This document shows positions 1 through 64,000 of a DNA stretch of 64,000 nt, one piece after another. Numbering within the stretch: the stretch's first letter is position 1; each line of letters starts with the position of its first letter. The notes beneath the pieces are model-generated. The model made no database searches. It had not been told where the DNA came from and worked only from the letters and a program-made list of their open reading frames with translations. The DNA is taken from IMG/VR virus record IMGVR_UViG_3300014205_000014, positions 1 through 64,000 of that record; one strand, 5' to 3'. A program made the translations under genes and the position numbers. The stretch is from a virus (taxonomy: Duplodnaviria > Caudoviricetes).

Positions 1-18
1 ACCGACTTAGGCCGCGCC

Positions 19-1293
19 GTGTTAGCGCAAGCGCCCGTTGCCGACAATGCGCCCGCGAATAAGCCGGAAACGATCACTGCCACGCAATGGGACACGGTAG
101 CGGAGGCGTGGCAGCAGGGTAAGGCTGTAATTCGTGACTGTTTTGGTGATATTACAGCTAAAATTGAGCAACTGCCAAATGGTGATTATGAGGCAACGGA
201 CATCTACGGCGAATCGTGGTTTGTAAAGCCTGTATCTGCGAAATACGGAACATTCACCGTTGAATGGTTTACCTTACCAAATCCGCTACCTGACCCAGAA
301 GATATTGCAGATAATGAGCGCGGCGAGGAGTTGGTTGAATTATTCAAACGTGTGGAAGTTCGTTTAGAATATTTGAATAAATCTGCTATTGAGTTAGGGC
401 TACCAATTGCTGAGGAAACAACCCTTGAACAGTGGCTTAATAACGCCGCTGATTATCTTCCGATATGGTATAACGACGCTATCAAAGATAATGCTCAATT
501 GTCACTAAATCAGCAACCGGCAGCCGAACCCGCGAAGGCGGCGGGGGAGGGGGAGCTTGTCCGCTACAGTGACGACTTTGGTTATATCATGAACAATGAA
601 ACTATTGACTATATCATCCTCCAAACACCAACGGATGGTCACAGTAGTTGGGTTGCTATTCACCCCTCTATTCAACAAGCCATCAACGAGGGGTGGGTTG
701 AGGTCATTTATTCAGCGAAATACGTGAACGATCAAGGCAAAGGTTACACGGTTAAATTGACTGAAAAGGGACGAGGACGGCGTAGAGCTTTTATGGCAAT
801 GACACAACTAACTGAGATAGACACCTTGCAAGCCGAACTCACCACCATGAAAGCCGAACGGGACGCGGCGCTGAACCGTAAAACGTGGCCTTATAGTGAC
901 TATCAATTTGACTATATCCCATATGCGCTAAAGATTACAGACGGTGATAATGAGCACCCCACTAATTACGGAGTGGTCAAAGTTACTCACAAGGCGCATG
1001 GGGCTACTGACACTTTCGTGGAATACAAAGAGGTTGAACGCCTCGAAGCCGCCCTAGCCGCCGCCCGACTGCGGGAAGCGAGGTTACGTGAGGCGCTGAA
1101 GCCGTTTGCGGAGGCGGGTAAGACGATTAAACAAGTCCCTCCGCCTGAAGTCGAGCTAGAACCTGATAGCCAATTGGTTCTAGACGAGAACATTGTTAAG
1201 GTATATGGCATAAGCGACACGGTAACTATAGGCCATTTCATGCAAGCCGCGTTAGCAGCGGGAAGCGAGGGGGCTAGCGATGGCAGCAAGTGA
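19..1293 (+). CDS. Phage hypothetical protein with C-terminal coiled coil (Ead/Ea22-like mosaic); probably 5'-truncated by window edge
   Basis: 424-aa ORF; heptad-like C-terminal segment (EVERLEAALAAARLREARLREALKPFA); overlaps next gene. Confidence 0.6.
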   Translation: MLAQAPVADNAPANKPETITATQWDTVAEAWQQGKAVIRDCFGDITAKIEQLPNGDYEATDIYGESWFVKPVSAKYGTFTVEWFTLPNPLPDPEDIADNERGEELVELFKRVEVRLEYLNKSAIELGLPIAEETTLEQWLNNAADYLPIWYNDAIKDNAQLSLNQQPAAEPAKAAGEGELVRYSDDFGYIMNNETIDYIILQTPTDGHSSWVAIHPSIQQAINEGWVEVIYSAKYVNDQGKGYTVKLTEKGRGRRRAFMAMTQLTEIDTLQAELTTMKAERDAALNRKTWPYSDYQFDYIPYALKITDGDNEHPTNYGVVKVTHKAHGATDTFVEYKEVERLEAALAAARLREARLREALKPFAEAGKTIKQVPPPEVELEPDSQLVLDENIVKVYGISDTVTIGHFMQAALAAGSEGASDGSK

Positions 1294-1627
1294 ACTTATT
1301 AAATGGCTTAACAGTGATGATACGGGGGTGTCCTCTAAGGCTATTGTAGCCTATATGGAGGGCATTGAACCGGGGCGCTTTGGATACGACTACCCGCACG
1401 ATCCTTCTGATTTAGGGCGCTGTTTACGGTTGCTGGATATTATGCCGGAATATAAGGCACGGTTAAAACACATGAAACACTTATCACCTGTATGGCGTAA
1501 CCTTATTCAGAACTGGAACGAAATCAGCGCTTTGTACTACGAAGAATATCCAACTGGCAGAGCGCCTAAATGTTATGACCGGATGAAGGCATTAATCGAA
1601 GCAGGACGCAATGAGCAAGTTATCTAG
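1280..1627 (+). CDS. Phage hypothetical protein
   Basis: 115-aa ORF, SD GAGGGG upstream, overlaps neighbours; YPHDPSDLGRCLRLL motif. Confidence 0.75.
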   Translation: MAASELIKWLNSDDTGVSSKAIVAYMEGIEPGRFGYDYPHDPSDLGRCLRLLDIMPEYKARLKHMKHLSPVWRNLIQNWNEISALYYEEYPTGRAPKCYDRMKALIEAGRNEQVI

Positions 1628-1727
1628 CCACGCCCACAGTCACCCCGTAAGCCGCAACCCTCAACGGGGCGGTAGGGGGCGGGAAACGGTAAATATTAGG
1701 TCTTATCGGAAGGGAAGGAAATCACAA

Positions 1728-2237
1728 ATGAACACACATCGAGTAGAAATCACAGACGCTAATTTTGAGCCAGTCATTAAGTATTTGGCTGATGCAATCA
1801 AGTGGCTCGACAGTGACCAGCCAGAGAACGCGGTCATGAGCCATCATGGAATATACCTTGCAGCGCCGCATGATGAAAGTGTTCAACTTAGCATCAGTCT
1901 GACACCGGCGGGCGCTAGCGGGCGACCAGTATTAGTTTTTGGCAAGCCATACATTGAGGATAAATCATCCGTTACGGGCGCGGCGCAGGATTGTTTTACT
2001 ACTGATGAGATCGAAGTCATTCAACAGGGTATCGCCTCGGCGGGTGGTGAAATTCTTGACGCTTGGAACGGGGCAGGAATGTATTCAGCGTCATTTGCTT
2101 TGGCGCGATTTGCGGGTGACAAAGTTGCGACACTCGTTCGCAATTATTCCCGACACATGCACCAGTATGGTTTTTCTTGGCCTAACGAAGTTCAGGCTTT
2201 GTACGGCCTAGCTGTGAAGCCTGAATGCTGGCATTGA
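1728..2237 (+). CDS. Hypothetical protein (start moved to ATG 1728)
   Basis: SD GGAAGGA precedes ATG at 1728 within the 1611..2237 ORF. Confidence 0.7.
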   Translation: MNTHRVEITDANFEPVIKYLADAIKWLDSDQPENAVMSHHGIYLAAPHDESVQLSISLTPAGASGRPVLVFGKPYIEDKSSVTGAAQDCFTTDEIEVIQQGIASAGGEILDAWNGAGMYSASFALARFAGDKVATLVRNYSRHMHQYGFSWPNEVQALYGLAVKPECWH

Positions 2238-2271
2238 TTCGCATCACATAATAAAGACTCTCAGCAACAAA

Positions 2272-2292
2272 AACCCGGCACACCACCGGGTT
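2272..2292. terminator. Terminator-like hairpin AACCCGG-N7-CCGGGTT with A-run on the left (U-tail on - strand)
   Basis: Perfect 7-bp inverted repeat in intergenic space. Confidence 0.4.
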
Positions 2293-2315
2293 CATAGGCA
2301 AGAAAGGAGCAAGAT

Positions 2316-2873
2316 ATGATCTTCCGCCAATACGAGGCGATTATCCGCAAACTCAAGACTGAAACACGTAGGACTTCAGAGAAGGATACGTACAAAGTGA
2401 ACCATGAGTACAGCGTTGTGCCAAAACGAGCACAACCGACTGTTTACTACCAATGGTGTTCCGACTTCAGCGCATGGGGGTATGAAAGCATTGCCGTTAC
2501 TCCGCGCTTAGAAATTTGGCATGAACTGCACGGGGATCGGTTTAAAACGCCCAAGGTTGTTACCATGCCGCCATATTGGGCAGGATTGGAAAACTGGAAA
2601 CCCCTCAAGGTACTGATCCTTGAGAAACGATGGGAACACCTGCACGACATTGACGAAGCAGGGGCTATCGCGGAGGGGATTCAGGTTAGAGACAGTCTTG
2701 ATATTAACGGTCATCGTATCGAGGTGTTTTATCACGATCTTTCCCGCACAGTCTTTTTTAGTGCTGTAGAGGCTTACCAGAACCTTTGGGATTTGATAAA
2801 CAGTAAGTCCAAAATCTATAGATGGAGTGCGAACCCTTTGGTGTGTGTGCATAGGTTCGAGATAGTTGAATAA
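2316..2873 (+). CDS. ASCH/PUA-like domain protein
   Basis: N-terminal I..K.KTETRR and C-terminal W.ANP.V.V..FE, typical of phage ASCH proteins; SD AAGGAG. Confidence 0.7.
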   Translation: MIFRQYEAIIRKLKTETRRTSEKDTYKVNHEYSVVPKRAQPTVYYQWCSDFSAWGYESIAVTPRLEIWHELHGDRFKTPKVVTMPPYWAGLENWKPLKVLILEKRWEHLHDIDEAGAIAEGIQVRDSLDINGHRIEVFYHDLSRTVFFSAVEAYQNLWDLINSKSKIYRWSANPLVCVHRFEIVE

Positions 2874-2986
2874 CAGAATCGTATCTGTACTTTTAGGCTA
2901 TTTGAGCGTAAAATAGAGTATCAAAAGGTAGCGCCCACACTGCTTGTAACAGTTGGGCGCTTGAGTAGTCAAAGGAACTAACTACT

Positions 2987-3508
2987 ATGAACAATGATAC
3001 AGGATTCTTGCCGTCCCCGCCAGATAACACTATCATTATTCAGTTGACTAAAGGATACGCAACAATCGTTGATTACGCTGATTTAGACTTGCTGCGATGG
3101 AAATGGAAGGCTTCGGGGAAGTATGTTCGCGCAGCGCGAAATGTATCAATTAAGGGGAAGTGGCACACTATATTAATGCACAGGGCAATTGTTGAGCGTA
3201 TGATTGGCAGAACTCTTGATGGTTCAGAACATGTAGACCACATTGACGGGAATCCGCTTAATAATAGTCGATCAAACCTCCGCATAGTAACCAATACTCA
3301 AAATGCTTGGAATCAGCACGCTTCAAAGAGTAACACGAGTGGATACAAAGGGGTGTGCTGGCATAAACGTCAACAAAAATGGGTTGCACAAATTTGCGTA
3401 AATAGAAGGGTGATCCACCTTGGAACGTTTGAAACACCAGAACAAGGGCATAAAGCATATTGTGAAGCGGCTAAACAATATTTCGGTGAATACGCTAGAT
3501 ATAGCTAG
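2987..3508 (+). CDS. HNH endonuclease with C-terminal AP2 domain (free-standing homing endonuclease)
   Basis: VDHIDGNPLNNSRSNLR HNH motif; NTSGYKGV..WVAQI...HLGTF AP2 signature. Confidence 0.92.
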   Translation: MNNDTGFLPSPPDNTIIIQLTKGYATIVDYADLDLLRWKWKASGKYVRAARNVSIKGKWHTILMHRAIVERMIGRTLDGSEHVDHIDGNPLNNSRSNLRIVTNTQNAWNQHASKSNTSGYKGVCWHKRQQKWVAQICVNRRVIHLGTFETPEQGHKAYCEAAKQYFGEYARYS

Positions 3509-3509
3509 T

Positions 3510-3593
3510 AGCATCAACGGGAAGTCGAAGCAGTATTGTTGGGCAGCTAACCCGGCAGTGCAAGTCCATAAGTTTGAACTGGTCGAGGAGTAA
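3510..3593 (+). pseudogene. Orphan second copy of the ASCH gene 3' end (SINGKSKQYCWAANPAVQVHKFELVEE*)
   Basis: Aligns without gaps to LINSKSKIYRWSANPLVCVHRFEIVE* at the end of 2316..2873; no start codon. Confidence 0.8.
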
Positions 3594-3604
3594 AGGAGCA
3601 AATA

Positions 3605-3844
3605 ATGACGGAACCTCTTAATATCGTGAAGATTACAAGCCAGAAGGCAATTAGGGAAAACACCAACGCACAGGGGCTATTCATAACTGTCATTCAGTCA
3701 GAAGGTGTTGCTGATGACGGGAAATTCTACCGCTGGCTAAACGATCATTGGGGTGATGAACAAGGGTGGGTGCACGAAAGCGGTATGTACCTTGTTATTC
3801 CACTTGGTCGCACCCAAGTTGACACGCCAAACGAACACTGCTAG
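3605..3844 (+). CDS. Hypothetical protein
   Basis: 79-aa ORF with SD AAGGAG. Confidence 0.7.
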   Translation: MTEPLNIVKITSQKAIRENTNAQGLFITVIQSEGVADDGKFYRWLNDHWGDEQGWVHESGMYLVIPLGRTQVDTPNEHC

Positions 3845-3875
3845 ACTGTCTAGCAGGTAACGTGCCTCGGCACAC

Positions 3876-3905
3876 AAAGGGCGCTCATGATCGTGGGCGC
3901 TTTTT
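3876..3905. terminator. Probable bidirectional intrinsic terminator
   Basis: GCGCTCA/TGGGCGC stem flanked by AAAG and TTTTT between convergent genes. Confidence 0.55.
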
Positions 3906-3906
3906 G

Positions 3907-4476
3907 TTACCCCTCCCCCGTGCTGTCCTCAAGATACTTTGCGGCAGCATCATCTTCGCTGATGTCGTACTGCACCTGATCGGCCTGCTTGACGTAATCA
4001 CTTGCTCCATCGTCAGGCGCGGTGGCATTACTCAGCGCTGGTTGCAACACTTCTGACTTCAACATCTTATACGCCGCCATACGAGCGTAAACGTCTGTTT
4101 TGGGATCAAGCGCGGTTTTCAAGAACTCCCCCATGATTTGCGTGAAGTTATCTTGAACCCTATCCGCCATAACTTGCAACTGTTCCAACCGCAGTGGTTG
4201 TAACCATGCCCGTGCATCTGCCAAGGTCTGGTTTTTCGACCATTCGCGCCGTTTGGCTGTGAGCGTAGTTACGGTGATACCCATTGCCTGTGCGACTTGG
4301 GCGTTTACTTCACTCGTGCTGCGGGTTTCAAAGGCCGCGCCAAGACCGCCGTATTCTTCCACGAGTAGCAAATAGACAAGGGCCTGAGTCATCTCAGGGT
4401 TAGATTGGTACAGGGCATCCCACTCATCAGGGGCAATGTCAATTTTTGCAACGATTTGGGAAGGTATTTTGCTCAT
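3907..4476 (-). CDS. HTH protein; terminase small subunit-like or transcriptional repressor
   Basis: HTH-like QVAQAMGITVTTLTAKRREW followed by helical region and acidic tail; only - strand gene in the early arm, divergent from promoter at 4509. Confidence 0.55.
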   Translation of the reverse strand: MSKIPSQIVAKIDIAPDEWDALYQSNPEMTQALVYLLLVEEYGGLGAAFETRSTSEVNAQVAQAMGITVTTLTAKRREWSKNQTLADARAWLQPLRLEQLQVMADRVQDNFTQIMGEFLKTALDPKTDVYARMAAYKMLKSEVLQPALSNATAPDDGASDYVKQADQVQYDISEDDAAAKYLEDSTGEG

Positions 4477-4508
4477 ATTTGTCCTTTCTTTTTTACACGA
4501 AATTGTTG

Positions 4509-4541
4509 TATAATGAGTTCTAAGAGACAGAACCGACTATG
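4509..4541 (+). promoter_or_regulatory. Early promoter (-10 TATAAT) with operator CAGAACCGACTATG
   Basis: TATAAT 4509-4514, operator 4528-4541; 23-bp block repeated at 18164-18186. Confidence 0.7.
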
Positions 4542-4581
4542 CACTTTATCTTACCACAAAAATAACAGAGGGAGGTTAATA

Positions 4582-5139
4582 ATGACCGGATCAGGTGCGG
4601 AAATTACCAATGAAGGTGTTGTTAAGGCTATTGAGCGTTTAGCCGTTCTCCGTTCGGAAATCGAACCCATTTTACCAACGCTAAAGGAGCAAAAGAACAA
4701 GGTTGCCGCCGAACTCGCAAAATACGAGAAAGAATTAAGCGATGCTGAGACAGCAGTACGCGAGGTGGCATTAGACTATATTCAACAAACGGGCGACCTT
4801 GACCCGCACCCTGCCCTTACCTTTCGCCGTACAACCAAATTGATGTACGAAAAAGAATCAATTATGTACGACCTCCTGACAACTGAACTTGACGAACTTG
4901 CAACTGAACCAGATCGCTTAATTAAAGAAGAAGAAATGTACAAGGTTCTAAGTAGTGGGGGAATTGGCAAGTATCTTAAAGTAGCCGTATCACTTGACGT
5001 TCGCGCCTTTGAAAAGGATTTTAAAGATGGGAAACTGGCATGGGCGCAGGTTGAGGAAGTTTCCGCCCCTACTATCGCCATTGGGAAATTAGGCGACATC
5101 ATTATCGCAAAGGAAATTGAGGACAATGGCGCAAGTTAA
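4582..5139 (+). CDS. Coiled-coil protein, Gam/Gp157-like (possible host nuclease inhibitor)
   Basis: SD GGAGG before ATG 4582; long N-terminal coiled coil; lies upstream of the recombination gene. Confidence 0.45.
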   Translation: MTGSGAEITNEGVVKAIERLAVLRSEIEPILPTLKEQKNKVAAELAKYEKELSDAETAVREVALDYIQQTGDLDPHPALTFRRTTKLMYEKESIMYDLLTTELDELATEPDRLIKEEEMYKVLSSGGIGKYLKVAVSLDVRAFEKDFKDGKLAWAQVEEVSAPTIAIGKLGDIIIAKEIEDNGAS

Positions 5140-5494
5140 ATCCCATTTGGCCCTACCCCATCTCGTGCTGTTGAAAATCATCCAGCAGCATCCGAACCTG
5201 CATAAGCATGAACTGTGGCATCCGCGCGGAGGTAGGTGGAATAAGAGCCTGAAGCTGCTGGTGGAAAGTGGTCACTGTGCCTACGTGACTGCGGATCGCA
5301 ATTTTGCAGCGGCTATCGACACGTTGCGGTTTTGCGGATTGCTGCAAGAAGAATGTCCTTATGTGGCAACTGAGGCAGCGGAAACGTTGCTTATGAACCT
5401 GCCGAGAAGCGAGAAGAAATGGCCTTTGTTGATTAAGATATGTGACAATGGAAGTTTCAATTTAAGTGATGCGATCTATTTCGAGAATAAGTAG
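5126..5494 (+). CDS. Hypothetical protein, possible winged helix
   Basis: ORF overlapping the upstream stop. Confidence 0.6.
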   Translation: MAQVKSHLALPHLVLLKIIQQHPNLHKHELWHPRGGRWNKSLKLLVESGHCAYVTADRNFAAAIDTLRFCGLLQEECPYVATEAAETLLMNLPRSEKKWPLLIKICDNGSFNLSDAIYFENK

Positions 5495-5510
5495 TAAAGG
5501 AGAAAACAAC

Positions 5511-5789
5511 GTGAAGTGGCGAACAATAACCGGAAAGGTGATGGATGTTAATGAGATGACCGATAGCCATATCCGCAATGCGTGGGCATTCTTGTTCTGT
5601 AAATTAAATTTTGGCGTAGATGATGGAGTGATGGATATTTTTGACGGGTTTAGGAAAGAACTAAAGCGGCGGGGACAGTGGAACTTGAAACTCGAACTTC
5701 AGTACAAGGATTTAGGAACGCGCAATAAAATCCATCGCATAGCAGAAAATATATCGTACCACAACATGCACGGGCATGACTTTGAATAA
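5511..5789 (+). CDS. Hypothetical protein (WRTITG...EMTDSHIRNA motif)
   Basis: SD AAGGAG before GTG 5511. Confidence 0.7.
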   Translation: MKWRTITGKVMDVNEMTDSHIRNAWAFLFCKLNFGVDDGVMDIFDGFRKELKRRGQWNLKLELQYKDLGTRNKIHRIAENISYHNMHGHDFE

Positions 5790-5818
5790 GTGAACAAAGT
5801 AGTAAAGGAGCAAGCATA

Positions 5819-7018
5819 ATGACCGACCTATCGTTAATGACTATTGATCCGGCAAGCGCCATTGAGGGCGCAAAAGCCCGTTATCAAACCCTGAAAGACC
5901 TCACTAAACAGGTGTTGGTTGAAGGGGTTGACTACGGCACAATTCCCGGCACAGAAAAACCCTGCCTGTACAAAGCAGGTGCGGAAAAGTTGTGTGCGAC
6001 TTTCGGGTTAGACCCGCGTTTTGAAATTCTCGAAAAGATTGAGAATTTCGATGACGAAAAAGGGCTGTTCCATTACGTGATACTGTGCCGCCTCATTCAT
6101 GTGGCATCAGGTGCAGAGATTGCTACAGGCATTGGTTCCTGCAACAGCAAAGAGAACCGCTATCGTTGGCGTTGGGTATCTGAGGATGATATTCCAAACT
6201 ACCTTGATAAGAAAACCCTCAAGAAGCGCGACTCCTCCATCACCGAGCCACAGTTTGCCGTTGAAAAAGCTGAAACAACAGGTCAGTACGGTAAACCCGC
6301 CGAATATTGGCAGCAATTCAAGGATGCAATTGTCAACCATACCGCCTATGCAGGTTCACGCTCCACCAAAAAGGGTACAGAAATGGCGACGTGGATTATC
6401 CCAAGCGTATCCTACAGGATACCCAACGATGAGATATTTACTCTTGCTAACACCATCATGAAAATGGCTTGCAAGCGTTCACTTGTTGCAACAACACTCA
6501 TCGGAACATCAGCCTCCGAGTGGTTCACTCAAGACATGGAGGACATTGCGGACTTCGGTGCAGACTTCGTTCAGGGCAAGGCGACTCCTGCTGTTGCTAC
6601 CCCTGCCCCTGATAAGATCATCGTGGATGATGGCGGCAAGACTGCGACTGAACTTGCTAAACTGAGTCCTGAAGCAGAAGCGGCGGCAAAGGTGAAGGCC
6701 GAGGCAGAAGCAAAGGAAAAGGCGCTCAAGGCGGAGCAAGAGGCTAAAGAGAAAGCGATTGCTGCGGAACGTGATGCGATCATGGCGGCAATGGTCGGTG
6801 ATGATAAGTTGTACCCAACTGCCGCTGAACTGAAGGAACGTATCCATCTGTGTGGTTATGACAGCTACGCCGCAATGCGAGGGGATATGACCAGTGATGA
6901 AGCGCTGATGCTGCTCAGCGTAGATGAACACGATGCCGAGAAAGTCATTGACACAGAGCCGGTTCTGCCTGTGGTGGATGTTGTTGTAACCCCTGGGCCA
7001 GTGAAGGTGAAGAAGTAA
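5819..7018 (+). CDS. Putative ssDNA-annealing/recombination protein
   Basis: DYGTIPGTEKPCLYKAGAEKL N-terminal motif common in phage recombination modules; Ala/Lys/Glu-rich linker; context. Confidence 0.5.
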   Translation: MTDLSLMTIDPASAIEGAKARYQTLKDLTKQVLVEGVDYGTIPGTEKPCLYKAGAEKLCATFGLDPRFEILEKIENFDDEKGLFHYVILCRLIHVASGAEIATGIGSCNSKENRYRWRWVSEDDIPNYLDKKTLKKRDSSITEPQFAVEKAETTGQYGKPAEYWQQFKDAIVNHTAYAGSRSTKKGTEMATWIIPSVSYRIPNDEIFTLANTIMKMACKRSLVATTLIGTSASEWFTQDMEDIADFGADFVQGKATPAVATPAPDKIIVDDGGKTATELAKLSPEAEAAAKVKAEAEAKEKALKAEQEAKEKAIAAERDAIMAAMVGDDKLYPTAAELKERIHLCGYDSYAAMRGDMTSDEALMLLSVDEHDAEKVIDTEPVLPVVDVVVTPGPVKVKK

Positions 7019-7187
7019 CAAGATAAGTATCTGAAAGGAGGTTTTATGTTCGATTACACGAGCAAGGATACAGAACCGGATATGGACTTTTGAGGGGAAA
7101 AGGAGTAAGATTATGGTATCAGTAAATGAAAGCACCCGCACTGTTCAAGCAGTCGGGCGCATGAGTAATCAAAGGACATTGACTACC

Positions 7188-7733
7188 ATGAATGATCTTA
7201 CCCCTGTTTCAAATCCCCTGCAAGTTGAAATATGGAAACCTATTGTTGGTTTCGAAAGCACCTACGAGGTATCTACTTTGGGGCGAGTGAGACGATCCGC
7301 CCCCGGCAAGGGTACTAAAGTTGGAAGAATTAGAAAACTAATTAATGACCATATGGGGTATCCAATTGTTCAGTTCATAAAAGAGGGTATACCTAAATCC
7401 TTTAAAATCCACCAACTTGTTGCTCGAACCTTTTTGGGCGATCCCCCGTCTCCTCAATATGAGGTTAATCATATTAATGGCATTCGCACTGATGCCCGTC
7501 TCTGTAATCTTGAATGGGTTACGCGATCAGAAAACATGAAACATGCCTATGCCACTGGACTTGCATCAAATAAAGGAGAAAGAAACAACGCCGCGAAATT
7601 GACGTGGGATCAAGTGCGCGAAATACGCCAAATGTACAACGATGGGGTAAAGAGAAAACAGATTGAAAAGATGTTCCCGATTAAATTTAGCGCAATCTAC
7701 GCCATCACGAAAAACAACACATGGAAGGAGTAA
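7188..7733 (+). CDS. NUMOD4-HNH homing endonuclease
   Basis: EIWKPIVGFESTYEVSTLGRVR (NUMOD4); VNHINGIRTDARLCNLEW (HNH); C-terminal HTH. Confidence 0.92.
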   Translation: MNDLTPVSNPLQVEIWKPIVGFESTYEVSTLGRVRRSAPGKGTKVGRIRKLINDHMGYPIVQFIKEGIPKSFKIHQLVARTFLGDPPSPQYEVNHINGIRTDARLCNLEWVTRSENMKHAYATGLASNKGERNNAAKLTWDQVREIRQMYNDGVKRKQIEKMFPIKFSAIYAITKNNTWKE

Positions 7734-7734
7734 C

Positions 7735-8295
7735 ATGCACATATTTACCAGATTAGATAACGGTAGACTTAAGACACATGTTCGTGCTGTAAATGAAATA
7801 ATGTATCCTGCGTATGGTGCTTCCACAGAACATATTACTACCCCTAGACCGCGCTGGATAGACAACCCTGATCTTCATCGACGATATTCACTACAAAAAA
7901 TGATGCCCGGTTCGACGCTGGTGGTCGGCAAGGTTGAAACCTACCGCAAGAAAACCATCAGCCGGTGGTGGGTCGAGGGTGAGGAATACCCGTTGGAGCA
8001 AGCGGTGGTGGCAATTGCCGCTGCTGCTGAGAAAGAACACCCCCTGCCCTTCTTTAAGTTGTCGGTGCTGCAAAAGCGCATTTTGCGATATTGGTTGGAC
8101 TATGAACAGAGGGTGGGTGAACCTCCGTACATCACCGAAGCCACTCGCGCCCTCAACCGGAGCATCCAATACTTAGGGGAGCAAATTGTACAGATGTCTG
8201 AATGGGACATCATGTACAAGGTGGGTGGTGTACAGGCTAAGGAACTATGGCACGTTAATTTAGACCGGATCGCGTTGATTAGTTTGGAGGAGTGA
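7735..8295 (+). CDS. Hypothetical protein with C-terminal winged-helix-like region
   Basis: SD GAAGGAG before ATG 7735; LSVLQKRILRYW...PPYITEATRAL resembles LexA-like N-terminal wHTH. Confidence 0.6.
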   Translation: MHIFTRLDNGRLKTHVRAVNEIMYPAYGASTEHITTPRPRWIDNPDLHRRYSLQKMMPGSTLVVGKVETYRKKTISRWWVEGEEYPLEQAVVAIAAAAEKEHPLPFFKLSVLQKRILRYWLDYEQRVGEPPYITEATRALNRSIQYLGEQIVQMSEWDIMYKVGGVQAKELWHVNLDRIALISLEE

Positions 8296-8522
8296 TGACG
8301 GACGGAATTGAGTACAGGGTTGGTATAGCCAGTTTGCCGCTATTTCCACATCCCTGCTTTAAAGAACCCGATGCAGCAAAGGAAGAAGCGCTGCTACAGG
8401 CCGATGAGCAGGCAAGTGTCATCGCCATATGGGAAATTAATTCGATAACCGACACGATCACCATAGCCTGTTTGGTATTTCAGGGCATGATCTTTGTTCC
8501 GGCGTTAGTGGAGGAACAATAA
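8292..8522 (+). CDS. Hypothetical protein
   Basis: 76-aa ORF coupled to upstream gene, SD GGAGGAG. Confidence 0.6.
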   Translation: MMTDGIEYRVGIASLPLFPHPCFKEPDAAKEEALLQADEQASVIAIWEINSITDTITIACLVFQGMIFVPALVEEQ

Positions 8523-8523
8523 G

Positions 8524-8796
8524 ATGATACTTAGAACCAAGAATAGTGCAGGCACACACATTTACCCCCGTTTGAAATCAGGAACAACCGCTGAGTGGGA
8601 CAGAGAACGTTATTGCGTTTTCGTTCCCGATGGGATTCTTGAGGGTGGGGATTGGGCTTGTAGCATTTCGGATAATGAAGTCGGCACGGTTGTTATCGAC
8701 ACGCTTGAGGAATTAGCACAAATGATAACCGCACTTGAAATCGCTTATGAACGCGCCAAGCAGCACAAGACTATTCCGGTACGAAAGGAGCAATAA
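8524..8796 (+). CDS. Hypothetical protein
   Basis: 90-aa ORF, SD GGAGG. Confidence 0.65.
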   Translation: MILRTKNSAGTHIYPRLKSGTTAEWDRERYCVFVPDGILEGGDWACSISDNEVGTVVIDTLEELAQMITALEIAYERAKQHKTIPVRKEQ

Positions 8797-8797
8797 A

Positions 8798-9052
8798 ATG
8801 ACAACGAAACTCGATACGATCAAAACTGCCGTTGCGAACCATTTTGCAGACCATGAAGCACGAGAAGCGGAGTACGGTGACAAGATTGTAACTGATGAAC
8901 ACGCCGCCATGTGCCTGCTCCGTGACTTACTCCCCCTTCTTGATGCGGCAGTGATATGGGATGACATAAGATGGGATACCCCAAAAGGGGAACAAGTAAA
9001 GAGACTTGTTGATTTACATACAGAGATTATTAAATTAGGAAAGGAGAAATAA
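8798..9052 (+). CDS. Hypothetical protein
   Basis: SD AAGGAG before ATG 8798. Confidence 0.7.
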   Translation: MTTKLDTIKTAVANHFADHEAREAEYGDKIVTDEHAAMCLLRDLLPLLDAAVIWDDIRWDTPKGEQVKRLVDLHTEIIKLGKEK

Positions 9053-9400
9053 ATGGAACCCAAGTACATTCGCAAGTTGAATGACCTGATTTACACGGAA
9101 CTTTTCGGCAAGAACACTACCGCGCTGTTGATTTACTTCAACCTTTCCCCTCTGAACCTACGCGATACAGACGACAACGCTATCCGTGACAATATGGGGC
9201 AGTTGGCACTTGAAGCACTGAATGACATAGAGGGGCGCTGTGCAGACACCTTTCGCTCGATGAAAGATGTATCATGGGAAGCAGTGACGGAGTTGGTGAC
9301 TGAGATTGCCAATGAAGCGGCAATCGAGTATAAGGCAGAGTCGGCGCGGTTGGGCGTGGATTTGCTAACCGGAAATCCTCTCACTATCCAAACGGAGTAA
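9053..9400 (+). CDS. Hypothetical protein
   Basis: 115-aa ORF, SD AAGGAG. Confidence 0.7.
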   Translation: MEPKYIRKLNDLIYTELFGKNTTALLIYFNLSPLNLRDTDDNAIRDNMGQLALEALNDIEGRCADTFRSMKDVSWEAVTELVTEIANEAAIEYKAESARLGVDLLTGNPLTIQTE

Positions 9401-9537
9401 TTCGGATTACAATAAGACAGAGCCGAATATGGCTTTTTGACCTCAAATGTGCTAGAATCAAAGACATCTAAATACAAACGGGCGCTTGTGCAGCAAACAC
9501 TTACGCCCGTTCTAAACTATGGAAGGAAAATTTCCAG

Positions 9538-10125
9538 ATGTCTACTCAAGATTCTATCCTCAATACGCCTACCCTGCAAGATGAAATTTGGAAACCAGTT
9601 ATTGGATACGAAGGTATCTACGAGGTTTCTAGATCGGGTTTAGTAAGAGCATTACAGGCCGTAAGGCAGCACAAACCAGGGCGGATATTAAAACCAAAGA
9701 CCACCAATATGGGGTATTTGGAAGTTGGATTGTATAAAGACCGTAAACGTCACTGGTATTTAATTCACCGTCTAGTTGCAGTTGCCTTTCTTCCCCCTCA
9801 ACCAACACCAAAGCATGAGGTTAATCACATTAATTCAAATCGTGCAGATGCACGCGCAGAGAATTTAGAATGGGTAACGAAATCAGAAAACGCTAAACAC
9901 GGGTTGAAATATGGGAACCGTAACAATCATGGCGAATACCACTCAAGGGCAAAACTTACATGGGAACAAGTCAGAGAAATTAGGGTGTTATTTTCAACCG
10001 ATCTATCTGACCAGAGTATTGGGGAAGTGTTCCATGTGAGCAGAGGAGCCATCAAGGAAATACGTCGAGGGGCAAACTGGAAAGAAGACCCGCTTACAAT
10101 AAAAGGTAAATCTGTGGTAAACTAA
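9538..10125 (+). CDS. NUMOD4-HNH homing endonuclease
   Basis: EIWKPVIGYEGIYEVS (NUMOD4); VNHINSNRADARAENLEW (HNH); paralog of 7188..7733. Confidence 0.92.
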   Translation: MSTQDSILNTPTLQDEIWKPVIGYEGIYEVSRSGLVRALQAVRQHKPGRILKPKTTNMGYLEVGLYKDRKRHWYLIHRLVAVAFLPPQPTPKHEVNHINSNRADARAENLEWVTKSENAKHGLKYGNRNNHGEYHSRAKLTWEQVREIRVLFSTDLSDQSIGEVFHVSRGAIKEIRRGANWKEDPLTIKGKSVVN

Positions 10126-10197
10126 AAACAACAGAGTTGAATATGCGTTTAGGGTATTATCATAGGCGACAGATTCCAACCAGAAGCAACAAAATCG

Positions 10198-10992
10198 GTG
10201 CGTATGTGGGGTTTCAACACGTTCAAGAACCCCGATATTCGTTACGATAAATGGGGTAAACCGCTATTCCAAGGGGAACCAGGTAAACCTGACATGGATG
10301 TTTGGGGCGGTGGTCGCTTCACAATGATCGAAGTCAAGGACGGCTACGATAGTTTTAGTTTCAACAATTTTGAGCAAAATAAACGAGAATATATAGCCAA
10401 GTATTGCACCCCTGCCCCCTACTTGGTACAGGTCTGGATTTGGTTGTCGCTGGGCAACGGCTATCCCAATTGGAAGCCGGAGAAACAGCCGCGCTTTACG
10501 TGGCTCATTCCGTATCAAGAATGGCTTAAAATGGAGGAACGAGTAAGACCTTATCAAGCCACGCTACCTTACCTCGCAGGCAGGGGATACGGACTCGAAA
10601 TGCAGGCGCAAAAACTTGATGCAGTTCACATTTTTGAGCGCTTCGTGTTACAATGGGAGAAAGGGGTGTGGCAATTGCCACACACACACCCGTTTTACAA
10701 AATGTACATCGAGGCAGAGCCAGTTCCGTTTTACCAAACAGAGGAGAACCCGCAAAATGCAAAACGATTTAACGATAACCGATCCAGAGGTTCGAGACGA
10801 GATGTCTTTGGCAATCTCGAATACAACTTCGGACTTAGACGCTGTTTTGCAGGAACTACCCCGGAAGGAACAGGCATTATATTTGCGGGACAACATGAGA
10901 GGTCTTTTAAAACTTTCAATGTTGGCTTCGCAAGGTTTACTCATCTTAATGTGGAAAGTTTTGAAGGACGGGCTATGGACTTTGCCACTTGA
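10198..10992 (+). CDS. RecU-like Holliday junction resolvase / PD-(D/E)XK nuclease; true start may be ATA at 10162
   Basis: PD...IEVK catalytic motif followed by FSFNNFEQNKREY; frame open upstream to 10153. Confidence 0.55.
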   Translation: MRMWGFNTFKNPDIRYDKWGKPLFQGEPGKPDMDVWGGGRFTMIEVKDGYDSFSFNNFEQNKREYIAKYCTPAPYLVQVWIWLSLGNGYPNWKPEKQPRFTWLIPYQEWLKMEERVRPYQATLPYLAGRGYGLEMQAQKLDAVHIFERFVLQWEKGVWQLPHTHPFYKMYIEAEPVPFYQTEENPQNAKRFNDNRSRGSRRDVFGNLEYNFGLRRCFAGTTPEGTGIIFAGQHERSFKTFNVGFARFTHLNVESFEGRAMDFAT

Positions 10993-11581
10993 GAACGGGG
11001 AGCATTATAAAGATTTACGTGAATGGGTCGATAACGAGGTTTGGGCCACCTTTCACAAGCGCAATGCGACTACTGAACTGGCTCCCCCGCTGATGCAAGA
11101 TGTGGTGCGTGTGGTCGAACGGGTATTCCCTTACGCCATGACCAGCAGTGTACGCGATGCGAATGGCACACCGATAACTCCTGAATACCTCATCAATGAA
11201 GTGGGGTTTGGCAAACTCAAGATCGTATCGAGCCAATTTATTGATACCGACAACAACGAACATCTGACTGCTGCACAAAAAGCAGAGAAGCGCGACAAAC
11301 TACTGCTTGACCTTACGCAGAAGTCAGCCCGTGAACTGCGGAAGGAATACAGCACCCCGCGCATTCCGATCATCAACTATGCGCTAAACATTGCCCCTAC
11401 CGGCGCATCCGACATCATTATGACCGGATTATCACCAACACAGGTCGAACTCATCCGTACATCCCTTGGGCGCATGGTGCAGGAACATGCGATTCACATT
11501 AGCGAAGCCGACAGGGAGGCGCTTTTTACGTTATTAACCCCTGAAATGCAAAATACCTATGAAATCGAGGGTGATGAATAA
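10757..11581 (+). CDS. Hypothetical protein
   Basis: SD GAGGAG before ATG 10757; long ORF. Confidence 0.7.
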   Translation: MQNDLTITDPEVRDEMSLAISNTTSDLDAVLQELPRKEQALYLRDNMRGLLKLSMLASQGLLILMWKVLKDGLWTLPLENGEHYKDLREWVDNEVWATFHKRNATTELAPPLMQDVVRVVERVFPYAMTSSVRDANGTPITPEYLINEVGFGKLKIVSSQFIDTDNNEHLTAAQKAEKRDKLLLDLTQKSARELRKEYSTPRIPIINYALNIAPTGASDIIMTGLSPTQVELIRTSLGRMVQEHAIHISEADREALFTLLTPEMQNTYEIEGDE

Positions 11582-11805
11582 CCTGATTTGGTAGTGAGTA
11601 ATGTCATATTGGACACCTATAAACTCGTATTATTTTTGTAACATCTCTTGGGTTCATGCAAATGATTGAAAACGTTCTCGGTGAGAAAAGGCATATCCGG
11701 CTCTGTAAAATTTACAAAATTCGTTATTTTTTCACAAATGATAGGCCGAATGGTACTTGTAACAGCTTATGATAGTAAGACTGAAAGGAGTAATATATAG
11801 ATAAG

Positions 11806-12294
11806 ATGAAAATTAAAATGAGGACATTCATAATGGGGACAACTTTAGCATCGTTATTTACAGGACTTGTTGTATACTGGATTCGCAAGAACCATACAGC
11901 AGTACCTATGGGCAATGGGTTTATGGACATGCTTGCATCATCACCGCCATTGCGATCACGAACAGATTTTGCGAATATCATTCATGCCGCCGATTACGAG
12001 AATACGAACGATCTCGATCTAGTGATGTTGGCGGAGGAAGCGGTACTCACTTTTATCAAGTCGCATATGGAAGAGGAGGACACAATCCATGTTAAATCTG
12101 AAATCTTACCTATCCTCTACAAACTCCAAGCAAGTCTCACAAACCGAGCCATACACGAAATCGCAATTGGAGGAAACGGTGCAGGGGAAAAGTCAGACGG
12201 AAATAAAGTTGAGGCAGCTTTACGCGGCGGCAGACAGTTTTTACAAAATGTTCGTAATCCATCAGGGAAACAAGCAAGCACAGCCCTTCCTTGA
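11806..12294 (+). CDS. Membrane-anchored hypothetical protein; probable start ATA 11797
   Basis: N-terminal hydrophobic helix (TLASLFTGLVVYWI); SD AAGGAG at 11785-11790. Confidence 0.6.
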   Translation: MKIKMRTFIMGTTLASLFTGLVVYWIRKNHTAVPMGNGFMDMLASSPPLRSRTDFANIIHAADYENTNDLDLVMLAEEAVLTFIKSHMEEEDTIHVKSEILPILYKLQASLTNRAIHEIAIGGNGAGEKSDGNKVEAALRGGRQFLQNVRNPSGKQASTALP

Positions 12295-12511
12295 TCTCGC
12301 TAGAACCATGCGAACCCTTGTAATTGAGTTGGGTGAAACGATTAGTAACTCGAATGACACTCAATTGCAGGAAGAATTAAGGCAGGCTCAGAAATTCTTG
12401 ATGAATGCACTTAATGATGCCGCCAAGAAAGATTTGGCTATCGAGGATCAGGCAAAGGAGATTGAACGGCTCAAGAAGCTGCTTGAATCCCCTGCCCCGT
12501 CAGCAGAATAA
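12089..12511 (+). CDS. Coiled-coil hypothetical protein
   Basis: SD GAGGAGG before ATG 12089; C-terminal heptads. Confidence 0.55.
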   Translation: MLNLKSYLSSTNSKQVSQTEPYTKSQLEETVQGKSQTEIKLRQLYAAADSFYKMFVIHQGNKQAQPFLDLARTMRTLVIELGETISNSNDTQLQEELRQAQKFLMNALNDAAKKDLAIEDQAKEIERLKKLLESPAPSAE

Positions 12512-12668
12512 CCAACCATCGCAGACGGGCTTGTACCGTTTGTACGAAACGCAGAGCCGACTATGTATATTGAGAAGGGAGTATGATATGATTGTCTCTA
12601 ACGGAAAACAAAATCGCCACGATGCTTCAACATCTGGCGAAAGAGTAAGTCTAATAAGGAGACTAACT

Positions 12669-13445
12669 ATGGATAATTCTACTCCCATTTCCCCTGTCCC
12701 ACAAGACGAGATATGGTCGCCCATTGCCAACTATGAGGGTATTTATGAAATATCTAACTTAGGGCGCATTAAACATATCAACATCCTTAACAGGGAAGAC
12801 CGCATTATTTCCCCCGAACTATCACATGGACGTTTTAGAGTGCGTCTTTACAAAAGTGGTATTCGAAAAACCTTCTGGATGAGTGATCTTTTAGGTTTGG
12901 ATACCGAAACCCGAAAAACAATTATTCCAGACTTGCCAAATGAAATTTGGAAAGATGTTGGCGGATATGAAAACATTTATCAAGTTTCCAACCTTGGGCG
13001 CGTTAAATCAAGTAAAAAGATCATTCGCGCAACAGTTAATAAGTGGGGATATGTCAACATAGGTCTTTCGAAAAATGGTGTTCAAAAGAAACACCAAGTT
13101 CACCGATTAGTCGCATTGGCGTTTCTTGGCACGCCACCTACCCCACAGCATCAGGTTAATCATATCAATTCATTTCGCAACGACAATCAAGTAATCAACC
13201 TTGAGTGGTGTACCGCGTCAGAAAATGCCATACACTCTTATGTTAACAACCACAGGGTTGTAAAAGGAAGATTTGGACAACCGCGAACAAAACTTACCCC
13301 GGAAAACGTAAATGCCATTAAGGAGATTGTGAAAAGCGGGACAAAACAAACAGAGGCAGCTAGGCTTTACGGTGTAGCAATTTCTACTGTGTGTTCCATC
13401 GTAAATGGCAAAACGCGAAACAAAATTGCAGAACCGAATCTGTAA
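12669..13445 (+). CDS. Homing endonuclease with tandem NUMOD4 domains, HNH and C-terminal HTH
   Basis: EIWSPIANYEGIYEISNLGR and EIWKDVGGYENIYQVSNLGR; VNHINSFRNDNQVINLEW; SD AAGGAG. Confidence 0.92.
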   Translation: MDNSTPISPVPQDEIWSPIANYEGIYEISNLGRIKHINILNREDRIISPELSHGRFRVRLYKSGIRKTFWMSDLLGLDTETRKTIIPDLPNEIWKDVGGYENIYQVSNLGRVKSSKKIIRATVNKWGYVNIGLSKNGVQKKHQVHRLVALAFLGTPPTPQHQVNHINSFRNDNQVINLEWCTASENAIHSYVNNHRVVKGRFGQPRTKLTPENVNAIKEIVKSGTKQTEAARLYGVAISTVCSIVNGKTRNKIAEPNL

Positions 13446-13479
13446 CTCTCATTTGCAGAACGGAACGTATTGTGATAAT

Positions 13480-13670
13480 CTGGTGAATGCAAAAGTCCTC
13501 TTGCGAGGACTGGGTTCTGAAAACGGCTTGGCTTGAGAAACCAGCCCCCCCCTGAAAATCCACCTGAGAAGTGTGGAGGGAATTTTATTTCCCAATTTCA
13601 GGACACATTTATCAACGGGAATCTTACCGCACTTGTTCTAAAAGGTCAAGTGTCGGCTTGAAACCCCTAA
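13480..13670 (+). ncRNA. Candidate structured leader or antisense-type regulatory RNA
   Basis: Several hairpins and a multibranch stem downstream of an extended -10 (TGTGATAAT); no long ORF. Confidence 0.35.
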
Positions 13671-13688
13671 AGAAAGGTTAATAGAAGG

Positions 13689-13922
13689 ATGAAAAAGTTT
13701 ATATTCAAGTCAGTGGAACATGGCGATACCGTCTATGTAGATCGTCTGGATTATAGAGCGCTCGTGAATCGTTTTCTGTTGCTTCAAGAAGTAGCAGAAG
13801 CGGCAATGGAACTTGAAAATTACACCACTAAACATCGTGTTACCGACTCGATTAAAGTGCGGCAGTTGAAACAAGCCCTCAGGAATACGCTCTCCGCTTT
13901 GCAGCAGGACGGTGTTTCATGA
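13689..13922 (+). CDS. Hypothetical protein
   Basis: 77-aa ORF. Confidence 0.6.
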   Translation: MKKFIFKSVEHGDTVYVDRLDYRALVNRFLLLQEVAEAAMELENYTTKHRVTDSIKVRQLKQALRNTLSALQQDGVS

Positions 13923-14046
13923 CACCAACCCCTTGCTATTTTTCACATTCTTGCTCTAGAATTGAGTCACTTACCAATTTTAAATGCGAAACGGCGTGTG
14001 CTAGATACACATCGCCGCTTCTAGGTCAAGACGAAAGGAACTCGCA

Positions 14047-14394
14047 ATGACCATAGTACAACCATCATACACCCCTTCCCCCGTTTCTGACAACTCGAAC
14101 CTTCCTACTCCCCCATCGCCCGATGGAACTATTTACATGCTTGCAGGCAGAAATATCTATGAAAAGTATTCACCTGCCCCGCCAAACCCTGAACATGGAT
14201 ATTTCCCATCCCTTGAATCGGTATTGCAACATGCCACTAAAAAACTTGGTTCAGCAATAGAACCGGAGTTTTTAGAAAGCTCAAATAAAACGCCCTCGTC
14301 CTTTACCGCATGGAAATTCATAGATTGGACTTACAACCCTGTCTACATCTACGTCTGGGCTATCGAACCAGCACCAGCAGGCGGTGCAGCATGA
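14047..14394 (+). CDS. Hypothetical protein with HNH-cassette-like leader
   Basis: SD AAAGGA; Pro-rich N-terminus resembling that of 2987..3508. Confidence 0.6.
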   Translation: MTIVQPSYTPSPVSDNSNLPTPPSPDGTIYMLAGRNIYEKYSPAPPNPEHGYFPSLESVLQHATKKLGSAIEPEFLESSNKTPSSFTAWKFIDWTYNPVYIYVWAIEPAPAGGAA

Positions 14395-14774
14395 ACGACC
14401 TACGCGCCTACGAATGCATGATTGAGGACGTTGAATACTACGAGTCGGTTTACGATGGCTACGGTGGGCATCTTGGCTCTATTCATCAATCGGATGACTT
14501 TTACGGTATCTACTATGCCACTAGCCCATCCAAGGCCAAACACCTGTTCATCAAGGAAAATAACCACAACTACGACCTTGGGTTGGAATACACCAGCCCG
14601 ATTAAAGTTCGGTTGCTGGCTAAAAACGTGGTGGGAATTTTTGAATATACCGGATTTGATGAGGATATTAAAGCCGATTGGGAAAATGCCGATCTGACTG
14701 CTCGTGGGCGGGAGATCGTTGCTGAATGGGAAAAAGTCAGAGCGTACTTGGCAGAAGATGTGGTGCAAGAATGA
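14391..14774 (+). CDS. Hypothetical acidic protein
   Basis: ATGA overlaps at both ends. Confidence 0.65.
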   Translation: MNDLRAYECMIEDVEYYESVYDGYGGHLGSIHQSDDFYGIYYATSPSKAKHLFIKENNHNYDLGLEYTSPIKVRLLAKNVVGIFEYTGFDEDIKADWENADLTARGREIVAEWEKVRAYLAEDVVQE

Positions 14775-15937
14775 ACGATAACACTACTGCCACCAAGTAC
14801 ATTCTGTCGATGCCATTTGACGCAAAGTTTGTCCCTATTATTCCTGAACTCGCAATGCAGATTGGCTTTTACGAAAGTATCCTGCTTCAACAAATATCCA
14901 TCTGGATAAAGAATAGCACCAACATCCATGAAGGTAAGTATTGGGCATACAAGTCGTTGCGTGATATACACGATGAAGATATACCCTATCTAAGTATTGA
15001 AAAGATTCGACGGGTAATCCAAAACCTGAAAGATCAAGGTTACATCTTAATTGGCGACTTCAATGAAAAGGGGTATGACAGAACACAATGGTTCGCATTG
15101 GAACCTGATAAATGTTCGTCATTACTAGGCGTATTCGTCAATGTTCTTAGTGAAAAGAAAGACCTGTCTACAGCAGAGACACCCCTTATTCCTCTCTCAG
15201 AAGCGGGGGGGGTGTCTACAGCAGAGACAACAATACCAGAGAGTCTAATACCTAATACAACAGATAAGAGTACTTATCTGTCAACCGCTTCGCAGGTTGA
15301 GCGAGTTTCCGATCCCGATCCGGAACCAGATGCATCAGATGACGAGCAAGTAGACCTATTCGGCACAATCCCCAAGACCGAGCCGATGCGGAATGTACAC
15401 AAGGCTGCTAAGACCATTGCCACTGCATCAGAACCGACTACGCCCTACAAGGCCATTGTTTCTCCGGTAGTGGAGGAGGACGTGGTGGTGGTCGAGCCAG
15501 CGGGAAAGCCCAAAACCAAGCGACCCCGCAAGGAAGGCGTTACTCCTGCTGAATGTATCAACCCCATGAAGGCGGCGATCATGAAATCGTTTGGGTGGTC
15601 ATGGAAGACCATCAGCAATTCCGAAAAGGGGCAAGTCTACAATGCCGCCAAGCAGCTCTGTGATTGCAACTTCCCGGTGGGCGAGATACAAGACCTGTAT
15701 GATTTTTGCGCGGGTATGTTTGATAAGTTCGGGCCTGTAGCCTTAACCGGACATCAATCGGATTATCGCAAGGAACACAGACCTCAGAATATTGCTCCTG
15801 AGCTTCTTGGTCCACAGAAAAAGGTTGTTCCAGTGGGTGTTTGGTCGATTGTGAGACAGGGATGGGACAAGGTTCGTGAATACAATATTGATTTAGCCTA
15901 TTGGGAAATCGACCCATCGAGAGTAGGAGTTGGATAA
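14771..15937 (+). CDS. Phage replication initiator (N-terminal winged helix)
   Basis: ELAMQIGFYESILLQQI...GKYWAYKS...IRRVIQNLKDQGYI...YDRTQWF, typical of phage initiators; lies upstream of primase/helicase. Confidence 0.7.
   Translation: MNDNTTATKYILSMPFDAKFVPIIPELAMQIGFYESILLQQISIWIKNSTNIHEGKYWAYKSLRDIHDEDIPYLSIEKIRRVIQNLKDQGYILIGDFNEKGYDRTQWFALEPDKCSSLLGVFVNVLSEKKDLSTAETPLIPLSEAGGVSTAETTIPESLIPNTTDKSTYLSTASQVERVSDPDPEPDASDDEQVDLFGTIPKTEPMRNVHKAAKTIATASEPTTPYKAIVSPVVEEDVVVVEPAGKPKTKRPRKEGVTPAECINPMKAAIMKSFGWSWKTISNSEKGQVYNAAKQLCDCNFPVGEIQDLYDFCAGMFDKFGPVALTGHQSDYRKEHRPQNIAPELLGPQKKVVPVGVWSIVRQGWDKVREYNIDLAYWEIDPSRVGVG
15165..15229. repeat. 17-bp direct repeat TGTCTACAGCAGAGACA x2 (candidate origin iterons)
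   Basis: Exact copies at 15165-15181 and 15213-15229 within the initiator gene. Confidence 0.55.
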
Positions 15938-16155
15938 TGAATGTGTGGATGACTGAACTATTTACAGAAGCAGAATACGAAATTGAGATTTTCGACAACA
16001 AATTATCAGTCAAGGCTTGGTGTGAAAAACATCTCAAATCAATGTCTGCTGAAACAAGGGGTGATGGTCAATGGCGTGAGTCAGACGATATGGCAATGTT
16101 CCAATTAGCCAGACGACAAACTATAGGATATTGGCTACACGAGGTTAAATCGTGA
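15937..16155 (+). CDS. Hypothetical protein
   Basis: TAATG coupling with the initiator stop. Confidence 0.55.
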   Translation: MNVWMTELFTEAEYEIEIFDNKLSVKAWCEKHLKSMSAETRGDGQWRESDDMAMFQLARRQTIGYWLHEVKS

Positions 16156-18113
16156 TCCAATTTGCAACCAAGGCCATTCAACTCATGAATCAGGGGATTA
16201 CCTGTATCCCGCACATTGGCAAGTCCCCCGCAGTAAAGGGTTGGCCTCAGATACGCAATCTCACTCAGGAACAAATTATGGAGTGGGAGAGCAAGGGATT
16301 ATGGCGCAATATCGGGCTGCTGTGCGGTGAAGCATCGGGAAACATCGTAGTCATCGACTTTGACGGGCTTGCGGGTTACGAAATGTTCAAGGAAAAGTTT
16401 CCCGAATTGGTTTATACCAAGACAGTTCTATCAGGGTCGGAATTAGGGATGCATGTCTACTTCAAGGTTGATTTGCTTCCCGATAGTTTTCAGGTGATGA
16501 AAGCTGTTGTTGATGGTGGGGAACTCATCAACGTGGAAATACGCGCTAATGGTATGGCAGTATTGATACCGCCAAGTATTCACCCGGATAGTCACAAACC
16601 ATACGTTGTAAAGATCGACTTACCCATGCTTCAAGTGCCTGATTTGGCTAAAGTGGTGGCGTGGGCAAAGAGTCTAAAACCTGAATTAGAAAAAGACTGG
16701 CAGCAACCTAAGACACCCACCACTTACAGCGGTAATCTAAACCCTAAGTTGCTAGAAGTGGTCGAGCGCCATTTCCTAGCCGTTCCGCACAAGATGAATG
16801 ACGGGTGGATTAACTGCTCGTGTCCTGACGCAACTAAGCACAAAAACGGCGATGTGCATTTCAGTTTTGGCTACAATCCCGCCATAGGATACGGAAACTG
16901 TTTTGGATGCGGTGATATGCTCCTTAAAGACATACTACCCTTAATTAGCATTGACTCGCGGGACTATGGTGGTATCTACGAACACAAGGAGCAAGAACCA
17001 CAAACGCAACTAGACCGGATGCCCACTGAACCCAAGATGGAAATTGCACAGCCGCGCATTCCACCAGCGTCTACCCCTGTCCCCACCGGCAAGGTCATCA
17101 AGGTTGTAAAGCGGTCAACGCAGCTTTCTCATTACTTCCAACGCATTAGCGACCCTGATATGAAGGTGGAAAACCCGCCTATCATCTTCCCTATCACAGC
17201 CCTGCACCGATTAGGCGGCATGGCGCAGATCATCAAGCCCGGTAAGCTGGCAGGTATCATCGGTTTATCGGGGGGCGGGAAAACGTCCCTGCTGGAAACG
17301 ATGGTAGATGGGTTTTTAGATGACCATGCTTCCTGCTTGATCTGGTCGCCGGAATGGTCAGGGGATGAGTTTGTGGAACGTGCGGTGCAGCGCTATGGTG
17401 GGCCAACCGCTTCTGAAGTGTACATGCATGAAAAGTTCATCAGTGACCAACAGCGTGGAATAAGCCCAAGCCTTGGCAAAGAACTATCATCTGAACAGAT
17501 TAAGGCTGCTTCTGCTGCGTTACGAATGTTGCGAAGTTGGGAGTCGGAAGTTGGGTATCTTGACGATCAGTTTCTTACCATTGGCGGGTTGAAAGAGTCG
17601 TTTGCGGCAACCCTTGCCTCACTGGACTTCAAACCGCAGGTATTGGTTATTGACTACTTGCAACTCTTTCACGCGCTGGAACCCAATCACTTTGTTACGC
17701 TGTATAGCATGATTATGCAGATCAAAGCATTGTGCGGTCAGTATCATATGGTTGGTGTATTGGCCTCACAGGTAACAAAAGCGGATACCAAAGCCAAGAT
17801 TAATAAGAACGAGTTACTAGATGCGTCCAGCGCTCGATATGTCAACGACGATGCATTTAACCTGTTTATTACCATCAACCCGGACATCGACAAGATCACG
17901 GGAGAGAATATGCCACACGGCGTACTCAATGTTGCAAAGAACAGTATGGGTAAAAAGGGTAAAATCCGAGTGGGTATTGATTGGCCTCATCTGTCTTTTG
18001 ATAAAGAAGCACATATGTATCAGGGCAAACTTGAGACTGCCATTGATCCAGACGAAGAGAAGGATCAGTACGATGATGAGGAAGAGAAACCCAAGCGTAG
18101 AAGAAAATCTTGA
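16152..18113 (+). CDS. Bifunctional primase-polymerase (Prim-Pol) fused to zinc finger and DnaB/RecA-like helicase
   Basis: NIGLLCG..IVVIDFDG, GMHVYF, VLIPPSIH (Prim-Pol); CSCP..H...CFGC (Zn); GLSGGGKT Walker A; LVIDYLQL Walker B; LNVAKN. Confidence 0.88.
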   Translation: MIQFATKAIQLMNQGITCIPHIGKSPAVKGWPQIRNLTQEQIMEWESKGLWRNIGLLCGEASGNIVVIDFDGLAGYEMFKEKFPELVYTKTVLSGSELGMHVYFKVDLLPDSFQVMKAVVDGGELINVEIRANGMAVLIPPSIHPDSHKPYVVKIDLPMLQVPDLAKVVAWAKSLKPELEKDWQQPKTPTTYSGNLNPKLLEVVERHFLAVPHKMNDGWINCSCPDATKHKNGDVHFSFGYNPAIGYGNCFGCGDMLLKDILPLISIDSRDYGGIYEHKEQEPQTQLDRMPTEPKMEIAQPRIPPASTPVPTGKVIKVVKRSTQLSHYFQRISDPDMKVENPPIIFPITALHRLGGMAQIIKPGKLAGIIGLSGGGKTSLLETMVDGFLDDHASCLIWSPEWSGDEFVERAVQRYGGPTASEVYMHEKFISDQQRGISPSLGKELSSEQIKAASAALRMLRSWESEVGYLDDQFLTIGGLKESFAATLASLDFKPQVLVIDYLQLFHALEPNHFVTLYSMIMQIKALCGQYHMVGVLASQVTKADTKAKINKNELLDASSARYVNDDAFNLFITINPDIDKITGENMPHGVLNVAKNSMGKKGKIRVGIDWPHLSFDKEAHMYQGKLETAIDPDEEKDQYDDEEEKPKRRRKS

Positions 18114-18163
18114 AGTTGGGAATAAGTAGCAATCCCCAACTATCGCATTTCGCACGATTGTAT

Positions 18164-18196
18164 TATAATGAGTTCTAAGAGACAGAGTTGAATATG
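18164..18196 (+). promoter_or_regulatory. Promoter (-10 TATAAT) with operator CAGAGTTGAATATG
   Basis: 23-bp identity to 4509-4531. Confidence 0.7.
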
Positions 18197-18231
18197 TGTT
18201 TGAGAATAGGTCTTATCGGAAAGGATGAAAC

Positions 18232-18654
18232 ATGATATGCCCAAAGTGCAATATTGAAATGAGACAAACTTACGAGCCATACGAGCATCGCTGCTCAAAA
18301 TGCGGCTATTGGTTTGATGACTGGACGGGTAAGGAGATCAATCCCAGTGAAGCTGCTGAGAAATACGGCAAACATCTTCAGAATCAAGAACTCACCAAAA
18401 AGGTAAACGACATCCGGCGCATTATCGAAATGAATGAGATTGTCCACATTGACACAACCACAGACGATAAATGGGTTTGGTTTAGTTTTTTCAATGATGA
18501 AAACAACCATGAGCCATACCAAATTAAGAAAATTGCACGCGATACCGTATGGAACATGGATTGGAGTCTTGCCGCGCTACTCATTATGAACGCGCCGGGT
18601 GAGCCAATTGCGAAGCCTATTGAGATAGTTAATCCATTACCTTTTGACGAATAG
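18232..18654 (+). CDS. Zinc-ribbon hypothetical protein
   Basis: CPKC...CSKC at the N-terminus. Confidence 0.7.
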   Translation: MICPKCNIEMRQTYEPYEHRCSKCGYWFDDWTGKEINPSEAAEKYGKHLQNQELTKKVNDIRRIIEMNEIVHIDTTTDDKWVWFSFFNDENNHEPYQIKKIARDTVWNMDWSLAALLIMNAPGEPIAKPIEIVNPLPFDE

Positions 18655-18701
18655 GTTCGCACCGCAGAATAAAGATTGTCAGTAGCAAGAGGGAGGAACA
18701 A

Positions 18702-18980
18702 ATGCCAGATTACAACTCCATTTTCCAATCACTTCTGATACTTCAAGAGGAAACCTACCCCAACGCCTATGATGAGGTTGACGTGCAACTCTTGAAGCAA
18801 CTGAACACAGCGTTTTGGGTGATTACGCGAGATCGGGACACACGGCTCAAGTTGATGGGCGAAGTCGTTGGGCGCACGTTGAAATCGACGTATGACCTGA
18901 CAGTGGGCGAAGCCCATGCCCTGCTCAAACTGTGCGATCAACCCACATTTATTGCAGCAATGAAAGGAGAGACACAATGA
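18702..18980 (+). CDS. Hypothetical protein
   Basis: SD GGAGG; 92 aa. Confidence 0.7.
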   Translation: MPDYNSIFQSLLILQEETYPNAYDEVDVQLLKQLNTAFWVITRDRDTRLKLMGEVVGRTLKSTYDLTVGEAHALLKLCDQPTFIAAMKGETQ

Positions 18981-19324
18981 AATTTACCAATAACCCTTTC
19001 GAGGAATTTATCGACCAACTGGACATCGACGGAACGTCTACGCTCGACTGCCCTACCATCCATCCAGCGGTGGAGAAGGTGCTATGGGAGTTGGAAGATG
19101 CGAAGGACTTTGAAACTTTATGGCATCAGCGGCTAACAGACTTGCAACGGGTCGAGCGCCACTGTCTTGCTACTGAACTGAAAGCCAGTCTCATGGACTA
19201 CCTACCCGTGCAGGTGTACAAAGTCGCTGAGCCGGAACTGCAACAACTGCTGCTGTATGTCATCAGCGCGGCGTGGTTGGTACACAGTGAAATCGAAAAA
19301 CAGTTTGGAGGGACTCGTGAATAA
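18977..19324 (+). CDS. Hypothetical protein
   Basis: SD AAGGAG, ATGA overlap. Confidence 0.7.
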   Translation: MKFTNNPFEEFIDQLDIDGTSTLDCPTIHPAVEKVLWELEDAKDFETLWHQRLTDLQRVERHCLATELKASLMDYLPVQVYKVAEPELQQLLLYVISAAWLVHSEIEKQFGGTRE

Positions 19325-20135
19325 GCAACTTAAACTCAATAAAGATGGTTCAGTTAAGGGACGTGGCATAGAATGGGCTGATTTTACGTGGAATCCTATA
19401 GCCGGTTGTTTTCACGCCTGCCAATGGCAAATGCCCGATGGCACGATTGCCAACTGCTACGCCGAAGATGTTGCGGATCGTGTTGCCGGTGGTGCATACC
19501 CACACGGGTTTGAACATAACTATTGGAAACCCGCCCTGCTGAAAGAACCGATCAATCAAAAGAAACCCTCACGTATATTCGTGGGAAGCATGGCGGACGT
19601 GTTCGGACATTGGGTTGAGAAAGATCATATTCTGCAAGTGCTGAATGTTTGTGAACGTGCTCCACAGCATACATTCCAATTCCTGACTAAAAATATCAAG
19701 CGGGTATGGGAATTTGTAGGGGTTATTCCCTCGAACTGTTGGATTGGAGCCAGCACACCACCGAACTTCATGTGGAACAAGCCGCTTTCAGAGGGGCAGC
19801 GCGAACGGTGGCTCGACACAACATTAAGCACACTAAATGCTTTGCATGAAACGGGTATTACTACTTGGTTATCCGCCGAACCCATCACAATTGATGTTGG
19901 GTTTTATATTACAACTGAGTTCGATAAGAAACCAATTGACTGGATGGTGATCGGCGCTGCAAGTAATGGAAATAAACTCTACGCACCGGATGAGAAGTTT
20001 GTTAAACGTGCGGTAAAAGCCAATGATGATTTTGGAATTGCAACTTTCTTCAAGGGCAATCTCAAAACATCACCTTTTGCAGCAGCCAATTGGCGTGAAG
20101 AGTATCCTAAGGTGAAAGTAGCCGTTCATGAGTAA
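19317..20135 (+). CDS. Phage Gp37/Gp68 (DUF5131) radical-SAM-like protein
   Basis: IEWADFTWNPIAGCFHAC...CYAE, IFVGSMADVF, FQFLTK, WLSAEP, FFKG motifs. Confidence 0.85.
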   Translation: MNKQLKLNKDGSVKGRGIEWADFTWNPIAGCFHACQWQMPDGTIANCYAEDVADRVAGGAYPHGFEHNYWKPALLKEPINQKKPSRIFVGSMADVFGHWVEKDHILQVLNVCERAPQHTFQFLTKNIKRVWEFVGVIPSNCWIGASTPPNFMWNKPLSEGQRERWLDTTLSTLNALHETGITTWLSAEPITIDVGFYITTEFDKKPIDWMVIGAASNGNKLYAPDEKFVKRAVKANDDFGIATFFKGNLKTSPFAAANWREEYPKVKVAVHE

Positions 20136-20499
20136 TCAAGAAAGCATCGAAACCCGCGACTACCGCAACACCCAACGGGCAAGCGCCTTTGTCCGTAAGG
20201 ACAATCGCTGTGATCTATGCGGTGGTCGGGCAAATAGTCTCCATGAAATTTTATTCCGGTCTAGTACCCTGAACAATGAGGAAGCGCGGAGGTTATCCTT
20301 TCAAGAACCGCTGTTGGCTATCCTATGCCCTACCTGCCACGATAAGGCACACAATCCTGAAACGAGCGCACGACTGCTGATGCAAAACGCAAAGATATAC
20401 GGACATCAGGCAGTCAACGAAGCGCTACAGGCGGTGCGGACCGTGTTGAAAGGTAGATTAGGTGTAGCATTAGTTGAGGAGGAAGAAACCGATGGCTAA
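20128..20499 (+). CDS. Small HNH-type Zn nuclease
   Basis: CDLCG....LHEI...LCPTCHDKAH. Confidence 0.7.
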   Translation: MSNQESIETRDYRNTQRASAFVRKDNRCDLCGGRANSLHEILFRSSTLNNEEARRLSFQEPLLAILCPTCHDKAHNPETSARLLMQNAKIYGHQAVNEALQAVRTVLKGRLGVALVEEEETDG

Positions 20500-21529
20500 A
20501 GATAACGGCGCGGTGAAGGAAAAGAAGCAGCCGACGATTGCCGATATTCTTGAAAAGTACAACCTCAAAAACGTTCAAGAGTATGAGGAAGTTAAACGCT
20601 TACCCACCGGCTCATTGGAACTGGATAAATCCATCGGCGGCGGTTGGGGCGTGGGATGCATCAATGAGGTATGGGGTGCTCCTAGTTTTGGCAAGAGTTT
20701 ACTCACCATGATTACCATCGGACGCACCTTGTTCGCGGGTAAAAAAGCCGTTCTGTTCGATCTTGAAAAATCCTTTGATGAGAAGTGGGCTAGACACTTC
20801 ATGGATGTCAACAGCGAGAACTTTATCCTCGTGCAGCAGCATAATGATACCTACGGTGAAGGCATTCTGAACTCCATTCTCGCACTTGCCGATATGGGCG
20901 TGGCATTTATCGCACTGGACTCCAAAGATGCGATTGTATTTGAAGCCGAATTAGAAGGCGGCGTTGGCCCAACCAACATGGGTAAGCGGTCATTTCTATT
21001 GGGAAACTTCGTTCGCCGCCTCTCACAGATTGTAGGCGACAGCGAAACGGCATTCTTGTTTACATCTCAGGTTCGCGCTAATTTTGGCAACACCTATCAA
21101 CCGCTGACAACATCCGGTGGTCATGCGCTCGATCACTTTTGCTCCATTCAGGTATCCCTCAACCAACCCGCCGCGCTCAAGGTATCGGTAGACAAGAAAG
21201 AGGTTGTTGTGGGAACGTCCATCAATACCCACAGCGGCAAAAATAAGACGTTTAAGGCTAAGCAGAACGCGAGTGTGGCTGTGCGTAAGTTCGACACCGA
21301 GGGCGGTGAAATTTGGGCGGTTGATACTGCATCAGAGGTATTTAAAATCGGTACGGAGTTGGGTATGTTCACCCTTGCTGATGGCAAACCTTACGATGGT
21401 GCAGGCAATGCCCATTACGGCGGCGAATTGTTAGGTAGCAAAAACGTGGCTATCTCGCGGCTCCGTGCAGAACCGACTATGTGTTTCCAGATTGAACAGG
21501 CTATTCGTAGCAAATTGGGTTGGGCGTAG
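20492..21529 (+). CDS. recA: RecA/UvsX-like recombinase
   Basis: LPTGSLELDKSIGGG, GAPSFGKS Walker A, FDLEKSFD, TSQVR, TSGGHALDHFCSIQV. Confidence 0.88.
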   Translation: MAKDNGAVKEKKQPTIADILEKYNLKNVQEYEEVKRLPTGSLELDKSIGGGWGVGCINEVWGAPSFGKSLLTMITIGRTLFAGKKAVLFDLEKSFDEKWARHFMDVNSENFILVQQHNDTYGEGILNSILALADMGVAFIALDSKDAIVFEAELEGGVGPTNMGKRSFLLGNFVRRLSQIVGDSETAFLFTSQVRANFGNTYQPLTTSGGHALDHFCSIQVSLNQPAALKVSVDKKEVVVGTSINTHSGKNKTFKAKQNASVAVRKFDTEGGEIWAVDTASEVFKIGTELGMFTLADGKPYDGAGNAHYGGELLGSKNVAISRLRAEPTMCFQIEQAIRSKLGWA

Positions 21530-21607
21530 GTTGACCATTCGAGATTCATAGGAGAAATAATCATAGACATATACGAAACAGATAGCACAGTTATCTTAAA
21601 CGAAGCA

Positions 21608-22609
21608 GTGGAGCAATACAAAGTCAAAGCACTTTGGGCGCTTTACTCAGGTGGGCATGATAGCCTTGTGTCTACTCACATTGCATCAAAACACCCCCTC
21701 TTTAGGGGGGTGATACATGTCAATACCAAAACATCACCACTTGCTCAAAAAGTTACTGAATACGCTCGTGCTACGGCTAAGGCTAACGGATGGGAATTTA
21801 TCGAAGTCTCTCCCTTTACCACCTACGCACAACTGATTACAAAGAACGGTTTCCCATCCCCTGATGTCCACAACTACATATATCAATACCTCAAGGGGCG
21901 ACCAATAAAGCAGGCTGTTCAACGCGCTAAAGCCAAATTAATCCACGAGCTAACCGATGGTAAATCAGGCGAAATTAAGTTTGATGTTAGTGGCGAAAGC
22001 GCGGGTAATCTGACTTTTATCAAGCCGACAATGCCACGCAAAGAATTGAATGCAATAAAGCGTACTGCTGTTATTGGATTAGTAAGCGGAATGCGCCATG
22101 CGGAAAGCAAGCGACGATCTAAGTTACCCGCATCTGGTAAACAGGACGGCAATATTTGGATTAATCCAATTATTGAATGGTCTAAAGAGCGTTGTAGTGA
22201 ATATATAAACACAAACAAACTTTCACGTAACCGTGTTTCTGATGTGACAGGTGTAAGTCAAGAGTGTGATTGTAAGTGCCATGCTGCACCGGATGAATTA
22301 TCTATTCAACGCCGAATCATGCCGAATATGAATGATTACGCTAACAAATTGCAAGAACTCGTCCGCGTGTCGCGTGAATTGCAATTGATGGAAGTTCAAT
22401 TTGGGATGCGAAAACCCGATGATGTTATTGATGAACATGATACGGTATGGGGTCATGGGCGCAAAAGTTCAAAGGTTGTAGTTGCTGAATCAATGCCCCT
22501 TTTTAGTATCTGTTCTGTTTGCGAGGGGCAACTTGATATGCAGGGCAATGTTGGAGTTGATCCAGATTTAATGATGCTGGCAGTACAAATGGTCAAGAAG
22601 ACAGCTTAA
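21608..22609 (+). CDS. PAPS-reductase-family protein (adenine nucleotide alpha-hydrolase); probable start ATA 21563
   Basis: SGGHDS PP-loop, HVNT, GMRHAESKRR, NPIIEWS, ECDCKCH. Confidence 0.8.
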   Translation: MEQYKVKALWALYSGGHDSLVSTHIASKHPLFRGVIHVNTKTSPLAQKVTEYARATAKANGWEFIEVSPFTTYAQLITKNGFPSPDVHNYIYQYLKGRPIKQAVQRAKAKLIHELTDGKSGEIKFDVSGESAGNLTFIKPTMPRKELNAIKRTAVIGLVSGMRHAESKRRSKLPASGKQDGNIWINPIIEWSKERCSEYINTNKLSRNRVSDVTGVSQECDCKCHAAPDELSIQRRIMPNMNDYANKLQELVRVSRELQLMEVQFGMRKPDDVIDEHDTVWGHGRKSSKVVVAESMPLFSICSVCEGQLDMQGNVGVDPDLMMLAVQMVKKTA

Positions 22610-22652
22610 TGCATCTAAGAATTGAGATCAGAAATCATAAAGGAGATTTAAA

Positions 22653-23156
22653 TTGACTAACCCTATCCGTAACTTTCTATTGACCCTGATCCTACTACTC
22701 ATCGTCAGCACAACCGCCGCGCAGGATACGACTACCTTTACCCTCACCTGCTATACCGTTGATAAAGATTTCAACATGACGATTACGGTAGGCTATACCT
22801 CTGTGGGCGGCGACCACTTCTACGGCAGCGGGTTTGACTTTGTGACAGAAGCCGGGAATTACCCCGATGCGCTGATGGTGACACCGCTTTCCTATGACCC
22901 GTTCCCAACACTTGGTTTTGCATCCATCGGTGACAAAGATGAACCGAGTGTCACTGACCCTGTAATCCATATCAAATTATATGGTGCACCCCTGCCCGAA
23001 TGTGGCGTGGAGGTCACACCTGAACCATTGCCGCCGTTTCTCATCGAAATCACAACGTCCTGCCCCTTCAGCGCGATTGATGCGGCAAGTGGTTTACCCT
23101 ATTGCTACGTGCCACTGCCAAGTGGATGTGTACCACTGCCGGAGGCGTATAAGTGA
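22653..23156 (+). CDS. Secreted protein with signal peptide
   Basis: TTG start with SD AAGGAG; hydrophobic N-terminus ending TTAA/QD; Pro/Cys-rich C-terminus. Confidence 0.7.
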   Translation: MTNPIRNFLLTLILLLIVSTTAAQDTTTFTLTCYTVDKDFNMTITVGYTSVGGDHFYGSGFDFVTEAGNYPDALMVTPLSYDPFPTLGFASIGDKDEPSVTDPVIHIKLYGAPLPECGVEVTPEPLPPFLIEITTSCPFSAIDAASGLPYCYVPLPSGCVPLPEAYK

Positions 23157-24421
23157 ACGCTTACGGTTCTATGGATTGGCCTAGCGCCCCCCTTCTCGAC
23201 ACCATATACAACTGTGATGCACTCGAGCTCCTACAAGCTATGCCCGATGAGAGTGTGAATTGCATTGTGACTTCGCCTCCGTATTGGGGACTCAGAAATT
23301 ACGGGGTAGAGGGTCAAATGGGTTTAGAACCAACCCTGAAAGAATTCATCTCCAATCTTGTTACACTGTTCCGTGAAGCGCGGCGCGTTCTGCGGTCAGA
23401 TGGCGTACTTTGGCTTAATATGGGCGATTGCTATGCAACATCTGCTAATGGTCGTAGTGCGATGGAAACAAAAACAATTGGTGAAGATGATCGAACGTTT
23501 CGTGATAAACCCTTTAGTACGGTTGGTAATGGTCTGAAAAATAAAGATTTGGTGGGGCAACCTTGGAGGTTAGCTTTTGCGCTGCAAGATGATGGTTGGT
23601 ATCTGCGTTCTGATTGTATTTGGAGCAAGCCTAACCCCATGCCTGAATCAATCAAAGATCGTCCTACCAAAGCGCACGAGTATGTGTTTTTACTTACGAA
23701 ATCAGAACACTATTGGATTGATTTTGAAAACATGAAAACCCCTGTCAAAGAACACAGCATCAAACGTTTAGGGCGAGCTGTAAGTGAAACTCACAAAAAT
23801 GCACACGGCGCACCGGGGCAAACACCCCACAGTATGCTAAAGGCTCGTCCCAATAAGCAGGATAAGGTTGGAAAGAGACAATACACAGGGTTTAACGAGC
23901 GCTATGATAATACACCTGTGCCAATGGCTCACCCGCGTACTGTGTGGACTGTGCCAACCGTTGGGTTTGAAGAAGGGCATTTTGCAACATTCCCCGTTGA
24001 CCTCATTCACCCACTGATTGAGGCAGGTTGCCCAAGTAAAGTTTGCTCCGAGTGCAAATTGCCTTGGGAACGTTGGATTGAAGAAGTTGAAGAGTTTGAT
24101 CCTGAGTCGGGGTATACCATAACTAAGAAGGTTGATCGAGGGCTTTATCCCGTTTGTGAGTGTAATGCAAGTATAGAAGCGGGAATAGTTCATGATCCAT
24201 TTATGGGATCCGGTACCGTAGCAGCAGTTGCTATGGAACTTGGATTGCGATACAGCGGATCCGAACTTAACCCCGATTACATCAACATCTCTAAGCGCCG
24301 ACTAAAAAAACCGTTTGAAAAAGTGCCACCGAAACCCGACAAACCGCTGTACACACCTCCGATAACGCTTGTCACATCTGAAGGAGAAATCACTTTACAA
24401 CAGATGGAGATATTCGCATGA
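23153..24421 (+). CDS. DNA methyltransferase, N4-cytosine/N6-adenine beta class
   Basis: TSPPY motif IV first, HFATFP, DPFMGSGT motif I near the C-terminus; Cys-rich insertion. Confidence 0.92.
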   Translation: MNAYGSMDWPSAPLLDTIYNCDALELLQAMPDESVNCIVTSPPYWGLRNYGVEGQMGLEPTLKEFISNLVTLFREARRVLRSDGVLWLNMGDCYATSANGRSAMETKTIGEDDRTFRDKPFSTVGNGLKNKDLVGQPWRLAFALQDDGWYLRSDCIWSKPNPMPESIKDRPTKAHEYVFLLTKSEHYWIDFENMKTPVKEHSIKRLGRAVSETHKNAHGAPGQTPHSMLKARPNKQDKVGKRQYTGFNERYDNTPVPMAHPRTVWTVPTVGFEEGHFATFPVDLIHPLIEAGCPSKVCSECKLPWERWIEEVEEFDPESGYTITKKVDRGLYPVCECNASIEAGIVHDPFMGSGTVAAVAMELGLRYSGSELNPDYINISKRRLKKPFEKVPPKPDKPLYTPPITLVTSEGEITLQQMEIFA

Positions 24422-25221
24422 TTGACTTCATACACACCGGCACGTATTACAACCGCGCGTTCTGGACTCCGGCTATCCTCCACAATCGAGAAGTGATAAA
24501 TGAATCCCGGATATACAGTCAGAACCCACTTATTGCCGCCGATTCGATGTTGACCCTCAATCACTTTGCCAAAGGTGCGCTGTCTGCCGCCAAGGATGAT
24601 ATTTACTTCCTCAAAGCCAAGATGACGAAGCACCTGTACACCCATTACCCCTGTGATGTGAAACTCTTGAAGCAAACGCTCAAATGCCGCAGTTGTGATG
24701 GTACAGGCACGTATACCCGAACTGATTATTACCACGATATTCAGTGGGAGGATAGTTGTTGGCATTGCGGCGGTACAGGCGTTTATCGTGAAGTAGAGAT
24801 TATCGCTTTCACCTTTCACATCGGTTCTGAAACCATCTCATGGCATCAACCGCGCGGGTTGGTGGACTTCGACGTGTTTATCCCTGCTACAGTTGGGATT
24901 TACGAGGGTGAAAAACCTGCACGGTTCATTCGTGACGAAAACACTGAAAACTTCCTGCTGGATTATCTCACTGTATGGGAGTTTTTAAGGCAGCAAGGGG
25001 TGCTACAAAGCCGCATAGGGTTGTTCCGCGCTATCCGTACCGATTTAAGCCGAATCAAGGCTATAACGCCTGTTTTGCTGCGGCAGTGGGCTAATTCCTT
25101 TGCCGATTGGCTCATCGGTGACAAATTGTACGAGCGCGGGGAATTGTATTGGTTCAATGATGACTACGATGATGAACTGCCCGATGATGATTTTGAATAT
25201 GACGAAGCAATACCCTTTTAA
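24418..25221 (+). CDS. Hypothetical protein with DnaJ-type zinc-finger repeats
   Basis: CRSCDGTG and CWHCGGTG. Confidence 0.7.
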   Translation: MIDFIHTGTYYNRAFWTPAILHNREVINESRIYSQNPLIAADSMLTLNHFAKGALSAAKDDIYFLKAKMTKHLYTHYPCDVKLLKQTLKCRSCDGTGTYTRTDYYHDIQWEDSCWHCGGTGVYREVEIIAFTFHIGSETISWHQPRGLVDFDVFIPATVGIYEGEKPARFIRDENTENFLLDYLTVWEFLRQQGVLQSRIGLFRAIRTDLSRIKAITPVLLRQWANSFADWLIGDKLYERGELYWFNDDYDDELPDDDFEYDEAIPF

Positions 25222-25230
25222 GGAGTAGCA

Positions 25231-25500
25231 ATGGATAACCAGACTTTACAGACCGCCCTCCTCGACTATTTCATTATCGGTAAGCCGGTGATGAAAGCTG
25301 CCGAGAGGTTGCGTGATCTTAAACCGCCTAACATTGATGACAAGGCGTTTCGGCGTGAAATCATTAAAATGAAGAATTCTCTCGCCGGGTTACAACTCAT
25401 TCATGTTGTCAGTGGTATGGGAACAAATGGGACGTTGTATCATACAACCGATGTTGGACGTGCGTATGCACAACTGCTGCAAGAAAGGAAAAAGGTGTGA
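25231..25500 (+). CDS. Winged-helix-like hypothetical protein
   Basis: LAGLQLIHVV...YHTTDVGRAY wHTH-like end; SD AAGGAG. Confidence 0.6.
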   Translation: MDNQTLQTALLDYFIIGKPVMKAAERLRDLKPPNIDDKAFRREIIKMKNSLAGLQLIHVVSGMGTNGTLYHTTDVGRAYAQLLQERKKV

Positions 25501-26042
25501 GGACACAGGATTTACAGGACGATTGGTTGCTGAACCACGAAAACACAATCTATCTGCCTACTGCCATTGAGAACGATAGTTTACCTCTTATGGCAGCGAA
25601 ACTTGCCTACGCGCGTGATCGTATGCCCACGAACCCCATTTTGCTCTACTGCCGCTGTGATGGCGGCAACGTTGAAGAGATGCTTGCTATTTGCAACCTT
25701 ATTCAGCAGGACGGGAATGTGCATGGTCATCTCATCGGCACGTGTATGAGCGCCGGAACCACCATATGGGCGGCTTGTGCTAAACGGTTTATCTACCCCA
25801 AAACAATGATTGGTATCCATCCCTGCCAATGGTTTGCATCCGATGTAAAGTATGACCGCCACAAGTTGAATAGCCTGTATGATGAGTTTCGCGCTGCCGA
25901 TGTGCGTTCATGTGAAATTTACGCAACGGCAAGTAATCGAGGTTGCGATTGGTGGCTCGAACAGATGGATGCGCGTGGGGATATTAAATGGTTTAAACCA
26001 GATCAACTCATCGAACTTGGCATGGGCGTTATGATTGGTTAA
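25497..26042 (+). CDS. ClpP-like serine protease
   Basis: DGGNV, CMSAG (catalytic Ser), IGIHP (His). Confidence 0.8.
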   Translation: MRTQDLQDDWLLNHENTIYLPTAIENDSLPLMAAKLAYARDRMPTNPILLYCRCDGGNVEEMLAICNLIQQDGNVHGHLIGTCMSAGTTIWAACAKRFIYPKTMIGIHPCQWFASDVKYDRHKLNSLYDEFRAADVRSCEIYATASNRGCDWWLEQMDARGDIKWFKPDQLIELGMGVMIG

Positions 26043-26077
26043 AACACAGAGCCGAATATGTGTTATCATAGAGAAGG

Positions 26078-26302
26078 TTGTCACAAAGGAGACTTAAAAC
26101 GAGTAGAACAACAACAGTCACCATAGACATCGAATGCAAACTAGGTGATGAATACTTTACAGAGTGGGATGAATTATCGCCTGATATACAAGCGTTTTGG
26201 GAGGATAAAGGGTGTAATTGTGAAGGGTCAGGTGTAATCAGTTCACTTTGCAAAGGATGTCCTTTTTGCTCCGTATTTGAAGAGGACAACCCCCAACCAT
26301 GA
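26078..26302 (+). CDS. Cys-rich hypothetical protein; probable start ACG 26099
   Basis: CNCEG...CKGCPFC; SD AAGGAG 7 nt before in-frame ACG. Confidence 0.55.
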   Translation: MSQRRLKTSRTTTVTIDIECKLGDEYFTEWDELSPDIQAFWEDKGCNCEGSGVISSLCKGCPFCSVFEEDNPQP

Positions 26303-27426
26303 AGAAACAAATACGGATGCAGCAAGCCTACGACCTGCGGAAACAGGGGTTTGCACCGAAACAAGCTGCTGAAATCATGGGCATCACCCCTGCGGGGGTG
26401 ACGAGCCTCGCGAGTAAGTGGGAGAAGAAACTGAGGAAGAAACCCGTTATTATCGTTATTTCAGACTCCCTCGCAGAAGAAAACCGCCAACTAAAAGCCA
26501 GAGTCGCGCAATTGGAATCTGAAAAGAAGGGTATGTACGAACCCTCTGCGCGGGACGATACCAATTGGGATATTTGGGACAAAGAGTACAATCGCCTACA
26601 GCAATTGGATCGTATGATCGTCGTTCACAGCATTAATGATATGCATATTCCTGACGAAGATGAACAATGTATCAATATGGATTTAGAGATCAACGCCGCT
26701 GTGCAACCGGACATCACTATTTTCGGTGGTGATATGTACGACTTCGATGTGCTGAGTTTGAAGTACAAACGCATGTACAACCGCCGCCGCAAAGACCCCT
26801 TCCTAGAAGTTGAACCCCGATGGAATGACATTGTAACCACCATTAAAGATAACAACCCGAATGGTATTATTCTTGCTACAGGAGACAATCACGGGCAACA
26901 GCGTATGGAAAAGTTCATTAATGAGTGGATACCTGTTTTCGGAGATCGTCTGACTGCTGATTACAACGCCTTGGTACGCTGCAACAACCTCGTACTGTGG
27001 TTGGGATGGACCCAAGAAGTGTATATGCAGAATACTATTTTTGAACACGGCAAGAGGGCAGGGGCAAATCCCGCAATGGCGAACTTTAAATTTCACGGTG
27101 AATCCTTTAACGATGTAGCAGGTCATGCCCACCGCTGGCAGCAGATTGTATCGGTAAAACAAATGTGGCTACCGGAAGAACATCGGATGCTGTACTACCC
27201 ATTAACCTCTGTCGTCACCGGCTGCTCCCAACATGTGCCACCGCATTACATCACCGATACCAAATCCGCTAACTCGACACAGGGCAGCGCCATAACCCAT
27301 GTCAACCTACATGGACTTGATAGCCATGTCCAAAACATTCTGTATCATCCGCGCGTTGATGGGTCACTGGTTGCTGCGTTCGGAACCCAAGTGTTCAAAC
27401 AAGAGGCAGTGAAGGCAACGGCTTAG
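26299..27426 (+). CDS. N-terminal HTH fused to calcineurin-like metallophosphoesterase
   Basis: HTH (PKQAAEIMGIT); DMH, GGD..D, GDNH, EHG, GHAH motifs. Confidence 0.8.
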   Translation: MKKQIRMQQAYDLRKQGFAPKQAAEIMGITPAGVTSLASKWEKKLRKKPVIIVISDSLAEENRQLKARVAQLESEKKGMYEPSARDDTNWDIWDKEYNRLQQLDRMIVVHSINDMHIPDEDEQCINMDLEINAAVQPDITIFGGDMYDFDVLSLKYKRMYNRRRKDPFLEVEPRWNDIVTTIKDNNPNGIILATGDNHGQQRMEKFINEWIPVFGDRLTADYNALVRCNNLVLWLGWTQEVYMQNTIFEHGKRAGANPAMANFKFHGESFNDVAGHAHRWQQIVSVKQMWLPEEHRMLYYPLTSVVTGCSQHVPPHYITDTKSANSTQGSAITHVNLHGLDSHVQNILYHPRVDGSLVAAFGTQVFKQEAVKATA

Positions 27427-27427
27427 T

Positions 27428-27472
27428 TGACAGAAAAAGTAGACAGTGGTATCCTGTTACATAAATGTAACA
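27428..27472 (+). promoter_or_regulatory. Sigma70-type promoter of the par operon with palindrome TGTTACA-TAAA-TGTAACA
   Basis: TTGACA-17 nt-TATCCT; inverted repeat at 27455-27472. Confidence 0.6.
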
Positions 27473-27494
27473 ACTACGTAACGGGAGAAATAGG

Positions 27495-28547
27495 ATGGCA
27501 AAAAGTAAATACAATTTAATGGCGTTGGACAGCGGGAATGCTCAGGTTAAAGGATTGACTGATGAAGGCGAATGTGTGTTCCCCCATTCGTTACGCCCAT
27601 TAACCAGTAAAGAAATAACCAACCTGCAAGAACGCGGGGATGAAATAGATACTTCGTCAAATGTATTTAGTGTTAATGGGGTTTATTATTCTGTTGGCAA
27701 TAAAGCGCTTAAAAAGGGTTCAGGGGCAGCACTATATGGTGAAGCGCGGTATCGTCCCGACTACTACGGTATTCTTGCCGCAATTGCCATGTTTAAAGCG
27801 TTCGATGACAGCAAGAAAAATGTTTATCTCTATGGATCACATACCCCCAAGGATTTGATCTATCGTCAAGACCTTGTGAACTCAGTTATGGGTAATTGGG
27901 TTGTCTCAGGGAGTGGCGTGACAAAATCTTTTGATGTTGTTGCCGGGGCAGGGTTTGATGAACCTGTTGGAGCTTTTCGCCATGCAACCTTGGGTAATGA
28001 TGGAAAATCTACTCGCGGTGAAATCACTCTGCGGCGTGGTGAAACCTTAATTGTGGATGTTGGAGGCTTCACGCTAGGGTTCTCTATCGCAGAGGACGGT
28101 AAAATAGATTACGACTCTTCAAATACCGAAGTGGTTGGTATCTTAGATGTACTCGACAATCTTGAAAGCGCCATTCGCTCTAATTTCCGAAAAGAACTCA
28201 AGGGTGCAAATGAATTAAAGGCCATGCGGCTTCGCTCTGCGTTGTCCAGTGGCATTTATGATGCTGCGGGTGCAGGATACCTTGAAGTTCACGAAGAAGT
28301 AAAACAGGCTTGTGATTTACTGATGCGTGATATTTTGCAGTTTTTTGAGACTTACGGTGGCACAACCACATTCCATTCCATATTGATTGCAGGCGGAGGT
28401 GGGGCATTGATGGAAAAATACATCCGCACCAATATTGACCATCCGCACATCTTCGTTGCTGAAAACAATCGTGATAGAATGCATATGGCAACTGTTATGG
28501 GCGGCATGAAAATTCTCAAGATATTAGAAACAGCAGGGAAACTATGA
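27495..28547 (+). CDS. parM: ParM/StbA-family actin-like segregation ATPase
   Basis: ALDSGNAQVK (phosphate 1), EPVGA, IVDVGGFT (phosphate 2), IAGGGG (adenosine). Confidence 0.85.
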   Translation: MAKSKYNLMALDSGNAQVKGLTDEGECVFPHSLRPLTSKEITNLQERGDEIDTSSNVFSVNGVYYSVGNKALKKGSGAALYGEARYRPDYYGILAAIAMFKAFDDSKKNVYLYGSHTPKDLIYRQDLVNSVMGNWVVSGSGVTKSFDVVAGAGFDEPVGAFRHATLGNDGKSTRGEITLRRGETLIVDVGGFTLGFSIAEDGKIDYDSSNTEVVGILDVLDNLESAIRSNFRKELKGANELKAMRLRSALSSGIYDAAGAGYLEVHEEVKQACDLLMRDILQFFETYGGTTTFHSILIAGGGGALMEKYIRTNIDHPHIFVAENNRDRMHMATVMGGMKILKILETAGKL

Positions 28548-28942
28548 AACCTCGTGTCAGTGTTGGCTCAAAAGCCTACGCATTTCGGCTTTCAGGTCGT
28601 CCAGAGGAAAAAGTGTACGCCGATCAAATAGATCAGTGGGTAAAAGAGACAATAGAGAGGGATCACGAGTTGGGTATATCTCAAGCATTGGGGGTTGTTG
28701 TAAAGGGGTTGGTCGATCATTACATAGGCAAACCTCTTTCCAGCGAAGTGCAACCTACTCTAAGCGAAGCTCAAACACTGCGCGACTCTATTATGGGGGA
28801 GGTTCGCCAGATGGTTTACGATATGTTCGCAGACGGTGAACGTGTTGGCAAACTGGCTGAAATTAGTAAGTCGGCTGCGGATGGGGAGCGTATCGACCAA
28901 GATGTTATTGATAACATATTTGCTGACTTTGGGAGGAAGTGA
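28544..28942 (+). CDS. Putative ParR-like centromere-binding adaptor
   Basis: ATGA-coupled to parM; N-terminal beta strand (AYAFRL) plus helices, RHH-like; short amphipathic acidic tail. Confidence 0.55.
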   Translation: MKPRVSVGSKAYAFRLSGRPEEKVYADQIDQWVKETIERDHELGISQALGVVVKGLVDHYIGKPLSSEVQPTLSEAQTLRDSIMGEVRQMVYDMFADGERVGKLAEISKSAADGERIDQDVIDNIFADFGRK

Positions 28943-29397
28943 TGCGCTATATACCGGATAATGAAGATCGTGAAGATTCGTACAGTCATATCTACGATTC
29001 AATAGATGATGATGAACCTAAAAGAAAACCTAAGCTATCAACATTCACAATGAACTTTGCACGATCATTGGGGTATGGTGGAAAAAGAAAACGATCTGAA
29101 AAGGTGGAACGAACTCCAAAAAATGGATTTGTGTATCTCCTTAAAACACCATTGGACGGTACTCTTTTTAAGATTGGAAAAGCGAGTAATCCGTATAATC
29201 GCTTAAAAACGTTCAATGTTAAACTTCCGTTCCCGATCCAGTATGAATGTCTTATTCAGACTACGGATATGAGTTTATTGGAAAGGGAACTCCACACTAA
29301 GTTTGCATCTAAACGCCTTGATGGGGAGTGGTTTCGGTTAGATCAGGAAGATGTTGAATATATCCGCACATTAGCAAACACAGAAACGGTTCTGTAA
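28939..29397 (+). CDS. T5orf172/MUG113 GIY-YIG-like nuclease
   Basis: GFVYLLK...FKIGKASNPYNRLKTF...LERELHTKFASKRLDGEWF. Confidence 0.88.
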   Translation: MMRYIPDNEDREDSYSHIYDSIDDDEPKRKPKLSTFTMNFARSLGYGGKRKRSEKVERTPKNGFVYLLKTPLDGTLFKIGKASNPYNRLKTFNVKLPFPIQYECLIQTTDMSLLERELHTKFASKRLDGEWFRLDQEDVEYIRTLANTETVL

Positions 29398-29413
29398 ATA
29401 GAGGAGGGTAGAT

Positions 29414-29824
29414 ATGGCGATTGATAGTCAAATAAGTAAAGCAACAGATGCTCAATTAGCAGCCAACATTGCTAGCGCATACAAGGCAATTGAGAGTTTA
29501 GAGTTAGAACTAGATGGATACCGCGCTGTGATCGTAGACTGTCGGGCGGAATTGGATCGACGGGCTATGAAAGCGCAGGGGTTTAGTTCTGGTGATAAAA
29601 TCATCATTACTCAGGAGTTTATTGACCATAAAGAGAAGGTGGCTCATGAGGGTTGTCTTTATGATTTAGGGACTGTTTGGATCATTAACAACGTTAATAA
29701 TGATTATGCTTATATCGATTGTCAAGAAAATGGACATGCGATTTACCAAACGATCTGTCCGTTGTCTATCGCACAGGATATGCGCCGTGCATGGCTCGAA
29801 CGAGAAGGGCAGGAGCAAAAATGA
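29414..29824 (+). CDS. Hypothetical protein
   Basis: SD GAGGAGG. Confidence 0.7.
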   Translation: MAIDSQISKATDAQLAANIASAYKAIESLELELDGYRAVIVDCRAELDRRAMKAQGFSSGDKIIITQEFIDHKEKVAHEGCLYDLGTVWIINNVNNDYAYIDCQENGHAIYQTICPLSIAQDMRRAWLEREGQEQK

Positions 29825-30252
29825 GCGACACGATCAAGATCATCTATAAAGGGGAAAACGGCGAAGAAGTCAGTCAAGAAGTTCCCTATGTTGTAGATGG
29901 GGAAAGTATTCGGTTTGAGATGCCTGTTTCTGGAACGCTTTTGGGTGTGGAATTGGATGGTTACAGAGAACTTCGTTTCGGAAACGGCTACTCACGCGGT
30001 GGTGTTGATGCTGCGGATGTTGAGTGGCCCTCCATACAGTTTTTTGAACCAGAAGGAATCATTATCTTCAAGGAAAATGATTACGAAGATGAAGACGACG
30101 ATGATATTACACAGTGGTCGGATGATTTATTGGATGAAAAGATTGCTGAGTGGCGAATGTTTGTCGATGGGGATCGAGAAGAGCTAGAAACCAGTGAAAA
30201 GTATCTTGCCGAGTTTTTGGCGGAGAGAGAACGCCGTAATAAGGGGAAATAA
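29821..30252 (+). CDS. Acidic hypothetical protein
   Basis: SD AGGAG, ATGA overlap. Confidence 0.7.
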   Translation: MSDTIKIIYKGENGEEVSQEVPYVVDGESIRFEMPVSGTLLGVELDGYRELRFGNGYSRGGVDAADVEWPSIQFFEPEGIIIFKENDYEDEDDDDITQWSDDLLDEKIAEWRMFVDGDREELETSEKYLAEFLAERERRNKGK

Positions 30253-30262
30253 CCCCTCTAAC

Positions 30263-30292
30263 TTGACAAAGCAGAATCGACTCTGCTATACT
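30263..30292 (+). promoter_or_regulatory. Near-consensus sigma70 promoter with the operator filling its spacer
   Basis: TTGACA 30263-30268, TATACT 30287-30292, GCAGAATCGACTCTGC 30271-30286. Confidence 0.85.
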
Positions 30293-30295
30293 CAT

Positions 30296-30387
30296 AGACA
30301 GTAAGCGCATTGCCCTCAAGCGCTTGCCTCCTCTAGCTACTGTCTCGAACGACGAAAGAACCTATCCCTCATAGGTTCTTTTGTTTT
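30296..30387 (+). ncRNA. Putative small regulatory RNA with exposed anti-SD (CCUCCU)
   Basis: Promoter directly upstream, closing stem AGACAGTA/TACTGTCT, terminator downstream, no ORF. Confidence 0.6.
30355..30387. terminator. Bidirectional intrinsic terminator at the arm junction
   Basis: AAAGAACCTAT-CCCTC-ATAGGTTCTTT, 11-bp stem with A/T tails. Confidence 0.85.
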
Positions 30388-30389
30388 AG

Positions 30390-31064
30390 TTATTCTGAGT
30401 GGTGAACTTTCAAAACGATAAGCCAACCATTCCCACACTTATCATCTGTTGGTCGCCATGTTATTGGTGACATCTCAGTGTGATAGGTTTCGTTCACATA
30501 AGCCACTAACTCCTGCATCAGTTCAAGGGTCCAAACGAACACATGTCCTCTCTTGCCCCCTGCCGCAGCAACAACCTCATCAGGAAGGGTGTCTGGTGTC
30601 CATAATTCACTGTGGGCGCGAATGATTTCATCCAAGGTGCTGATAGGACGTGCCTTATCTGGCTCATGAGCATCTCGCTTTGGAGCAATGATAAAGATCG
30701 TCCCCTTATCCTTCACAACACGCCACCATTCCAGCAGCGCTTTAATTGGATCAGAGAAATGTTCCCATGCGTGAGAATTGATGATGTAATCCCATATTTG
30801 ATCTTCAACAGGGATATTGTCACCTTCTGCCTTGATGTCGATTTCATCATATTTGCCGCAAAATTCAATTTCGGCTAGGCGAAACACTTCAGTATCGGCA
30901 TCTCCCGGACTAACATTGATAGAACCCTCTAACCCAAAACTGTTATGTGCGCCAGAACCGATTTCAGCGCCCGTACCTTGGCAGTATTTCAGTGCCAACG
31001 CGGACTTCGGGAAGTTGATATTGCGACCACCATCTACATCGACTACGGTTTGACGTATTGCCAT
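30390..31064 (-). CDS. Class I SAM methyltransferase (Methyltransf_11-like)
   Basis: GAEIGSG, YIINSHAWEHFSDPIKALLEWWRVVKDKG. Confidence 0.85.
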   Translation of the reverse strand: MAIRQTVVDVDGGRNINFPKSALALKYCQGTGAEIGSGAHNSFGLEGSINVSPGDADTEVFRLAEIEFCGKYDEIDIKAEGDNIPVEDQIWDYIINSHAWEHFSDPIKALLEWWRVVKDKGTIFIIAPKRDAHEPDKARPISTLDEIIRAHSELWTPDTLPDEVVAAAGGKRGHVFVWTLELMQELVAYVNETYHTEMSPITWRPTDDKCGNGWLIVLKVHHSE

Positions 31065-31751
31065 CTATTTTGCTCCCAAGAACTTACACACACACATACT
31101 GTCTGCCTGTTCAATGATTTGCAACTCACCCATTGCAACCGCTACATTGACAACCTGTGTCGGCCCTGTCCACGCCCCGACATCATGAAATATGACCGTT
31201 GCATCAGGAGTTAGAAACTGTCGAATGTGCTTGTAGTCGGCATACACACTGGCGAAGTCGTGGAGTCCATCGAGAAAAACCAAGTCTACAGGACTCGGCG
31301 GCACATGGTCAGTAAACCGCCGCTGCACCAAACTGACATAACTTTCCAGATGGGCGCGTTGGATGGTCTGCTGAAACCCCTCAAGTGATGAACCCTCATT
31401 GCGCGGTTCACCATCCATCAACCCATCTTTCACTTGAGAGGGGTAGGATAAATCACCCGAATGGGGATCAACGGCTTGTAACCATCCACCCTGATGCAAG
31501 GCTAACACGCCGCCGAGTAGGACAGTGGACTTGCCCTTGTAACTACCATCTTCAACCCACTGTGCATCTTTATGCCAATGTTGTTCAGCGGTGAGCCATA
31601 GCAAATCGCCTTCTGCGGGGGATAGCCAACCCTCTGTTTCGTTGCTAATTCGCTCATAATCCAATGGCGTAATCTCAGGCATTGGAACAAGCGCCTCTTT
31701 CTTTGCTTCCGCTGCGATCTTGCTGACACCCGTTTTCTTTGGTCTAGCCAT
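31065..31751 (-). CDS. Class I SAM methyltransferase (Methyltransf_24-like, O-methyltransferase)
   Basis: GWL, VEDGSYKGKST, VDPH, DLVFLDGLH, VIFHD. Confidence 0.85.
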   Translation of the reverse strand: MARPKKTGVSKIAAEAKKEALVPMPEITPLDYERISNETEGWLSPAEGDLLWLTAEQHWHKDAQWVEDGSYKGKSTVLLGGVLALHQGGWLQAVDPHSGDLSYPSQVKDGLMDGEPRNEGSSLEGFQQTIQRAHLESYVSLVQRRFTDHVPPSPVDLVFLDGLHDFASVYADYKHIRQFLTPDATVIFHDVGAWTGPTQVVNVAVAMGELQIIEQADSMCVCKFLGAK

Positions 31752-31763
31752 TTTAGTTCTCCT

Positions 31764-31970
31764 TTATTCTGACTTGGGAATGGTTACTGATCCGACACCT
31801 TCGTTAAATGCGAAACGTGCTGCCGCTTTCCAAGCCTCACGTATTTTGTCTGTTAAATTCTCCCACTCCGGCATAGGTAGCCCTTGGTAGTTCTTGAAAT
31901 CAGTCACACTACCGTAAGCATAGTAAGCCTGTTTAGCCAATTTTTCCTGTTGCTCGTTATCCATTATCAT
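31764..31970 (-). CDS. Hypothetical protein
   Basis: AYYAYG...GLPMPEWENL..IREAW; SD AAGGGAG. Confidence 0.7.
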   Translation of the reverse strand: MIMDNEQQEKLAKQAYYAYGSVTDFKNYQGLPMPEWENLTDKIREAWKAAARFAFNEGVGSVTIPKSE

Positions 31971-31993
31971 TCTCCCTTTATATAGGCTAGGGT

Positions 31994-32962
31994 TTATCCC
32001 CAGCTTTCGCCTTGAATTACACGCTCATAAAGCGCCGCATACTGCCTAGTGATATTCTCCACGCTGAACTGCTCCTGAAACGGAGCAAAGGTAGATGGAT
32101 AAGGCGCATATTCGATGTTGGTTGCCATGTCATCTACAGTGTTGGCAACCCATCCGTTCTGCCCGTCGATCACGAGTTCGGGAAGTACGCCGTTGGGGAA
32201 TATGGCAATAGGGGTGTTGAAGGCGAGGGCTTCACCAACCGTGCCGCAACCCGGTTCAGACCATCCACCACTGCTGTTAAATAGGTTCATCATGCCATAT
32301 GCCTGCTCAATAAGTTCCGAGCGCAGCGGGTCTTTAACCTCCCCCAACCATAGGACATCGGGATATTTCTCTTGAATTTCATCGGCATACGAACCTGCGG
32401 CGGGACCTGCAATCATCAGAGTGCGTTTGAGCAACTTAGCAACCGCAGCTGCCTCTAAAACGCCTTTGTAGGGGGCAACCCTACCCAGATACAACAGGTA
32501 TTCAGCACGGGGTAAGCCAATCGGTTTCAGCAGTGGGTTTATTGGGACATAGACCACAGGGCTATTACTCAAGTCACGCCCAAGTTGTCCCGCGTGTTTT
32601 GCCCGTTGGGATTTGCTGAGATAAACCACATTCTTGCTAAACCCAATAGCATCATTAACATGCGTTTCAGCGATAAACGGGGTGTCAAGATGCCTCCGCA
32701 CAACTGATTCGAGCGCCCAACATTCATTGCTGTGGATTACATCTACTTGGAGGTCTTTTACCAACGTATAGGCTTCATCGAAGTCATTAGTCCAGAAGTG
32801 CGTTGCCCCTTCCACATAACTCCCCTCCGGCGCGATGAAAGAAACCTCATGCCCTTGACGGATGAGTTCAGTAGCAAGAATAGCAGTAGTTTTCTCTATG
32901 CCACCTTGCCCATCGCATGGATGGGGTAAACCTTTTAGCCAACCAATCATTGCAATTCGCAT
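31994..32962 (-). CDS. Glycosyltransferase family 4 (GT-B)
   Basis: GGIEK...L..QGHEV, YLGRVAPYKG, EPGCGTVGEALAFNTP (EX7E). Confidence 0.9.
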   Translation of the reverse strand: MRIAMIGWLKGLPHPCDGQGGIEKTTAILATELIRQGHEVSFIAPEGSYVEGATHFWTNDFDEAYTLVKDLQVDVIHSNECWALESVVRRHLDTPFIAETHVNDAIGFSKNVVYLSKSQRAKHAGQLGRDLSNSPVVYVPINPLLKPIGLPRAEYLLYLGRVAPYKGVLEAAAVAKLLKRTLMIAGPAAGSYADEIQEKYPDVLWLGEVKDPLRSELIEQAYGMMNLFNSSGGWSEPGCGTVGEALAFNTPIAIFPNGVLPELVIDGQNGWVANTVDDMATNIEYAPYPSTFAPFQEQFSVENITRQYAALYERVIQGESWG

Positions 32963-33210
32963 TTTTGCTCCAATATGGCTATGGCATCAGACAGCACAAC
33001 AAGCGCTTCATAGATATGGTAGACCGCCATTGAACTACTGTCCTCACCGGACGCATTTTCAATGCCATCTATTTCAATTTCAATCTTGCCATCATTCTTT
33101 ACAGCAAGACGAATTTCAAACCCCTCCCAAGGAATAGGTTTCTCAACTTTAATCGGTATCCCATTCGACCAATAAGAGTGAAGGCGGTCAAACCATTGTG
33201 GTTGTTTCAT
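32947..33210 (-). CDS. Hypothetical protein
   Basis: 87-aa ORF coupled to neighbours. Confidence 0.55.
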   Translation of the reverse strand: MKQPQWFDRLHSYWSNGIPIKVEKPIPWEGFEIRLAVKNDGKIEIEIDGIENASGEDSSSMAVYHIYEALVVLSDAIAILEQKCELQ

Positions 33211-33968
33211 TACCCGAACCTTTTTTTAAGTTCTTCGGTTGCCTCTAGAACACCCTGTTCCCCGCTAATCGTGCGCGAGTTCGGATGCCACTGGTGAACC
33301 AAAATGGGTTCCATCACCGTATGGTTTTTAATCCCTAACCGCTGCCGTGCGCCTGCTTGATAAGGATCATCGCTGACCTGATGCCCAAAATCTGGCATTG
33401 GATACATCCGTTGCGCTGTCTGAGCATTAATGGCGTAAGTGGTTGAGGATTCCCAAAGAGTGATTTGTCGTACCCCCGCATTGGCATAGAAATTACCCTG
33501 CGGGAATGGGTCGAGTTCGTAGAGGAGGGGGTTTTTCTCAATGGTTTCGGGGTGCAACCAATCCAGTTTGTCAATATCGTTAGTCAGAATAGGTGATAGC
33601 CAAAAACACTTAAATGCAACATAGGTATCGTCAATGGCATTCTTAAACGCTGTGGAAACTGTATCCTTTGGGAACAAGAGATCAGGATGTGTAAAGATGT
33701 AAGTTTTCGCTTGCATCGTTTCAAACCAGTGGTTGTACCCCTTTATGTGACTCCCGCTGGGTTCTTCTTGCCCATCAAGTGCGACATTTATATCGGGCAG
33801 GCAGGGAGTTGTAGACACCAACTCGTAAAGAGGACATCCTTCCGACCAAACACAAATCACCGCATCCAAACCGCTATGTAAAATACTTTCACGCCACGTT
33901 TCAATACTACGTGCTAATAGATGGTGTCTCTGCGGGATTACTGAACAAATAATGGCTACATCAAGCAT
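33210..33968 (-). CDS. Glycosyltransferase family 2-like (GT-A)
   Basis: VAIICSVIPQRHHLLARSI N-terminus, FTHPDLLF (DxD-like), G..D..., HQWH. Confidence 0.7.
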   Translation of the reverse strand: MLDVAIICSVIPQRHHLLARSIETWRESILHSGLDAVICVWSEGCPLYELVSTTPCLPDINVALDGQEEPSGSHIKGYNHWFETMQAKTYIFTHPDLLFPKDTVSTAFKNAIDDTYVAFKCFWLSPILTNDIDKLDWLHPETIEKNPLLYELDPFPQGNFYANAGVRQITLWESSTTYAINAQTAQRMYPMPDFGHQVSDDPYQAGARQRLGIKNHTVMEPILVHQWHPNSRTISGEQGVLEATEELKKRFG

Positions 33969-34459
33969 TAGTTTTTCCTCCTCTTAAATTTACGGGTGAA
34001 AACAAGTACCGAATGAATACCCACCTGTTCAAAATGGTTGAGTTGGAAGGAACAGTCTCGTGCGAGAGTCAGCACAGCATCAATGCTGTACCCTTCGGAA
34101 GTGAGACTGTCGTGCAGTGGGGCAGTGGTAGCAAGTAGGAATACCCGCCGCGCTCGTAAGATAGCTTCGCTCATCAGAACAAAACTATCCATTTCTTCGA
34201 GGACATCTTTCATCACTACGGTATCCCAAAAGAACTTCATGCCATCGTACCACTTCAAATCACCCTCCTGTCCATCGAACCCGTTCTTACTCAGCACTTC
34301 AATGGCTTTTGGGTTGCGATCCAGTCCCTTATAGGTTACGCATAAACCGGATTGAGCGAGGCGTAAGGGCAAGATACCTGTGCCGCAGCCCACATCAAAA
34401 ATACGGGTGCAGCGATTGACCCGTAGTTGTTGAACAATCACATCGTATATGTCGATCAT
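33968..34459 (-). CDS. Class I SAM methyltransferase
   Basis: IFDVGCGTG, YKGLD, DTVVMKDVLE. Confidence 0.85.
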   Translation of the reverse strand: MIDIYDVIVQQLRVNRCTRIFDVGCGTGILPLRLAQSGLCVTYKGLDRNPKAIEVLSKNGFDGQEGDLKWYDGMKFFWDTVVMKDVLEEMDSFVLMSEAILRARRVFLLATTAPLHDSLTSEGYSIDAVLTLARDCSFQLNHFEQVGIHSVLVFTRKFKRRKN

Positions 34460-34462
34460 GAT

Positions 34463-35134
34463 TCATGGTGTCGTTGGGGTAATAACAAGGTTTACTTTGT
34501 TGTTTTCTTCAGTGGATTTACGGACATCATCTAACTTAGCTTCCGCAAGTTTTTGTAACACATCTAGAGTGCCGCGCATTGTGACGATCTCTAAAATCTT
34601 CTCATGAATGAAATTGATCTTTTCTGTGGTATCGCGCTGTGATGCTGTGACTGCTGAAAGCCCTTTTGCGAGTTCCTTCACGTCTATTTTAAGTTCTTGA
34701 AGCGGTTTACTCCCTGTGTCAAGTAGAACATCAAAACGCTCAGTCAAAGCACCGAGTTCTTTTGGGATTTCCCCTGTAATTTGAGTGTTAGCCCTTAATT
34801 CTTTGCTCATACTGTCAAGCACAGAAACCGAACCTGTTAACGCTCTCACCATCACTTCTTGCTGCTTGGTTTGCGCCTCTCGCTCAGTAATCAACGAATC
34901 AACAAGTCGGCTAAACTGGTTACGCTGAACTTCAGCGGCAAGGCGTTCCTGATGGGCTTCCTCCAATGCATCCTCGCTTTTCTTCTTTTCGATAGCGATA
35001 CGATCCTCCTGAGATGTCTGGTGGATATTCATCTGTCGCTTGATAAAGGGGGGCAGCAAGGCCGCCGCCGCCCCCATTGCAACAACCGCAGCAATTACAG
35101 CCCCTACAATCGCGCTAGAAAGTTCAGGTGGCAT
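34463..35134 (-). CDS. Membrane-anchored coiled-coil protein (lysis-associated candidate)
   Basis: N-terminal TM helix then coiled coil; next to holin-like gene. Confidence 0.55.
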   Translation of the reverse strand: MPPELSSAIVGAVIAAVVAMGAAAALLPPFIKRQMNIHQTSQEDRIAIEKKKSEDALEEAHQERLAAEVQRNQFSRLVDSLITEREAQTKQQEVMVRALTGSVSVLDSMSKELRANTQITGEIPKELGALTERFDVLLDTGSKPLQELKIDVKELAKGLSAVTASQRDTTEKINFIHEKILEIVTMRGTLDVLQKLAEAKLDDVRKSTEENNKVNLVITPTTP

Positions 35135-35137
35135 TTA

Positions 35138-35557
35138 CTACCCCTTTAATGCCTTTTGTGATGTCGGGGTCTGGAAACCCGGCACAGATTTATCGTTCAG
35201 ATAATCATAGGTAGCAGAAGCCGCCAAGTTGGTGACAACAGCAACCGGAAGCAGGGGGGCAATACTATTTAAAATCCCCTGAATAACGGTAGCAAGGTCG
35301 GTGAACTGCTGTTCCTGCCCACGCTGTTGTGCGAACACATATAACACCCAAACAACAACCTGTACGGCTAATGCCAAGTACCGCGCGGCATCACCCTCGA
35401 TAACAAAGTCTTTATTGTCGGTGAATTGCCGAATAAGGGCAGTTGCAATGGGTTTGACAAACTGCACCAAAACCAGCAGCAGGGCGGCGAACTTCACAAG
35501 AGTCGTTCCATCCGAAAGGGTGTTGAACAGTTGATTGAGTAGGTCTTGTGGAAGCAT
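35138..35557 (-). CDS. Holin-like membrane protein
   Basis: Two to three TM helices; SD GAAGGAG before ATG 35557; follows tail genes. Confidence 0.6.
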   Translation of the reverse strand: MLPQDLLNQLFNTLSDGTTLVKFAALLLVLVQFVKPIATALIRQFTDNKDFVIEGDAARYLALAVQVVVWVLYVFAQQRGQEQQFTDLATVIQGILNSIAPLLPVAVVTNLAASATYDYLNDKSVPGFQTPTSQKALKG

Positions 35558-35643
35558 ATCTTTCTCCTTCACTAAGTTTACGGATTTACATATTCGGTTC
35601 TGTGTTTCATAGTATCACAACTTTGTAATAGTCGTCAACTCAG

Positions 35644-36303
35644 CTAGATTTCGGCTACCGCGAAATGGGTTAGCGTGAATGACCCCGCCGAACTTGCCGA
35701 ATAAACTTGCACCTGAAAATCATGTGTTCCCACTAATGGGGTAGGGTGCATGTACGTGAACTGAATCGGCAGGGTGACACCCGTTGCTTGCTGCAAGATG
35801 TAAGCGGTCAACGGTGTTTGGTCAACTACCAGTTGAACGTTGAATGTGCCGCCATTGGTGGTGATGTTGCAATAACACATAAAGGTTATCAGCGCTGTGC
35901 CACCAACGAACATTTTAGTAACCTTCGTTAGCGGAACAACTGTGCCTCCGGTGGACATGGTTTTGGCGTAGGAGTTGGCATTCACCATCACGGATGCCCA
36001 TTCCTTACCGCCCGGTGCTTTATTGGACTTGGCACTTGCTTGTGCGCTTAATCCCCGCTGTTTAGCCAGTAGCACACTCGTAATTGTCCACGATTGTATC
36101 CCTTTAGGCCGCGAGATGATGACCGTATCACCTTTGGCGACCTGTGATACATCCCCGATGATAGCCGAAATCGGGGAACCATTTCGGGTTGAAATCAATG
36201 CCGTAGCCGTATCCACAGCCGTTACAGTCGCAATATCCTGTTCGAAGGGTTGTAGTAAAGTGACATACCGTTTAACTGCTTCATATGCATCATCCATAGA
36301 CAT
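35644..36303 (-). CDS. Minor tail / tail fibre protein
   Basis: N-terminal OB-like spike region (GDVSQVAKGDTVII) and C-terminal beta-sandwich; downstream of the large tail protein. Confidence 0.6.
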   Translation of the reverse strand: MSMDDAYEAVKRYVTLLQPFEQDIATVTAVDTATALISTRNGSPISAIIGDVSQVAKGDTVIISRPKGIQSWTITSVLLAKQRGLSAQASAKSNKAPGGKEWASVMVNANSYAKTMSTGGTVVPLTKVTKMFVGGTALITFMCYCNITTNGGTFNVQLVVDQTPLTAYILQQATGVTLPIQFTYMHPTPLVGTHDFQVQVYSASSAGSFTLTHFAVAEI

Positions 36304-39300
36304 AGCCCTTCGTGGTTAAATCCATAACCAATTGAACAGGAGTAAGCTGGATGGTCAGCGATTGCACCTTCCGGTCATTCCCGAAAAAGGTAACACGATC
36401 CCCAACCTCCATAAAGTGCTGGAAAGAGGTTGAACCGCGATCATTAATTGCTCCTTCCTCAAGTCGTTTAAGTTCCTGTACTGCCTCGCGCTGGCATTCA
36501 TATTCCGACATGAGGTAAGGGTTCTGTGTTTCCTTGAACAACCATCCGTATTTCGCGGTGAGATCAGTACGGTGGTATTCCGAATACTCATATGCGCCCA
36601 CCATACGGATGTAGGTCTTGATGGTGTTCTTGTCAAAGTTGTACTTGTGGTTTTCGGCAGTAGTAATCGTGAAACTGGAACTGATTTGCTTGGGACGGTA
36701 CACGCGAATAGCCCCGTTGTAACGACTGAACAAACGTAGATAGCGCCCTTCAATCGCCCGTTGCAAGGCGGACATAGCACTTTCGCCTTGGTCGATGGTA
36801 ATTGCTTCTGCCATATCGCAGAGTTCCGGCACACGCACACTTGAGAACGTCTTGGTAGTAGAATGGCGCACCGCAAAGCCGATATGGACAGTGGTATTCA
36901 GTAAACTGGTTGCTTTTTCGATATAGGTGATAGCAAGTTTCTCGTTAATCCACAATGAAACCGCGTTCCACAGGTTGGTGTCCTTGCCGTAGCGGATTTC
37001 CTGAAAGCTCATTTGCACCTTATAGGCGGCGGTATTACTGTAAGTACTTGGGCGCGAAGCCACTTGGGTATAAGCGCTGCCGTTCCACTTTTCAATAGTC
37101 GGATGTCCACTCGCATCTAATCCGACTAACCAGTGGTTTGTTCCATCCCCGCGCGTAAGTACGCCCCATCCATAGCCGGTAATCCCAAACTCAATCACAT
37201 GGTTTGAGGGGATTTCGGCTCCGGTTTGAATGGCGTTGCGCCATCCGGTGGGTGATGCGTCAGCAGTAAATGCCGGACCCGCACCGACTGTTACACCTGA
37301 ACCCAACGTCCAATTGCTCGTCCCGCCTGTATAGAGGTCATCAAAACTCCATGTATTAATGTTGGCGTAATTGGTAAACAGTTTTATGCCTCGCTCAACC
37401 GTCATCGGTCTACCGAAGTTGTTGACCGAAAGCGAACTAAAGTACACACCCCCCGCAGGGTTTAGCGCTGAGCCTGAATAAGAGGGGCTTGCCATGACCC
37501 CGACATAGCCCGATTCCATATAATCATAGGGACGGACTGTTGCATCATAAGATGTTCTGCCCGGTTCCTGTTTCAAACTGTAGTCGGGTTTGTAGGTGGT
37601 ATCCAACGTCCACGCAATACCATCACTTGAGGAATAAAGGAAGAACTGCCCGTACCACATTTCTACACGCAGGTAACGGTTGCTCGATGTAATACCTGTC
37701 CACGATTTTGCGGACGAAGAATAAATAAGCGTTTGCCCCCCATAGGCGACATTCGATCCCCAATTGTCGTGATAGGATAGGTGTACTTTGTCATCCCCTT
37801 GATCGTAGTACCACGTCCAGAAGCGATGAACGCTGTTATCGGATTTGCCTCTAAAGATGATCCCCGCATAAGCGGCGGACATACTCGGAAACAACATGCC
37901 GACTTGAATAGACCCATTCCAGAGATAATCAATGAGGGTGGTCTGCCCGTAAGTGACATTGGAGTTGTTACGCTGCGGGACAACTAGATACCCATCGGCA
38001 GTTTGAAATTCACCGTACAGGGTAGCAACGTGTCCTAATCCGCCATACACACTGTCAGTGGTGTTGTTGTAGTTATCCGCGCCGATCTCATACACTTCGG
38101 GGATATGAGCATCTTCTGCAATCGCCCAATCGGTCATCCAACTGAGGTTATCACGGCAGCTCACATCCACCATGTACTCCACTGAATTGCCGTTCACCGC
38201 ATCAGACTTCTCGAACGTATCCATATAGACACTGGTGAAGGGGTACACCTGTTTAGTACCATCTGCGATATACGCACCGAGATAAATATCAAACTTAGCG
38301 GTGGATGTATTGTTAATGAAAGCGTGGGCATCGAGCCAACCACTTGAGTTGTCGAGTGACATCATCACTTGGCTCATGTCGGATTGATTGATACTTAGTT
38401 GATCCACATAGGCGGTAATATCAGACTGAACCGCCGTTGCCGTTGCACCGAACATGTCCGTCACATAGGAACGGAAGATATAGCGCCCCTGCACCGCATA
38501 CACATAATCTCCGCTTTGCAGTAGTTTTACACCCTCACTACCCTGGCTCGCGCCTAAATACAGGGCAGAGGGGAGCGACCAATCAATCCCATTCTTGGAC
38601 TGATAAACCCGCGTAGAGCTAATGGGGTTGTCTTTCGTGCCACTACCCACTACAGCGGTGACAAAAAGAGTGCTGTTGATATAAGAGATTTGGCTATTTT
38701 TGACGTAGTTCCACGTGGAGTCGTATTCCTCAACCGAGTCCACAAGCGAGTGTTTCGCCCATGACTTTTCCGAGATGTTGTATTTAAAGCACAATAACCC
38801 TTGTGCTTTCAGGCGTTTGTGTTTAAGGTCTGTTCCTTCTAATACAGCGGTGGTGCGTCCGGGGAACTCCGTTTCAACAAGAACGTAATCATATGTACCA
38901 TCAGTAGCCGCTTGAATGGAACGGGGACGATCCGTGAGCCAAATATCCGAACTCGTGCTTGTTCCCGGTAATCCAGCATGAACTCGCAAATTAAAGGTGC
39001 GAGTTGCGGCATCAGCATAAATGTAATGACAGCGGGTATCCACACCCGCTACAGCAATAATAGATGCATCGGTTGAGGTTTCAAACATCTGAAGGGCGTT
39101 GATAAAAAGCTGCGTTCCTCCATCATTGGCGCTCACATTTAGCCGATAATACCGATAACCTGTGGTATTGCTAAAGGTGAAAGTGCGGGTTTCAGGTGAA
39201 GCCCAACCTGTGGAATTAGTGCGGGTGTCGAGTGTTGTCCATGATGAATTGTTATTACTGCCTTCAAATGTCCAGTTTTTGGGGGCGGTTGTGCCGGGGG

Positions 39301-39904
39301 CAGTGATTTTATATTTAATGACCTTGCGTGTAATTCCTGCACCGAGATCATAACTAATCCAACCCGTAGTGGTGCTTACAGGTGTTTGCCACTGATTAAC
39401 CCCCGTTCCATCAAATGCCCCATCCGGTGGGTAACTGGAATTGCCAATGGTGTAATAACTACTCGCAGCAGCAACGCCGTTACGAGCCACTTCACCACCA
39501 TAGAAGGTTTGCGAACTGATACTCAGAAGTGATGCATAGGAAAGCGTTGGTGTAGCATAGTAAATTCCATCTGCCGCTGCCGCTAAGTAATACGGGGTAG
39601 TGGATACTTTGAACATTGACAGCGATGATCCCGCCGTTTTGTTGCCCGGTGATGTACTGGACGCATCCGACGAGATACCTGTTGCAATAAGTATAGCCCT
39701 GCCCGTGTCCCCCTGCCAATGCCACAGGTTTACACCATCAATCAACGCGCCAAAATCAGGTAATTGGCCTTGATTAGTATCGCACCATACGCTCCAAACA
39801 GGGTTGAACTGCTTGGCAATCACTTTGAACGCGCGGTTGGTTTTTAGTGCGGCGACTTCTGTGTATTGCGACGATCCCAACCCCGACTCAGTCTGAGAAA
39901 TCAT
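36290..39904 (-). CDS. Large tail/baseplate protein with F5/8 type C (discoidin) and lectin-like domains
   Basis: GAFDG...W...WISYDLG...YKI...PKNWTFEGSNN..WTTLD...YRYYRL discoidin signature; hub-like C-terminus. Confidence 0.75.
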   Translation of the reverse strand: MISQTESGLGSSQYTEVAALKTNRAFKVIAKQFNPVWSVWCDTNQGQLPDFGALIDGVNLWHWQGDTGRAILIATGISSDASSTSPGNKTAGSSLSMFKVSTTPYYLAAAADGIYYATPTLSYASLLSISSQTFYGGEVARNGVAAASSYYTIGNSSYPPDGAFDGTGVNQWQTPVSTTTGWISYDLGAGITRKVIKYKITAPGTTAPKNWTFEGSNNNSSWTTLDTRTNSTGWASPETRTFTFSNTTGYRYYRLNVSANDGGTQLFINALQMFETSTDASIIAVAGVDTRCHYIYADAATRTFNLRVHAGLPGTSTSSDIWLTDRPRSIQAATDGTYDYVLVETEFPGRTTAVLEGTDLKHKRLKAQGLLCFKYNISEKSWAKHSLVDSVEEYDSTWNYVKNSQISYINSTLFVTAVVGSGTKDNPISSTRVYQSKNGIDWSLPSALYLGASQGSEGVKLLQSGDYVYAVQGRYIFRSYVTDMFGATATAVQSDITAYVDQLSINQSDMSQVMMSLDNSSGWLDAHAFINNTSTAKFDIYLGAYIADGTKQVYPFTSVYMDTFEKSDAVNGNSVEYMVDVSCRDNLSWMTDWAIAEDAHIPEVYEIGADNYNNTTDSVYGGLGHVATLYGEFQTADGYLVVPQRNNSNVTYGQTTLIDYLWNGSIQVGMLFPSMSAAYAGIIFRGKSDNSVHRFWTWYYDQGDDKVHLSYHDNWGSNVAYGGQTLIYSSSAKSWTGITSSNRYLRVEMWYGQFFLYSSSDGIAWTLDTTYKPDYSLKQEPGRTSYDATVRPYDYMESGYVGVMASPSYSGSALNPAGGVYFSSLSVNNFGRPMTVERGIKLFTNYANINTWSFDDLYTGGTSNWTLGSGVTVGAGPAFTADASPTGWRNAIQTGAEIPSNHVIEFGITGYGWGVLTRGDGTNHWLVGLDASGHPTIEKWNGSAYTQVASRPSTYSNTAAYKVQMSFQEIRYGKDTNLWNAVSLWINEKLAITYIEKATSLLNTTVHIGFAVRHSTTKTFSSVRVPELCDMAEAITIDQGESAMSALQRAIEGRYLRLFSRYNGAIRVYRPKQISSSFTITTAENHKYNFDKNTIKTYIRMVGAYEYSEYHRTDLTAKYGWLFKETQNPYLMSEYECQREAVQELKRLEEGAINDRGSTSFQHFMEVGDRVTFFGNDRKVQSLTIQLTPVQLVMDLTTKGYVYG

Positions 39905-40254
39905 TGATGCACCTTGTCTATAGCAACCGCTACTTCCGGCACTTGGAACTTGGGGCCAACATCCCCATCCAACACCACGTACTCAGTCACAACCCCACCG
40001 TTGGCTTTCCACGTAAACTGATACCCCGTAACCTGCCCATTAAAGGAATTGCCACCGTATTCAAAAGTTACGGCAGTTCCAATGGGAAAGTAGCCCTGTT
40101 CGCTGATACGGGATAGCTGAACACAGTTTTGCTCACTTTGGAGTAAATTGCCTCCAATGGTGAGGTTAATAACAGAAGGGGTGCATGTGCCAAATCGTCC
40201 CTGTTGTGCAGGTATAACGATAGCGGTTAAGAGTATGAATAGAAGTTTAAACAT
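39901..40254 (-). CDS. Secreted accessory protein inserted in the tail module
   Basis: Signal-peptide-like N-terminus; own SD (GGAGG) and operator at 40275. Confidence 0.65.
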   Translation of the reverse strand: MFKLLFILLTAIVIPAQQGRFGTCTPSVINLTIGGNLLQSEQNCVQLSRISEQGYFPIGTAVTFEYGGNSFNGQVTGYQFTWKANGGVVTEYVVLDGDVGPKFQVPEVAVAIDKVHQ

Positions 40255-40290
40255 CGGTTTTCCTCCCTGAAATACATAGTCGGTTCTGTG

Positions 40291-40737
40291 TCACGGCACA
40301 CTGAAATTATCCGTTAGAAAAATCTCGTAATCGTATCGGATGATTGACGGAGTATACGGTTTCCCTGATGAAACAATTTGCAAGAACATATTCTTAATGT
40401 CACTCGTATGGGCGGCTCCATCAGCGGCATGATCGAGAGGACAGAATTTGACCATCTCCCCGTTCATGGCACGGATGAAGGACAATCGCTGTGCTAAGGT
40501 TTCGGTATCGGTTGCCGCCACCTTAATGGTCATCCGATAATCCAAATACTTGATAGTAGACCCGCCACTGACAAGCCGATGGGCTTGCAAGTGTCCGTCG
40601 AGTGATGTTTTCAACCCCACAATCACACGCGGCATCTCCATATAATCAGGGTAAACCACACTCCACTTATACAGTGGTGCGAGTTCCGGTGATCCAGTGA
40701 GGGTAAGCCCTAAATGAATATGATTCTGTAAAGCCAT
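40291..40737 (-). CDS. Distal tail-like protein
   Basis: Immediately downstream of the tape measure; size fits. Confidence 0.55.
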   Translation of the reverse strand: MALQNHIHLGLTLTGSPELAPLYKWSVVYPDYMEMPRVIVGLKTSLDGHLQAHRLVSGGSTIKYLDYRMTIKVAATDTETLAQRLSFIRAMNGEMVKFCPLDHAADGAAHTSDIKNMFLQIVSSGKPYTPSIIRYDYEIFLTDNFSVP

Positions 40738-40744
40738 TCTTACC

Positions 40745-43700
40745 TCAATGTGTCTTGGCTAAAGCAGCCTGATATTGGCTGTTGCGCTGAATATTAGCAT
40801 CGTTGGCGTAGATAGTAGTTTGACCGGATGTTCGCGCTAGGATTTGACGTAACACCGCAATCACTTCAGCGAGTAGGGTGTCCTGATTGCCATTGCTTCC
40901 ACCACGCAGCACCAACGCGCCACCTTCAGGAACCACATATTCGTTATAATGGACGACACCTGCTACGGTATTGGGATCACCCACACCTGTAGAACCGCCT
41001 TCCTTGTACCCCGCATTCGGATTGGCGTGTTTTATGGTTGGGGCAGGGGTAGTCGGTTTCGCGGCAGGTTTGGAAGGCGTAACGGCATTCACATAACTGG
41101 AATAGGCAGTCCCGTTTCCTACGTTGACATTGGTGAACCCCTCGCGGTCTTGCTCTTCGCGCCCGATGGTTTTGAGTTGTTCACTGACCGCAATCAGTTG
41201 GAGTTGTGCTTGTCGTCCGGCCTCTGCCAACTCGGTAGCGGTCTTATAGTCTAACTCGTCATTTTGGCGGGTAAGCAACCGCTGTTGATCTTGCAGCGCC
41301 CATTCCTGAGTCATCCATTCTTTAGACTTATCGTATGCCTCTTTTTGCAGCGCCATTGTCTCGTCATGGTGGCGCTTGTTCATGTTCATTTCTTCTTGCG
41401 CCAACGCCTTATTCTGCTCAAAGTAGGTTTTCTTGCGGTCAAATTCCTCTTTATTCCACTGCGTTTCAGTCTTGAACCGTGATTCCTCATCCCCCTGCTG
41501 GGTTTCATCCATCGAGTGGCTAATCGCTGAGCGTTCCTGCTGGCGCATCAAATCGACCCGCTGCCGACCTCGCGCAAAACGAATATTACGATCATAATCT
41601 TCCTGCTGCCAACCGTAGGAGAGTTCCATGCGGTTGCGGCTCATTGCCATATCTTCCGACTGCCAACTCTCCTGTGTCACCTGCTGCCCACGTCCAATGT
41701 CCATATTCTGCGATTGGTAGGCGGACTGCATATTAAACTGCTGTTGGTTCATAGCAAAGGATTCGTTCCACTGCCGGTTGGACAGGTCACGATTTGCCCC
41801 TTGCTGTCCAATACCATACTGCTGTTGTTGGCGCGAGAGTGCGACCTGTGCATCTTGCACCTGCCACATACCCATGCCATTTCCGGTTTGCAGGTTCATG
41901 CCCTGTGCTTGGAACAGTGCGGATAGTCCCTGAAGCCCATCTCCGCCAAGGGCAAACCCTTGAGCGCCTACACCTGTAGAACCGCCTGCCATCGTCTGAT
42001 AACTAATATTCCGCGCCGAAGTCGCCATACCGTATTGGTAGGTGTCCAACCCGCGACTGGTTGCAAGAGAACTGTCTTGCAAACTGCGCTTTTCTTTTTC
42101 AAAAACACCCAACCCTGTTTCGGGGTCAATCGTCTTATAGCGCTCATCCCCTAACAGTTGCCAGTTTTGGGACAGTGCCATCCGATCCCCTGTCCCCACC
42201 AACGCCGCTAGGCGCTGAGAATCAGGGTCAAGGTCGGCAAACTTCTTCGCTGCCGCTGCAAGGGCGGGAGAGTTATTGCCGTAGTCCATACCGCGATTAT
42301 AAAATTCACTAGCAACTTTCCAACCCTCTTGCTGTTGAAAATATTTAGTAGGGTCGATTTTTGCTCCCGGTTGTCCGTATCCCGCTTCTTCACCCATCGG
42401 TTGGACGACATTGGTAAAAAAGGAGGGGGAGGTTAATGCGTAATTACCGGATGCAATTCCCCAAGAACCTGTAGCATCCACCATAGCGGGGTTCTGTTTG
42501 TACATATCGCTCTGAAAATTCAGCGCATTAAAATCAGACAAACCGGCTCTACGTCGAGCCGCGTTTCCATTTGCAAAGTTCTGTGCTGTATTGTATACGC
42601 CCTCGGATGCGAGTTCTTTATTTGACCCTTCGGGAAGGTTTAATAACCAACGTGACACATCTCCGTTGGCTAAATCCATACCGCCTTGATCGGATGGACT
42701 AATCCCTAGTGAAGCCCCATATGCGCCTACAGTCTTGCCAAGATCAACCCCCGACAAGGTGAGTGATTGCCAGTCTATCGCTTGCTGTCCAGTGGGGGGT
42801 GTGTTTGGATTATAGCGCTGCCAATAAGATAAGAAGTCCTGCGCCTGCCCTCGATTCATTCCCAATTTAGTAGCTTGTCCAAAAAACTGTTCCTGCCCTG
42901 CCACCAACCCTTCCCCAAGGGTATAACCAGTCCCCTCAAGTTGTGTAGCAAATTGACTGCGGGTTAATCCGCCTTGCGAATATTGCTTAGATAAATCGTA
43001 ATATTTCCCCGCATTCTCGTAACGCTGACTTTCTTCAGGACTAAGTGTTCCTAATTCATTGCGCCACCATGCGGTGTAATCCCCAACAACTCCTTCAACA
43101 TTATTAAATAAAGCGTTAATGTCGTAATTTCCACTACGGCGCTGCGATTCTGTATTAACTTGCTGCTGCCCGATTGCCATCATATTCTGACTGGCGTTAT
43201 TGGCATAATTTATACCGCCAACAATGGCTGTTGCACCCCCCACCAATAATCCAGCGGGACCGCCCAACCCCACCATGCCGCCAATTGCACCACCGAGCAT
43301 CCCCGCACCAATTGCGGGTGAACCAATCCCGATAGCCGCGCCAAGAACACCATTTGCCGCATCCCCACCTAGTGCTGCATTAGCAATGCCGCCGTAGGCA
43401 TTGTAAACCTGCTGTCCTAAGTTATAAGACCATTCCTCCCCCGCGATTTGCCGCCGTTTGATGTCGCCGTACTGTCCCCCCATCAGGTCGCCGTAATTCA
43501 TGATCCCTGATTGCAACATGCCCAAATCCTGCGTAGCGGTTTGGTTCATGTACTCATTCATCTCGTTCATCATCGGTTTGATAAAGATCGAGTTGGCTTG
43601 CCGCATACGGAATAAAGGCAGTCCCTTAATATCCGCGCCCCCTATTGCCTCCCCAACTTGTCCACCAAGATTGAGCAGGGCATTTCCCGCACGTTGCCCC

Positions 43701-44608
43701 ATCCCTGAAATCCAACTCCCCCATCCACCCCCGCCTGTTTCTCCTCCGCCTCCACCAAAACCACCACCGCCTCCGAATCCCCCCATATCTCCCGCGCCGC
43801 CATCGAACCCACCACCTGATCCGCCACGCATCGCACTGACATTACGAGTCACTTGATCGGCGGAATCCTTTAATGCGGGGGTAAATTCTTCTTTAAGTTT
43901 TTTGCTAATCGAGCTAATGGCTTCGGTTGCTTCCCCCACTGCATCCTTATTACTTCCGACTCCACCGGTATTCCCCATCGCACTCCACATTTGTTGTTGG
44001 ATATTCGGTGGGAAACGAGAAATGTCAAATGTGTCTCCACCGAATGAAACGGGTATTTCTCCCATCACCGGAGCAAAACTAGACGGGATTCCTTCAAATG
44101 TTCTACCCCCGCCTCCGCCTGAGCCTTGAGGGAAACTCATTCGTGGAGCGCCCATCGCATTTTGAAGCGCGGCTTGCTGTTGTGCGGAAAAACTTGGGCT
44201 GTTGGCATTCCCCTGTGTGTCATAACCAGTATTCCACTGCCCACCAGCAGAGAGTTGCGGGAAACTATTAACCCCGTTCCCCATCGGCGCACCGGGAGAA
44301 GACCAGCCATACTGCATAGGGTCATAGGATGACATACCCCTAAATTGCATTCCGTCAATTTGAGTAAACAATTGTTCGGCTTGCTGCATCCGGCGTGGAT
44401 CAGCTAAAATGGACGTGCGAAAACGGTCTTGGTTGAATCCCGTGAATACATTTGAGAAGGGGTCAGAACCACCCGCCTTACTATAGAGGTCGAAGCCCAT
44501 CTGCTGCTGATAGGGTTTAAGATTGCCTTCCTGACCCAACGGCTCCCAAGCAGTATCCTGCCCACCGAAAAGCTGTTGTTGAGGCGGAAGCATATTGAAG
44601 TCAGTCAT
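40745..44608 (-). CDS. Tape measure protein
   Basis: 1287 aa after the chaperone pair; Gly/Ala-rich hydrophobic segment, long Gln/Glu coiled coil, C-terminal GG.TG......AGVVH..EYV motif. Confidence 0.8.
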   Translation of the reverse strand: MTDFNMLPPQQQLFGGQDTAWEPLGQEGNLKPYQQQMGFDLYSKAGGSDPFSNVFTGFNQDRFRTSILADPRRMQQAEQLFTQIDGMQFRGMSSYDPMQYGWSSPGAPMGNGVNSFPQLSAGGQWNTGYDTQGNANSPSFSAQQQAALQNAMGAPRMSFPQGSGGGGGRTFEGIPSSFAPVMGEIPVSFGGDTFDISRFPPNIQQQMWSAMGNTGGVGSNKDAVGEATEAISSISKKLKEEFTPALKDSADQVTRNVSAMRGGSGGGFDGGAGDMGGFGGGGGFGGGGGETGGGGWGSWISGMGQRAGNALLNLGGQVGEAIGGADIKGLPLFRMRQANSIFIKPMMNEMNEYMNQTATQDLGMLQSGIMNYGDLMGGQYGDIKRRQIAGEEWSYNLGQQVYNAYGGIANAALGGDAANGVLGAAIGIGSPAIGAGMLGGAIGGMVGLGGPAGLLVGGATAIVGGINYANNASQNMMAIGQQQVNTESQRRSGNYDINALFNNVEGVVGDYTAWWRNELGTLSPEESQRYENAGKYYDLSKQYSQGGLTRSQFATQLEGTGYTLGEGLVAGQEQFFGQATKLGMNRGQAQDFLSYWQRYNPNTPPTGQQAIDWQSLTLSGVDLGKTVGAYGASLGISPSDQGGMDLANGDVSRWLLNLPEGSNKELASEGVYNTAQNFANGNAARRRAGLSDFNALNFQSDMYKQNPAMVDATGSWGIASGNYALTSPSFFTNVVQPMGEEAGYGQPGAKIDPTKYFQQQEGWKVASEFYNRGMDYGNNSPALAAAAKKFADLDPDSQRLAALVGTGDRMALSQNWQLLGDERYKTIDPETGLGVFEKEKRSLQDSSLATSRGLDTYQYGMATSARNISYQTMAGGSTGVGAQGFALGGDGLQGLSALFQAQGMNLQTGNGMGMWQVQDAQVALSRQQQQYGIGQQGANRDLSNRQWNESFAMNQQQFNMQSAYQSQNMDIGRGQQVTQESWQSEDMAMSRNRMELSYGWQQEDYDRNIRFARGRQRVDLMRQQERSAISHSMDETQQGDEESRFKTETQWNKEEFDRKKTYFEQNKALAQEEMNMNKRHHDETMALQKEAYDKSKEWMTQEWALQDQQRLLTRQNDELDYKTATELAEAGRQAQLQLIAVSEQLKTIGREEQDREGFTNVNVGNGTAYSSYVNAVTPSKPAAKPTTPAPTIKHANPNAGYKEGGSTGVGDPNTVAGVVHYNEYVVPEGGALVLRGGSNGNQDTLLAEVIAVLRQILARTSGQTTIYANDANIQRNSQYQAALAKTH

Positions 44609-44923
44609 TTATCCCAATAACCCCTTTAGGTTGGCGGCCTTCCGCATGAGATGTTTGCGTTCACCCCGTTCTGCCGCATTCATCTCCATCAGCAGAAAGT
44701 AGGGCTGATCGGCTAGTCCGCCTGCCCAATAACCTGTGTTAAAGTTCCGCAGCATCCGTAAAATCTTGAACGGTTCCGGTTGCTCACCCTCGCTGTACCC
44801 TTTTTCTGCTGCCATAAAGTTGATGGTTTCCCGTTCATCTTCCCCTAGAGACTTGGCATATTCAATTTCAAGCCACCATTCCGTTGCCTCTTCTATTTCT
44901 CGGAGGTGGCGTTCGATTCCCCC
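44609..44923 (-). CDS. Tail assembly chaperone -1 frameshift extension (gpGT-like)
   Basis: -1 frame open from slippery GGGGGAA (44923-44917) to stop at 44609. Confidence 0.8.
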   Translation of the reverse strand, partial: GGIERHLREIEEATEWWLEIEYAKSLGEDERETINFMAAEKGYSEGEQPEPFKILRMLRNFNTGYWAGGLADQPYFLLMEMNAAERGERKHLMRKAANLKGLLG

Positions 44924-45384
44924 TCCGGTTTTCCATCTTCTGTCGTTCGGGTATCCTCTGCTTCTGCTTTTTCCTGTTCCGATGCATCACGTGGTGTTCC
45001 CCATGTGGGATTGACTTTGTACACACAATCACGGATTTCAAGCACTGTTTCACTGTCAAGTAATCCGAGTGCGAAATTGAACTCAAACTCGCTCATCGCC
45101 AATTGCCCGTTTTCAAAGGAGAAGATTTCCTTTTTCTTCTCATCGAGAAACCCTGATGCGCCTACAATCGTGGCGTAGATTTCCTTGGCATACACCCGCG
45201 CGATATTGCGGTTTTCCTCAACCACTGCCCCTTCGGGTGTCCATGTGGTTTTTCGTGTCGCATAGGCATCGCTACGAATGGTATCCTGCTCAAATGTCGC
45301 CTGACGAATAGTTACGGTGGCAATCCCATCAGGGTCGGATTTCAGTTGGAATTCCTGCACAACGGGTTTCTTCTTGATTTGCAT
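44893..45384 (-). CDS. Tail assembly chaperone (gpG-like)
   Basis: Lies between tail tube and tape measure; ends with G GGG GAA slippery site. Confidence 0.8.
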   Translation of the reverse strand: MQIKKKPVVQEFQLKSDPDGIATVTIRQATFEQDTIRSDAYATRKTTWTPEGAVVEENRNIARVYAKEIYATIVGASGFLDEKKKEIFSFENGQLAMSEFEFNFALGLLDSETVLEIRDCVYKVNPTWGTPRDASEQEKAEAEDTRTTEDGKPEGESNATSEK

Positions 45385-45426
45385 GTGCTTCTCCTTCTAT
45401 AAAGGGCGCTTTCACGCCCCTTGTTA

Positions 45427-46527
45427 CTATGTCCAAGCGTAGGATGCATTACTCGCATCGTTCTGTAGAATAAGGCGGCAGTAATCGTCACCCACAAGTG
45501 AGGTTGCGAGTTGCAAAGTAAAGGCTTGCATCACCATACCGCCTGCTGTCATGGTGGGGTTCCCATCTTTCAACCACACCGCACGACTGCCGCGTAGGGC
45601 AAAGGCGTAGGGGGTTGACCCTGCAATCATGGCAGGAGCCGAGGCTTGGAAGTTGAACCCGAACGGTGAATGGTCAATGCCCGTGCTAATCTGTGGCTCA
45701 GGCGACCATGCCGTACCTGTTGGTGAATTGGTTAGCGCTTGTAGCAAGTCAGCAGGGGTTTCCCATTTGGTCATGACCCGTAAACTCACTGATCGCGCCA
45801 ACGGTGTGAAACTATCAGGATGACGTGATCCAAAGATCATTTCCTGCTGTGGACTGGACAGGGTGTTGACCACATCCATCTGTACCGATGTCACCTTGGG
45901 GCTATTTGCGCCCATTGAGAAAATGGTATCACATGCCTGTGGGACAGTGGTATCGTCTTCAAGCGCATTGTCCCATGTTAAGGTGGGGTTTTTCTCCCAT
46001 TGCGGTACACGTCCGACAACGCCTACCCGCGCGGTCATCTTGCCTGTTGCGGTCATTCTGAACTGCATGGCATTAATCATGCAATCATAGCCGTATTGTG
46101 CCAATGTTTCAGAAGCCGTTGAACCGGGGATAACCGAACGCACTGCTAACCAAGGGATAGTATTCAGTGCGTTATATTTGAAAATATGGGTATTGACACC
46201 GCCCACGCTGGCTCCATCCATGTCTTTTCCGGTCACAGTGGATAGTTCACCCATCAGGGCATAATACAGCAATCCCATAATGCTTTCGGTACGAGGGAGC
46301 ATATCAATCGTACCGCCGAAGAATGCACCGCCCTTGTACGGGCCAGTGGGGGTTAAGAACCCGCTAATTTCCATCGGGAAATTCTGATTAAACTCAATCG
46401 CCCCTAAGTCCACTGTCGGCGCACGAAGCCGCCGCCAAGTGTACGAAGCAGGCGTAAATGTTCCACCCGCAACTTTCGCAGCTTGAGGGGCAAACCCCAC
46501 ACCCCCGCCCATACTAGAAACACTCAT
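45427..46527 (-). CDS. Major tail (tube) protein
   Basis: SD GGAAGGA before ATG 46527; position; motifs (GAFFGGTIDM, YGYDCMINAMQF, RSVSLR) typical of tube proteins. Confidence 0.75.
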   Translation of the reverse strand: MSVSSMGGGVGFAPQAAKVAGGTFTPASYTWRRLRAPTVDLGAIEFNQNFPMEISGFLTPTGPYKGGAFFGGTIDMLPRTESIMGLLYYALMGELSTVTGKDMDGASVGGVNTHIFKYNALNTIPWLAVRSVIPGSTASETLAQYGYDCMINAMQFRMTATGKMTARVGVVGRVPQWEKNPTLTWDNALEDDTTVPQACDTIFSMGANSPKVTSVQMDVVNTLSSPQQEMIFGSRHPDSFTPLARSVSLRVMTKWETPADLLQALTNSPTGTAWSPEPQISTGIDHSPFGFNFQASAPAMIAGSTPYAFALRGSRAVWLKDGNPTMTAGGMVMQAFTLQLATSLVGDDYCRLILQNDASNASYAWT

Positions 46528-46607
46528 GTCAATTCCTTCCCGCATACGAGGGTTGACATTGGCATACCCCATATGCTACAATTAATCGAAAAGGGAGAAC
46601 CGATTCT

Positions 46608-47264
46608 GTGAATACCTTCAAACCAGTATTGAACTATGAAAACGATTACGAAGTCAATGAGTGCGGTGTTGTACGCCGGATAAGAGATAAGGGGAACTCC
46701 AAAGCGGGTCATATAATGAAGCAACGTCTTGATCGCAAAGGATACCCGATAGTTTATCTCTCTAAAAACGGCAAAGATAGACATCCTCGTGTTCACAAAC
46801 TTGTAATGGAGGTGTTTGTTGCTCCGATGCCAAAGGGCTACACCGTCAATCACAAGAATGGTATTAAGACGGATAATCACCTTGGGAATTTGGAGTATAT
46901 GACCCCATCCCAAAATTCGCTTCATGCTCAACACGATCTTGAACACTATAAAGTCACTGCCAAACTCACCAACGAAAAGGTCATTGAAATACTTAGCATT
47001 TTGGCTACAGGGGTTGATTGTAGAAAAGTTGCCAAAATGTTTAGTGTATGCGACAACACTATCAATGAGATCAAGAACGGTAACACTTGGAAGTGGATAC
47101 CACGTCCCGACATGAGCAAGACCAAGAATCGCAGTAAGTTGAGCGCCCAAGACCGCACAGAAATTCGTAAACTTCTGAACCAAGGCGTTCCTCAAAAGGA
47201 TATTGCCGAAAAGTTCAGTGTTACCCAATCTCATATTAGTCATATCCTGCACAACAAACGCTAA
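46608..47264 (+). CDS. NUMOD4-HNH homing endonuclease with tandem C-terminal HTHs, antisense in the late operon
   Basis: FKPVLNYENDYEVNECG, VNHKNGIKTDNHLGNLEY. Confidence 0.9.
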   Translation: MNTFKPVLNYENDYEVNECGVVRRIRDKGNSKAGHIMKQRLDRKGYPIVYLSKNGKDRHPRVHKLVMEVFVAPMPKGYTVNHKNGIKTDNHLGNLEYMTPSQNSLHAQHDLEHYKVTAKLTNEKVIEILSILATGVDCRKVAKMFSVCDNTINEIKNGNTWKWIPRPDMSKTKNRSKLSAQDRTEIRKLLNQGVPQKDIAEKFSVTQSHISHILHNKR

Positions 47265-47269
47265 GTTCA

Positions 47270-48394
47270 CTATGCTTCCTTTACGCCCTCTAGGGCGATC
47301 TTTCTTTTAAAGTTTCCAATCTTGTTGTAGGCATTTGCCCACTGCACCCACTGCCGACTGACATCCCACTCGCCTTTGACCCACACCCGCTTGTAGGCGG
47401 CTTTTTGGAGGCGGAAGCGCATCTCTTTGTCAACCAGCAACTTGTCCAGCGCTTCAAACCATGCTTCCGGTGTGTGCTCCACCAACAACCCATCAACGCC
47501 GTTTCGGATAGTCAGTCGATAGACAGGGTTATCAGTCGCAACCACCGCCGCACCACAGAGTTGGTTCTGCACTTTTCGCACTGCACCTTGCCCCTCGGTT
47601 GCCTTCACAGGGGACTTCCCCATGTTGAACAAATCGGTAGGGTCTACAGGTGCAAGTACAATATCGGACTGCCGAACCATTGAGGCATAGGTGATATAGT
47701 CTCTGCCTTCCTCGTACAGTACCCCATCAATCCCTTTTAGATAGTCGGGGTGATACCCACAAATGGCTAACATCGCCTGTGGGTGCTTTTGGAGCAGGGG
47801 AGGGAGCACATTCTCTAACACTTTCCAATCCTGCTCATGCGTCGATGAACCAGATAACCAGATCATCACGGTATCTTCGGGCAGGGGGCGGTTCACTTCT
47901 CCATAGCGCCATATTTCAGGTGCAAGGAAGTTCGGTAGCACAAAAACAGGCTTGTTAAACCGCTTTCGCATGGTATCTGCCAAGTATGGCGTGGTCACAG
48001 TAATGGCATCGCATTTGGATGCAATAGCCGACATGCTTCCTTCGATGACGGTGCGGTATTCATTGGTAAAGTCATCATCTACTTCGTAGACGGTCTTAAT
48101 TCCATAGAACCGTGCGGCATCAAAAAAACTATCGACAAACCCCGCAGCTTCTTGCTCGTCAATCCGTGTGCGCGGGAGGACGATCATATCCAACTGACTG
48201 AACAGTTGGTGCACCGCTTCACCACCACGTCCCTGCTGTGCTGCTACAAACCACTCCTTGAACACGGAGCGCATATTATCCCATCCAACTTGCCATCCGC
48301 GTTTTTGCAACTCATGGAAAGGTTGGATGACCCTGTAAATTTCACAGGCTCCGGGTTGCTGCTTGTCTTCCGCATGAAGCGCCATTACACGCAT
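47270..48394 (-). CDS. GT-B fold glycosyltransferase within the head-tail module
   Basis: YRVIQPF, YEVDDD, DAITVTTPYL, VLPN, DIVLAP...FNMGKSPVKATE; SD GGAG before ATG 48394. Confidence 0.8.
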   Translation of the reverse strand: MRVMALHAEDKQQPGACEIYRVIQPFHELQKRGWQVGWDNMRSVFKEWFVAAQQGRGGEAVHQLFSQLDMIVLPRTRIDEQEAAGFVDSFFDAARFYGIKTVYEVDDDFTNEYRTVIEGSMSAIASKCDAITVTTPYLADTMRKRFNKPVFVLPNFLAPEIWRYGEVNRPLPEDTVMIWLSGSSTHEQDWKVLENVLPPLLQKHPQAMLAICGYHPDYLKGIDGVLYEEGRDYITYASMVRQSDIVLAPVDPTDLFNMGKSPVKATEGQGAVRKVQNQLCGAAVVATDNPVYRLTIRNGVDGLLVEHTPEAWFEALDKLLVDKEMRFRLQKAAYKRVWVKGEWDVSRQWVQWANAYNKIGNFKRKIALEGVKEA

Positions 48395-48933
48395 CCGGTA
48401 CGCTCCGTCAAAAACTCTAAGCGGGTTTCCCCGCGCCACTGCCATTTGCCTTCTGAGCCACCTTCGGTCAGAAAACTATCATAGACGAACACCCGTGAGG
48501 CGTGTTCCATAAAATCATCTTCGGTGATGGTGAACCACCACGTTCCGTCATCTTTCCGGTTAGACAAGGAGTAGCGCACTCGCGACAACACCACATTGGC
48601 TATCGCTCGTGCTTCGGTCTGATCGACTTCGGGACCAAAGATCATCGTGTACTCCACAATGAAGCGCAAGCGCTCATGCAGTCCCCCGCCAACTTCCCCG
48701 AATACATCCACCATGCCGACATTCTGGCTGCTCATGTTGGAAGTGTGCCGCCATTGGGCATCCCCTGTTTTCACAAGTACCACAATGCGGTAGGGATTTG
48801 CCATACCCCGCGCCAACCCCGCTTGTACCAGACCCGCCTTTGAGTCATCTGCGATATTGGTATTCAACTGTTCATTGAGCCAATTCGCAGTATCCTCCGC
48901 CAGCACATTGAAGATACTTACCGTGCCGGTCAT
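48385..48933 (-). CDS. Head closure / tail terminator-like protein
   Basis: Position after the adaptor; size 182 aa. Confidence 0.55.
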   Translation of the reverse strand: MTGTVSIFNVLAEDTANWLNEQLNTNIADDSKAGLVQAGLARGMANPYRIVVLVKTGDAQWRHTSNMSSQNVGMVDVFGEVGGGLHERLRFIVEYTMIFGPEVDQTEARAIANVVLSRVRYSLSNRKDDGTWWFTITEDDFMEHASRVFVYDSFLTEGGSEGKWQWRGETRLEFLTERTGCV

Positions 48934-49598
48934 CGCGGACTCACCATTCGGTTTTGCTTCGGATAATGCGCCAACTCACGGTCATAGAGTTGTATCCACC
49001 ACTTCTGCAACTGCCGTAGTGAATTATTCTCCGGTTGTCCCCGATCAGGGGCGGTTTTATCCGCTGCATTCGATGCTTCCGTGAGGCTTTCTGAAGTCAG
49101 CGCGTGAACCACTGTCCCATATGCTACTGCCGCATATGCCCACTGCGGGATGGTGAGAACATCAGCATCCAACACAGGATGGGGATAATAGGCGTAGTAA
49201 CGCGCAATCAGTGTTGTTGCAGTCGGAGGCGGTACGCCCATCTCAAGCGTATCTTCAGGCCATACACTAAACGCGAACTGATCCGACGAGGCAATGTCAT
49301 AACTACTGAAAGCGGGTTTGAAATAGGTACGCACTAGAGTCGTATCGTCCTGTACCATCACCAAACCCGCCTGTTCCAGCGGCACAAACAAATCAGTGGG
49401 CAGTTCAAATTGATAGGTGTCCCCGTTGCCTGTGTAGGTAACGGTTTTTAGCAGGGCTGTATGCACACAAAGTTCATCCAACGCCCACCCCACCGCATCA
49501 GCCAGCAATTCATCGCTCCATGTAATCCCCGAAGGATCATTCTTGAGAATGGTGCGACGGATAACGACTTTAAACTGCGCCCACGTCAATGCTGCCAT
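48930..49598 (-). CDS. Head-tail adaptor protein
   Basis: Directly after the capsid gene; WSDELL..AV..AL..L, YELP.D motifs. Confidence 0.65.
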   Translation of the reverse strand: MAALTWAQFKVVIRRTILKNDPSGITWSDELLADAVGWALDELCVHTALLKTVTYTGNGDTYQFELPTDLFVPLEQAGLVMVQDDTTLVRTYFKPAFSSYDIASSDQFAFSVWPEDTLEMGVPPPTATTLIARYYAYYPHPVLDADVLTIPQWAYAAVAYGTVVHALTSESLTEASNAADKTAPDRGQPENNSLRQLQKWWIQLYDRELAHYPKQNRMVSPR

Positions 49599-49607
49599 TG
49601 TTAGTCC

Positions 49608-50978
49608 TTAGATCGTTGTTGCACCAAAGTCGATACGGTTCTTGCCTGCGCCACACCACACTTCAAACACTTCCGGTGTGTACACTTGGTAAGCCAAGTA
49701 CGCATCCCATGAGAACCGATACATACCCGCAAAGTCGTCTACTGTCGGGAGTTGCCCATCGCCGCTACCGGGCGTGTGCAAACGAGGGGCGCGACCAACA
49801 CCCAACGCCACGCCGCCCGGCCCACCCATAAAGGTGGCAGTGTGGACGTGACGAGCCTTGGTCATCCAAGCGTAAACCCCACTACCGAGATCGGTCTTGA
49901 AGTCTTCCATGATTGGACGGTCAAAACTGATATGCGTACCGCTGATCTTGCGGATAATGCGGGTTTCGGCAGTACCATCCGTATAGTCCACGCCATTGGT
50001 CACACCGTTGGCGCTGGTACGATCTGTATGAATTGTCACCAAATCACCTACCGCAAAATCACTAGCAGATGCAACAGTGATGTACTTGGTCACATTACTG
50101 GACTGACCCTGCGAGTAAACGCCGAGGTAAGCGCCATCTTCATCGTCTGCACCATCGCCCTGTGTAATAGCGGCAGCGGCACTGGTTTGAGCGCTGATTG
50201 CGCCAACGTTATACAAGCAGGCATCATTGGTTTGAACGAAGCGAACGCCCTTCCATGACCCTTGTTCATTGTTGACAATTGCCATCGGGGAAGCGTAGCG
50301 CATCACATCCAGCCATTCACCATCACCTGCACCGGACTTAATGCCACGAATAACGCCGGGGGTTGTCACACAGAAGATGCTGCGGGTTTGCCCATCAGGG
50401 GCAATCGCATACGGGACATCACGTTCCGCCATACCCTGATGCACGTCTTCAATGGTGGTGGTGGTCATTACCTTAGTGGCATCAATTTGATTAAAACCAC
50501 TCAGTGACCCATCACCAATGAACTTCCGCGCATGAGCAAGGTACGCATTGCGTGCCAACTTCTCAAGCACCTTCGTCTGCATTCCGCCCAATGCGGTCTG
50601 CACAATACGCTCCAACCCCGCATCATTGTCGCCTTTCCAGTAGGTGACAAGTTTATTAAACTCATGCAGGGCTAACTTGCCAGCATAACGGTTGAAGGTG
50701 ATCTGTCGGCTCGAACTATCCAAACGACTTGAAGCCATCCACAACTGCGTGTTACCAATGGCATCAAAATTTGCGTGCGGCTCAATCAATTGATTCAACT
50801 GCATCGTTGGGGAAGTTACATCACCCAAGTTGAACTGTGTGTCTACGAAGCGTCCGTAGATGTAATGTTGCTGGTAGTAAAGCGCCTGCAACATGGCTTC
50901 GTAATACACCTTGCTGTTGGTCGAAATGTTCCCCCAAGGGGAGGAACTATAGAAACTATCAAAATCTCCGGTTGCCAT
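49608..50978 (-). CDS. Major capsid protein (N4-gp56-like HK97 fold) with insertion domain
   Basis: After scaffold; FCVTTPGVIRGIK...WLDVMRY...EQGSWKGVRFVQT. Confidence 0.85.
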   Translation of the reverse strand: MATGDFDSFYSSSPWGNISTNSKVYYEAMLQALYYQQHYIYGRFVDTQFNLGDVTSPTMQLNQLIEPHANFDAIGNTQLWMASSRLDSSSRQITFNRYAGKLALHEFNKLVTYWKGDNDAGLERIVQTALGGMQTKVLEKLARNAYLAHARKFIGDGSLSGFNQIDATKVMTTTTIEDVHQGMAERDVPYAIAPDGQTRSIFCVTTPGVIRGIKSGAGDGEWLDVMRYASPMAIVNNEQGSWKGVRFVQTNDACLYNVGAISAQTSAAAAITQGDGADDEDGAYLGVYSQGQSSNVTKYITVASASDFAVGDLVTIHTDRTSANGVTNGVDYTDGTAETRIIRKISGTHISFDRPIMEDFKTDLGSGVYAWMTKARHVHTATFMGGPGGVALGVGRAPRLHTPGSGDGQLPTVDDFAGMYRFSWDAYLAYQVYTPEVFEVWCGAGKNRIDFGATTI

Positions 50979-51030
50979 TTCCTGTTATTCCTTTACAGAT
51001 AGAGAACCGGCTCTGTAAAAAAGCCAGCTC

Positions 51031-51711
51031 TTATGCTTGATTTCGTTTCCGTGCCTCGCGCAACTGCTGCATGAGCGTTTGGTGCTTAGGTGTGCCAAGT
51101 TCGGATAAAGGCAACTTCCCAATTTGCTCATTGATCTGCGCTTCTGTGGCATTTCCTAGCCCTGAAGTCCCGCTGTTTGGTGCAGCAGAGCTTGCACCAC
51201 TGACCGCCGCTGTCGCCGCCGCCGCACGTTGTCCCTTTTTAAGTTCTAACGATTTAGTCAACGACTCCTTTAAAGCCGCTTCGTCCATTTGTTCAGCAGC
51301 AGAGAGAATACCTTGCCGATAAATCGGGTCAGATTCAAACTCCGGCGCGAGGTCGGGGAAGGTGCTGTGAATGAGGCTTCGGATTGTGTCTTGGCGCTCA
51401 TACTGTGCAGTCTTCTTTGATAGCTCTGCCAACTGCTGTTCTAATGTCTGATGCCTCTTTTGCAAATCGGTCAGTTCAGTATCTTTTGTTCCTTTGAAGC
51501 CTTCGTGCTCTGCCTGTAATTCGGCATACTTTTGCTGCCACGTCTTGACTTCTTCAGACTTCTTGTTCATAGCGGTCTGCTGACCGTTGTAACGTGATTG
51601 CCAAGTCTCAGCTTGGACTTTCCAATCGGTGGTGTCAGTTACATTCGGGGTAGGAGTAGGGGTTGTTACACCTGCTACAGTACCGCCATCTGTTTGCTGT
51701 CCATCTAACAT
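51031..51711 (-). CDS. Capsid scaffolding protein
   Basis: Between portal and capsid; DWK...W...NGQ, coiled coil. Confidence 0.8.
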   Translation of the reverse strand: MLDGQQTDGGTVAGVTTPTPTPNVTDTTDWKVQAETWQSRYNGQQTAMNKKSEEVKTWQQKYAELQAEHEGFKGTKDTELTDLQKRHQTLEQQLAELSKKTAQYERQDTIRSLIHSTFPDLAPEFESDPIYRQGILSAAEQMDEAALKESLTKSLELKKGQRAAAATAAVSGASSAAPNSGTSGLGNATEAQINEQIGKLPLSELGTPKHQTLMQQLREARKRNQA

Positions 51712-51727
51712 TTTCGTCTATCTCCTT

Positions 51728-53413
51728 TTATTCCACAGAAACTTTACTGCCGTTGGCTGATGCGGCAGATTCATTTGATAATGTACCGTTAGGCTTCGAG
51801 GGTTTATCACCCCCAAAGGGCGGTGGTTTCTGCTGAGCAGCCAATTCAGCAGCTTGTTTTGCTTCTTCTTTTAGTTCGTTCAGTTCGGCCTCAAGATCGC
51901 GGACATCCCCTAACTTGCCAATAGCCTCACGCTTGCTCCGCACATTCGTTTGCACCAACTGCGTGGTTTCGAGTACCAACTGAGCGCGATCCTGCGGGAT
52001 TTGAGGCGACCATTCGGTAGAAATATCCAATAGGCTTTCAAAGTCATCCGGGATGTCGATACCGAGCGCCCTGAGTGTTGCTGCAAGTGCCGCGTTATCC
52101 TTCATGATCTGCTTCACCATCTTGAGGATGTACCACCCTATACGGGTCAGTCCATCGTTCCAATGGGTGCGCTCCCCACGTGTGTGAGACAGGATAGGCC
52201 ACATGCGAAGGGCTAAGGTTTGCCCTGAACGTTGTGAACCTTCATCCTCACCAAAGGGAATGCCGGATAAGTTGGTATCACGCAGTATTTGCCGCCACAC
52301 CCGATCCCCTGTTTCAGCCATCGAGGGCGAAACCACTGGTGCATCTTCCTGCCACGCCTTGGGTGCATCCTTTGAACCACTCGCAGGAGGCGTTGTCCCT
52401 AAACTGGTAAACTCTTTCCCTGTGACCGGAGAAGTGAGTTTGCTCAGGGTTGTACCGGGAACATTGCTCACAAACGTTTCACGGTCAACCGTGTTGAGTG
52501 CGGCTGTATCTAGTGCCGCAAATACCGCGTTGAACTCTTTCAACAGCGCTGCCACATCTTCGACGTGTCCTACACCGTACTTCGACCCCACACGCTTGTG
52601 AGGGATGTAGACAGCAGGCACAAAACCAAATTTGTGCGTTGCGGACTTCTGATCGGTAGTTTTCCCTGCAAAATCAATGGTCTGTCCCTCTACCGTTTCG
52701 GATAATTCCGTAGCGGTTTCGGTACGGATGTACACGGCAGTTTGTCCGGGTTGTCCATCTCCAATCCCATATTGCAACTTTGCAGTAGGGGCAGGGATTT
52801 CATACATAGTGGTTCCCCGCAGCAGTGACCAGTAATCCTCATTTGACCATTCCGGTAGGAAGTGGTCGGGACGTGGGTTGCTAATCACCAACGGGATAGT
52901 CAAGTCAACACGGCGCGGTTGGTAGGTGATTTGAAACACCGACCCGCCCAAGAACTGTGAGTACATGCCGTTTTCCAACTGCATGGCTCGTCCACCGGAT
53001 CGCGTCCACACTTCATTGATGACGTTTTCGCAAATCAGCGCGAGGTTCTTGGTGTCTTCCTTAACCTCTTTACCATCGAACCGTTTCTTGGGGCGTACCA
53101 CTGTTTTGACCAGTGGGGCAGGGCTATCCGGTACTTCACCGAACAAGACCGCTGCGTGTTTCTCCACAATCGCGCGTAAGCTGTTAATGTGCAGAGGGTA
53201 TTGGCTTTCATATTCTTCACGCACATTCTTGCGTGTTACAGAAAGCGCATCCCCGCTGTACCATTTCCAGTTATCTTTGTACCGTGCGGATTGTGTGTTC
53301 CACTGTTCAATTGGGAAGTTGTCGGGCAGCTTGTCATCATTCAGCGTAGGCGAATAGGAAGTACGCTCTACAAAAGATGGAAGCGTTCCGAGTTCAACAT
53401 TGTCAAGCGGCAT
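51728..53413 (-). CDS. Portal protein (SPP1 gp6-like)
   Basis: 561 aa; YIPHKR...G.GHVEDV, SGQTLALRMWP, charged Pro-rich tail; position. Confidence 0.85.
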   Translation of the reverse strand: MPLDNVELGTLPSFVERTSYSPTLNDDKLPDNFPIEQWNTQSARYKDNWKWYSGDALSVTRKNVREEYESQYPLHINSLRAIVEKHAAVLFGEVPDSPAPLVKTVVRPKKRFDGKEVKEDTKNLALICENVINEVWTRSGGRAMQLENGMYSQFLGGSVFQITYQPRRVDLTIPLVISNPRPDHFLPEWSNEDYWSLLRGTTMYEIPAPTAKLQYGIGDGQPGQTAVYIRTETATELSETVEGQTIDFAGKTTDQKSATHKFGFVPAVYIPHKRVGSKYGVGHVEDVAALLKEFNAVFAALDTAALNTVDRETFVSNVPGTTLSKLTSPVTGKEFTSLGTTPPASGSKDAPKAWQEDAPVVSPSMAETGDRVWRQILRDTNLSGIPFGEDEGSQRSGQTLALRMWPILSHTRGERTHWNDGLTRIGWYILKMVKQIMKDNAALAATLRALGIDIPDDFESLLDISTEWSPQIPQDRAQLVLETTQLVQTNVRSKREAIGKLGDVRDLEAELNELKEEAKQAAELAAQQKPPPFGGDKPSKPNGTLSNESAASANGSKVSVE

Positions 53414-53511
53414 TTATACCCCACAGAAACACATATTCGGTTCTGCATTATAACGTAGCAAAAGAATGTGGGGAAAGTCAAGGGGGTGAACAGAAGTTGG
53501 TCAGCAATTAC

Positions 53512-54882
53512 TCAATTGCTGACTTTTTCCTGTTGTATGTAGGTATCTAATACTGCTATTTGATCGAGTAGAGACTGCCGGAGGGCTTTTGCTACGCTGA
53601 TGGGCAGGGTGAGCATCGGTATAATAGGGGTAGTCGGTTCTGCTTTGGGTACAATATCTGTAATCACGACTTCGCTATCCCAAATCCATCCCTCAATCGC
53701 GTTACATTTGATTGGCAGCCATGTCCCTTGCTTGCCGACAATAGTTTGGACGACTGTTTCCTCAGGGTGGAGTTTTTCTATGGGGATGATGTCGCAGTGT
53801 ATATCCTCGGTGGACATAGGCCACAAGTGTTCCGCCGCAATATAAGGATACTTGCGAATAAACTGCGATTGGTTCTTGCCGCGTATCATCTTTTCGATGC
53901 TGCGGGTTGCAAAATCGGATGGGAATGGTTTCACAATCGGCACGGTGAGAGTTGCTTTCTTTGGGGCAGGGGCATCTAAAACACCGCGCTTCTTGGCATC
54001 TCGTAGATAGCCTTGCAGTCCGGTATCCTCAGAGATATTGAACGCTGACCATTCGGGGTGATTACTCCATGTGAACAAACATAACCCTGCCAACAACCCA
54101 CTTTTGATGTAAGGGGAAAGGTCGCCTGTGATTTGCGACTCAATCCATTGTCCCATCTGTTCACTCGTCCAACCGCGCGAATGATAGCCATTAGTGGCGC
54201 TGCCTGCATCGGTGTCCACGCCGAACTCAGTGATAAGTACCTTGAGCGAAGTAATACGAAGATAGTCACAGGTTTTCAAGAACGCTTGAAGATGGTCGGT
54301 CATCTTATCCGGCCCGTACAGATGCATCCCCACCATAAACAGGTCAGGATACACCGCCATTTGCCGCAACTGCCCGTACCAACGCGCATTCCACATGCCA
54401 TCCGGCATAATCTCCGGCTCACGATCTCCCCAATTGTAGATGACACTCCGCCGCTTCTGCCCGATAGCGCGGTCAATCCAACGGGAGTACCATGTGCCAA
54501 GACGGTCTAGATTGATGGGATCACCGTTGCCCATCGGCTCGTTTAAGACATATGCCCATGTCTTTCCGTCAATCCCAAGACGGAAGCCCGTTTCATCCAT
54601 CTGATTGGCTACATCCTCAGGGGAGGCCACGAACTCTTTATCCTCGTCCCCCTTGCCGGTGGGCTTCAAATGAAACCCGCCTTGCAACCTATCCCAAATG
54701 CGCCCGACAATCACGGTATCAGGATGAGCCACCGCTGTATCCTTGATACGAAACGCATCTTTGGGCGCATCCACCATTGCCACGCTGTAGGCAGGTGCAA
54801 GGGCATCATGAAACGTATCGCGCTTGATGACATCGGCGGTATGGTCGATGGAGTAGTTTAAACCGAGTAACGAAGGTGTCAT
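53512..54882 (-). CDS. Glycoside hydrolase clan A-like enzyme with C-terminal SH3-like domain; probable endolysin
   Basis: LNEP (acid/base), MHLY, ITEFG (nucleophile), LCLFTW; C-terminal WLPIK..AIEGW. Confidence 0.65.
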   Translation of the reverse strand: MTPSLLGLNYSIDHTADVIKRDTFHDALAPAYSVAMVDAPKDAFRIKDTAVAHPDTVIVGRIWDRLQGGFHLKPTGKGDEDKEFVASPEDVANQMDETGFRLGIDGKTWAYVLNEPMGNGDPINLDRLGTWYSRWIDRAIGQKRRSVIYNWGDREPEIMPDGMWNARWYGQLRQMAVYPDLFMVGMHLYGPDKMTDHLQAFLKTCDYLRITSLKVLITEFGVDTDAGSATNGYHSRGWTSEQMGQWIESQITGDLSPYIKSGLLAGLCLFTWSNHPEWSAFNISEDTGLQGYLRDAKKRGVLDAPAPKKATLTVPIVKPFPSDFATRSIEKMIRGKNQSQFIRKYPYIAAEHLWPMSTEDIHCDIIPIEKLHPEETVVQTIVGKQGTWLPIKCNAIEGWIWDSEVVITDIVPKAEPTTPIIPMLTLPISVAKALRQSLLDQIAVLDTYIQQEKVSN

Positions 54883-54920
54883 TGTTGTTCCTCTTTATTA
54901 GTGTCTGGCTTAAAATATTA

Positions 54921-55106
54921 CTAATGATAATGATTGTTATCAGTGAGTGGTGTTTTTAGCAGTCCAAAATACTTGTACATCTCAATAACCAACGTGCGCC
55001 ACCAATAATCAAATGAAACTAAGTTATTGTCCAGCAAGTAGACATAAGTTGGGATTACCGAAGTTTCATTTATTTTACCCACTTGCCACCGTGAAAACTT
55101 ATCCAT
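54921..55106 (-). CDS. Hypothetical protein
   Basis: 61-aa ORF, SD GAGGGAG. Confidence 0.5.
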   Translation of the reverse strand: MDKFSRWQVGKINETSVIPTYVYLLDNNLVSFDYWWRTLVIEMYKYFGLLKTPLTDNNHYH

Positions 55107-55145
55107 AATCTCCCTCGTTATTACTGACTAAAATAAGAGTTATAG

Positions 55146-55355
55146 TCAGTGATCCCCATGTATCTCTTCTTGCTGCAATCTACGGATACGCTCCTGATCG
55201 TGTTTATTGACTCCCTCGATAAAGCGCGTAAAGGCATCATTCAATCGTTTGCGATCTTCGGCAGACATCGGTAGTGTGTTGTCTGTCTTATGGAATAGTT
55301 GCACATCATCCTGACCAACAACCCCACCTTGAGCATGACCTTGTTTATCAGTCAT
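55146..55355 (-). CDS. Hypothetical protein
   Basis: 69-aa ORF, SD AAAGGA. Confidence 0.55.
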   Translation of the reverse strand: MTDKQGHAQGGVVGQDDVQLFHKTDNTLPMSAEDRKRLNDAFTRFIEGVNKHDQERIRRLQQEEIHGDH

Positions 55356-55428
55356 CTTTTATTCCTTTCACCACAGCATTAAATGTCTTACGATCAAACC
55401 CCTTACTGAATGGATTAAGTTTGCTCAT
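55348..55428 (-). CDS. 26-aa small ORF (MSKLNPFSKGFDRKTFNAVVKGIKDD), absent from the ORF track
   Basis: ATGA overlap with upstream stop, overlaps downstream start, SD AAGGA. Confidence 0.45.
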   Translation of the reverse strand: MSKLNPFSKGFDRKTFNAVVKGIKDD

Positions 55429-55796
55429 GCTACTTTCCTTTCACGCCCAAGCGCGGACATCAAATTGTCCCATGCTGCAATATTGCTGTTCAGTGGATCA
55501 TCCTTTTTCTCATGCAACCGCGCATACCGCACCTTCGCATCCACCTTCAGCGCTGACAGTTCACCAGCGACATCCTGAAACTTCCACCACAGCGCCTTCT
55601 TCTCGTCCTCAAGGTGCTGAGCGTGTTTCACCGATAACTGATGGTTCACTTCTTTAATTTGCTGCCACAAGTCTTTCTTCTTGGCGTACAATGCAGGCCA
55701 GCGCTGGTAACATCCATCGAGCGCGTAACGATCACGCGCATAGCGAAATTCCTCACAGGTCATCAGCGCCATATAGACCGTCCCTCGACTGTCCAT
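55425..55796 (-). CDS. Coiled-coil hypothetical protein
   Basis: 123-aa ORF. Confidence 0.6.
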   Translation of the reverse strand: MDSRGTVYMALMTCEEFRYARDRYALDGCYQRWPALYAKKKDLWQQIKEVNHQLSVKHAQHLEDEKKALWWKFQDVAGELSALKVDAKVRYARLHEKKDDPLNSNIAAWDNLMSALGRERKVA

Positions 55797-55960
55797 GCAT
55801 GGCGGCTATCAACGAGCACCGGGTCTTTTAACCCTCGTTCGGGGTCAATCCTATCCGCCAAGCGGTGCAACTGCTTAGCCAACCATAGACGCGCGTTGTA
55901 ACGAAACGTCTGGAACCGGAAAACAAATGACCAATATTTAAGAAAAATCCACTTTCGCAT
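55763..55960 (-). CDS. Hypothetical protein
   Basis: SD GGAGG; promoter (TATAAT) and operator upstream. Confidence 0.55.
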   Translation of the reverse strand: MRKWIFLKYWSFVFRFQTFRYNARLWLAKQLHRLADRIDPERGLKDPVLVDSRHAWTVEGRSIWR

Positions 55961-56013
55961 CGGGGTATCCCTCCTTTTATCCCCATTATATCACAGAACC
56001 GAATATGCGATAT

Positions 56014-57804
56014 TTAGCGACGAGTACCAATCGAACGTTGAGTTGAGCGCCATGCGTGACGTTCGGGGGTAATGGTAATCTGATGTTCATCTGAACGCTG
56101 ATTGAGGTAGAAGTATTGGTTTAACCACGTACAGGTGAGCATAATCATGACCACAATATCCTGCGGGATGTCGTCATCAGGAAGATCGTACTTCGCTAAC
56201 TGAGAAGTTAGCATTTGAATTGTGGGGTAAGCTAGATAACCACGATTCATGAGTTGTTTAGCCGAATTAAGATGACCGTACTTATTCGACTGGTTCATAT
56301 TCATGCCAGTAGATTGAACTCGTGCGAAAGTTTCTACCCATTGGAGATAATTCGATTGCCATCCCGTATTATCGTACCCGCAACGCCCAATCGCTTTATA
56401 CCTCTCCACATAATCAAAAAAAGCAGCCATCCAAGGAAGTGGTGAATTATTACTAAACACCCACTGGAATGCGACGAGTTGTGCTGGAACAGGCACTTCA
56501 GGTGTACCGGGAAACCCTGTAATATCCCATACCCCAATAACCGCTGCGTTGCGGTGAGGCGGGTTGTCCTGCCCCGGATCAGCCATAACAATGTAGGTAT
56601 GATCGTTCTCAGGCGGGATTTCCCATTGATAAATCCCCACACGCGGAGCATCTTTCCTGATAAACCCCGGCGTATTTGCTTCAAGCCCCTTCTTCATACG
56701 CTCATCAAGCGATGCAGACAGACATTTCTTAATGCTATCCCCTGAAAACTGCTTTCCATCCCCTACGGGACGGAACCCGAACAAATTGGAGTTGCGTTCG
56801 TTCTCAGTTGCGCCTACATCACGTTCAAACTTGCGAATTTGTGCCTCAGTGAGCGCCCAATTGTCGTAACTCGCCATCTGCTTGAATACCGTGTTATCGC
56901 TATCCTGCTCTGCCCCATCTGCTAAATCCCACAATTGCGGGTTGTCGTTCGGATTGGCGATGTAGTAAATCAGACCCAAGCGGTCACGCCCTTGATAGTT
57001 GCCACGCAGACGGGAGGAAATGTTACCTCGAACCTTCGGAATGTCCGGCAATTGTTCAGCTTGGTCGATATGCGCCATATCACCCTCAAGGTTCTTAATC
57101 TTGTCAGGGTCATCGCGTACCGAGTAAAACTTAACTGATGTTTCCCCTGTAAAATCATTCCGACAACCCAACTCTTGAGGTTGTTTACGGATGTTGCGGT
57201 AAAGAAAGTTCTGCTCGTACAGTGTTCCTTCCATTTTTTGCAACATACCATCATAAACAGCGGTGGACTGCATAGACACAGGAGCAATGCAGAACCCCCT
57301 AAAGCCGGGGAGTATCGCCATGTTGATGAGCATTTCAATCATACTAATTGATGTTTTCGAACTTCCATAACCGCCAATAAGCACTTTGCTGGTTTGTTTT
57401 AGTTTCATGATGTCGATTTGCCAGTCCTGCAACCAGAACCCGTGATTTACTTGGAAGTTAGGTAGTTTTTGGTTCGGGATAAACTTAGCATAAACCGGAG
57501 AGGAAACAGTAGGCATTGCCAGTCCACGCATGAAGATTTGCCCCGTAACCGCCTTAAAAGGGGTGAGAGGCACTTCATCGTAGTTATAAGCGAAATCGAA
57601 CTTAACAGGCTTATCGAGTTTAAGCCAGCGCTTCATCAGCGCTTTGTAAAGCGCCTTGTAGCGTTCATCTGTCGTGGTCGGAGTAGCAAAAGTACCTGAG
57701 TTCGGCCCTCTAAAATACCAATTGGTAAACAAGTTGGGGTTTTCAGGCGTTCTTTCGAATATATCACGATCCGCCTTAGTGAGTTTATAGAGTTCTCTAC
57801 GCAT
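56014..57804 (-). CDS. terL: Terminase large subunit
   Basis: GGYGSSKT Walker A, HIDQAE Walker B-like, IANP motif III, RNase H-like domain (MADPG...YDNTG...D). Confidence 0.85.
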   Translation of the reverse strand: MRRELYKLTKADRDIFERTPENPNLFTNWYFRGPNSGTFATPTTTDERYKALYKALMKRWLKLDKPVKFDFAYNYDEVPLTPFKAVTGQIFMRGLAMPTVSSPVYAKFIPNQKLPNFQVNHGFWLQDWQIDIMKLKQTSKVLIGGYGSSKTSISMIEMLINMAILPGFRGFCIAPVSMQSTAVYDGMLQKMEGTLYEQNFLYRNIRKQPQELGCRNDFTGETSVKFYSVRDDPDKIKNLEGDMAHIDQAEQLPDIPKVRGNISSRLRGNYQGRDRLGLIYYIANPNDNPQLWDLADGAEQDSDNTVFKQMASYDNWALTEAQIRKFERDVGATENERNSNLFGFRPVGDGKQFSGDSIKKCLSASLDERMKKGLEANTPGFIRKDAPRVGIYQWEIPPENDHTYIVMADPGQDNPPHRNAAVIGVWDITGFPGTPEVPVPAQLVAFQWVFSNNSPLPWMAAFFDYVERYKAIGRCGYDNTGWQSNYLQWVETFARVQSTGMNMNQSNKYGHLNSAKQLMNRGYLAYPTIQMLTSQLAKYDLPDDDIPQDIVVMIMLTCTWLNQYFYLNQRSDEHQITITPERHAWRSTQRSIGTRR

Positions 57805-57806
57805 TG

Positions 57807-58004
57807 TTACCTAGTTGGAATAGATGATCCGCCGTATGTGTCGTCAAAACCCGATGCAGAACCGGCTCTGACAAAAACCATTATAGCATTATCTCTTATC
57901 GCAAGATAGTCCCTGCCGCCCCAACTAAACCGTGCGGGTTTACCCTGCCCTTCCCAAGCCATGTTCAACCGATCATAATCCGCATGTCCGGGTTCAATTC
58001 TCAT
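57807..58004 (-). CDS. Small hypothetical protein (MRIEPGHADY...)
   Basis: SD GGAG, ATGA overlap with upstream stop. Confidence 0.6.
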   Translation of the reverse strand: MRIEPGHADYDRLNMAWEGQGKPARFSWGGRDYLAIRDNAIMVFVRAGSASGFDDTYGGSSIPTR

Positions 58005-60391
58005 AGTGGTCTTCTCCATAAACGCCCATACGGGCCATATAATCCATCCCAACGGTGACTGACATCGGCATGTTCAGGGTTTGCCCCACGCGCCACGCGC
58101 ACGAACTGAACGCCATTGTTGCCAAATTCTTCATAGACCACCTGCTGATACATCAGATACGCAGGTCTACCCTCTTTAATCCATGCTGCGTACAAATCCC
58201 AATACGGCAGGATGTCAACGATTGGTGCATTCACGCTTCCAATAAGCGACAATACCCCCGCTGAGATAGTGCGGTTAAGCCCCACGAACGGTTCAGGGAT
58301 GCTCAGTGTGAGCACAATAACATCTGCGTTGACGGTCAATTCTGTGCCGGGGATAACCACACTCAACACCGTTGCAACCAATGAAATTGTCCCCGCGCTG
58401 TGGGTTACAGAGGTGTTCCCATCCACCGTTGGCGCAAGAATGCTGCCTACTAAACTAATCGGTGTTGGCGTAACAACCCCTGCCCCGAATGTCGTTGGTG
58501 CAAGCACACTGCCCACGAGGGAGAGTGCAGAGGGGCTTACAAGACCGCTTCCTTGTATAGAGGGTTCAGGCAGTGAACCAAGCAGTGAAATCACCGACGC
58601 GGCAAAAAGACTATTGCCGCTAATGGTTGGAGACAACGCGCTTAGGATACCACCAAGAGCATCCGGTGTAACCGTAATGTTTCCCGCTGTGAATATAGTA
58701 GGTGCAAGGACACTTCCAACAAGTGATACCACAGCAGCAGTGAATAGGACGTTGCCACTGAGGGTTGGGTTTGGAATACTTGCGATCAATCCTACAACGG
58801 AAGGTGTTACCGTCACTGACCCACCGGCACTGACATCAGGATCAAGTAAATTAACCAGCAGTTGTACCACTGAGGCGGCAAAAGCCGCATTTCCGCTGAT
58901 CGACGGTGCAAGGATGCTTCCCACAAGGCTTAAAACAGATGGGGCAATCGTTGGGGAAAGGTTGACCGCAGAAGTTGGAATACTCAACATCAAACTGATT
59001 ACAGAAGGTGTGATAACCGCCGTTCCGGTCAAAGTGGGGGTTGGAATACTACCCACAAGACTGATAACTGATGCTGTAAATACTGCCGTTCCAACCACTG
59101 TAGAAGATGGAATTGACCCTACCAAATCAATGGTCGAAGGGCTAACCACCGTATTGGCTCCCGCTGTTGCGGTGGGAATGCTAACCACCAATGACACAAC
59201 ACTTGGCGTAATGACCGCTGTACCCACTATTACAGGTGCGGGAATGCTACCCACTAATGATATTGCACCTGTGTCGAAGTTCATATCCACTCTGTAAGTT
59301 GGAGTCTGGACAGAAGCAGCAAGAGAAACGACTGCGGGGGTGATCAGCGCTGTACCAATAAGTGTTGGTGCAGGCAGTGCCCCGACCAAGGACAAAGCGG
59401 CTACTGCAAAGTTCATGTCCTGTACGAAAGTGGGGGCTAACATATTTCCCACTAAACTCAGCACCGATGCCGCAAACAATGCATTGCCGCTAATCGTAAG
59501 TGTGGGAATAGAAACCACTAAACTGACAACGGCAGGTGCATACAGCGCACTTCCTGATAGGGTTGGAGCAGGTAGTGAACCAACAAGACTGAGTGCCGCA
59601 ATCGCAAGATTTTGGTCAGATCGAACAGTTGAGGTGGGGATACTCCCGACAAGAGATACCACCGCTGGTGCAATAACCGCCGTGCCAACCTGTGTTGCAG
59701 TGGGTAGACTAGTCGCCAAACTTACTACCGCAGGGGCTACAACTGCCGTTCCCACTTGCCCCGATGCGGGGATACTCGTAACCAATGAGATTACGGAGGG
59801 GGTTACAGTGACATTAACGCTCCCTGACGTTACAGTGCCACCGATGAAGTCATCAATGGTCGCACCTTGAACACCAAGAGAGATATACCCTGCCCCGGTG
59901 TAAGTGCCATCGGTGCGGGTTGCAACATTTGACCATGTGCTTGATGTGTATTTGTAGGCTTTGAGTGACGTACCAATCATCTCTAAGCCGATTTGGTCAG
60001 TGCCGGGGGTAATGCCACACGCAAAATGCGCGCCTAACTCGGTATCTACGTCATTGTCTTTGCGGTACAGAAAACAATCAGAACTACCGCCCCCCTCCCA
60101 CCAAAAGAAGTACCCGTCTACCCCTGATGTATTCGGGGATTGGATGCGGACACCAGGCCATACGTTTGTACCACCACCACCCGAATAAACGGTAAATCGC
60201 ACTTCACTATCGGGACCAAATGTAGCAGGTGTCCAATAGGCAGTGGCATACGTGCCCCCGCCGATAGTTGCCCGGTTTGAGCTAATAGTGGGATCAGCGT
60301 CACCTGTACTAACCTTTGCCCAATTCGCACCCAATCCACCGTTGGCGCGGTTAAAGTTGTCAAGGACAGTGGTAACGGTTGGAAAGGCCAT
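58001..60391 (-). CDS. Virion-associated protein: N-terminal lectin-like beta-sandwich plus about 24 Ser/Thr/Pro-rich 22-aa repeats
   Basis: Repeat consensus VISLVGSIPTPTxxGxAxxxPS. Confidence 0.75.
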   Translation of the reverse strand: MAFPTVTTVLDNFNRANGGLGANWAKVSTGDADPTISSNRATIGGGTYATAYWTPATFGPDSEVRFTVYSGGGGTNVWPGVRIQSPNTSGVDGYFFWWEGGGSSDCFLYRKDNDVDTELGAHFACGITPGTDQIGLEMIGTSLKAYKYTSSTWSNVATRTDGTYTGAGYISLGVQGATIDDFIGGTVTSGSVNVTVTPSVISLVTSIPASGQVGTAVVAPAVVSLATSLPTATQVGTAVIAPAVVSLVGSIPTSTVRSDQNLAIAALSLVGSLPAPTLSGSALYAPAVVSLVVSIPTLTISGNALFAASVLSLVGNMLAPTFVQDMNFAVAALSLVGALPAPTLIGTALITPAVVSLAASVQTPTYRVDMNFDTGAISLVGSIPAPVIVGTAVITPSVVSLVVSIPTATAGANTVVSPSTIDLVGSIPSSTVVGTAVFTASVISLVGSIPTPTLTGTAVITPSVISLMLSIPTSAVNLSPTIAPSVLSLVGSILAPSISGNAAFAASVVQLLVNLLDPDVSAGGSVTVTPSVVGLIASIPNPTLSGNVLFTAAVVSLVGSVLAPTIFTAGNITVTPDALGGILSALSPTISGNSLFAASVISLLGSLPEPSIQGSGLVSPSALSLVGSVLAPTTFGAGVVTPTPISLVGSILAPTVDGNTSVTHSAGTISLVATVLSVVIPGTELTVNADVIVLTLSIPEPFVGLNRTISAGVLSLIGSVNAPIVDILPYWDLYAAWIKEGRPAYLMYQQVVYEEFGNNGVQFVRVARGANPEHADVSHRWDGLYGPYGRLWRRPL

Positions 60392-61119
60392 TATCGCGCT
60401 GCCTTGCTCAACAGCGCATCAATCGGATGGACGTTGTTCTCTAGCAGCTTGACAGGAATCGCATCACCGTCATACACAATTGCATCTGTGATTTTGTCGT
60501 AGTTTGTTTCAATGCGCCGCTGTGCTGCAAATTTGAGCACATCCACCAACGTGGCCTGTTTTACGTCCGGCAACTGCTGCTGTAATTCCTCTTGCGAGTA
60601 ACCGAGTTCTTTTAACTTGATGAGAATCGCATCGCCTTCTTTAGTGGTGACATTCAGCGGTACGTCAGCAGCTTTAGTCGGTAGTTTAAAAAACTCAGGG
60701 TCGGTGTCAATAAGTGCGATAGTCTCTGCCGGTGCATCCACACGCACCACCGCCACGCCGCCTAAGAGTTCTACTTCGTTCCATGTGGAATCTTCAGTAT
60801 AGACGCGAATGTAATCTCGCATAGCACAGTAACGCCGCGCCCTGATGTACTCATAGACTATCAACGCCGCATCAGATTTAATGTCGTCAAGCAACTGATT
60901 ACGCCCATCTACAAAGTTTAGCCGACCACCGTTTTTTGCCGCCGCCTCTTTGTAGGATTCAAACTCTTTGTCGGTAAGCACTACCGCAGACTGCACTTTA
61001 TAGCACTCAGATTCGAGCGTGGCTATAAGCGCCTCTTGCTCCTTTACAGGTGTAAACAGACCAATAGCCTGCACCTGATTAGGGCCTCTGCGGTAAGGAA
61101 CGATGTACCATGCAAGCAT
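60391..61119 (-). CDS. Hypothetical protein
   Basis: 242-aa ORF coupled to the repeat gene. Confidence 0.7.
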   Translation of the reverse strand: MLAWYIVPYRRGPNQVQAIGLFTPVKEQEALIATLESECYKVQSAVVLTDKEFESYKEAAAKNGGRLNFVDGRNQLLDDIKSDAALIVYEYIRARRYCAMRDYIRVYTEDSTWNEVELLGGVAVVRVDAPAETIALIDTDPEFFKLPTKAADVPLNVTTKEGDAILIKLKELGYSQEELQQQLPDVKQATLVDVLKFAAQRRIETNYDKITDAIVYDGDAIPVKLLENNVHPIDALLSKAAR

Positions 61120-61128
61120 AACTAGACC

Positions 61129-61257
61129 TCATGCACAAAATGCCGAGCCAACGCAGCGCATATTCCAAATCAACGCATCGGGATAGGCCGCCGCCAACAA
61201 GACAATAGCCACAATTAACAGCACTGCGATTCCAATGACGACCAGTTTAATTTTCAT
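61129..61257 (-). CDS. 42-aa membrane peptide (MKIKLVVIGIAVLLIVAIVLLAAAYPD...), absent from the ORF track
   Basis: SD GAGG/AGGT upstream; single TM helix. Confidence 0.55.
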   Translation of the reverse strand: MKIKLVVIGIAVLLIVAIVLLAAAYPDALIWNMRCVGSAFCA

Positions 61258-61321
61258 ATTACCTGCCTCGCAATTTACGGTATACATTCGGTGTCCGTCC
61301 TAACTATATACCCTATTACGA

Positions 61322-61750
61322 TTAGTTCAGGTTAATGATACCTTCGCTGTTCCACTGGATCGTGAATGTGCCATTGCTGCACGACTTATCCGCCGCAAAG
61401 TCGATGTAGCAAAGAAGTTCGTCTGCCGTTGCCGCACCACCGCGCTTTTTGTAGATGACTGCCCCACGCGCCGTGAAAGTGGCACTCGTCCAACTCGCAT
61501 CTGCCGCATCCAACCGTGCTTCATCGGCTGTCGTATCAATCGCGTCCGTTAGCGAAGCCAAGGCCACCCCACCTGTGGTGTACCCGTTGCCGTTCGCTAC
61601 CTCATTTGTGACATCGTTTTGGAAGTCGTCGGTGTCAATGTTGGGAGTGTATGAGGAAGTCACCAACATGCAGTACATGGCATCGGTGTCCCAATCAATC
61701 GACCCGTTGCTCAGGTACTTCTTGCCGTTGTTGTAAATTACTGATGCCAT
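61322..61750 (-). CDS. Virion structural / minor tail protein
   Basis: MASVIYN...GSIDWDTD...LVTSSYTPN...EVANGNGYTTGG...YIDF...GTFTIQW, a widespread phage tail-associated family. Confidence 0.75.
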   Translation of the reverse strand: MASVIYNNGKKYLSNGSIDWDTDAMYCMLVTSSYTPNIDTDDFQNDVTNEVANGNGYTTGGVALASLTDAIDTTADEARLDAADASWTSATFTARGAVIYKKRGGAATADELLCYIDFAADKSCSNGTFTIQWNSEGIINLN

Positions 61751-62010
61751 TATTTCTGTACCTCCGTATTAATGCTCAGGCGGGGTGCATTGACAATCGC
61801 ATTGATCTTCTGCACCTGTTCTTCGGTCAACTCAGCACCGAATTTCGCGCTAACGTCCTGCACCTGTTGTTTCAGGCTGTACCGCGCCTTCAGATCACGG
61901 CGGTATTCCCGCAGTGCATCCACTTCACGGCCTGCCGCCAAACTTTCAGCCAACAGTTCGTCATAGGTCATCTCGTCCAGTTCTGCCGGACTCTTCATTT
62001 CGAAATCCAT
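61750..62010 (-). CDS. Coiled-coil hypothetical protein
   Basis: SD AAGGAG before ATG 62010; operator at 62029. Confidence 0.65.
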   Translation of the reverse strand: MDFEMKSPAELDEMTYDELLAESLAAGREVDALREYRRDLKARYSLKQQVQDVSAKFGAELTEEQVQKINAIVNAPRLSINTEVQK

Positions 62011-62086
62011 CTCGTTCTCCTTTAAACACATAGTCGGTTCTGCAAAAGCCTAAAGTAAAATTGTCCCAAAAGTCAAATGCTAATGG

Positions 62087-62488
62087 TTATCTCATATCGT
62101 CCCATTGAATATCCGCTACGAAAACCTGTCCATTGGTCGCCTGACTAACAGTGACCCTAATTTTGTCGTTCACGTTGTAAAAATCAACGGGTCCTGAAAG
62201 TGCCGAGCCATCCGCACCTGCTACCAATGCTTTACGAGGATAAACCCAACCGTCCGTCCGATAATCCGCTTTGCTGTAAATAGTTTGCGGATAAGGGTTA
62301 TTAGCTTCCTTAACAAGCAAGTCAACCGTTGCGGGAGCATCAGGATCGTAATCCGTATAAATGCCGTCCACAACACCACTGATTACATCACGAGTTACAG
62401 CCGTACCACTTGTTCCTGAAATTGTCACCGTCGCATAAGAATGCTGAATCACGTTTTTATACTCCTTATGGATACCGATACGCGCCAA
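62087..62488 (-). CDS. Hypothetical beta-rich virion-associated protein
   Basis: 133-aa ORF in the structural arm. Confidence 0.6.
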   Translation of the reverse strand: MARIGIHKEYKNVIQHSYATVTISGTSGTAVTRDVISGVVDGIYTDYDPDAPATVDLLVKEANNPYPQTIYSKADYRTDGWVYPRKALVAGADGSALSGPVDFYNVNDKIRVTVSQATNGQVFVADIQWDDMR

Positions 62489-63980
62489 TATCTGGGGGAG
62501 TGTTCATCTCTGCCCCAGCGTAATCCGTTGTTAACCCCACATCAACCCCTGCCCCGATGCAAGGCGACCCTCCCAGCAATTGGAAGTCGTCTGCGATATT
62601 GGTTCCAAGAGTGGGTGAGATGGAAGCGCGGTACTCATCCATAAAATAAACACCGCCTGCTGCTGCAAAAGTCTCTGAGTACAACTGCCCAAATTGCAGC
62701 GAGAGCATATTGGGGAATATGTCGTAGTTATCAATAGTCGTCATTGAAACAACGGGGGTTGTCATATTGTCAAAATACCATGTTGCTGTGCCATCCGCCG
62801 CAATTGCAGTAGATGCACGAACCAGATGCAACCGTATTCGATGAGGGGCATCCGTTAGGGTGCGGGTATTTGTTACCGCTGTCCCTCCGTCCTGCATAGC
62901 AGACAAATAGGCACGATACGGGCTATCCCATGCGTCGATGGTAATTCCCCACACCTGCCAAGGAGCGCCCCCTAACACACCCGCCGTGAGCAAAAAGAAA
63001 TCGCCCGGTGACATGACCATTGAGTTAGGGTCGAACCAGAATTCAATCCACAATTCACGCACATCATCAGGCAAGACAGTATTTTTTGTCCCATTGAACT
63101 GTGTTGTTCCGTTGATGGTTACGCGCACCCCATAAACTGAACCATTAAGGGCGGCATTGGCATTCAACTCAAATTTAGCCGCCGAGATACTATCTAATCC
63201 TTGATCGCCCGGATAGTTACCGTTGGCTTCCCATGCATAGCCTGCATCGAACGTCATATCGACAAATGCCGCCGCCGCCAAACGGGGATCAGTGTTGATG
63301 ATCTCGCCTGTACCAAGCGTTGCGCCCCCTGCCCCGGTGTAGATGTTATATTCGTGAGTATACAAATCCCCATTGCCGTTGTAACTCAGGTCAGCAAAAC
63401 CGTTGAAAATATTATTGCGTAGAATTAAATCCGTGCCTGCGGGTGCGGCTGTTGTGGAAAACGAGAGCACATGTGCGGCGGCGGAAGTTACCGTATTATT
63501 TAAGTATTGAACCCCGTCCACTATAATTGCATTAATAGAGCCTTCGGTATTGAAAAGCCCCAACCAAGGACATTCGCTGACAACGTTGTTGTAAACCAAA
63601 AAGTCGGAAACAATATCCCCACTGTCCGGTGGTGCGCCGAACTCGGTAAACCCTAAACACTGATAAGCGAAGTTGTTATAAACCCGAACATTACTAACCG
63701 AGCCATAGACTTCAACCGCACCCCCATCCAACCCAAAGTCAATGGTCGGTGCAAGACAGTACCTAAAATCATTATTATAAATTCGTGTGCCATCAGACCC
63801 TTCGTAAAGCCAAACCCCAACAGCCCCGTAATCATCATTGGTTGGGCTAGGTGTGTTTAAAACAATAGTGAGATGATGAATAGTGTTGTTGTAAATACGC
63901 GCATTCGCCCCTTCAACCTGACATCCTGCCCCACAGCCTGTGATCTCGCAGTCGTGAACCATTACGTTCAACCCCGCCAT
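62466..63980 (-). CDS. Right-handed beta-helix (pectin-lyase-like) protein with inserted LamG-like domain; frame stays open to the window edge
   Basis: Repeated IYNN/VYNN/LRNNI beta-helix turns; C-terminal DFQLLGGSPCIGAG...PDIGAY signature. Confidence 0.8.
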   Translation of the reverse strand: MAGLNVMVHDCEITGCGAGCQVEGANARIYNNTIHHLTIVLNTPSPTNDDYGAVGVWLYEGSDGTRIYNNDFRYCLAPTIDFGLDGGAVEVYGSVSNVRVYNNFAYQCLGFTEFGAPPDSGDIVSDFLVYNNVVSECPWLGLFNTEGSINAIIVDGVQYLNNTVTSAAAHVLSFSTTAAPAGTDLILRNNIFNGFADLSYNGNGDLYTHEYNIYTGAGGATLGTGEIINTDPRLAAAAFVDMTFDAGYAWEANGNYPGDQGLDSISAAKFELNANAALNGSVYGVRVTINGTTQFNGTKNTVLPDDVRELWIEFWFDPNSMVMSPGDFFLLTAGVLGGAPWQVWGITIDAWDSPYRAYLSAMQDGGTAVTNTRTLTDAPHRIRLHLVRASTAIAADGTATWYFDNMTTPVVSMTTIDNYDIFPNMLSLQFGQLYSETFAAAGGVYFMDEYRASISPTLGTNIADDFQLLGGSPCIGAGVDVGLTTDYAGAEMNTPPDIGAYRYP

Positions 63981-64000
63981 CTTTACACCCCCCTTTTTAG

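Follow-up and report, generated by a model that had tools for sequence, protein, structure and literature searches.

A free-standing HNH-AP2 endonuclease cassette has probably homed from a related phage into an ASCH-like gene of the phage described here, bringing with it a gene end that resembles the homologue P0008; we assign a probability of roughly 0.7 to this reading. The outcome is a hybrid gene: its 5' part is resident, its 3' end is foreign, and it is followed by the endonuclease gene and then by the last 27 resident codons as an untranslated stub. The window, i.e., the whole stretch of DNA that was analysed, comprises the first 64 kb of a viral record of 80,167 bp, which carries direct terminal repeats. 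The features of interest are arranged in the following order: a 185-codon gene with its own stop (2316-2873, + strand), a spacer of 113 nt, an HNH-AP2 ORF (2987-3508, +), a startless copy of the gene end (3510-3593, +), a gene of 79 codons (3605-3844, +) and a gene on the opposite strand (3907-4476, -). The stretch was present in only one public sequencing run, a landfill metagenome that probably represents the source sample; the contigs of this run contain one form only and neither a second nor an empty allele, although contigs cannot show rare alleles.

Upstream of the HNH gene, the ASCH-like gene terminates with ...LWDLINSKSKIYRWSANPLVCVHRFEIVE and a stop codon; downstream of it, the fragment 3510-3593 translates as SINGKSKQYCWAANPAVQVHKFELVEE, likewise up to a stop codon. 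The last 25 codons of the gene recur without gaps and in the same frame at 3513-3587, beginning 5 nt past the HNH stop, and the frame of the whole fragment is that of the gene (both starts are divisible by 3). Identical residues were found at 17 of the 25 positions (E 3e-12, BLASTP). When the flanks of the HNH gene were matched to each other by tblastx, an E value of 5e-9 was obtained, whereas none of the four other HNH genes of the window which were compared scored better than 0.015; a search of the phage's own genome also recovered the downstream fragment. The repeat of the gene end is not due to chance. The two ends are 61% identical in bases, with 29 of 75 bases different (7, 5 and 17 at the first, second and third codon positions, respectively) and a longest identical run of 5 nt. 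No plausible start was found for the fragment 3510-3593; the sole in-frame start is a TTG at 3420, within the HNH gene.

The original prediction, which was made by reading the sequence, had given the coordinates and sequences of both gene ends correctly, and its ungapped alignment was reproduced. Its statement that the fragment was diverged at synonymous sites needs correction, since 8 of 25 residues differ; the term "recoded" for the upstream C-terminus was for the same reason overstated, while the notion of a replacement end was upheld. To judge from these differences, the copies are homeologous ends rather than products of purely synonymous recoding. Recombination between the two ends had also been suggested; it appears unlikely, because of the 61% identity and the absence of any identical run longer than 5 nt. 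If anything, the divergence of the ends would stabilise the element instead of enabling recombination.

Pfam searches with the product of the gene 2316-2873 yielded no family at E values up to 0.1, and no match to PF04266 (ASCH). The protein matches phrog_874 (function unknown), and the sole match in a protein search of 50,697 phage records was to a remote protein of a Rhizobium phage, which is 35% identical and carries an ASCH annotation. An AlphaFold model of moderate confidence (pLDDT 78, from an alignment of 10 sequences) displayed a beta barrel of the ASCH/PUA-like fold. Foldseek returned nothing from the PDB at E 0.001 or better for this model; the fold was seen by an exhaustive aligner, which was run against about 48,000 solved chains. 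All of the six top-scoring structures were ASCH/PUA-like, with Z scores from 8.8 to 6.4 (YqfB, 8.8; PH0355, 8.3; the ASCH domain 3s9x, 7.5; EF3133, 7.1; PF0470, 6.8; 3iuw, 6.4), and the predicted product can therefore be regarded as ASCH-like by fold. The earlier label "ASCH gene" is thus appropriate as a statement of fold similarity, not as a Pfam call. In the model, the last beta strand of the barrel is made up of residues 175-183, which lie within the duplicated part, and removing this strand would probably break the fold. The upstream end continues the reading frame and makes the gene complete: the ORF 2316-2873 is continuous, aligns from end to end with nine homologues, including the C-terminus of the family, and supplies the last beta strand. 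As far as the model can be trusted, the foreign end retains this strand and leaves the gene whole without splicing.

The nine homologues were found in a collection of 5.8 billion proteins and were 48-70% identical to the ASCH-like protein. Contigs were fetched for seven of them, L005 being the locus of P0002 and L057 that of P0003. A single uninterrupted ASCH-like gene was present in every homologue contig read. No HNH gene adjoined the ASCH-like gene in the contigs which extend past its stop (L005, L006, L009, L010-L014, L058, L059 and the contig of P0006); L003, L004, L007, L008 and L057 stop 50-60 nt past the stop codon and are too short to contain a neighbour. A scan of IMG/VR with the family alignment yielded 42 distant loci, and among these neither a duplicated end nor an adjacent HNH-AP2 gene was found; the same scan with the single protein returned nothing. 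A comparison of the DNA of positions 1600-4500 with 50,697 phage records gave no match, and no second copy of the composite of foreign end, HNH gene and stub was present in any collection searched.

The gene order in the relatives is that of the window minus the HNH gene. A small gene follows directly after the ASCH-like gene, and it usually overlaps the stop codon by 4 nt (L009:5501-5504, L010:860-863, L058:2532-2535, L059:1381-1384), which suggests translational coupling. The position of this small gene corresponds to that of the 79-aa gene at 3605-3844. In the window, the sequence AAGGAG follows at the stop of the stub, with an ATG 11 nt later (3591-3607), and the downstream gene is now without a translated upstream partner. 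A reverse-strand gene of similar size (about 185 codons) is also found in L009 and L010-L013.

Flanking genes of the window recur in two relatives. L057 has the upstream gene in common with window positions 1728-2231 (67% aa identity), and L005 has the reverse-strand gene (62% aa identity to the gene 3907-4476, which thus serves as the right synteny anchor) as well as the unusual central segment of the ASCH-like gene; this hypervariable segment (codons 49-100) is shared with P0002 only, at 43 of 52 residues. Both L005 and L057 read ...LWDRINGKSKQFCWAANP..., and their gene ends (...LWDRINGKSKQFCWAANPNVQVHKFEL...) agree with the downstream fragment at 21 of 25 residues, versus 14 of 25 for the upstream end. 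The original prediction had proposed that an empty allele should carry the downstream version, and these flank-sharing relatives without HNH gene do so. The DNA of L005 matches window positions 2302-2680, then 3510-3582 and then 3888-4374. From this colinearity it follows that position 2787 is equivalent to 3510 within the gene, and that the insert has a length of 723 nt (2787-3509); it contains the foreign gene end, the leader of 113 nt and the HNH ORF.

In codon-aligned comparisons with P0002, base identity was 69-71% throughout codons 1-122, the resident 5' part of the gene (2316-2680, +); it fell to 50% for codons 123-160 and was 56% for codons 161-185, i.e., the upstream end, and it returned to 75% for the downstream stub (74.7%, a value not exclusive over these 25 codons, as P0005 gave the same 74.7%). 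Together with the uninterrupted relatives devoid of HNH, this drop and return of identity support the claim that the cassette brought a substitute 3' end (2787-2873, +, including the stop) and stranded the old one (27 codons and a stop at 3510-3593, +, with 75-78% of bases in common with the uninterrupted ends of L005 and L057). Codons 123-157 (2681-2786, +) possibly represent a co-converted donor tract. Position 2681 was considered as the left edge of the foreign tract and was rejected, since every comparison showed codons 123-160 to be hypervariable (41-50% between pairs); the edge lies between 2681 and 2787. The stub differs from P0002 at 19 bases, distributed as 2, 3 and 14 over the three codon positions, and has kept its reading frame open, from which it may be weakly inferred that it evolved as coding sequence for most of the divergence and was stranded comparatively recently.

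The family is mosaic even without an HNH gene, and ordinary phage recombination could have contributed. L005 (1170-1803) and L057 (599-1177) reach 99.4% identity across the 3' half of the gene plus about 50 nt beyond it, and 93% across its first 167 nt. No similarity between them was detected in the central segment (codons ~49-100), where L005 has the insertion of the window type; the segment is a swapped hypervariable module within the gene.

The upstream gene end, the IYRWSANPLVCVH version, is 56-65% base-identical to every member of the family, with 56% for P0002 and P0003. In residues it is closest to the P0008, P0005 and P0006 types (18-19 of 25), the best match being the P0008 type with 19 of 25. 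The foreign end comes closest to another branch of the family, that of P0008; this likeness rests on two characters, the residues and the position of a palindrome (see below). As no family end exceeds 65% in bases, the donor is not in the databases searched; the best homologue of the HNH protein there is 51% identical. A search with residues 120-185 only returned solely P0005, with 52% identity. In a search of 1.84 billion representatives, P0003 was the only one among the matches listed to go beyond E 1e-30, and the C-termini of the other 149 were left out of the comparison. In the ING motif of the upstream end a glycine codon (GGN) is changed to a serine codon (AGT); glycine is found at this position in nine of nine homologues and in the stub, and the exchange is a candidate immunity change.

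The ORF 2987-3508 (+) encodes a protein of 173 aa, with an HNH_3 domain (PF13392, E 2.6e-12, 46.6 bits at a cut-off of 24.8, covering profile positions 3-45 of 46) and, C-terminal to it, an AP2 domain (PF00847, residues 118-167, E 1.5e-12, 48.1 bits at a cut-off of 33.3). It matched phrog_99 with an E value of 2.5e-45 and is of full length against its homologues, the nearest of which is only 51% identical. The gene is intact and can be considered a putative free-standing homing endonuclease gene of the HNH-AP2 type. Seven HNH_3 ORFs above the Pfam cut-off were found in the 80-kb genome (at 2987, 7113, ~9538, 12405, ~46716, ~64900 on the minus strand, and ~73900); among the five within the window, duplicated flanks were present only at the gene 2987.

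The leader of the HNH-AP2 gene (2874-2986, +) contains a palindrome, a hairpin (2930-2961) and a Shine-Dalgarno sequence (AAGGA, 2972-2976). Its calculated RNA fold has an energy of -35.9 kcal/mol (z -2.3), and a scan for promoters and terminators in it gave nothing convincing. Over about 120 nt (2872-2991) this leader is homologous to that of a NUMOD4-HNH gene of the same genome (7070-7192). Two unrelated endonuclease genes thus have in common a palindrome, a hairpin, a Shine-Dalgarno sequence and a start of the form ACTACYATGAA; the shared leader therefore suggests that 7188, an in-frame ATG, is the true start of the NUMOD4-HNH gene instead of 7113. Because the leader is shared with another endonuclease gene, the mobile cassette proper would be leader plus ORF, and the upstream gene end would be donor flank which was carried along.

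The palindrome is 16 bp long (RCAKA-N6-TMTGY) and occurs in 18 copies in the window, all reported on the + strand, versus 0.72 expected; the sites include 2873, 4527, 6953, 10131, 13428, 30271 and 62028. Several copies are located directly before or after HNH genes. It was also found in contigs of the relatives (L009, L010-L014, L058 and L003), and on this account it looks like a putative group-wide operator. The copy at 2873-2888 (+) touches the stop codon of the ASCH-like gene. Among the relatives, a palindrome at the end of this gene occurs only in loci of the P0008 type; in L010, which is of this type, its offset to the ELV codons is within 1 nt of that in the window.

The proposed course of events is as follows. 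The cassette, consisting of the operator-like site, the hairpin leader and the ORF, would have resided first behind the ASCH-like gene of a related phage with a P0008-like end. During mixed infection, a gene without HNH would have received a cut or nick from the nuclease in its conserved ...LWD/xINGKSK... region. Repair would have been primed to the left of the break and would have copied the donor's gene end, stop codon, leader and HNH ORF; the right join could then have been non-homologous, linking the position 1 nt past the stop codon of the HNH gene to resident sequence of the recipient at the break. The stub and the downstream gene may serve as right-hand homology arm for further homing, and the 61% identity between the ends may protect the element against deletion. 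It is possible, yet rather doubtful, that the HNH cassettes of this phage group are standard portable units (leader with operator, hairpin and Shine-Dalgarno sequence, plus ORF) which pursue a general and active strategy of "end-replacement homing", entering coding sequences intron-free with a substitute end on board and the displaced end as right homology arm, and that the present case is not a one-off repair accident.

Several other explanations deserve consideration. The composite of foreign end, HNH gene and stub could predate this genome and could have entered ready-made by homing via its flanks, the stub then being a relic of an earlier host. The join exactly 1 nt past the HNH stop and the usefulness of the stub as a right homology arm lend the composite the look of a self-contained unit, and the identity of the stub to the relatives (75-78%) is no higher than would be expected for any member of the group. 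However, a second copy is absent from every collection searched, and the stub is about as similar to L005 as the flanking resident genes are (66-71%); moreover, the founding event would remain the one proposed above. An entry of this kind is considered unlikely. Alternatively, illegitimate or modular recombination might have imported a block with the 3' half of the gene and a passenger HNH gene, without involvement of the nuclease and with the stub as by-product of an imprecise join. The mosaic structure of the family in the absence of HNH genes, as exemplified by L005 and L057 (99.4% in the 3' half, 93% at the 5' end, an unrelated centre), would be in keeping with such an import, but the right join lies within 1 nt of the HNH stop codon and the break falls at the ING-KSK codons, where the DNA of the gene end is best conserved. 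Conserved DNA stretches are typical of homing targets. Free-standing endonucleases are, furthermore, known to drive co-conversion of flanks (PMC2988022), and a passive import appears quite improbable.

An in-situ tandem duplication of the gene end, with later divergence and landing of an HNH gene between the copies, would account for their common orientation and frame at a distance of 723 nt. The copies are only 61% alike, whereas the stub is 75% identical to genes of other phages; the copying event would thus have to be older than the separation from those phages, and yet no second copy exists in the relatives or in the 42 more distant loci. Relatives with two gene ends and no HNH gene between them were not seen, and a duplication on the spot is very improbable. 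Hardly credible is, finally, a location of the HNH gene in a self-splicing intron or an intein-like element, with the downstream fragment as true last exon. The fragment is indeed in the frame of the gene and of the type found in the nearest relatives, but the upstream frame runs through a complete end of the family type to its own stop, and no Rfam intron family was detected at E values up to 1 over positions 2000-4500, where the only match was one to "sar" on the minus strand at chance level. The non-coding part amounts to 113 nt only, which would be too little for a group I core; as for an intein, the HNH ORF is separate and out of frame with the host gene. A group I intron with homing endonuclease was accordingly rejected as a candidate, there being no Rfam core and the host frame being complete without splicing.

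If homing with a replacement end is accepted, a homing endonuclease can live in a phage coding sequence without intron, intein or splitting of the gene, by means of a substitute end. The footprint (2786/2787 and 3509/3510) narrows the likely predicted target to the conserved LWD/xINGKSK codons and thus provides a predicted substrate on which this uncharacterised HNH-AP2 enzyme could be assayed. As regards annotation, the startless fragment is explained, and the expressed gene would be a chimera of two phage lineages.

Free-standing endonucleases of T4-like phages (SegF, SegG, MobE and others) are known to home without introns and to co-convert flanking markers (PMC2988022, PMC2790892). The present case is similar in that a free-standing endonuclease gene lies beside its presumed target gene, donor flank was apparently transferred with it, and such genes are sporadic among related phages and numerous per genome (seven HNH_3 ORFs in this phage). 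T4-type endonuclease genes are found between genes, in introns or inteins, or splitting a gene into two expressed halves, e.g., mobE in nrdA of Aeh1, mobA in gene 60 and seg in gene 43 (PMC2988022). A duplicated gene end with a dead remnant is, in contrast, absent from the cases of that review (PMC2988022). The domain arrangement, with the HNH-type nuclease at the N-terminus and AP2 at the C-terminus, is that of known phage HNH-AP2 proteins, namely of Xanthomonas phages Xp10, OP1 and Xop411 (PMC2248197) and the "IPA-HNH" of ICP1 (PMC10448857), which likewise are present in several copies at variable positions across related phages (PMC2248197, PMC10448857). No conserved flanks were seen for the HNH-AP2 genes of the Xoo phages, and their authors proposed sequence-independent transfer (PMC2248197). 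Unlike the Xanthomonas and ICP1 copies, which are intergenic, the flanks in the window record a specific insertion point within a coding sequence. In the literature searched, the coverage of which was incomplete, no description of the end-replacement layout from a phage was found.

The closest likeness is to the mobile endonuclease ORFs (mORFs) of fungal mitochondria, where the gene receives an in-phase insertion made up of a foreign C-terminus and an endonuclease ORF, and its native C-terminus is retained further downstream (PMC3630166). Gene hybrids of this kind include atp6 of Allomyces macrogynus, atp6, atp9, cox2 and nad3 of Glomus sp., atp9 of Rhizopus oryzae and cox2 of Mortierella verticillata (PMC3630166 and references cited there). 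The phage locus has the same succession of gene body, in-phase foreign C-terminus, endonuclease ORF and native C-terminus downstream. The native remnant is in both systems the one nearer to the relatives (91-98% versus 64-81% in Glomus, PMC3630166; 75% versus 56% in the phage), and element-free relatives have an uninterrupted gene. The host is, however, a bacteriophage and not an organelle. Mitochondrial mORF endonucleases are generally of the LAGLIDADG or GIY-YIG types, whereas the phage nuclease combines HNH_3 and AP2. Unlike in Glomus, where the ORF is in phase with the gene in two of four cases, the phage ORF is a separate cistron with its own leader of operator, hairpin and Shine-Dalgarno sequence; also, the divergence from known relatives is much larger in the phage, so that the donor cannot be named. 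On the strength of these comparisons, the phage case would appear to be an extension of a known organelle mechanism to phages, rather than a new mechanism.

Follow-up and report, generated by a model that had tools for sequence, protein, structure and literature searches.

An uncultured phage with a genome of 80,167 bp (G000) carries 35 copies of a 14-bp dyad-symmetric word, which are placed non-randomly with respect to its genes, and its relatives carry palindrome arrays of their own. We consider it about an even bet (probability roughly 0.5) that the array is where a dimeric DNA-binding protein encoded by the phage docks, which in G000 would probably be a transcription regulator. Below, the window denotes the whole stretch of 64,000 nucleotides that was analysed, which is part of this genome.

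A dyad word built from two half-sites

The multi-copy 14-bp pseudo-palindrome described in the original prediction is real: allowing up to three mismatches, the idealised palindrome CAGAACCGGTTCTG matches the window 19 times, compared with 2.59 +/- 1.52 matches (maximum 8) in shuffled sequence, so that the motif is far commoner than in shuffles, and every coordinate named there (30272, 4528, 18183, 53432, 55994 and 46595) holds. Across the whole genome, CAGARCCGNNTATG is present in 17 exact copies and the reversed control pattern in none, while CAGARCCGRNTMTG, allowing at most one mismatch, yields 36 strand-hits corresponding to 31 distinct sites (shuffles: 0.43). The dyad model CA(G/T)A-N2-CG-N2-T(A/C)TG recovers 35 sites genome-wide, 23 of them within the window, to which a one-mismatch pattern scan adds a variant at 15429, giving a window total of 24 (Table 1).

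Two half-sites are permitted across the CG centre, a strong one (CAGARC, S) and a variant (CATAKT, W), and copies that look asymmetric are mixtures of the two. The half-sites assort about independently: we observe 11 SS, 21 SW and 3 WW sites where independence predicts 13.2, 16.6 and 5.2, respectively. On the docking-site reading, a single two-fold-symmetric dimer would bind each copy, with each half reading either CAGARC or CATAKT. At most sites conservation is limited to the 14-mer and the flanks vary. The extended 19-mer is absent from every other contig in an IMG/VR search, and a literature search with the word sequences returned nothing relevant.

Table 1. Copies of the word in the window, and the two genes considered as candidate readers
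Feature	Position	Strand	Context
site CAGAATCGTATCTG	2874..2887	+	adjoins stop of 2316-2873; TAAAAT of HNH-AP2 cassette 21 nt downstream
candidate reader 1	3907..4476	-	189-aa all-helical HTH protein; sole minus-strand gene in plus arm
site CAGAACCGACTATG	4528..4541	+	TATAAT 13 nt upstream; divergent gap 3907-4476(-) / 4582-5139(+)
near-perfect palindrome CAGAGCCGGTTCTG	6954..6967	.	final 51 nt of 5819-7018
site CAGAACCGGATATG	7071..7084	+	HNH cassette; TAAGAT 21 nt downstream
site CAGAGCCGAATATG	9418..9431	+	TACAAT 4 nt upstream; TGcTAGAAT of HNH cassette 21 nt downstream
variant site CAGAGTTGAATATG	10132..10145	+	directly 3' of HNH gene 9538-10125
minus-strand site CAGAGCCGGATATG	11692..11705	-	anti-oriented to arm; minus-strand TTGTGA-N17-TAAATT 3 nt upstream
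site CAGAGCCGACTATG	12552..12565	+	SD-led ATG of HNH gene (end 13445) 22 nt downstream
site CAGAACCGAATCTG	13429..13442	.	ends on HNH gene stop codon; half-site repeat then at 13456
one-mismatch site CAGAACCGACTACG	15429..15442	+	within DnaD-like initiator gene 14726-15937
variant site CAGAGTTGAATATG	18183..18196	+	13 nt past TATAAT; follows copy of TATAATgagttctaagaga leader, as at 4528
site CAGAACCGACTATG	21468..21481	+	final 48 nt of RecA/UvsX-like gene
site CAGAGCCGAATATG	26047..26060	+	TGtTATCAT immediately 3'; precedes 26078-26302 and HTH-phosphoesterase gene
candidate reader 2	26299..27426	+	N-terminal HTH, coiled coil, Mre11/SbcD-like metallophosphoesterase
palindromic site CAGAAACGGTTCTG	29381..29394	.	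3 nt short of T5orf172-domain gene stop; next start 19 nt on
site CAGAATCGACTCTG	30272..30285	.	occupies TTGACA-N18-TATACT spacer; meeting point of converging arms
site	35589..35602	-	tail module; TTGACG-N18-TACTAT (minus) 6 nt upstream; 35138-35557 start 31 nt downstream
site	40275..40288	-	between tail-module genes; 39901-40254 start 20 nt downstream
site GAGAACCGATTCTG	46595..46608	.	tail module; TTGACA-N18-TACAAT 13 nt upstream; ends on GTG start of HNH gene 46608-47264(+)
variant site CAGAGTTGGTTCTG	47556..47569	.	tail module; within glycosyltransferase-like gene 47270-48445
palindromic site	51002..51015	.	major capsid gene start 23 nt downstream
site	53432..53445	-	TTATAAT 1 nt upstream; portal start 18 nt downstream
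anti-oriented site	55994..56007	+	abuts TGATATAAT (TATAAT) of minus-strand promoter-like element
near-perfect palindrome	57857..57870	.	TGcTATAAT 9 nt upstream; inside small conserved gene upstream of large terminase
site	62029..62042	-	61750-62010 start 18 nt downstream

Placement at gene boundaries, promoters and endonuclease cassettes

Sites are found genome-wide, on both the early and the late arm, including before the portal gene (53432), before the capsid gene (51002) and in the tail module (47556, 46595, 40275 and 35589), as had been claimed. Twenty of 32 are strictly intergenic (expectation 7.5%) and seven more occupy a gene's final 75 nt; three are scored as gene-internal, compared with an expected 69%, and one of these, 12552, is scored so by a probable start-codon miscall only. 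Similarly, only 2 of 21 sites lie deep inside long ORFs, where 62% would be expected.

Contact with promoter elements also bears out what had been proposed. Four sites (30272, 55994, 26047 and 65277) occupy a promoter spacer or abut a -10 element, and another eight (53432, 11692, 9418, 68345, 35589, 57857, 46595 and 4528) lie 1-13 nt past one; for example, 30272 sits within TTGACA-N18-TATACT, 53432 and 55994 abut TATAAT, and 4528 and 18183 lie 13 nt past TATAAT. The association is nonetheless modest: a strong -10-like hexamer occurs no more than 20 bp away from 19 of 33 sites, the figure for the remaining intergenic windows being 39% (p=0.03). Because nearly all sites are at gene boundaries and several are in or beside promoter elements, we regard a genome-wide transcription regulator as the most likely reader in G000. 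Bound in a -35/-10 spacer or over a start point, such a protein would block initiation; at sites that have no promoter it would serve as a roadblock or mark a boundary. It could operate as a switch during the lytic cycle or silence genes during a maintained state.

Mixed sites can be assigned an orientation, and 18 of them run with transcription of the downstream gene while 3 run against it; part of this bias reflects copied endonuclease cassettes. The distance from the end of the motif to the start codon clusters at 17-20 nt, and a T-rich YRTTT tail is found downstream of the word. A tool scan showed that the late arm is not enriched for sigma-70-type promoters, which also weighs against the regulator reading. 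Together with that scan, these features are what we might expect if the word were a one-strand, orientation-dependent signal, either a promoter specific to the phage or an RNA element in the 5' leader, beside the ribosome-binding site. We think this improbable. Dyad-like assortment of half-sites, let alone the perfect palindrome found in the relative G001, would be superfluous in a promoter or an RNA site; site-to--10 spacing varies from -3 to +13; no RNA polymerase gene is present among the proteins scanned; relatives show only a weak tendency for sites to adjoin ribosome-binding sites; and inspection of the sequences indicates that the common variants could not form an RNA hairpin. We rejected a hairpin or terminator reading, since pairing is impossible in the common variants and sites resembling terminators show no enrichment. 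We also rejected a phage promoter as the main idea, on the grounds of dyad symmetry and variable distance to -10 elements.

G000 encodes eight homing endonuclease genes. That the array covers all of them, as first suggested, holds for seven, which have a site just upstream, but not for the GIY-YIG gene at genome position 77126, which has none. The endonuclease cassettes share a leader consisting of the word, 21 nt, a -10 element, a hairpin and an SD, in which the centre of the site lies ~40 bp upstream of the inferred start, a position from which binding might either repress or activate. Given this shared leader, and given that a module of TATAATgagttctaagaga plus a site is present in duplicate (4528 and 18183), one could imagine that copies of the word are passive, functionless footprints of mobile cassettes, be they endonuclease promoters or small copied modules. 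This appears very improbable to us: ~27 sites are not beside endonuclease genes, family clustering finds no HNH genes in the array-bearing relatives G001 and G005, the 14-mer is conserved at most sites where its flanks are not, and the pre-portal and pre-capsid positions are common to G001. That endonuclease genes ride on this signal is an argument for the word controlling expression, at least in this lineage.

Arrays in related phages and candidate readers

G001 is a distant relative, with a portal protein 39% identical to that of G000, and contains the perfect palindrome AGAACCGGTTCT 17-21 times; the two phages share the word despite different G+C content. They also have positions in common, both having a site at the portal junction (12 nt before the portal gene in G001) and an orthologous one at the capsid junction (51002 in G000). 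Other relatives each have their own 11-18-bp palindrome, at a density of one per ~2.5-3.7 kb in G003, G005 and the phage region of G006 and one per 1.7 kb in G004, and further partial loci of the portal clade also show over-represented palindromes. In G006, a phage region is joined to a bacterial contig and has host-like genes to its right; 23 of the 24 sites in this 5.2-Mb genome fall inside the phage region (C10:6.8-100.3 kb). There is no tyrosine integrase within that region; G006 is likely an integrated prophage, the alternative being a chimeric join. The sites are lineage-specific and, judging from G006, confined to phage DNA.

The closest protein relatives are 84% and 63% identical for the portal, 88% and 60% for homologues of 3907-4476, and 94-44% for homologues of 26299-27426; no closer relatives emerged when viral and metagenome data were searched with the HTH family and with the set of close portals. 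Among cultured phages, megablast and tblastn returned no DNA or portal/primase match except one weak primase hit. The clade probably comprises phages of Chloroflexota.

Might the reader be a host protein? SOS boxes of the Gram-positive and Dehalococcoides type have the form GAAC-N4-GTTC, and the half-site had earlier been likened to this LexA box. If the phage exploited a host regulon, whether that of LexA or of another global host factor, this would fit both the resemblance of the GAAC/GTTC half-site and the occurrence of the same word in G000 and G001 despite 39% portal identity and differing G+C. We judge this extremely unlikely. Instead of N4, the spacing is N2 in both G000 and G001, and G003 has N0; the palindromes of other relatives are unrelated; AGAACCGGTTCT is not over-represented in 151 genomes from the candidate host class (19 sites, fewer than the reversed control), although this evidence is indirect in that it concerns the candidate class only; and the G006 word keeps to the phage region. 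Of the earlier interpretation, the multi-site array at gene boundaries and promoter elements of both arms stands, but the LexA link is not borne out.

Within the phage, we found no classical repressor among ~70 proteins scanned (Pfam, PHROG, NCBIfam), and S24-peptidase (PF00717, its absence as originally stated), integrase (PF00589) and resolvase (PF00239) genes are all absent from G000. Iterative profile searches did not identify a non-structural family present in all array-bearing relatives; the widest-spread family, SSB, was not detected in G001, which is 66% complete. Two candidate readers (Table 1) are both weak. For the first, 3907-4476, a site lies in the divergent promoter gap and homologues in G003 and G005 likewise oppose their neighbouring genes; its fold matches have Z<=5.1. 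Weak phBC6A51-like matches prompted us to consider this protein as TerS/pac, which gene position and strand make unlikely. For the second, 26299-27426, a homologue exists in G001 (31% identity) and sites flank the gene in either genome. Its homologues have a hypervariable HTH, recognition helices differ between G000 and G001 even though the word is the same, and the protein is missing from G003 and G005. That the reader was not found, both candidates being weak, counts against a phage-encoded regulator. The proposal that a single regulator shuts down the entire genome in a carrier state is unproven: there is no integrase, resolvase or S24 gene, eight homing endonuclease genes are present and no binding protein was found.

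Sites in G000 are spaced more evenly than chance (CV 0.60, P=0.001), and spacing beyond random evenness is also observed in G005 and G001, a pattern that speaks against the regulator to the extent that it equally fits a structural role on DNA. For 59% of the sites in G001, a -10-like hexamer is no more than 11 nt away (expectation 16%). The promoter link, modest in G000, is absent in G003, G005 and G006, which likewise tells against a regulator, and 21-47% of the relatives' sites lie deep inside long ORFs. Because sites in several relatives are not tied to promoters, a non-transcriptional role retains some probability: the dimer-docking array might do a DNA-level job in genome organisation or segregation, in recombination or replication starts, or in cutting by an HTH-Mre11-like enzyme. 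We view this as possible but on balance doubtful. The Cluster O parallel, where a transcriptional role is doubted (PMC4351075), points in this direction, as do a ParM-like gene common to G000 and G001 and the site-flanked HTH-coiled-coil-Mre11/SbcD-like protein of the same two phages; and if replication started at the divergence point at ~69.5 kb, the orientation bias would fit fork direction equally well. However, sites in G000 avoid coding DNA to a far greater degree than a signal acting purely at the DNA level would require, several sit in promoter spacers or abut a -10 element, and no candidate protein is common to all array-bearing relatives. One might, somewhat more tentatively, imagine that evenly spread lineage-specific palindromes and a fast-evolving phage dimer organise the whole DNA molecule instead of switching genes, by compacting it, by segregating it together with the ParM-like actin, or through programmed starts of recombination or replication, perhaps via the HTH-Mre11-like enzyme. 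The array would then exemplify a feature general among phages. In the G000 lineage, sites would have drifted to gene boundaries and been co-opted there by promoters and endonuclease cassettes.

Comparison with known multi-site systems

The closest published cases are the repeats of Cluster O mycobacteriophages and the stoperators of L5. Cluster O phages have a 17-bp dyad repeat (TGTTCGG-NNN-CCGAACA in Corndog, 34 copies) that is absent from the host genome and presumed to be the site of a dimeric protein; protein and role are unknown, and the authors judged a transcriptional role unlikely (PMC4351075). As in G000, a short inverted repeat is present in more than 30 copies, partly intergenic and partly within genes, throughout the genome of a siphovirus-type phage of ~70-80 kb, and in both cases glycosyl- and methyltransferase genes reside in the structural operon. 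Unlike the Cluster O repeat, the word in G000 is 14 bp long with two half-site variants, is placed far more strictly between genes, contacts -10 elements and, at mixed sites, is oriented with transcription, which Corndog sites are not. We found no sequence relationship between Cluster O phages and G000.

L5 and other Cluster A phages have more than 20 stoperators of 13-14 bp, which lie at promoters and in short gaps between genes, late operons included; each is a genuinely asymmetric site for a monomeric protein that has two DNA-binding domains (PMC9283540, PMC6550527). The likening of the array to such multi-site repressor schemes was apt: G000 also exceeds 20 sites (35) over both arms, late operons included, its words are lineage-specific, and the 18:3 co-orientation of its mixed sites with transcription is L5-like. 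In contrast to L5 sites, those of G000 are dyads, perfect in G001; and L5 is temperate and has an integrase, whereas G000 lacks integrase, resolvase and S24 repressor. Indirect evidence gave no sign of a Cluster A repressor homologue.

Conserved inverted repeats of phiC31, C1 operators of P1 and KorA/KorB operators of IncP plasmids provide further examples of one regulator serving a dozen or more dispersed operators in a mobile genome of 40-95 kb. Those of phiC31 and IncP are palindromic, and in all three systems sites are at defined promoters and the binding proteins are known, whereas many sites in G000 have no recognisable promoter.

Dispersed palindrome arrays have been known in phages since L5 and Corndog, the L5 type being the only one with a known reader and mechanism. 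To these, the present case adds an entire uncultured clade in which every sizeable genome examined, bar one fragment, has its own word. The clade amounts to a natural series in which co-variation could lead to the reader protein, and once that binder was known, one could test directly whether arrays of this kind are gene switches or genome-organising devices.

Site array and its symmetry

The array of 14-bp sites in the phage is real. The idealised palindrome matches 19 times in the window at up to three mismatches, where 2.6 matches would be expected, CAGARCCGNNTATG occurs in 17 exact copies genome-wide (reversed control, 0), and a degenerate pattern at one mismatch finds 31 distinct sites where 0.43 would be expected. 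The motif noted in the original prediction is thereby confirmed as more frequent than chance, as are all the positions named there. A dyad model yields 35 sites in the genome. Among 32 sites scored for placement, 20 are strictly intergenic (7.5% expected), seven occupy the final 75 nt of a gene, while three score as internal (69% expected), one of these probably through a miscalled start codon; gaps between sites are more regular than chance (CV 0.60, P=0.001).

The frequent form CAGAACCGAMTATG looks asymmetric, which first suggested a promoter or RNA signal. This is countered by the assortment of half-sites, which come in only two types, S (CAGARC-like) and W (CATAKT-like), paired close to what independent choice predicts (SS 11, SW 21 and WW 3, versus 13.2, 16.6 and 5.2), and by the relative G001 (54 kb, 58% G+C, portal 39% identical), where the perfect palindrome AGAACCGGTTCT occurs 17-21 times. 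Because half-sites combine near-independently and the G001 word is perfectly palindromic, the site is a dyad, the probable signature of a dimeric DNA-binding protein. The S half is the upstream one, relative to local transcription, in 18 of the 21 mixed sites. This orientation is partly inherited, since five sites lie in copies of one endonuclease leader; the remainder may stem from selection against RNA hairpins near the ribosome-binding site, an L5-like direction-dependent roadblock, or replication direction.

Promoters, mobile genes and a possible role at the DNA level

The varied geometry of site and -10 element (see table) is what would be expected of independent operator modules, not of a fixed promoter part. 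The predicted enrichment at promoters is modest in the phage, where strong -10-like hexamers accompany 58% of sites versus 39% of other intergenic windows (p=0.03), and clearer in G001 (59% versus 16% expected); the junctions ahead of portal and capsid carry a site in both genomes. The genome-wide array is best described as predicted docking sites for a phage-encoded dimer, and we put the probability that this dimer acts as a transcription regulator in the phage at roughly one half. The main rival, a DNA-organising, non-transcriptional role, strikes us as rather unlikely. It is nonetheless a serious one, since sites in G003, G005 and G006 lack association with -10 elements, 21-47% of sites in relatives lie deep within long ORFs, and the arrays of Cluster O mycobacteriophages present the same picture (PMC4351075); ordinary promoters and terminators are also not in excess in the late arm.

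All homing endonuclease genes had been expected to carry a site; seven of eight have one upstream and one does not. Four of the seven share a common leader, which puts the dyad centre near -40 and indicates that the mobile genes took up the signal for their own expression. The HNH gene annotated from 7113 probably starts further downstream.

Positions of sites and genes (window coordinates unless marked genome; L105 position + 64000 = genome position)
Feature	Coordinates	Remarks
Site in -35/-10 spacer	30272	TTGACA-N18-TATACT
Sites in spacer or abutting -10	55994, 26047, genome 65277	
Sites 1-13 nt downstream of -10	53432, 11692, 9418, genome 68345, 35589, 57857, 46595, 4528/18183	
HNH homing endonuclease leaders, portable	2860-2990, 7057-7180, 9404-9545, L105:9513-9660	site, 21 nt, -10-like hexamer, GC-rich hairpin, SD
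Duplicated promoter-plus-site module (TATAATgagttctaagagaCAGA...)	4505-4541, 18160-18196	ahead of unrelated genes
Site GAGAACCGAATATG	genome 78115-78128 (L105:14115-14128)	provides SD-like GAGAA and ATG start of SSB gene
Candidate reader 1	3907-4476 (-)	lone gene opposing rightward arm; site 4528 in its divergent promoter gap
Candidate reader 2	26299-27426	HTH, coiled coil, Mre11/SbcD-like metallophosphoesterase with full set of catalytic motifs
ParM/actin-like gene	27495-28547	followed by overlapping 132-aa ORF at ParR-adaptor position; the pair spans 27495-28942
DUF5131 (Gp37/Gp68, radical-SAM-related) protein	19257-20135	
596-aa protein	56014-57804	likely large terminase
65-81-aa ORF	57807-58004	directly upstream of 596-aa protein; contains promoter-like element and site
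DNA methyltransferase	23153-24421	
ClpP-like protease	25497-26042	
Small SAM-methyltransferase	33968-34459	
Glycosyltransferase-like genes	31994-32962, 47270-48445	late operon
Arm divergence point	L105:5300-5650 (genome 69300-69650)	low-complexity ACACATA/TATAG-rich stretch, then palindrome GTCGGAATTCCGAC; candidate replication origin
Phage region of G006	C10:1-120000 (L119-L124)	

Words of the relatives, genome and host

Every sizeable relative fetched via the portal has its own over-represented palindrome, the sole exception being the 30-kb fragment G002: CGGAACGTTCCG in G003 (31 copies), ATGGGAAWTTCCCAT in G004 (15 in 25 kb), TTCGAY-NN-ATCGAA in G005 (29) and ATTTCCnGCGCnGGAAAT in the phage region of the Chloroflexia MAG G006 (26). 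Partial loci carry TCCCCCGGGGGA (L042, L078, L108; 3-6 copies each), TGGGAATTCCCA (L055-L058; 3-5), TCCAASTTGGA (L071-L082; 3-7) or TAGCCSGGCTA (L084-L086; 4). In four genomes the sites are on average ~2.5-2.7 kb apart. The SSB gene of G003, like that of G004, is followed by a site 4-5 nt beyond its stop.

With at most one mismatch, 23 of 24 sites of the G006 word fall within C10:6.8-100.3 kb of a 5.2-Mb genome, adjoining host-type genes, and thus the word would appear to belong to phage DNA and not to a host regulon. That region contains no tyrosine integrase; its many split structural genes, capsid, terminase and tube among them, reflect either decay or assembly indels. AGAACCGGTTCT occurs 19 times across 151 genomes of the candidate host class, below its reversed control. 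The proposed link to LexA fails because of spacing, the phage-confined distribution and the differing words of relatives. The phage encodes no S24 peptidase, as had been noted for the window, and neither a tyrosine integrase nor a serine recombinase; the same holds for G001, G003, G004 and G005.

The window covers bases 1-64000 of an IMG/VR phage record. This record (80,167 bp, 123-bp terminal repeat) has a rightward arm of replication, recombination and many small genes, from ~69.7 kb across the record ends to 30.25 kb, and a leftward arm of terminase, portal, capsid and tail genes, from ~69.5 kb to 30.39 kb. Cultured phages include no relative at the DNA or portal level; among GTDB genomes, portal relatives come mainly from Anaerolineae/Chloroflexota MAGs, and Chloroflexota is therefore the likely host phylum. 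The 596-aa protein is conserved in 75 of 80 loci and the small ORF beside it in 32 relatives, neither with a Pfam or PHROG match. The DUF5131 protein is the most conserved between the phage and G001 (58% identity), exceeding terminase and portal. The ParM-like gene, also present in G001, and its neighbouring ORF hint at plasmid-like maintenance or DNA positioning.

Candidate readers and known arrays

Two putative readers of the site are each no more than a lead. The 3907-4476 protein is one of a small family in which an HTH core (VAxxMGISxxTLxxxRREW) is clearly recognisable; the members that the family profile detects in G003 and G005 each oppose their neighbours and have different recognition helices; its model is all-helical (pLDDT 72), with weak fold matches to MarR type, the NtrC DNA-binding domain and phBC6A51 (Z<=5.1). 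The 26299-27426 protein is common to the phage and G001, flanked by sites in both, and absent from G003 and G005. Among 12 database homologues its first ~55 residues, the N-terminal HTH, are hypervariable and the enzyme part is conserved; recognition helices differ between the phage and G001 although the word is shared.

Cluster O mycobacteriophages carry a 17-bp dyad in 34 copies, one third intragenic and lacking from the host, for which their authors judged regulation of transcription unlikely (PMC4351075). The array described here fits the descriptive features of that type, the phages being unrelated, and the glycosyltransferase-like late genes are also found in Cluster O. The predicted likeness to L5 holds in part: site symmetry and lifestyle set our array apart from that type. 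It would operate like known multi-site schemes.

Follow-up and report, generated by a model that had tools for sequence, protein, structure and literature searches.

The window, the stretch of 64,000 nucleotides analysed here, is the first 64 kb of an IMG/VR record of 80,167 bp with direct terminal repeats. Its genes are laid out in two convergent arms, with plus-strand genes reaching position 30252, minus-strand genes ending at 30390, and a 137-bp gap separating the two. The plus-strand (early) arm encodes a primase-helicase, a DnaD-like protein, a UvsX-like recombinase, DNA methyltransferases and an actin-like protein of the ParM type; the minus-strand (late) arm encodes the portal, head and tail genes, glycosyltransferases and methyltransferases. 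The collection of cultured phages contains no relative that could be found by DNA, by portal protein or by ParM-like protein. The features of the arm junction are the following, L016, L020, L021 and L022 being contigs of related phages that are described below:

30263-30268, plus strand: -35 hexamer, TTGACA, located by promoter scan; TTGAC is kept in all four homologs
30271-30286, no strand assigned: 16-bp palindromic operator, GCAGAATCGACTCTGC, occupying the promoter spacer; a copy of the phage-wide motif RCAKA-N6-TMTGY
30284-30292, plus strand: extended -10 element, TG-n-TATACT, with TG at 30284-30285 and TATACT at 30287-30292
30296-30345, plus strand: 5' domain of the RNA, comprising an outer stem, an inner hairpin and an unpaired anti-Shine-Dalgarno (anti-SD) sequence, according to the predicted fold and unpaired probabilities
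30327-30341, plus strand: conserved core CCUCC...GCUAY, the proposed seed, present in the window, L016, L020, L021 (partial) and L022 (weaker)
30351-30387, plus strand: intrinsic terminator with a CCCUC loop, its stem (30351-30385) followed by a T-run; it also closes the early arm
30390-31064, minus strand: SAM methyltransferase gene, the last of the late arm, lying outside the RNA and used as the syntenic anchor for finding homologs

The promoter at 30263-30292, TTGACA-N18-TATACT, matches the sigma-70 consensus at 11 of 12 positions, has in addition the TG of an extended -10 element, and tops the 14 sites found in a scan of 25-36 kb. A first-pass annotation, made from the sequence alone, had called it the strongest consensus promoter; that description is accurate for the 14 sites of the 25-36 kb interval, whereas across the 80,167-bp genome the promoter is only the joint best sigma-70 match, a second 11/12 match lying at 46553 on the plus strand. 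The positions that the same annotation had assigned to the promoter, operator, stems, CCUCCU and terminator all agree with the sequence. The second promoter (46553-46620, plus strand), which is the sole other 11/12 match genome-wide, serves an HNH homing-endonuclease gene at 46607 that is inserted backwards in the late arm, and an operator-like half-palindrome overlaps the ribosome-binding site and GTG start of that gene. Pattern scans of IMG/VR and of the JGI metagenomes for the promoter and operator combination returned chance matches only.

The palindrome in the spacer belongs to a network of sites. Exact CAGA-N6-TCTG sites number 10 in the phage, and the looser form, RCAKA-N6-TMTGY, occurs 30 times against 1.4 expected from shuffles. 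The motif recurs in true relatives (8 sites in L012, 7 in L016 and 4 in L020) and has 0 occurrences in mosaic phages sharing only the ParM-like module. A copy is present at the sRNA promoter in all four of the complete copies of the unit that are described below: the window and L020 have it within the spacer, in L016 it overlaps the -35 element, and in L022 it abuts the -35 element on its upstream side. Since every sRNA promoter has its operator copy, control by a palindrome-binding factor appears to be a conserved property of the unit. We infer that the palindrome is a repressor site, its placement within the spacer implying repression; because the operator fills the space between the -35 and -10 elements, access to the promoter would be gated by a phage regulator. 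The neighborhood of 64-68 kb, where an operator-binding regulator was sought, yielded nothing beyond an HNH gene whose wHTH signal is weak. An identical 14-nt palindrome core also occurs in the spacer of a TTTACA-N17-TATAGT promoter on two JGI metagenome contigs (L026, 150-330, and L033, 615-800, both on the plus strand), where a tRNA gene follows the promoter immediately; the occurrence may be fortuitous or may reflect use of the site on the host side.

The candidate RNA that would start at this promoter is about 90 nt long and consists of a Y-shaped 5' domain followed by a terminator hairpin with a T-run. The segment 30294-30387 has a minimum free energy of -34 kcal/mol (z = -6.2), a stability that is not attained by any of 200 shuffles. 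In the predicted structure, the outer stem pairs 30296-30303 with 30338-30345, and the inner hairpin, around 30304-30325, carries UUGCCCUC (30309-30319) in its loop. The anti-SD stretch GCCUCCUCUAG (30326-30336), with CCUCCU at 30327-30332, is predicted to be unpaired, the unpaired probability of CCUCCUCU being about 0.9. The proposal of a fold with an exposed CCUCCU and a terminator is thus borne out by structure prediction. With the last nucleotide of the RNA at 30387 and the methyltransferase stop codon at 30390-30392, the terminator lies 3 nt from a convergent stop codon and the RNA overlaps no coding sequence. The sense strand is devoid of any open reading frame (ORF) with a ribosome-binding site; the statement that the promoter serves no ORF therefore holds, and a reading of the locus as the gene of a small peptide was rejected for the same reason. 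ARAGORN detects no tRNA or tmRNA cloverleaf at the RNA locus, and a tRNA-like reading was discarded on that result.

No relatives came out of DNA and protein searches of IMG/VR in which the two flanking genes, the gene for the ParM-like protein and the second methyltransferase served as queries. Following up homologs of the ParM-like protein led to phages that are mosaic and unrelated, that have portals of other types and that lack an RNA of this kind. Relatives were reached instead by contig walking from a 63%-identical portal homolog in the Logan and ENA assemblies, which arrived at the L016 junction, and through homologs of the junction methyltransferase, which gave L020, L021, L022 and L023. 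The junction methyltransferase is 66-70% identical among these phages. The RNA unit is found at the arm junction of L016, L020 and L022, on the strand converging on the methyltransferase, making four complete copies with that of the window. The L021 contig ends 39 nt beyond the methyltransferase with the conserved core already in view, and constitutes a partial copy; L023 lacks the unit and has at its junction only a symmetric A-tract/T-tract terminator. The order of elements is the same in all four complete copies: TTGAC(A/T)-N17/18-TAnAnT, then a stretch free of ORFs (76-90 nt in the three relatives, about 90 nt in the window), then a strong terminator. What flanks the unit is far less constant, in that the early-arm neighbors are non-homologous between relatives, and an HNH gene is inserted between the methyltransferase and the RNA terminator in L016 and L020. 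That the unit has outlasted gene replacement on its early-arm side and insertions on its late-arm side speaks for the unit being itself under selection.

The four copies barely align outside the promoter and terminator, to which the reliable part of the MAFFT alignment is confined, and the 5' domains are predicted to fold differently in each. Against this background of drift, anti-SD-like clusters (CCUCC, CUCCU, CCCUC or UCCUC) occur 8 times in the four RNAs, with 1.37 expected and 0 of 5000 shuffles reaching 8, a statistic that has to be read with the kinship of the homologs in mind, four copies not amounting to four independent trials. Structure prediction leaves the main C-rich motif unpaired in each copy, but by different structural means: at the Y junction in the window, in a 6-nt hairpin loop in L020, in a single-stranded linker in L022 and in a large loop in L016. 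An extended form of it, roughly CCUCC(U)-N0-6-GCUAY, can be made out in five copies (weaker in L022, partial in L021); UGCCC stands in the first hairpin loop in the window, L020 and L022; and CCCUC occupies the terminator loop in the window and L016 on stems that are unlike in sequence. Cofolding of each RNA with SD oligonucleotides gives a net gain of -5 to -11 kcal/mol, always by way of the C-rich motif. That these motifs are retained while the rest of the sequence drifts suggests that they are under selection. The notion of a self-contained non-coding transcription unit gains accordingly from the relatives, in which the unit, its link to the operator and the exposed anti-SD are kept despite heavy divergence. 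As judged from these sequence comparisons, the RNA is a new family of a familiar kind, found in an uncultured 80-kb phage and in at least three of its relatives.

The reading that we prefer, and hold to be about evenly balanced between right and wrong, is that of a regulator-gated, trans-acting phage sRNA that blocks ribosome-binding sites. A host RNA polymerase of the sigma-70 type would start at the near-consensus promoter at 30263, access to which would be gated by the palindrome-binding regulator of the phage, and transcription would stop at the strong hairpin, which serves the early arm as its terminator too. In the RNA, CCUCCUCU would lie exposed between one stem and the next, and two hairpins would each offer CCCUC in the loop; these unpaired C-rich sequences would pair in trans with the purine-rich SD regions of phage or host mRNAs and so exclude 30S subunits. 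Selectivity would be conferred by the conserved extension (...GCUAY) and by the second loop motif. We infer the production of the RNA, its action by base pairing and the kind of site that it would target.

Pairing with AGGAGG ribosome-binding sites had been suggested at the outset, together with expression in the lytic phase, which is an assumption. One part of the pairing suggestion stands, namely that the C-rich motif is exposed (by prediction) and binds SD oligonucleotides in cofolds, whereas the ribosome-binding sites of the phage match the RNA no better than they match flank-shuffled seeds. Duplexes were sought at all candidate starts, across the whole genome on both strands, on the contigs of the relatives against their own seeds, and at 122 curated gene starts, the control for the last of these keeping the seed core and shuffling its flanks. 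The top duplexes with real ribosome-binding sites are all in the early arm, at genes 1280, 18702 and 29414, the last of which offers a 9-nt perfect match, UAGAGGAGG. These phage targets do not rise above the control, in that 11% of the flank-shuffled seeds reach the minimum energy observed over the 122 starts; the scan of all candidate starts, the whole-genome search for complementarity, and the scans of relatives' contigs against their own seeds gave background only. A GUAGC-SD pattern selects gene 18702 (function unassigned) and gene 20492 (UvsX-like), without statistical support. The target may lie in the host, or recognition may proceed by a short seed alone, as in other C-rich sRNAs. A 14-nt ribosome-binding-site block, AAATAGAGGAGGGT, in which the seed of the window RNA finds its best match, precedes both gene 29414 (window 29396-29416, plus strand) and a mini-ORF of L016 (about 15535-15475, minus strand) that is 15 codons long and lies just upstream of the sRNA promoter.

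Other explanations of the unit compete with this one, and each draws on some of the same facts. That the RNA unit is always found exactly at the convergent junction is what would be expected of an insulator or cis-antisense RNA dealing with late-arm read-through past the methyltransferase: a strongly expressed RNA would anneal to the perfectly complementary read-through transcript and present RNase III with a double-stranded substrate, or the converging polymerases would interfere with each other, and the early arm would be shielded from antisense transcription, by a logic reminiscent of lambda OOP. A scan of the junction detected a terminator on the plus strand only and none on the minus strand for the late arm, and the relative without the RNA (L023) has its symmetric terminator in place of the unit. 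Insulation leaves unexplained, however, why C-rich motifs should be enriched and unpaired amid drift and why operator and promoter should be tied together, and the RNA overlaps no coding sequence; as the explanation of the unit it is unlikely. Since the late arm has no minus-strand terminator at the junction, pairing with read-through late transcripts stays live as a secondary role. The absence of the unit from L023 would suit a unit with no RNA function at all, either a leftover promoter beside the arm terminator (the remnant of a deleted gene, for example) or a site at which a regulator acts at the level of DNA; the ribosome-binding site and 15-codon mini-ORF just upstream at the L016 junction could be such a gene remnant. 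But a remnant would not keep a near-consensus promoter, an operator, a length of about 80-95 nt, an enrichment of unpaired C-rich motifs and freedom from ORFs, and retention spans four lineages in which the neighboring genes have been replaced. We consider the absence of any RNA function quite improbable; given the conservation seen in sequence, a remnant promoter in particular appears unlikely.

Two further readings take the anti-SD sequence itself as their point of departure. In many bacteria, the 3' end of 16S rRNA is CCUCCUUUCUA, to which the conserved CCUCC(U)...GCUA bears a resemblance, and the L020 copy, CCUCCUUGCUA, agrees with it at 10 of 11 positions, although this tail may not be that of the host. 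The RNA might then imitate the 16S tail or act as a protein decoy, titrating strong SD sites in general or binding a factor that recognizes the 16S tail. Conservation does run 3' of the CCUCC core in five copies that have no structural role in common, and the target search singled out no specific phage ribosome-binding site above the control. The resemblance is short and C/U-rich, though, and in the window and in L016 it is interrupted by insertions; moreover, a 16S-like tail outbinds the sRNAs on generic SD oligonucleotides in cofolds, and titration would therefore need very high RNA levels. We give this reading little credence, and give as little to its fuller form, in which a mimic of the anti-SD 16S tail, switched by the global regulator of the phage, would vie with ribosomes for strong SD sites or decoy a factor that recognizes the 16S 3' end, and would thereby re-rank the messages that are translated during infection rather than regulate a single gene. 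The remaining possibility, an antitoxin-type RNA, was raised by the first-pass annotation and fared badly. As a type I antitoxin, the RNA would have an anti-SD simply because the opposite strand encodes a small toxin whose SD is complementary to it, and that strand does have GGAGG followed by a start codon in four of four copies, the GGAGG of L016 opening a 38-aa ORF with a hydrophobic C-terminus. Yet the antisense ORFs, which measure 70, 38, 25 and 12 aa, are mutually unrelated and share neither sequence nor reading frame relative to the operator, three of the four start with TTG, that of the window runs antisense through a real gene, and the interval that separates the hairpin from the methyltransferase stop codon is too short to accommodate a toxin promoter. 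This reading, which we regard as very improbable indeed, is rejected as largely refuted by what the sequences contain. The 38-aa ORF (L016, 15438-15554, plus strand) is antisense to the promoter and the 5' end of the sRNA, has a good SD and an ATG start, and is without counterpart in the other three copies.

The Rfam comparison that had been proposed as a check brought no identification: there is no family match at 29500-31200 even at E <= 10, and none in the whole window at the gathering score. The C4 covariance model likewise gives no match at E <= 10 in 29500-31200 and none at the gathering score in the window, and the RsaE/RoxS model gives no match. By these comparisons the RNA is a member of none of the RoxS/RsaE, FsrA, RNAIII and c4 families. 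In mechanism, the sRNA envisaged here would be closest to RoxS/RsaE and FsrA and to RNAIII and, among phage RNAs, to c4. RNAIII of S. aureus has C-rich hairpin loops, one of which is the loop of its terminator (hairpin 14), and the C-rich motif in the terminator loop of the phage RNA is like it in this respect. Pairing of C-rich regions with mRNA targets is an established sRNA mechanism, exemplified by RoxS and FsrA (PMC8216469). Like the phage RNA, RoxS/RsaE, FsrA and CsfG of the Bacillota are short RNAs transcribed from sigma-A/sigma-70 promoters that end at an intrinsic terminator and leave several C-rich motifs unpaired; the motifs of these host RNAs pair with G-rich ribosome-binding regions (PMC8216469). 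The likeness to the RoxS/RsaE type is one of working principle only, the phage RNA having the several unpaired C-rich regions; those RNAs are host-encoded, whereas the one described here is phage-encoded, gated by a phage operator, and built on CCUCC/CCCUC rather than on UCCC/CCCC runs.

Phage P1 offers a parallel for the operator network, its C1 repressor having many operators scattered over the phage genome. The c4 RNA of P1 and P7 (Rfam C4) blocks a ribosome-binding site via loop sequences (PMC12197685). It would have in common with the present RNA this use of loops and a promoter under a phage repressor with many operators; it is, in contrast, cut from the leader of its target transcript, icd-ant, whereas the present RNA is a separate terminated unit with the next gene on the opposite strand. 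Lambda OOP is alike in its length (~80-90 nt), in its own promoter and terminator, and in its location at a point of convergent transcription, but it acts in cis as an antisense RNA, its overlap being with the 3' end of cII, whereas the present RNA overlaps no coding sequence and conserves a seed of the trans type. Trans-acting sRNAs of phages and prophages, including DicF and AsxR/AgvB, have been reviewed (PMC12197685). DicF and AsxR/AgvB are likewise phage-borne regulators that base-pair with host or phage mRNAs; they differ in belonging to enterobacterial prophages, in being mostly Hfq-dependent, and in having no relationship of sequence or model to the RNA of the window.

Known regulatory RNAs are few in phages outside the enterobacterial prophages, and almost none of them come from uncultured lineages. 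The junction unit is a compact case, in which a strong promoter, tied into an operator network of ~30 sites, would drive a 90-nt RNA that carries a short conserved seed. If the preferred reading is true, it would place translational control by a C-rich sRNA within the timing circuit of a phage and would provide a new RNA family for the annotation of metagenomic phages. The working principle is already well known, and the gain would be incremental unless mimicry of the 16S tail turned out to be true.

Several observations on the surrounding genes were made along the way. The best genome match of the methyltransferase is a contig binned in a MAG of the Aggregatilineales (Chloroflexota); as that genome has no match to the portal protein (P0001), the match does not count as evidence of a host. 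On a contig of an Aggregatilineales MAG (L034), a 54% identical methyltransferase adjoins an HNH-AP2-type gene, and beside these lies a non-coding stretch of ~170 nt that includes GUCCCUAC and ends in a terminator. The HNH genes inserted at the junctions of L016 and L020 (NUMOD4 + HNH_3) both have in their 5' leaders a sub-threshold match to the Rfam family int-alpA (RF02996; gathering score 35.8), at L016 14723-14794 (plus strand, 25.5 bits, E = 0.008) and at L020 3311-3377 (plus strand, 31.3 bits, E = 0.002). The actin-like (ParM-type) gene of the window (27495-28547, plus strand) is a mosaic module, with 50-58% identical homologs in L004-L011, phages that have other portal types and one-directional genomes; the actin-like genes of L016 and L020 have diverged beyond detection by tblastn. 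In L012, a 901-aa gene with an intein-splicing domain (988-3693, plus strand) lies upstream of the packaging genes.
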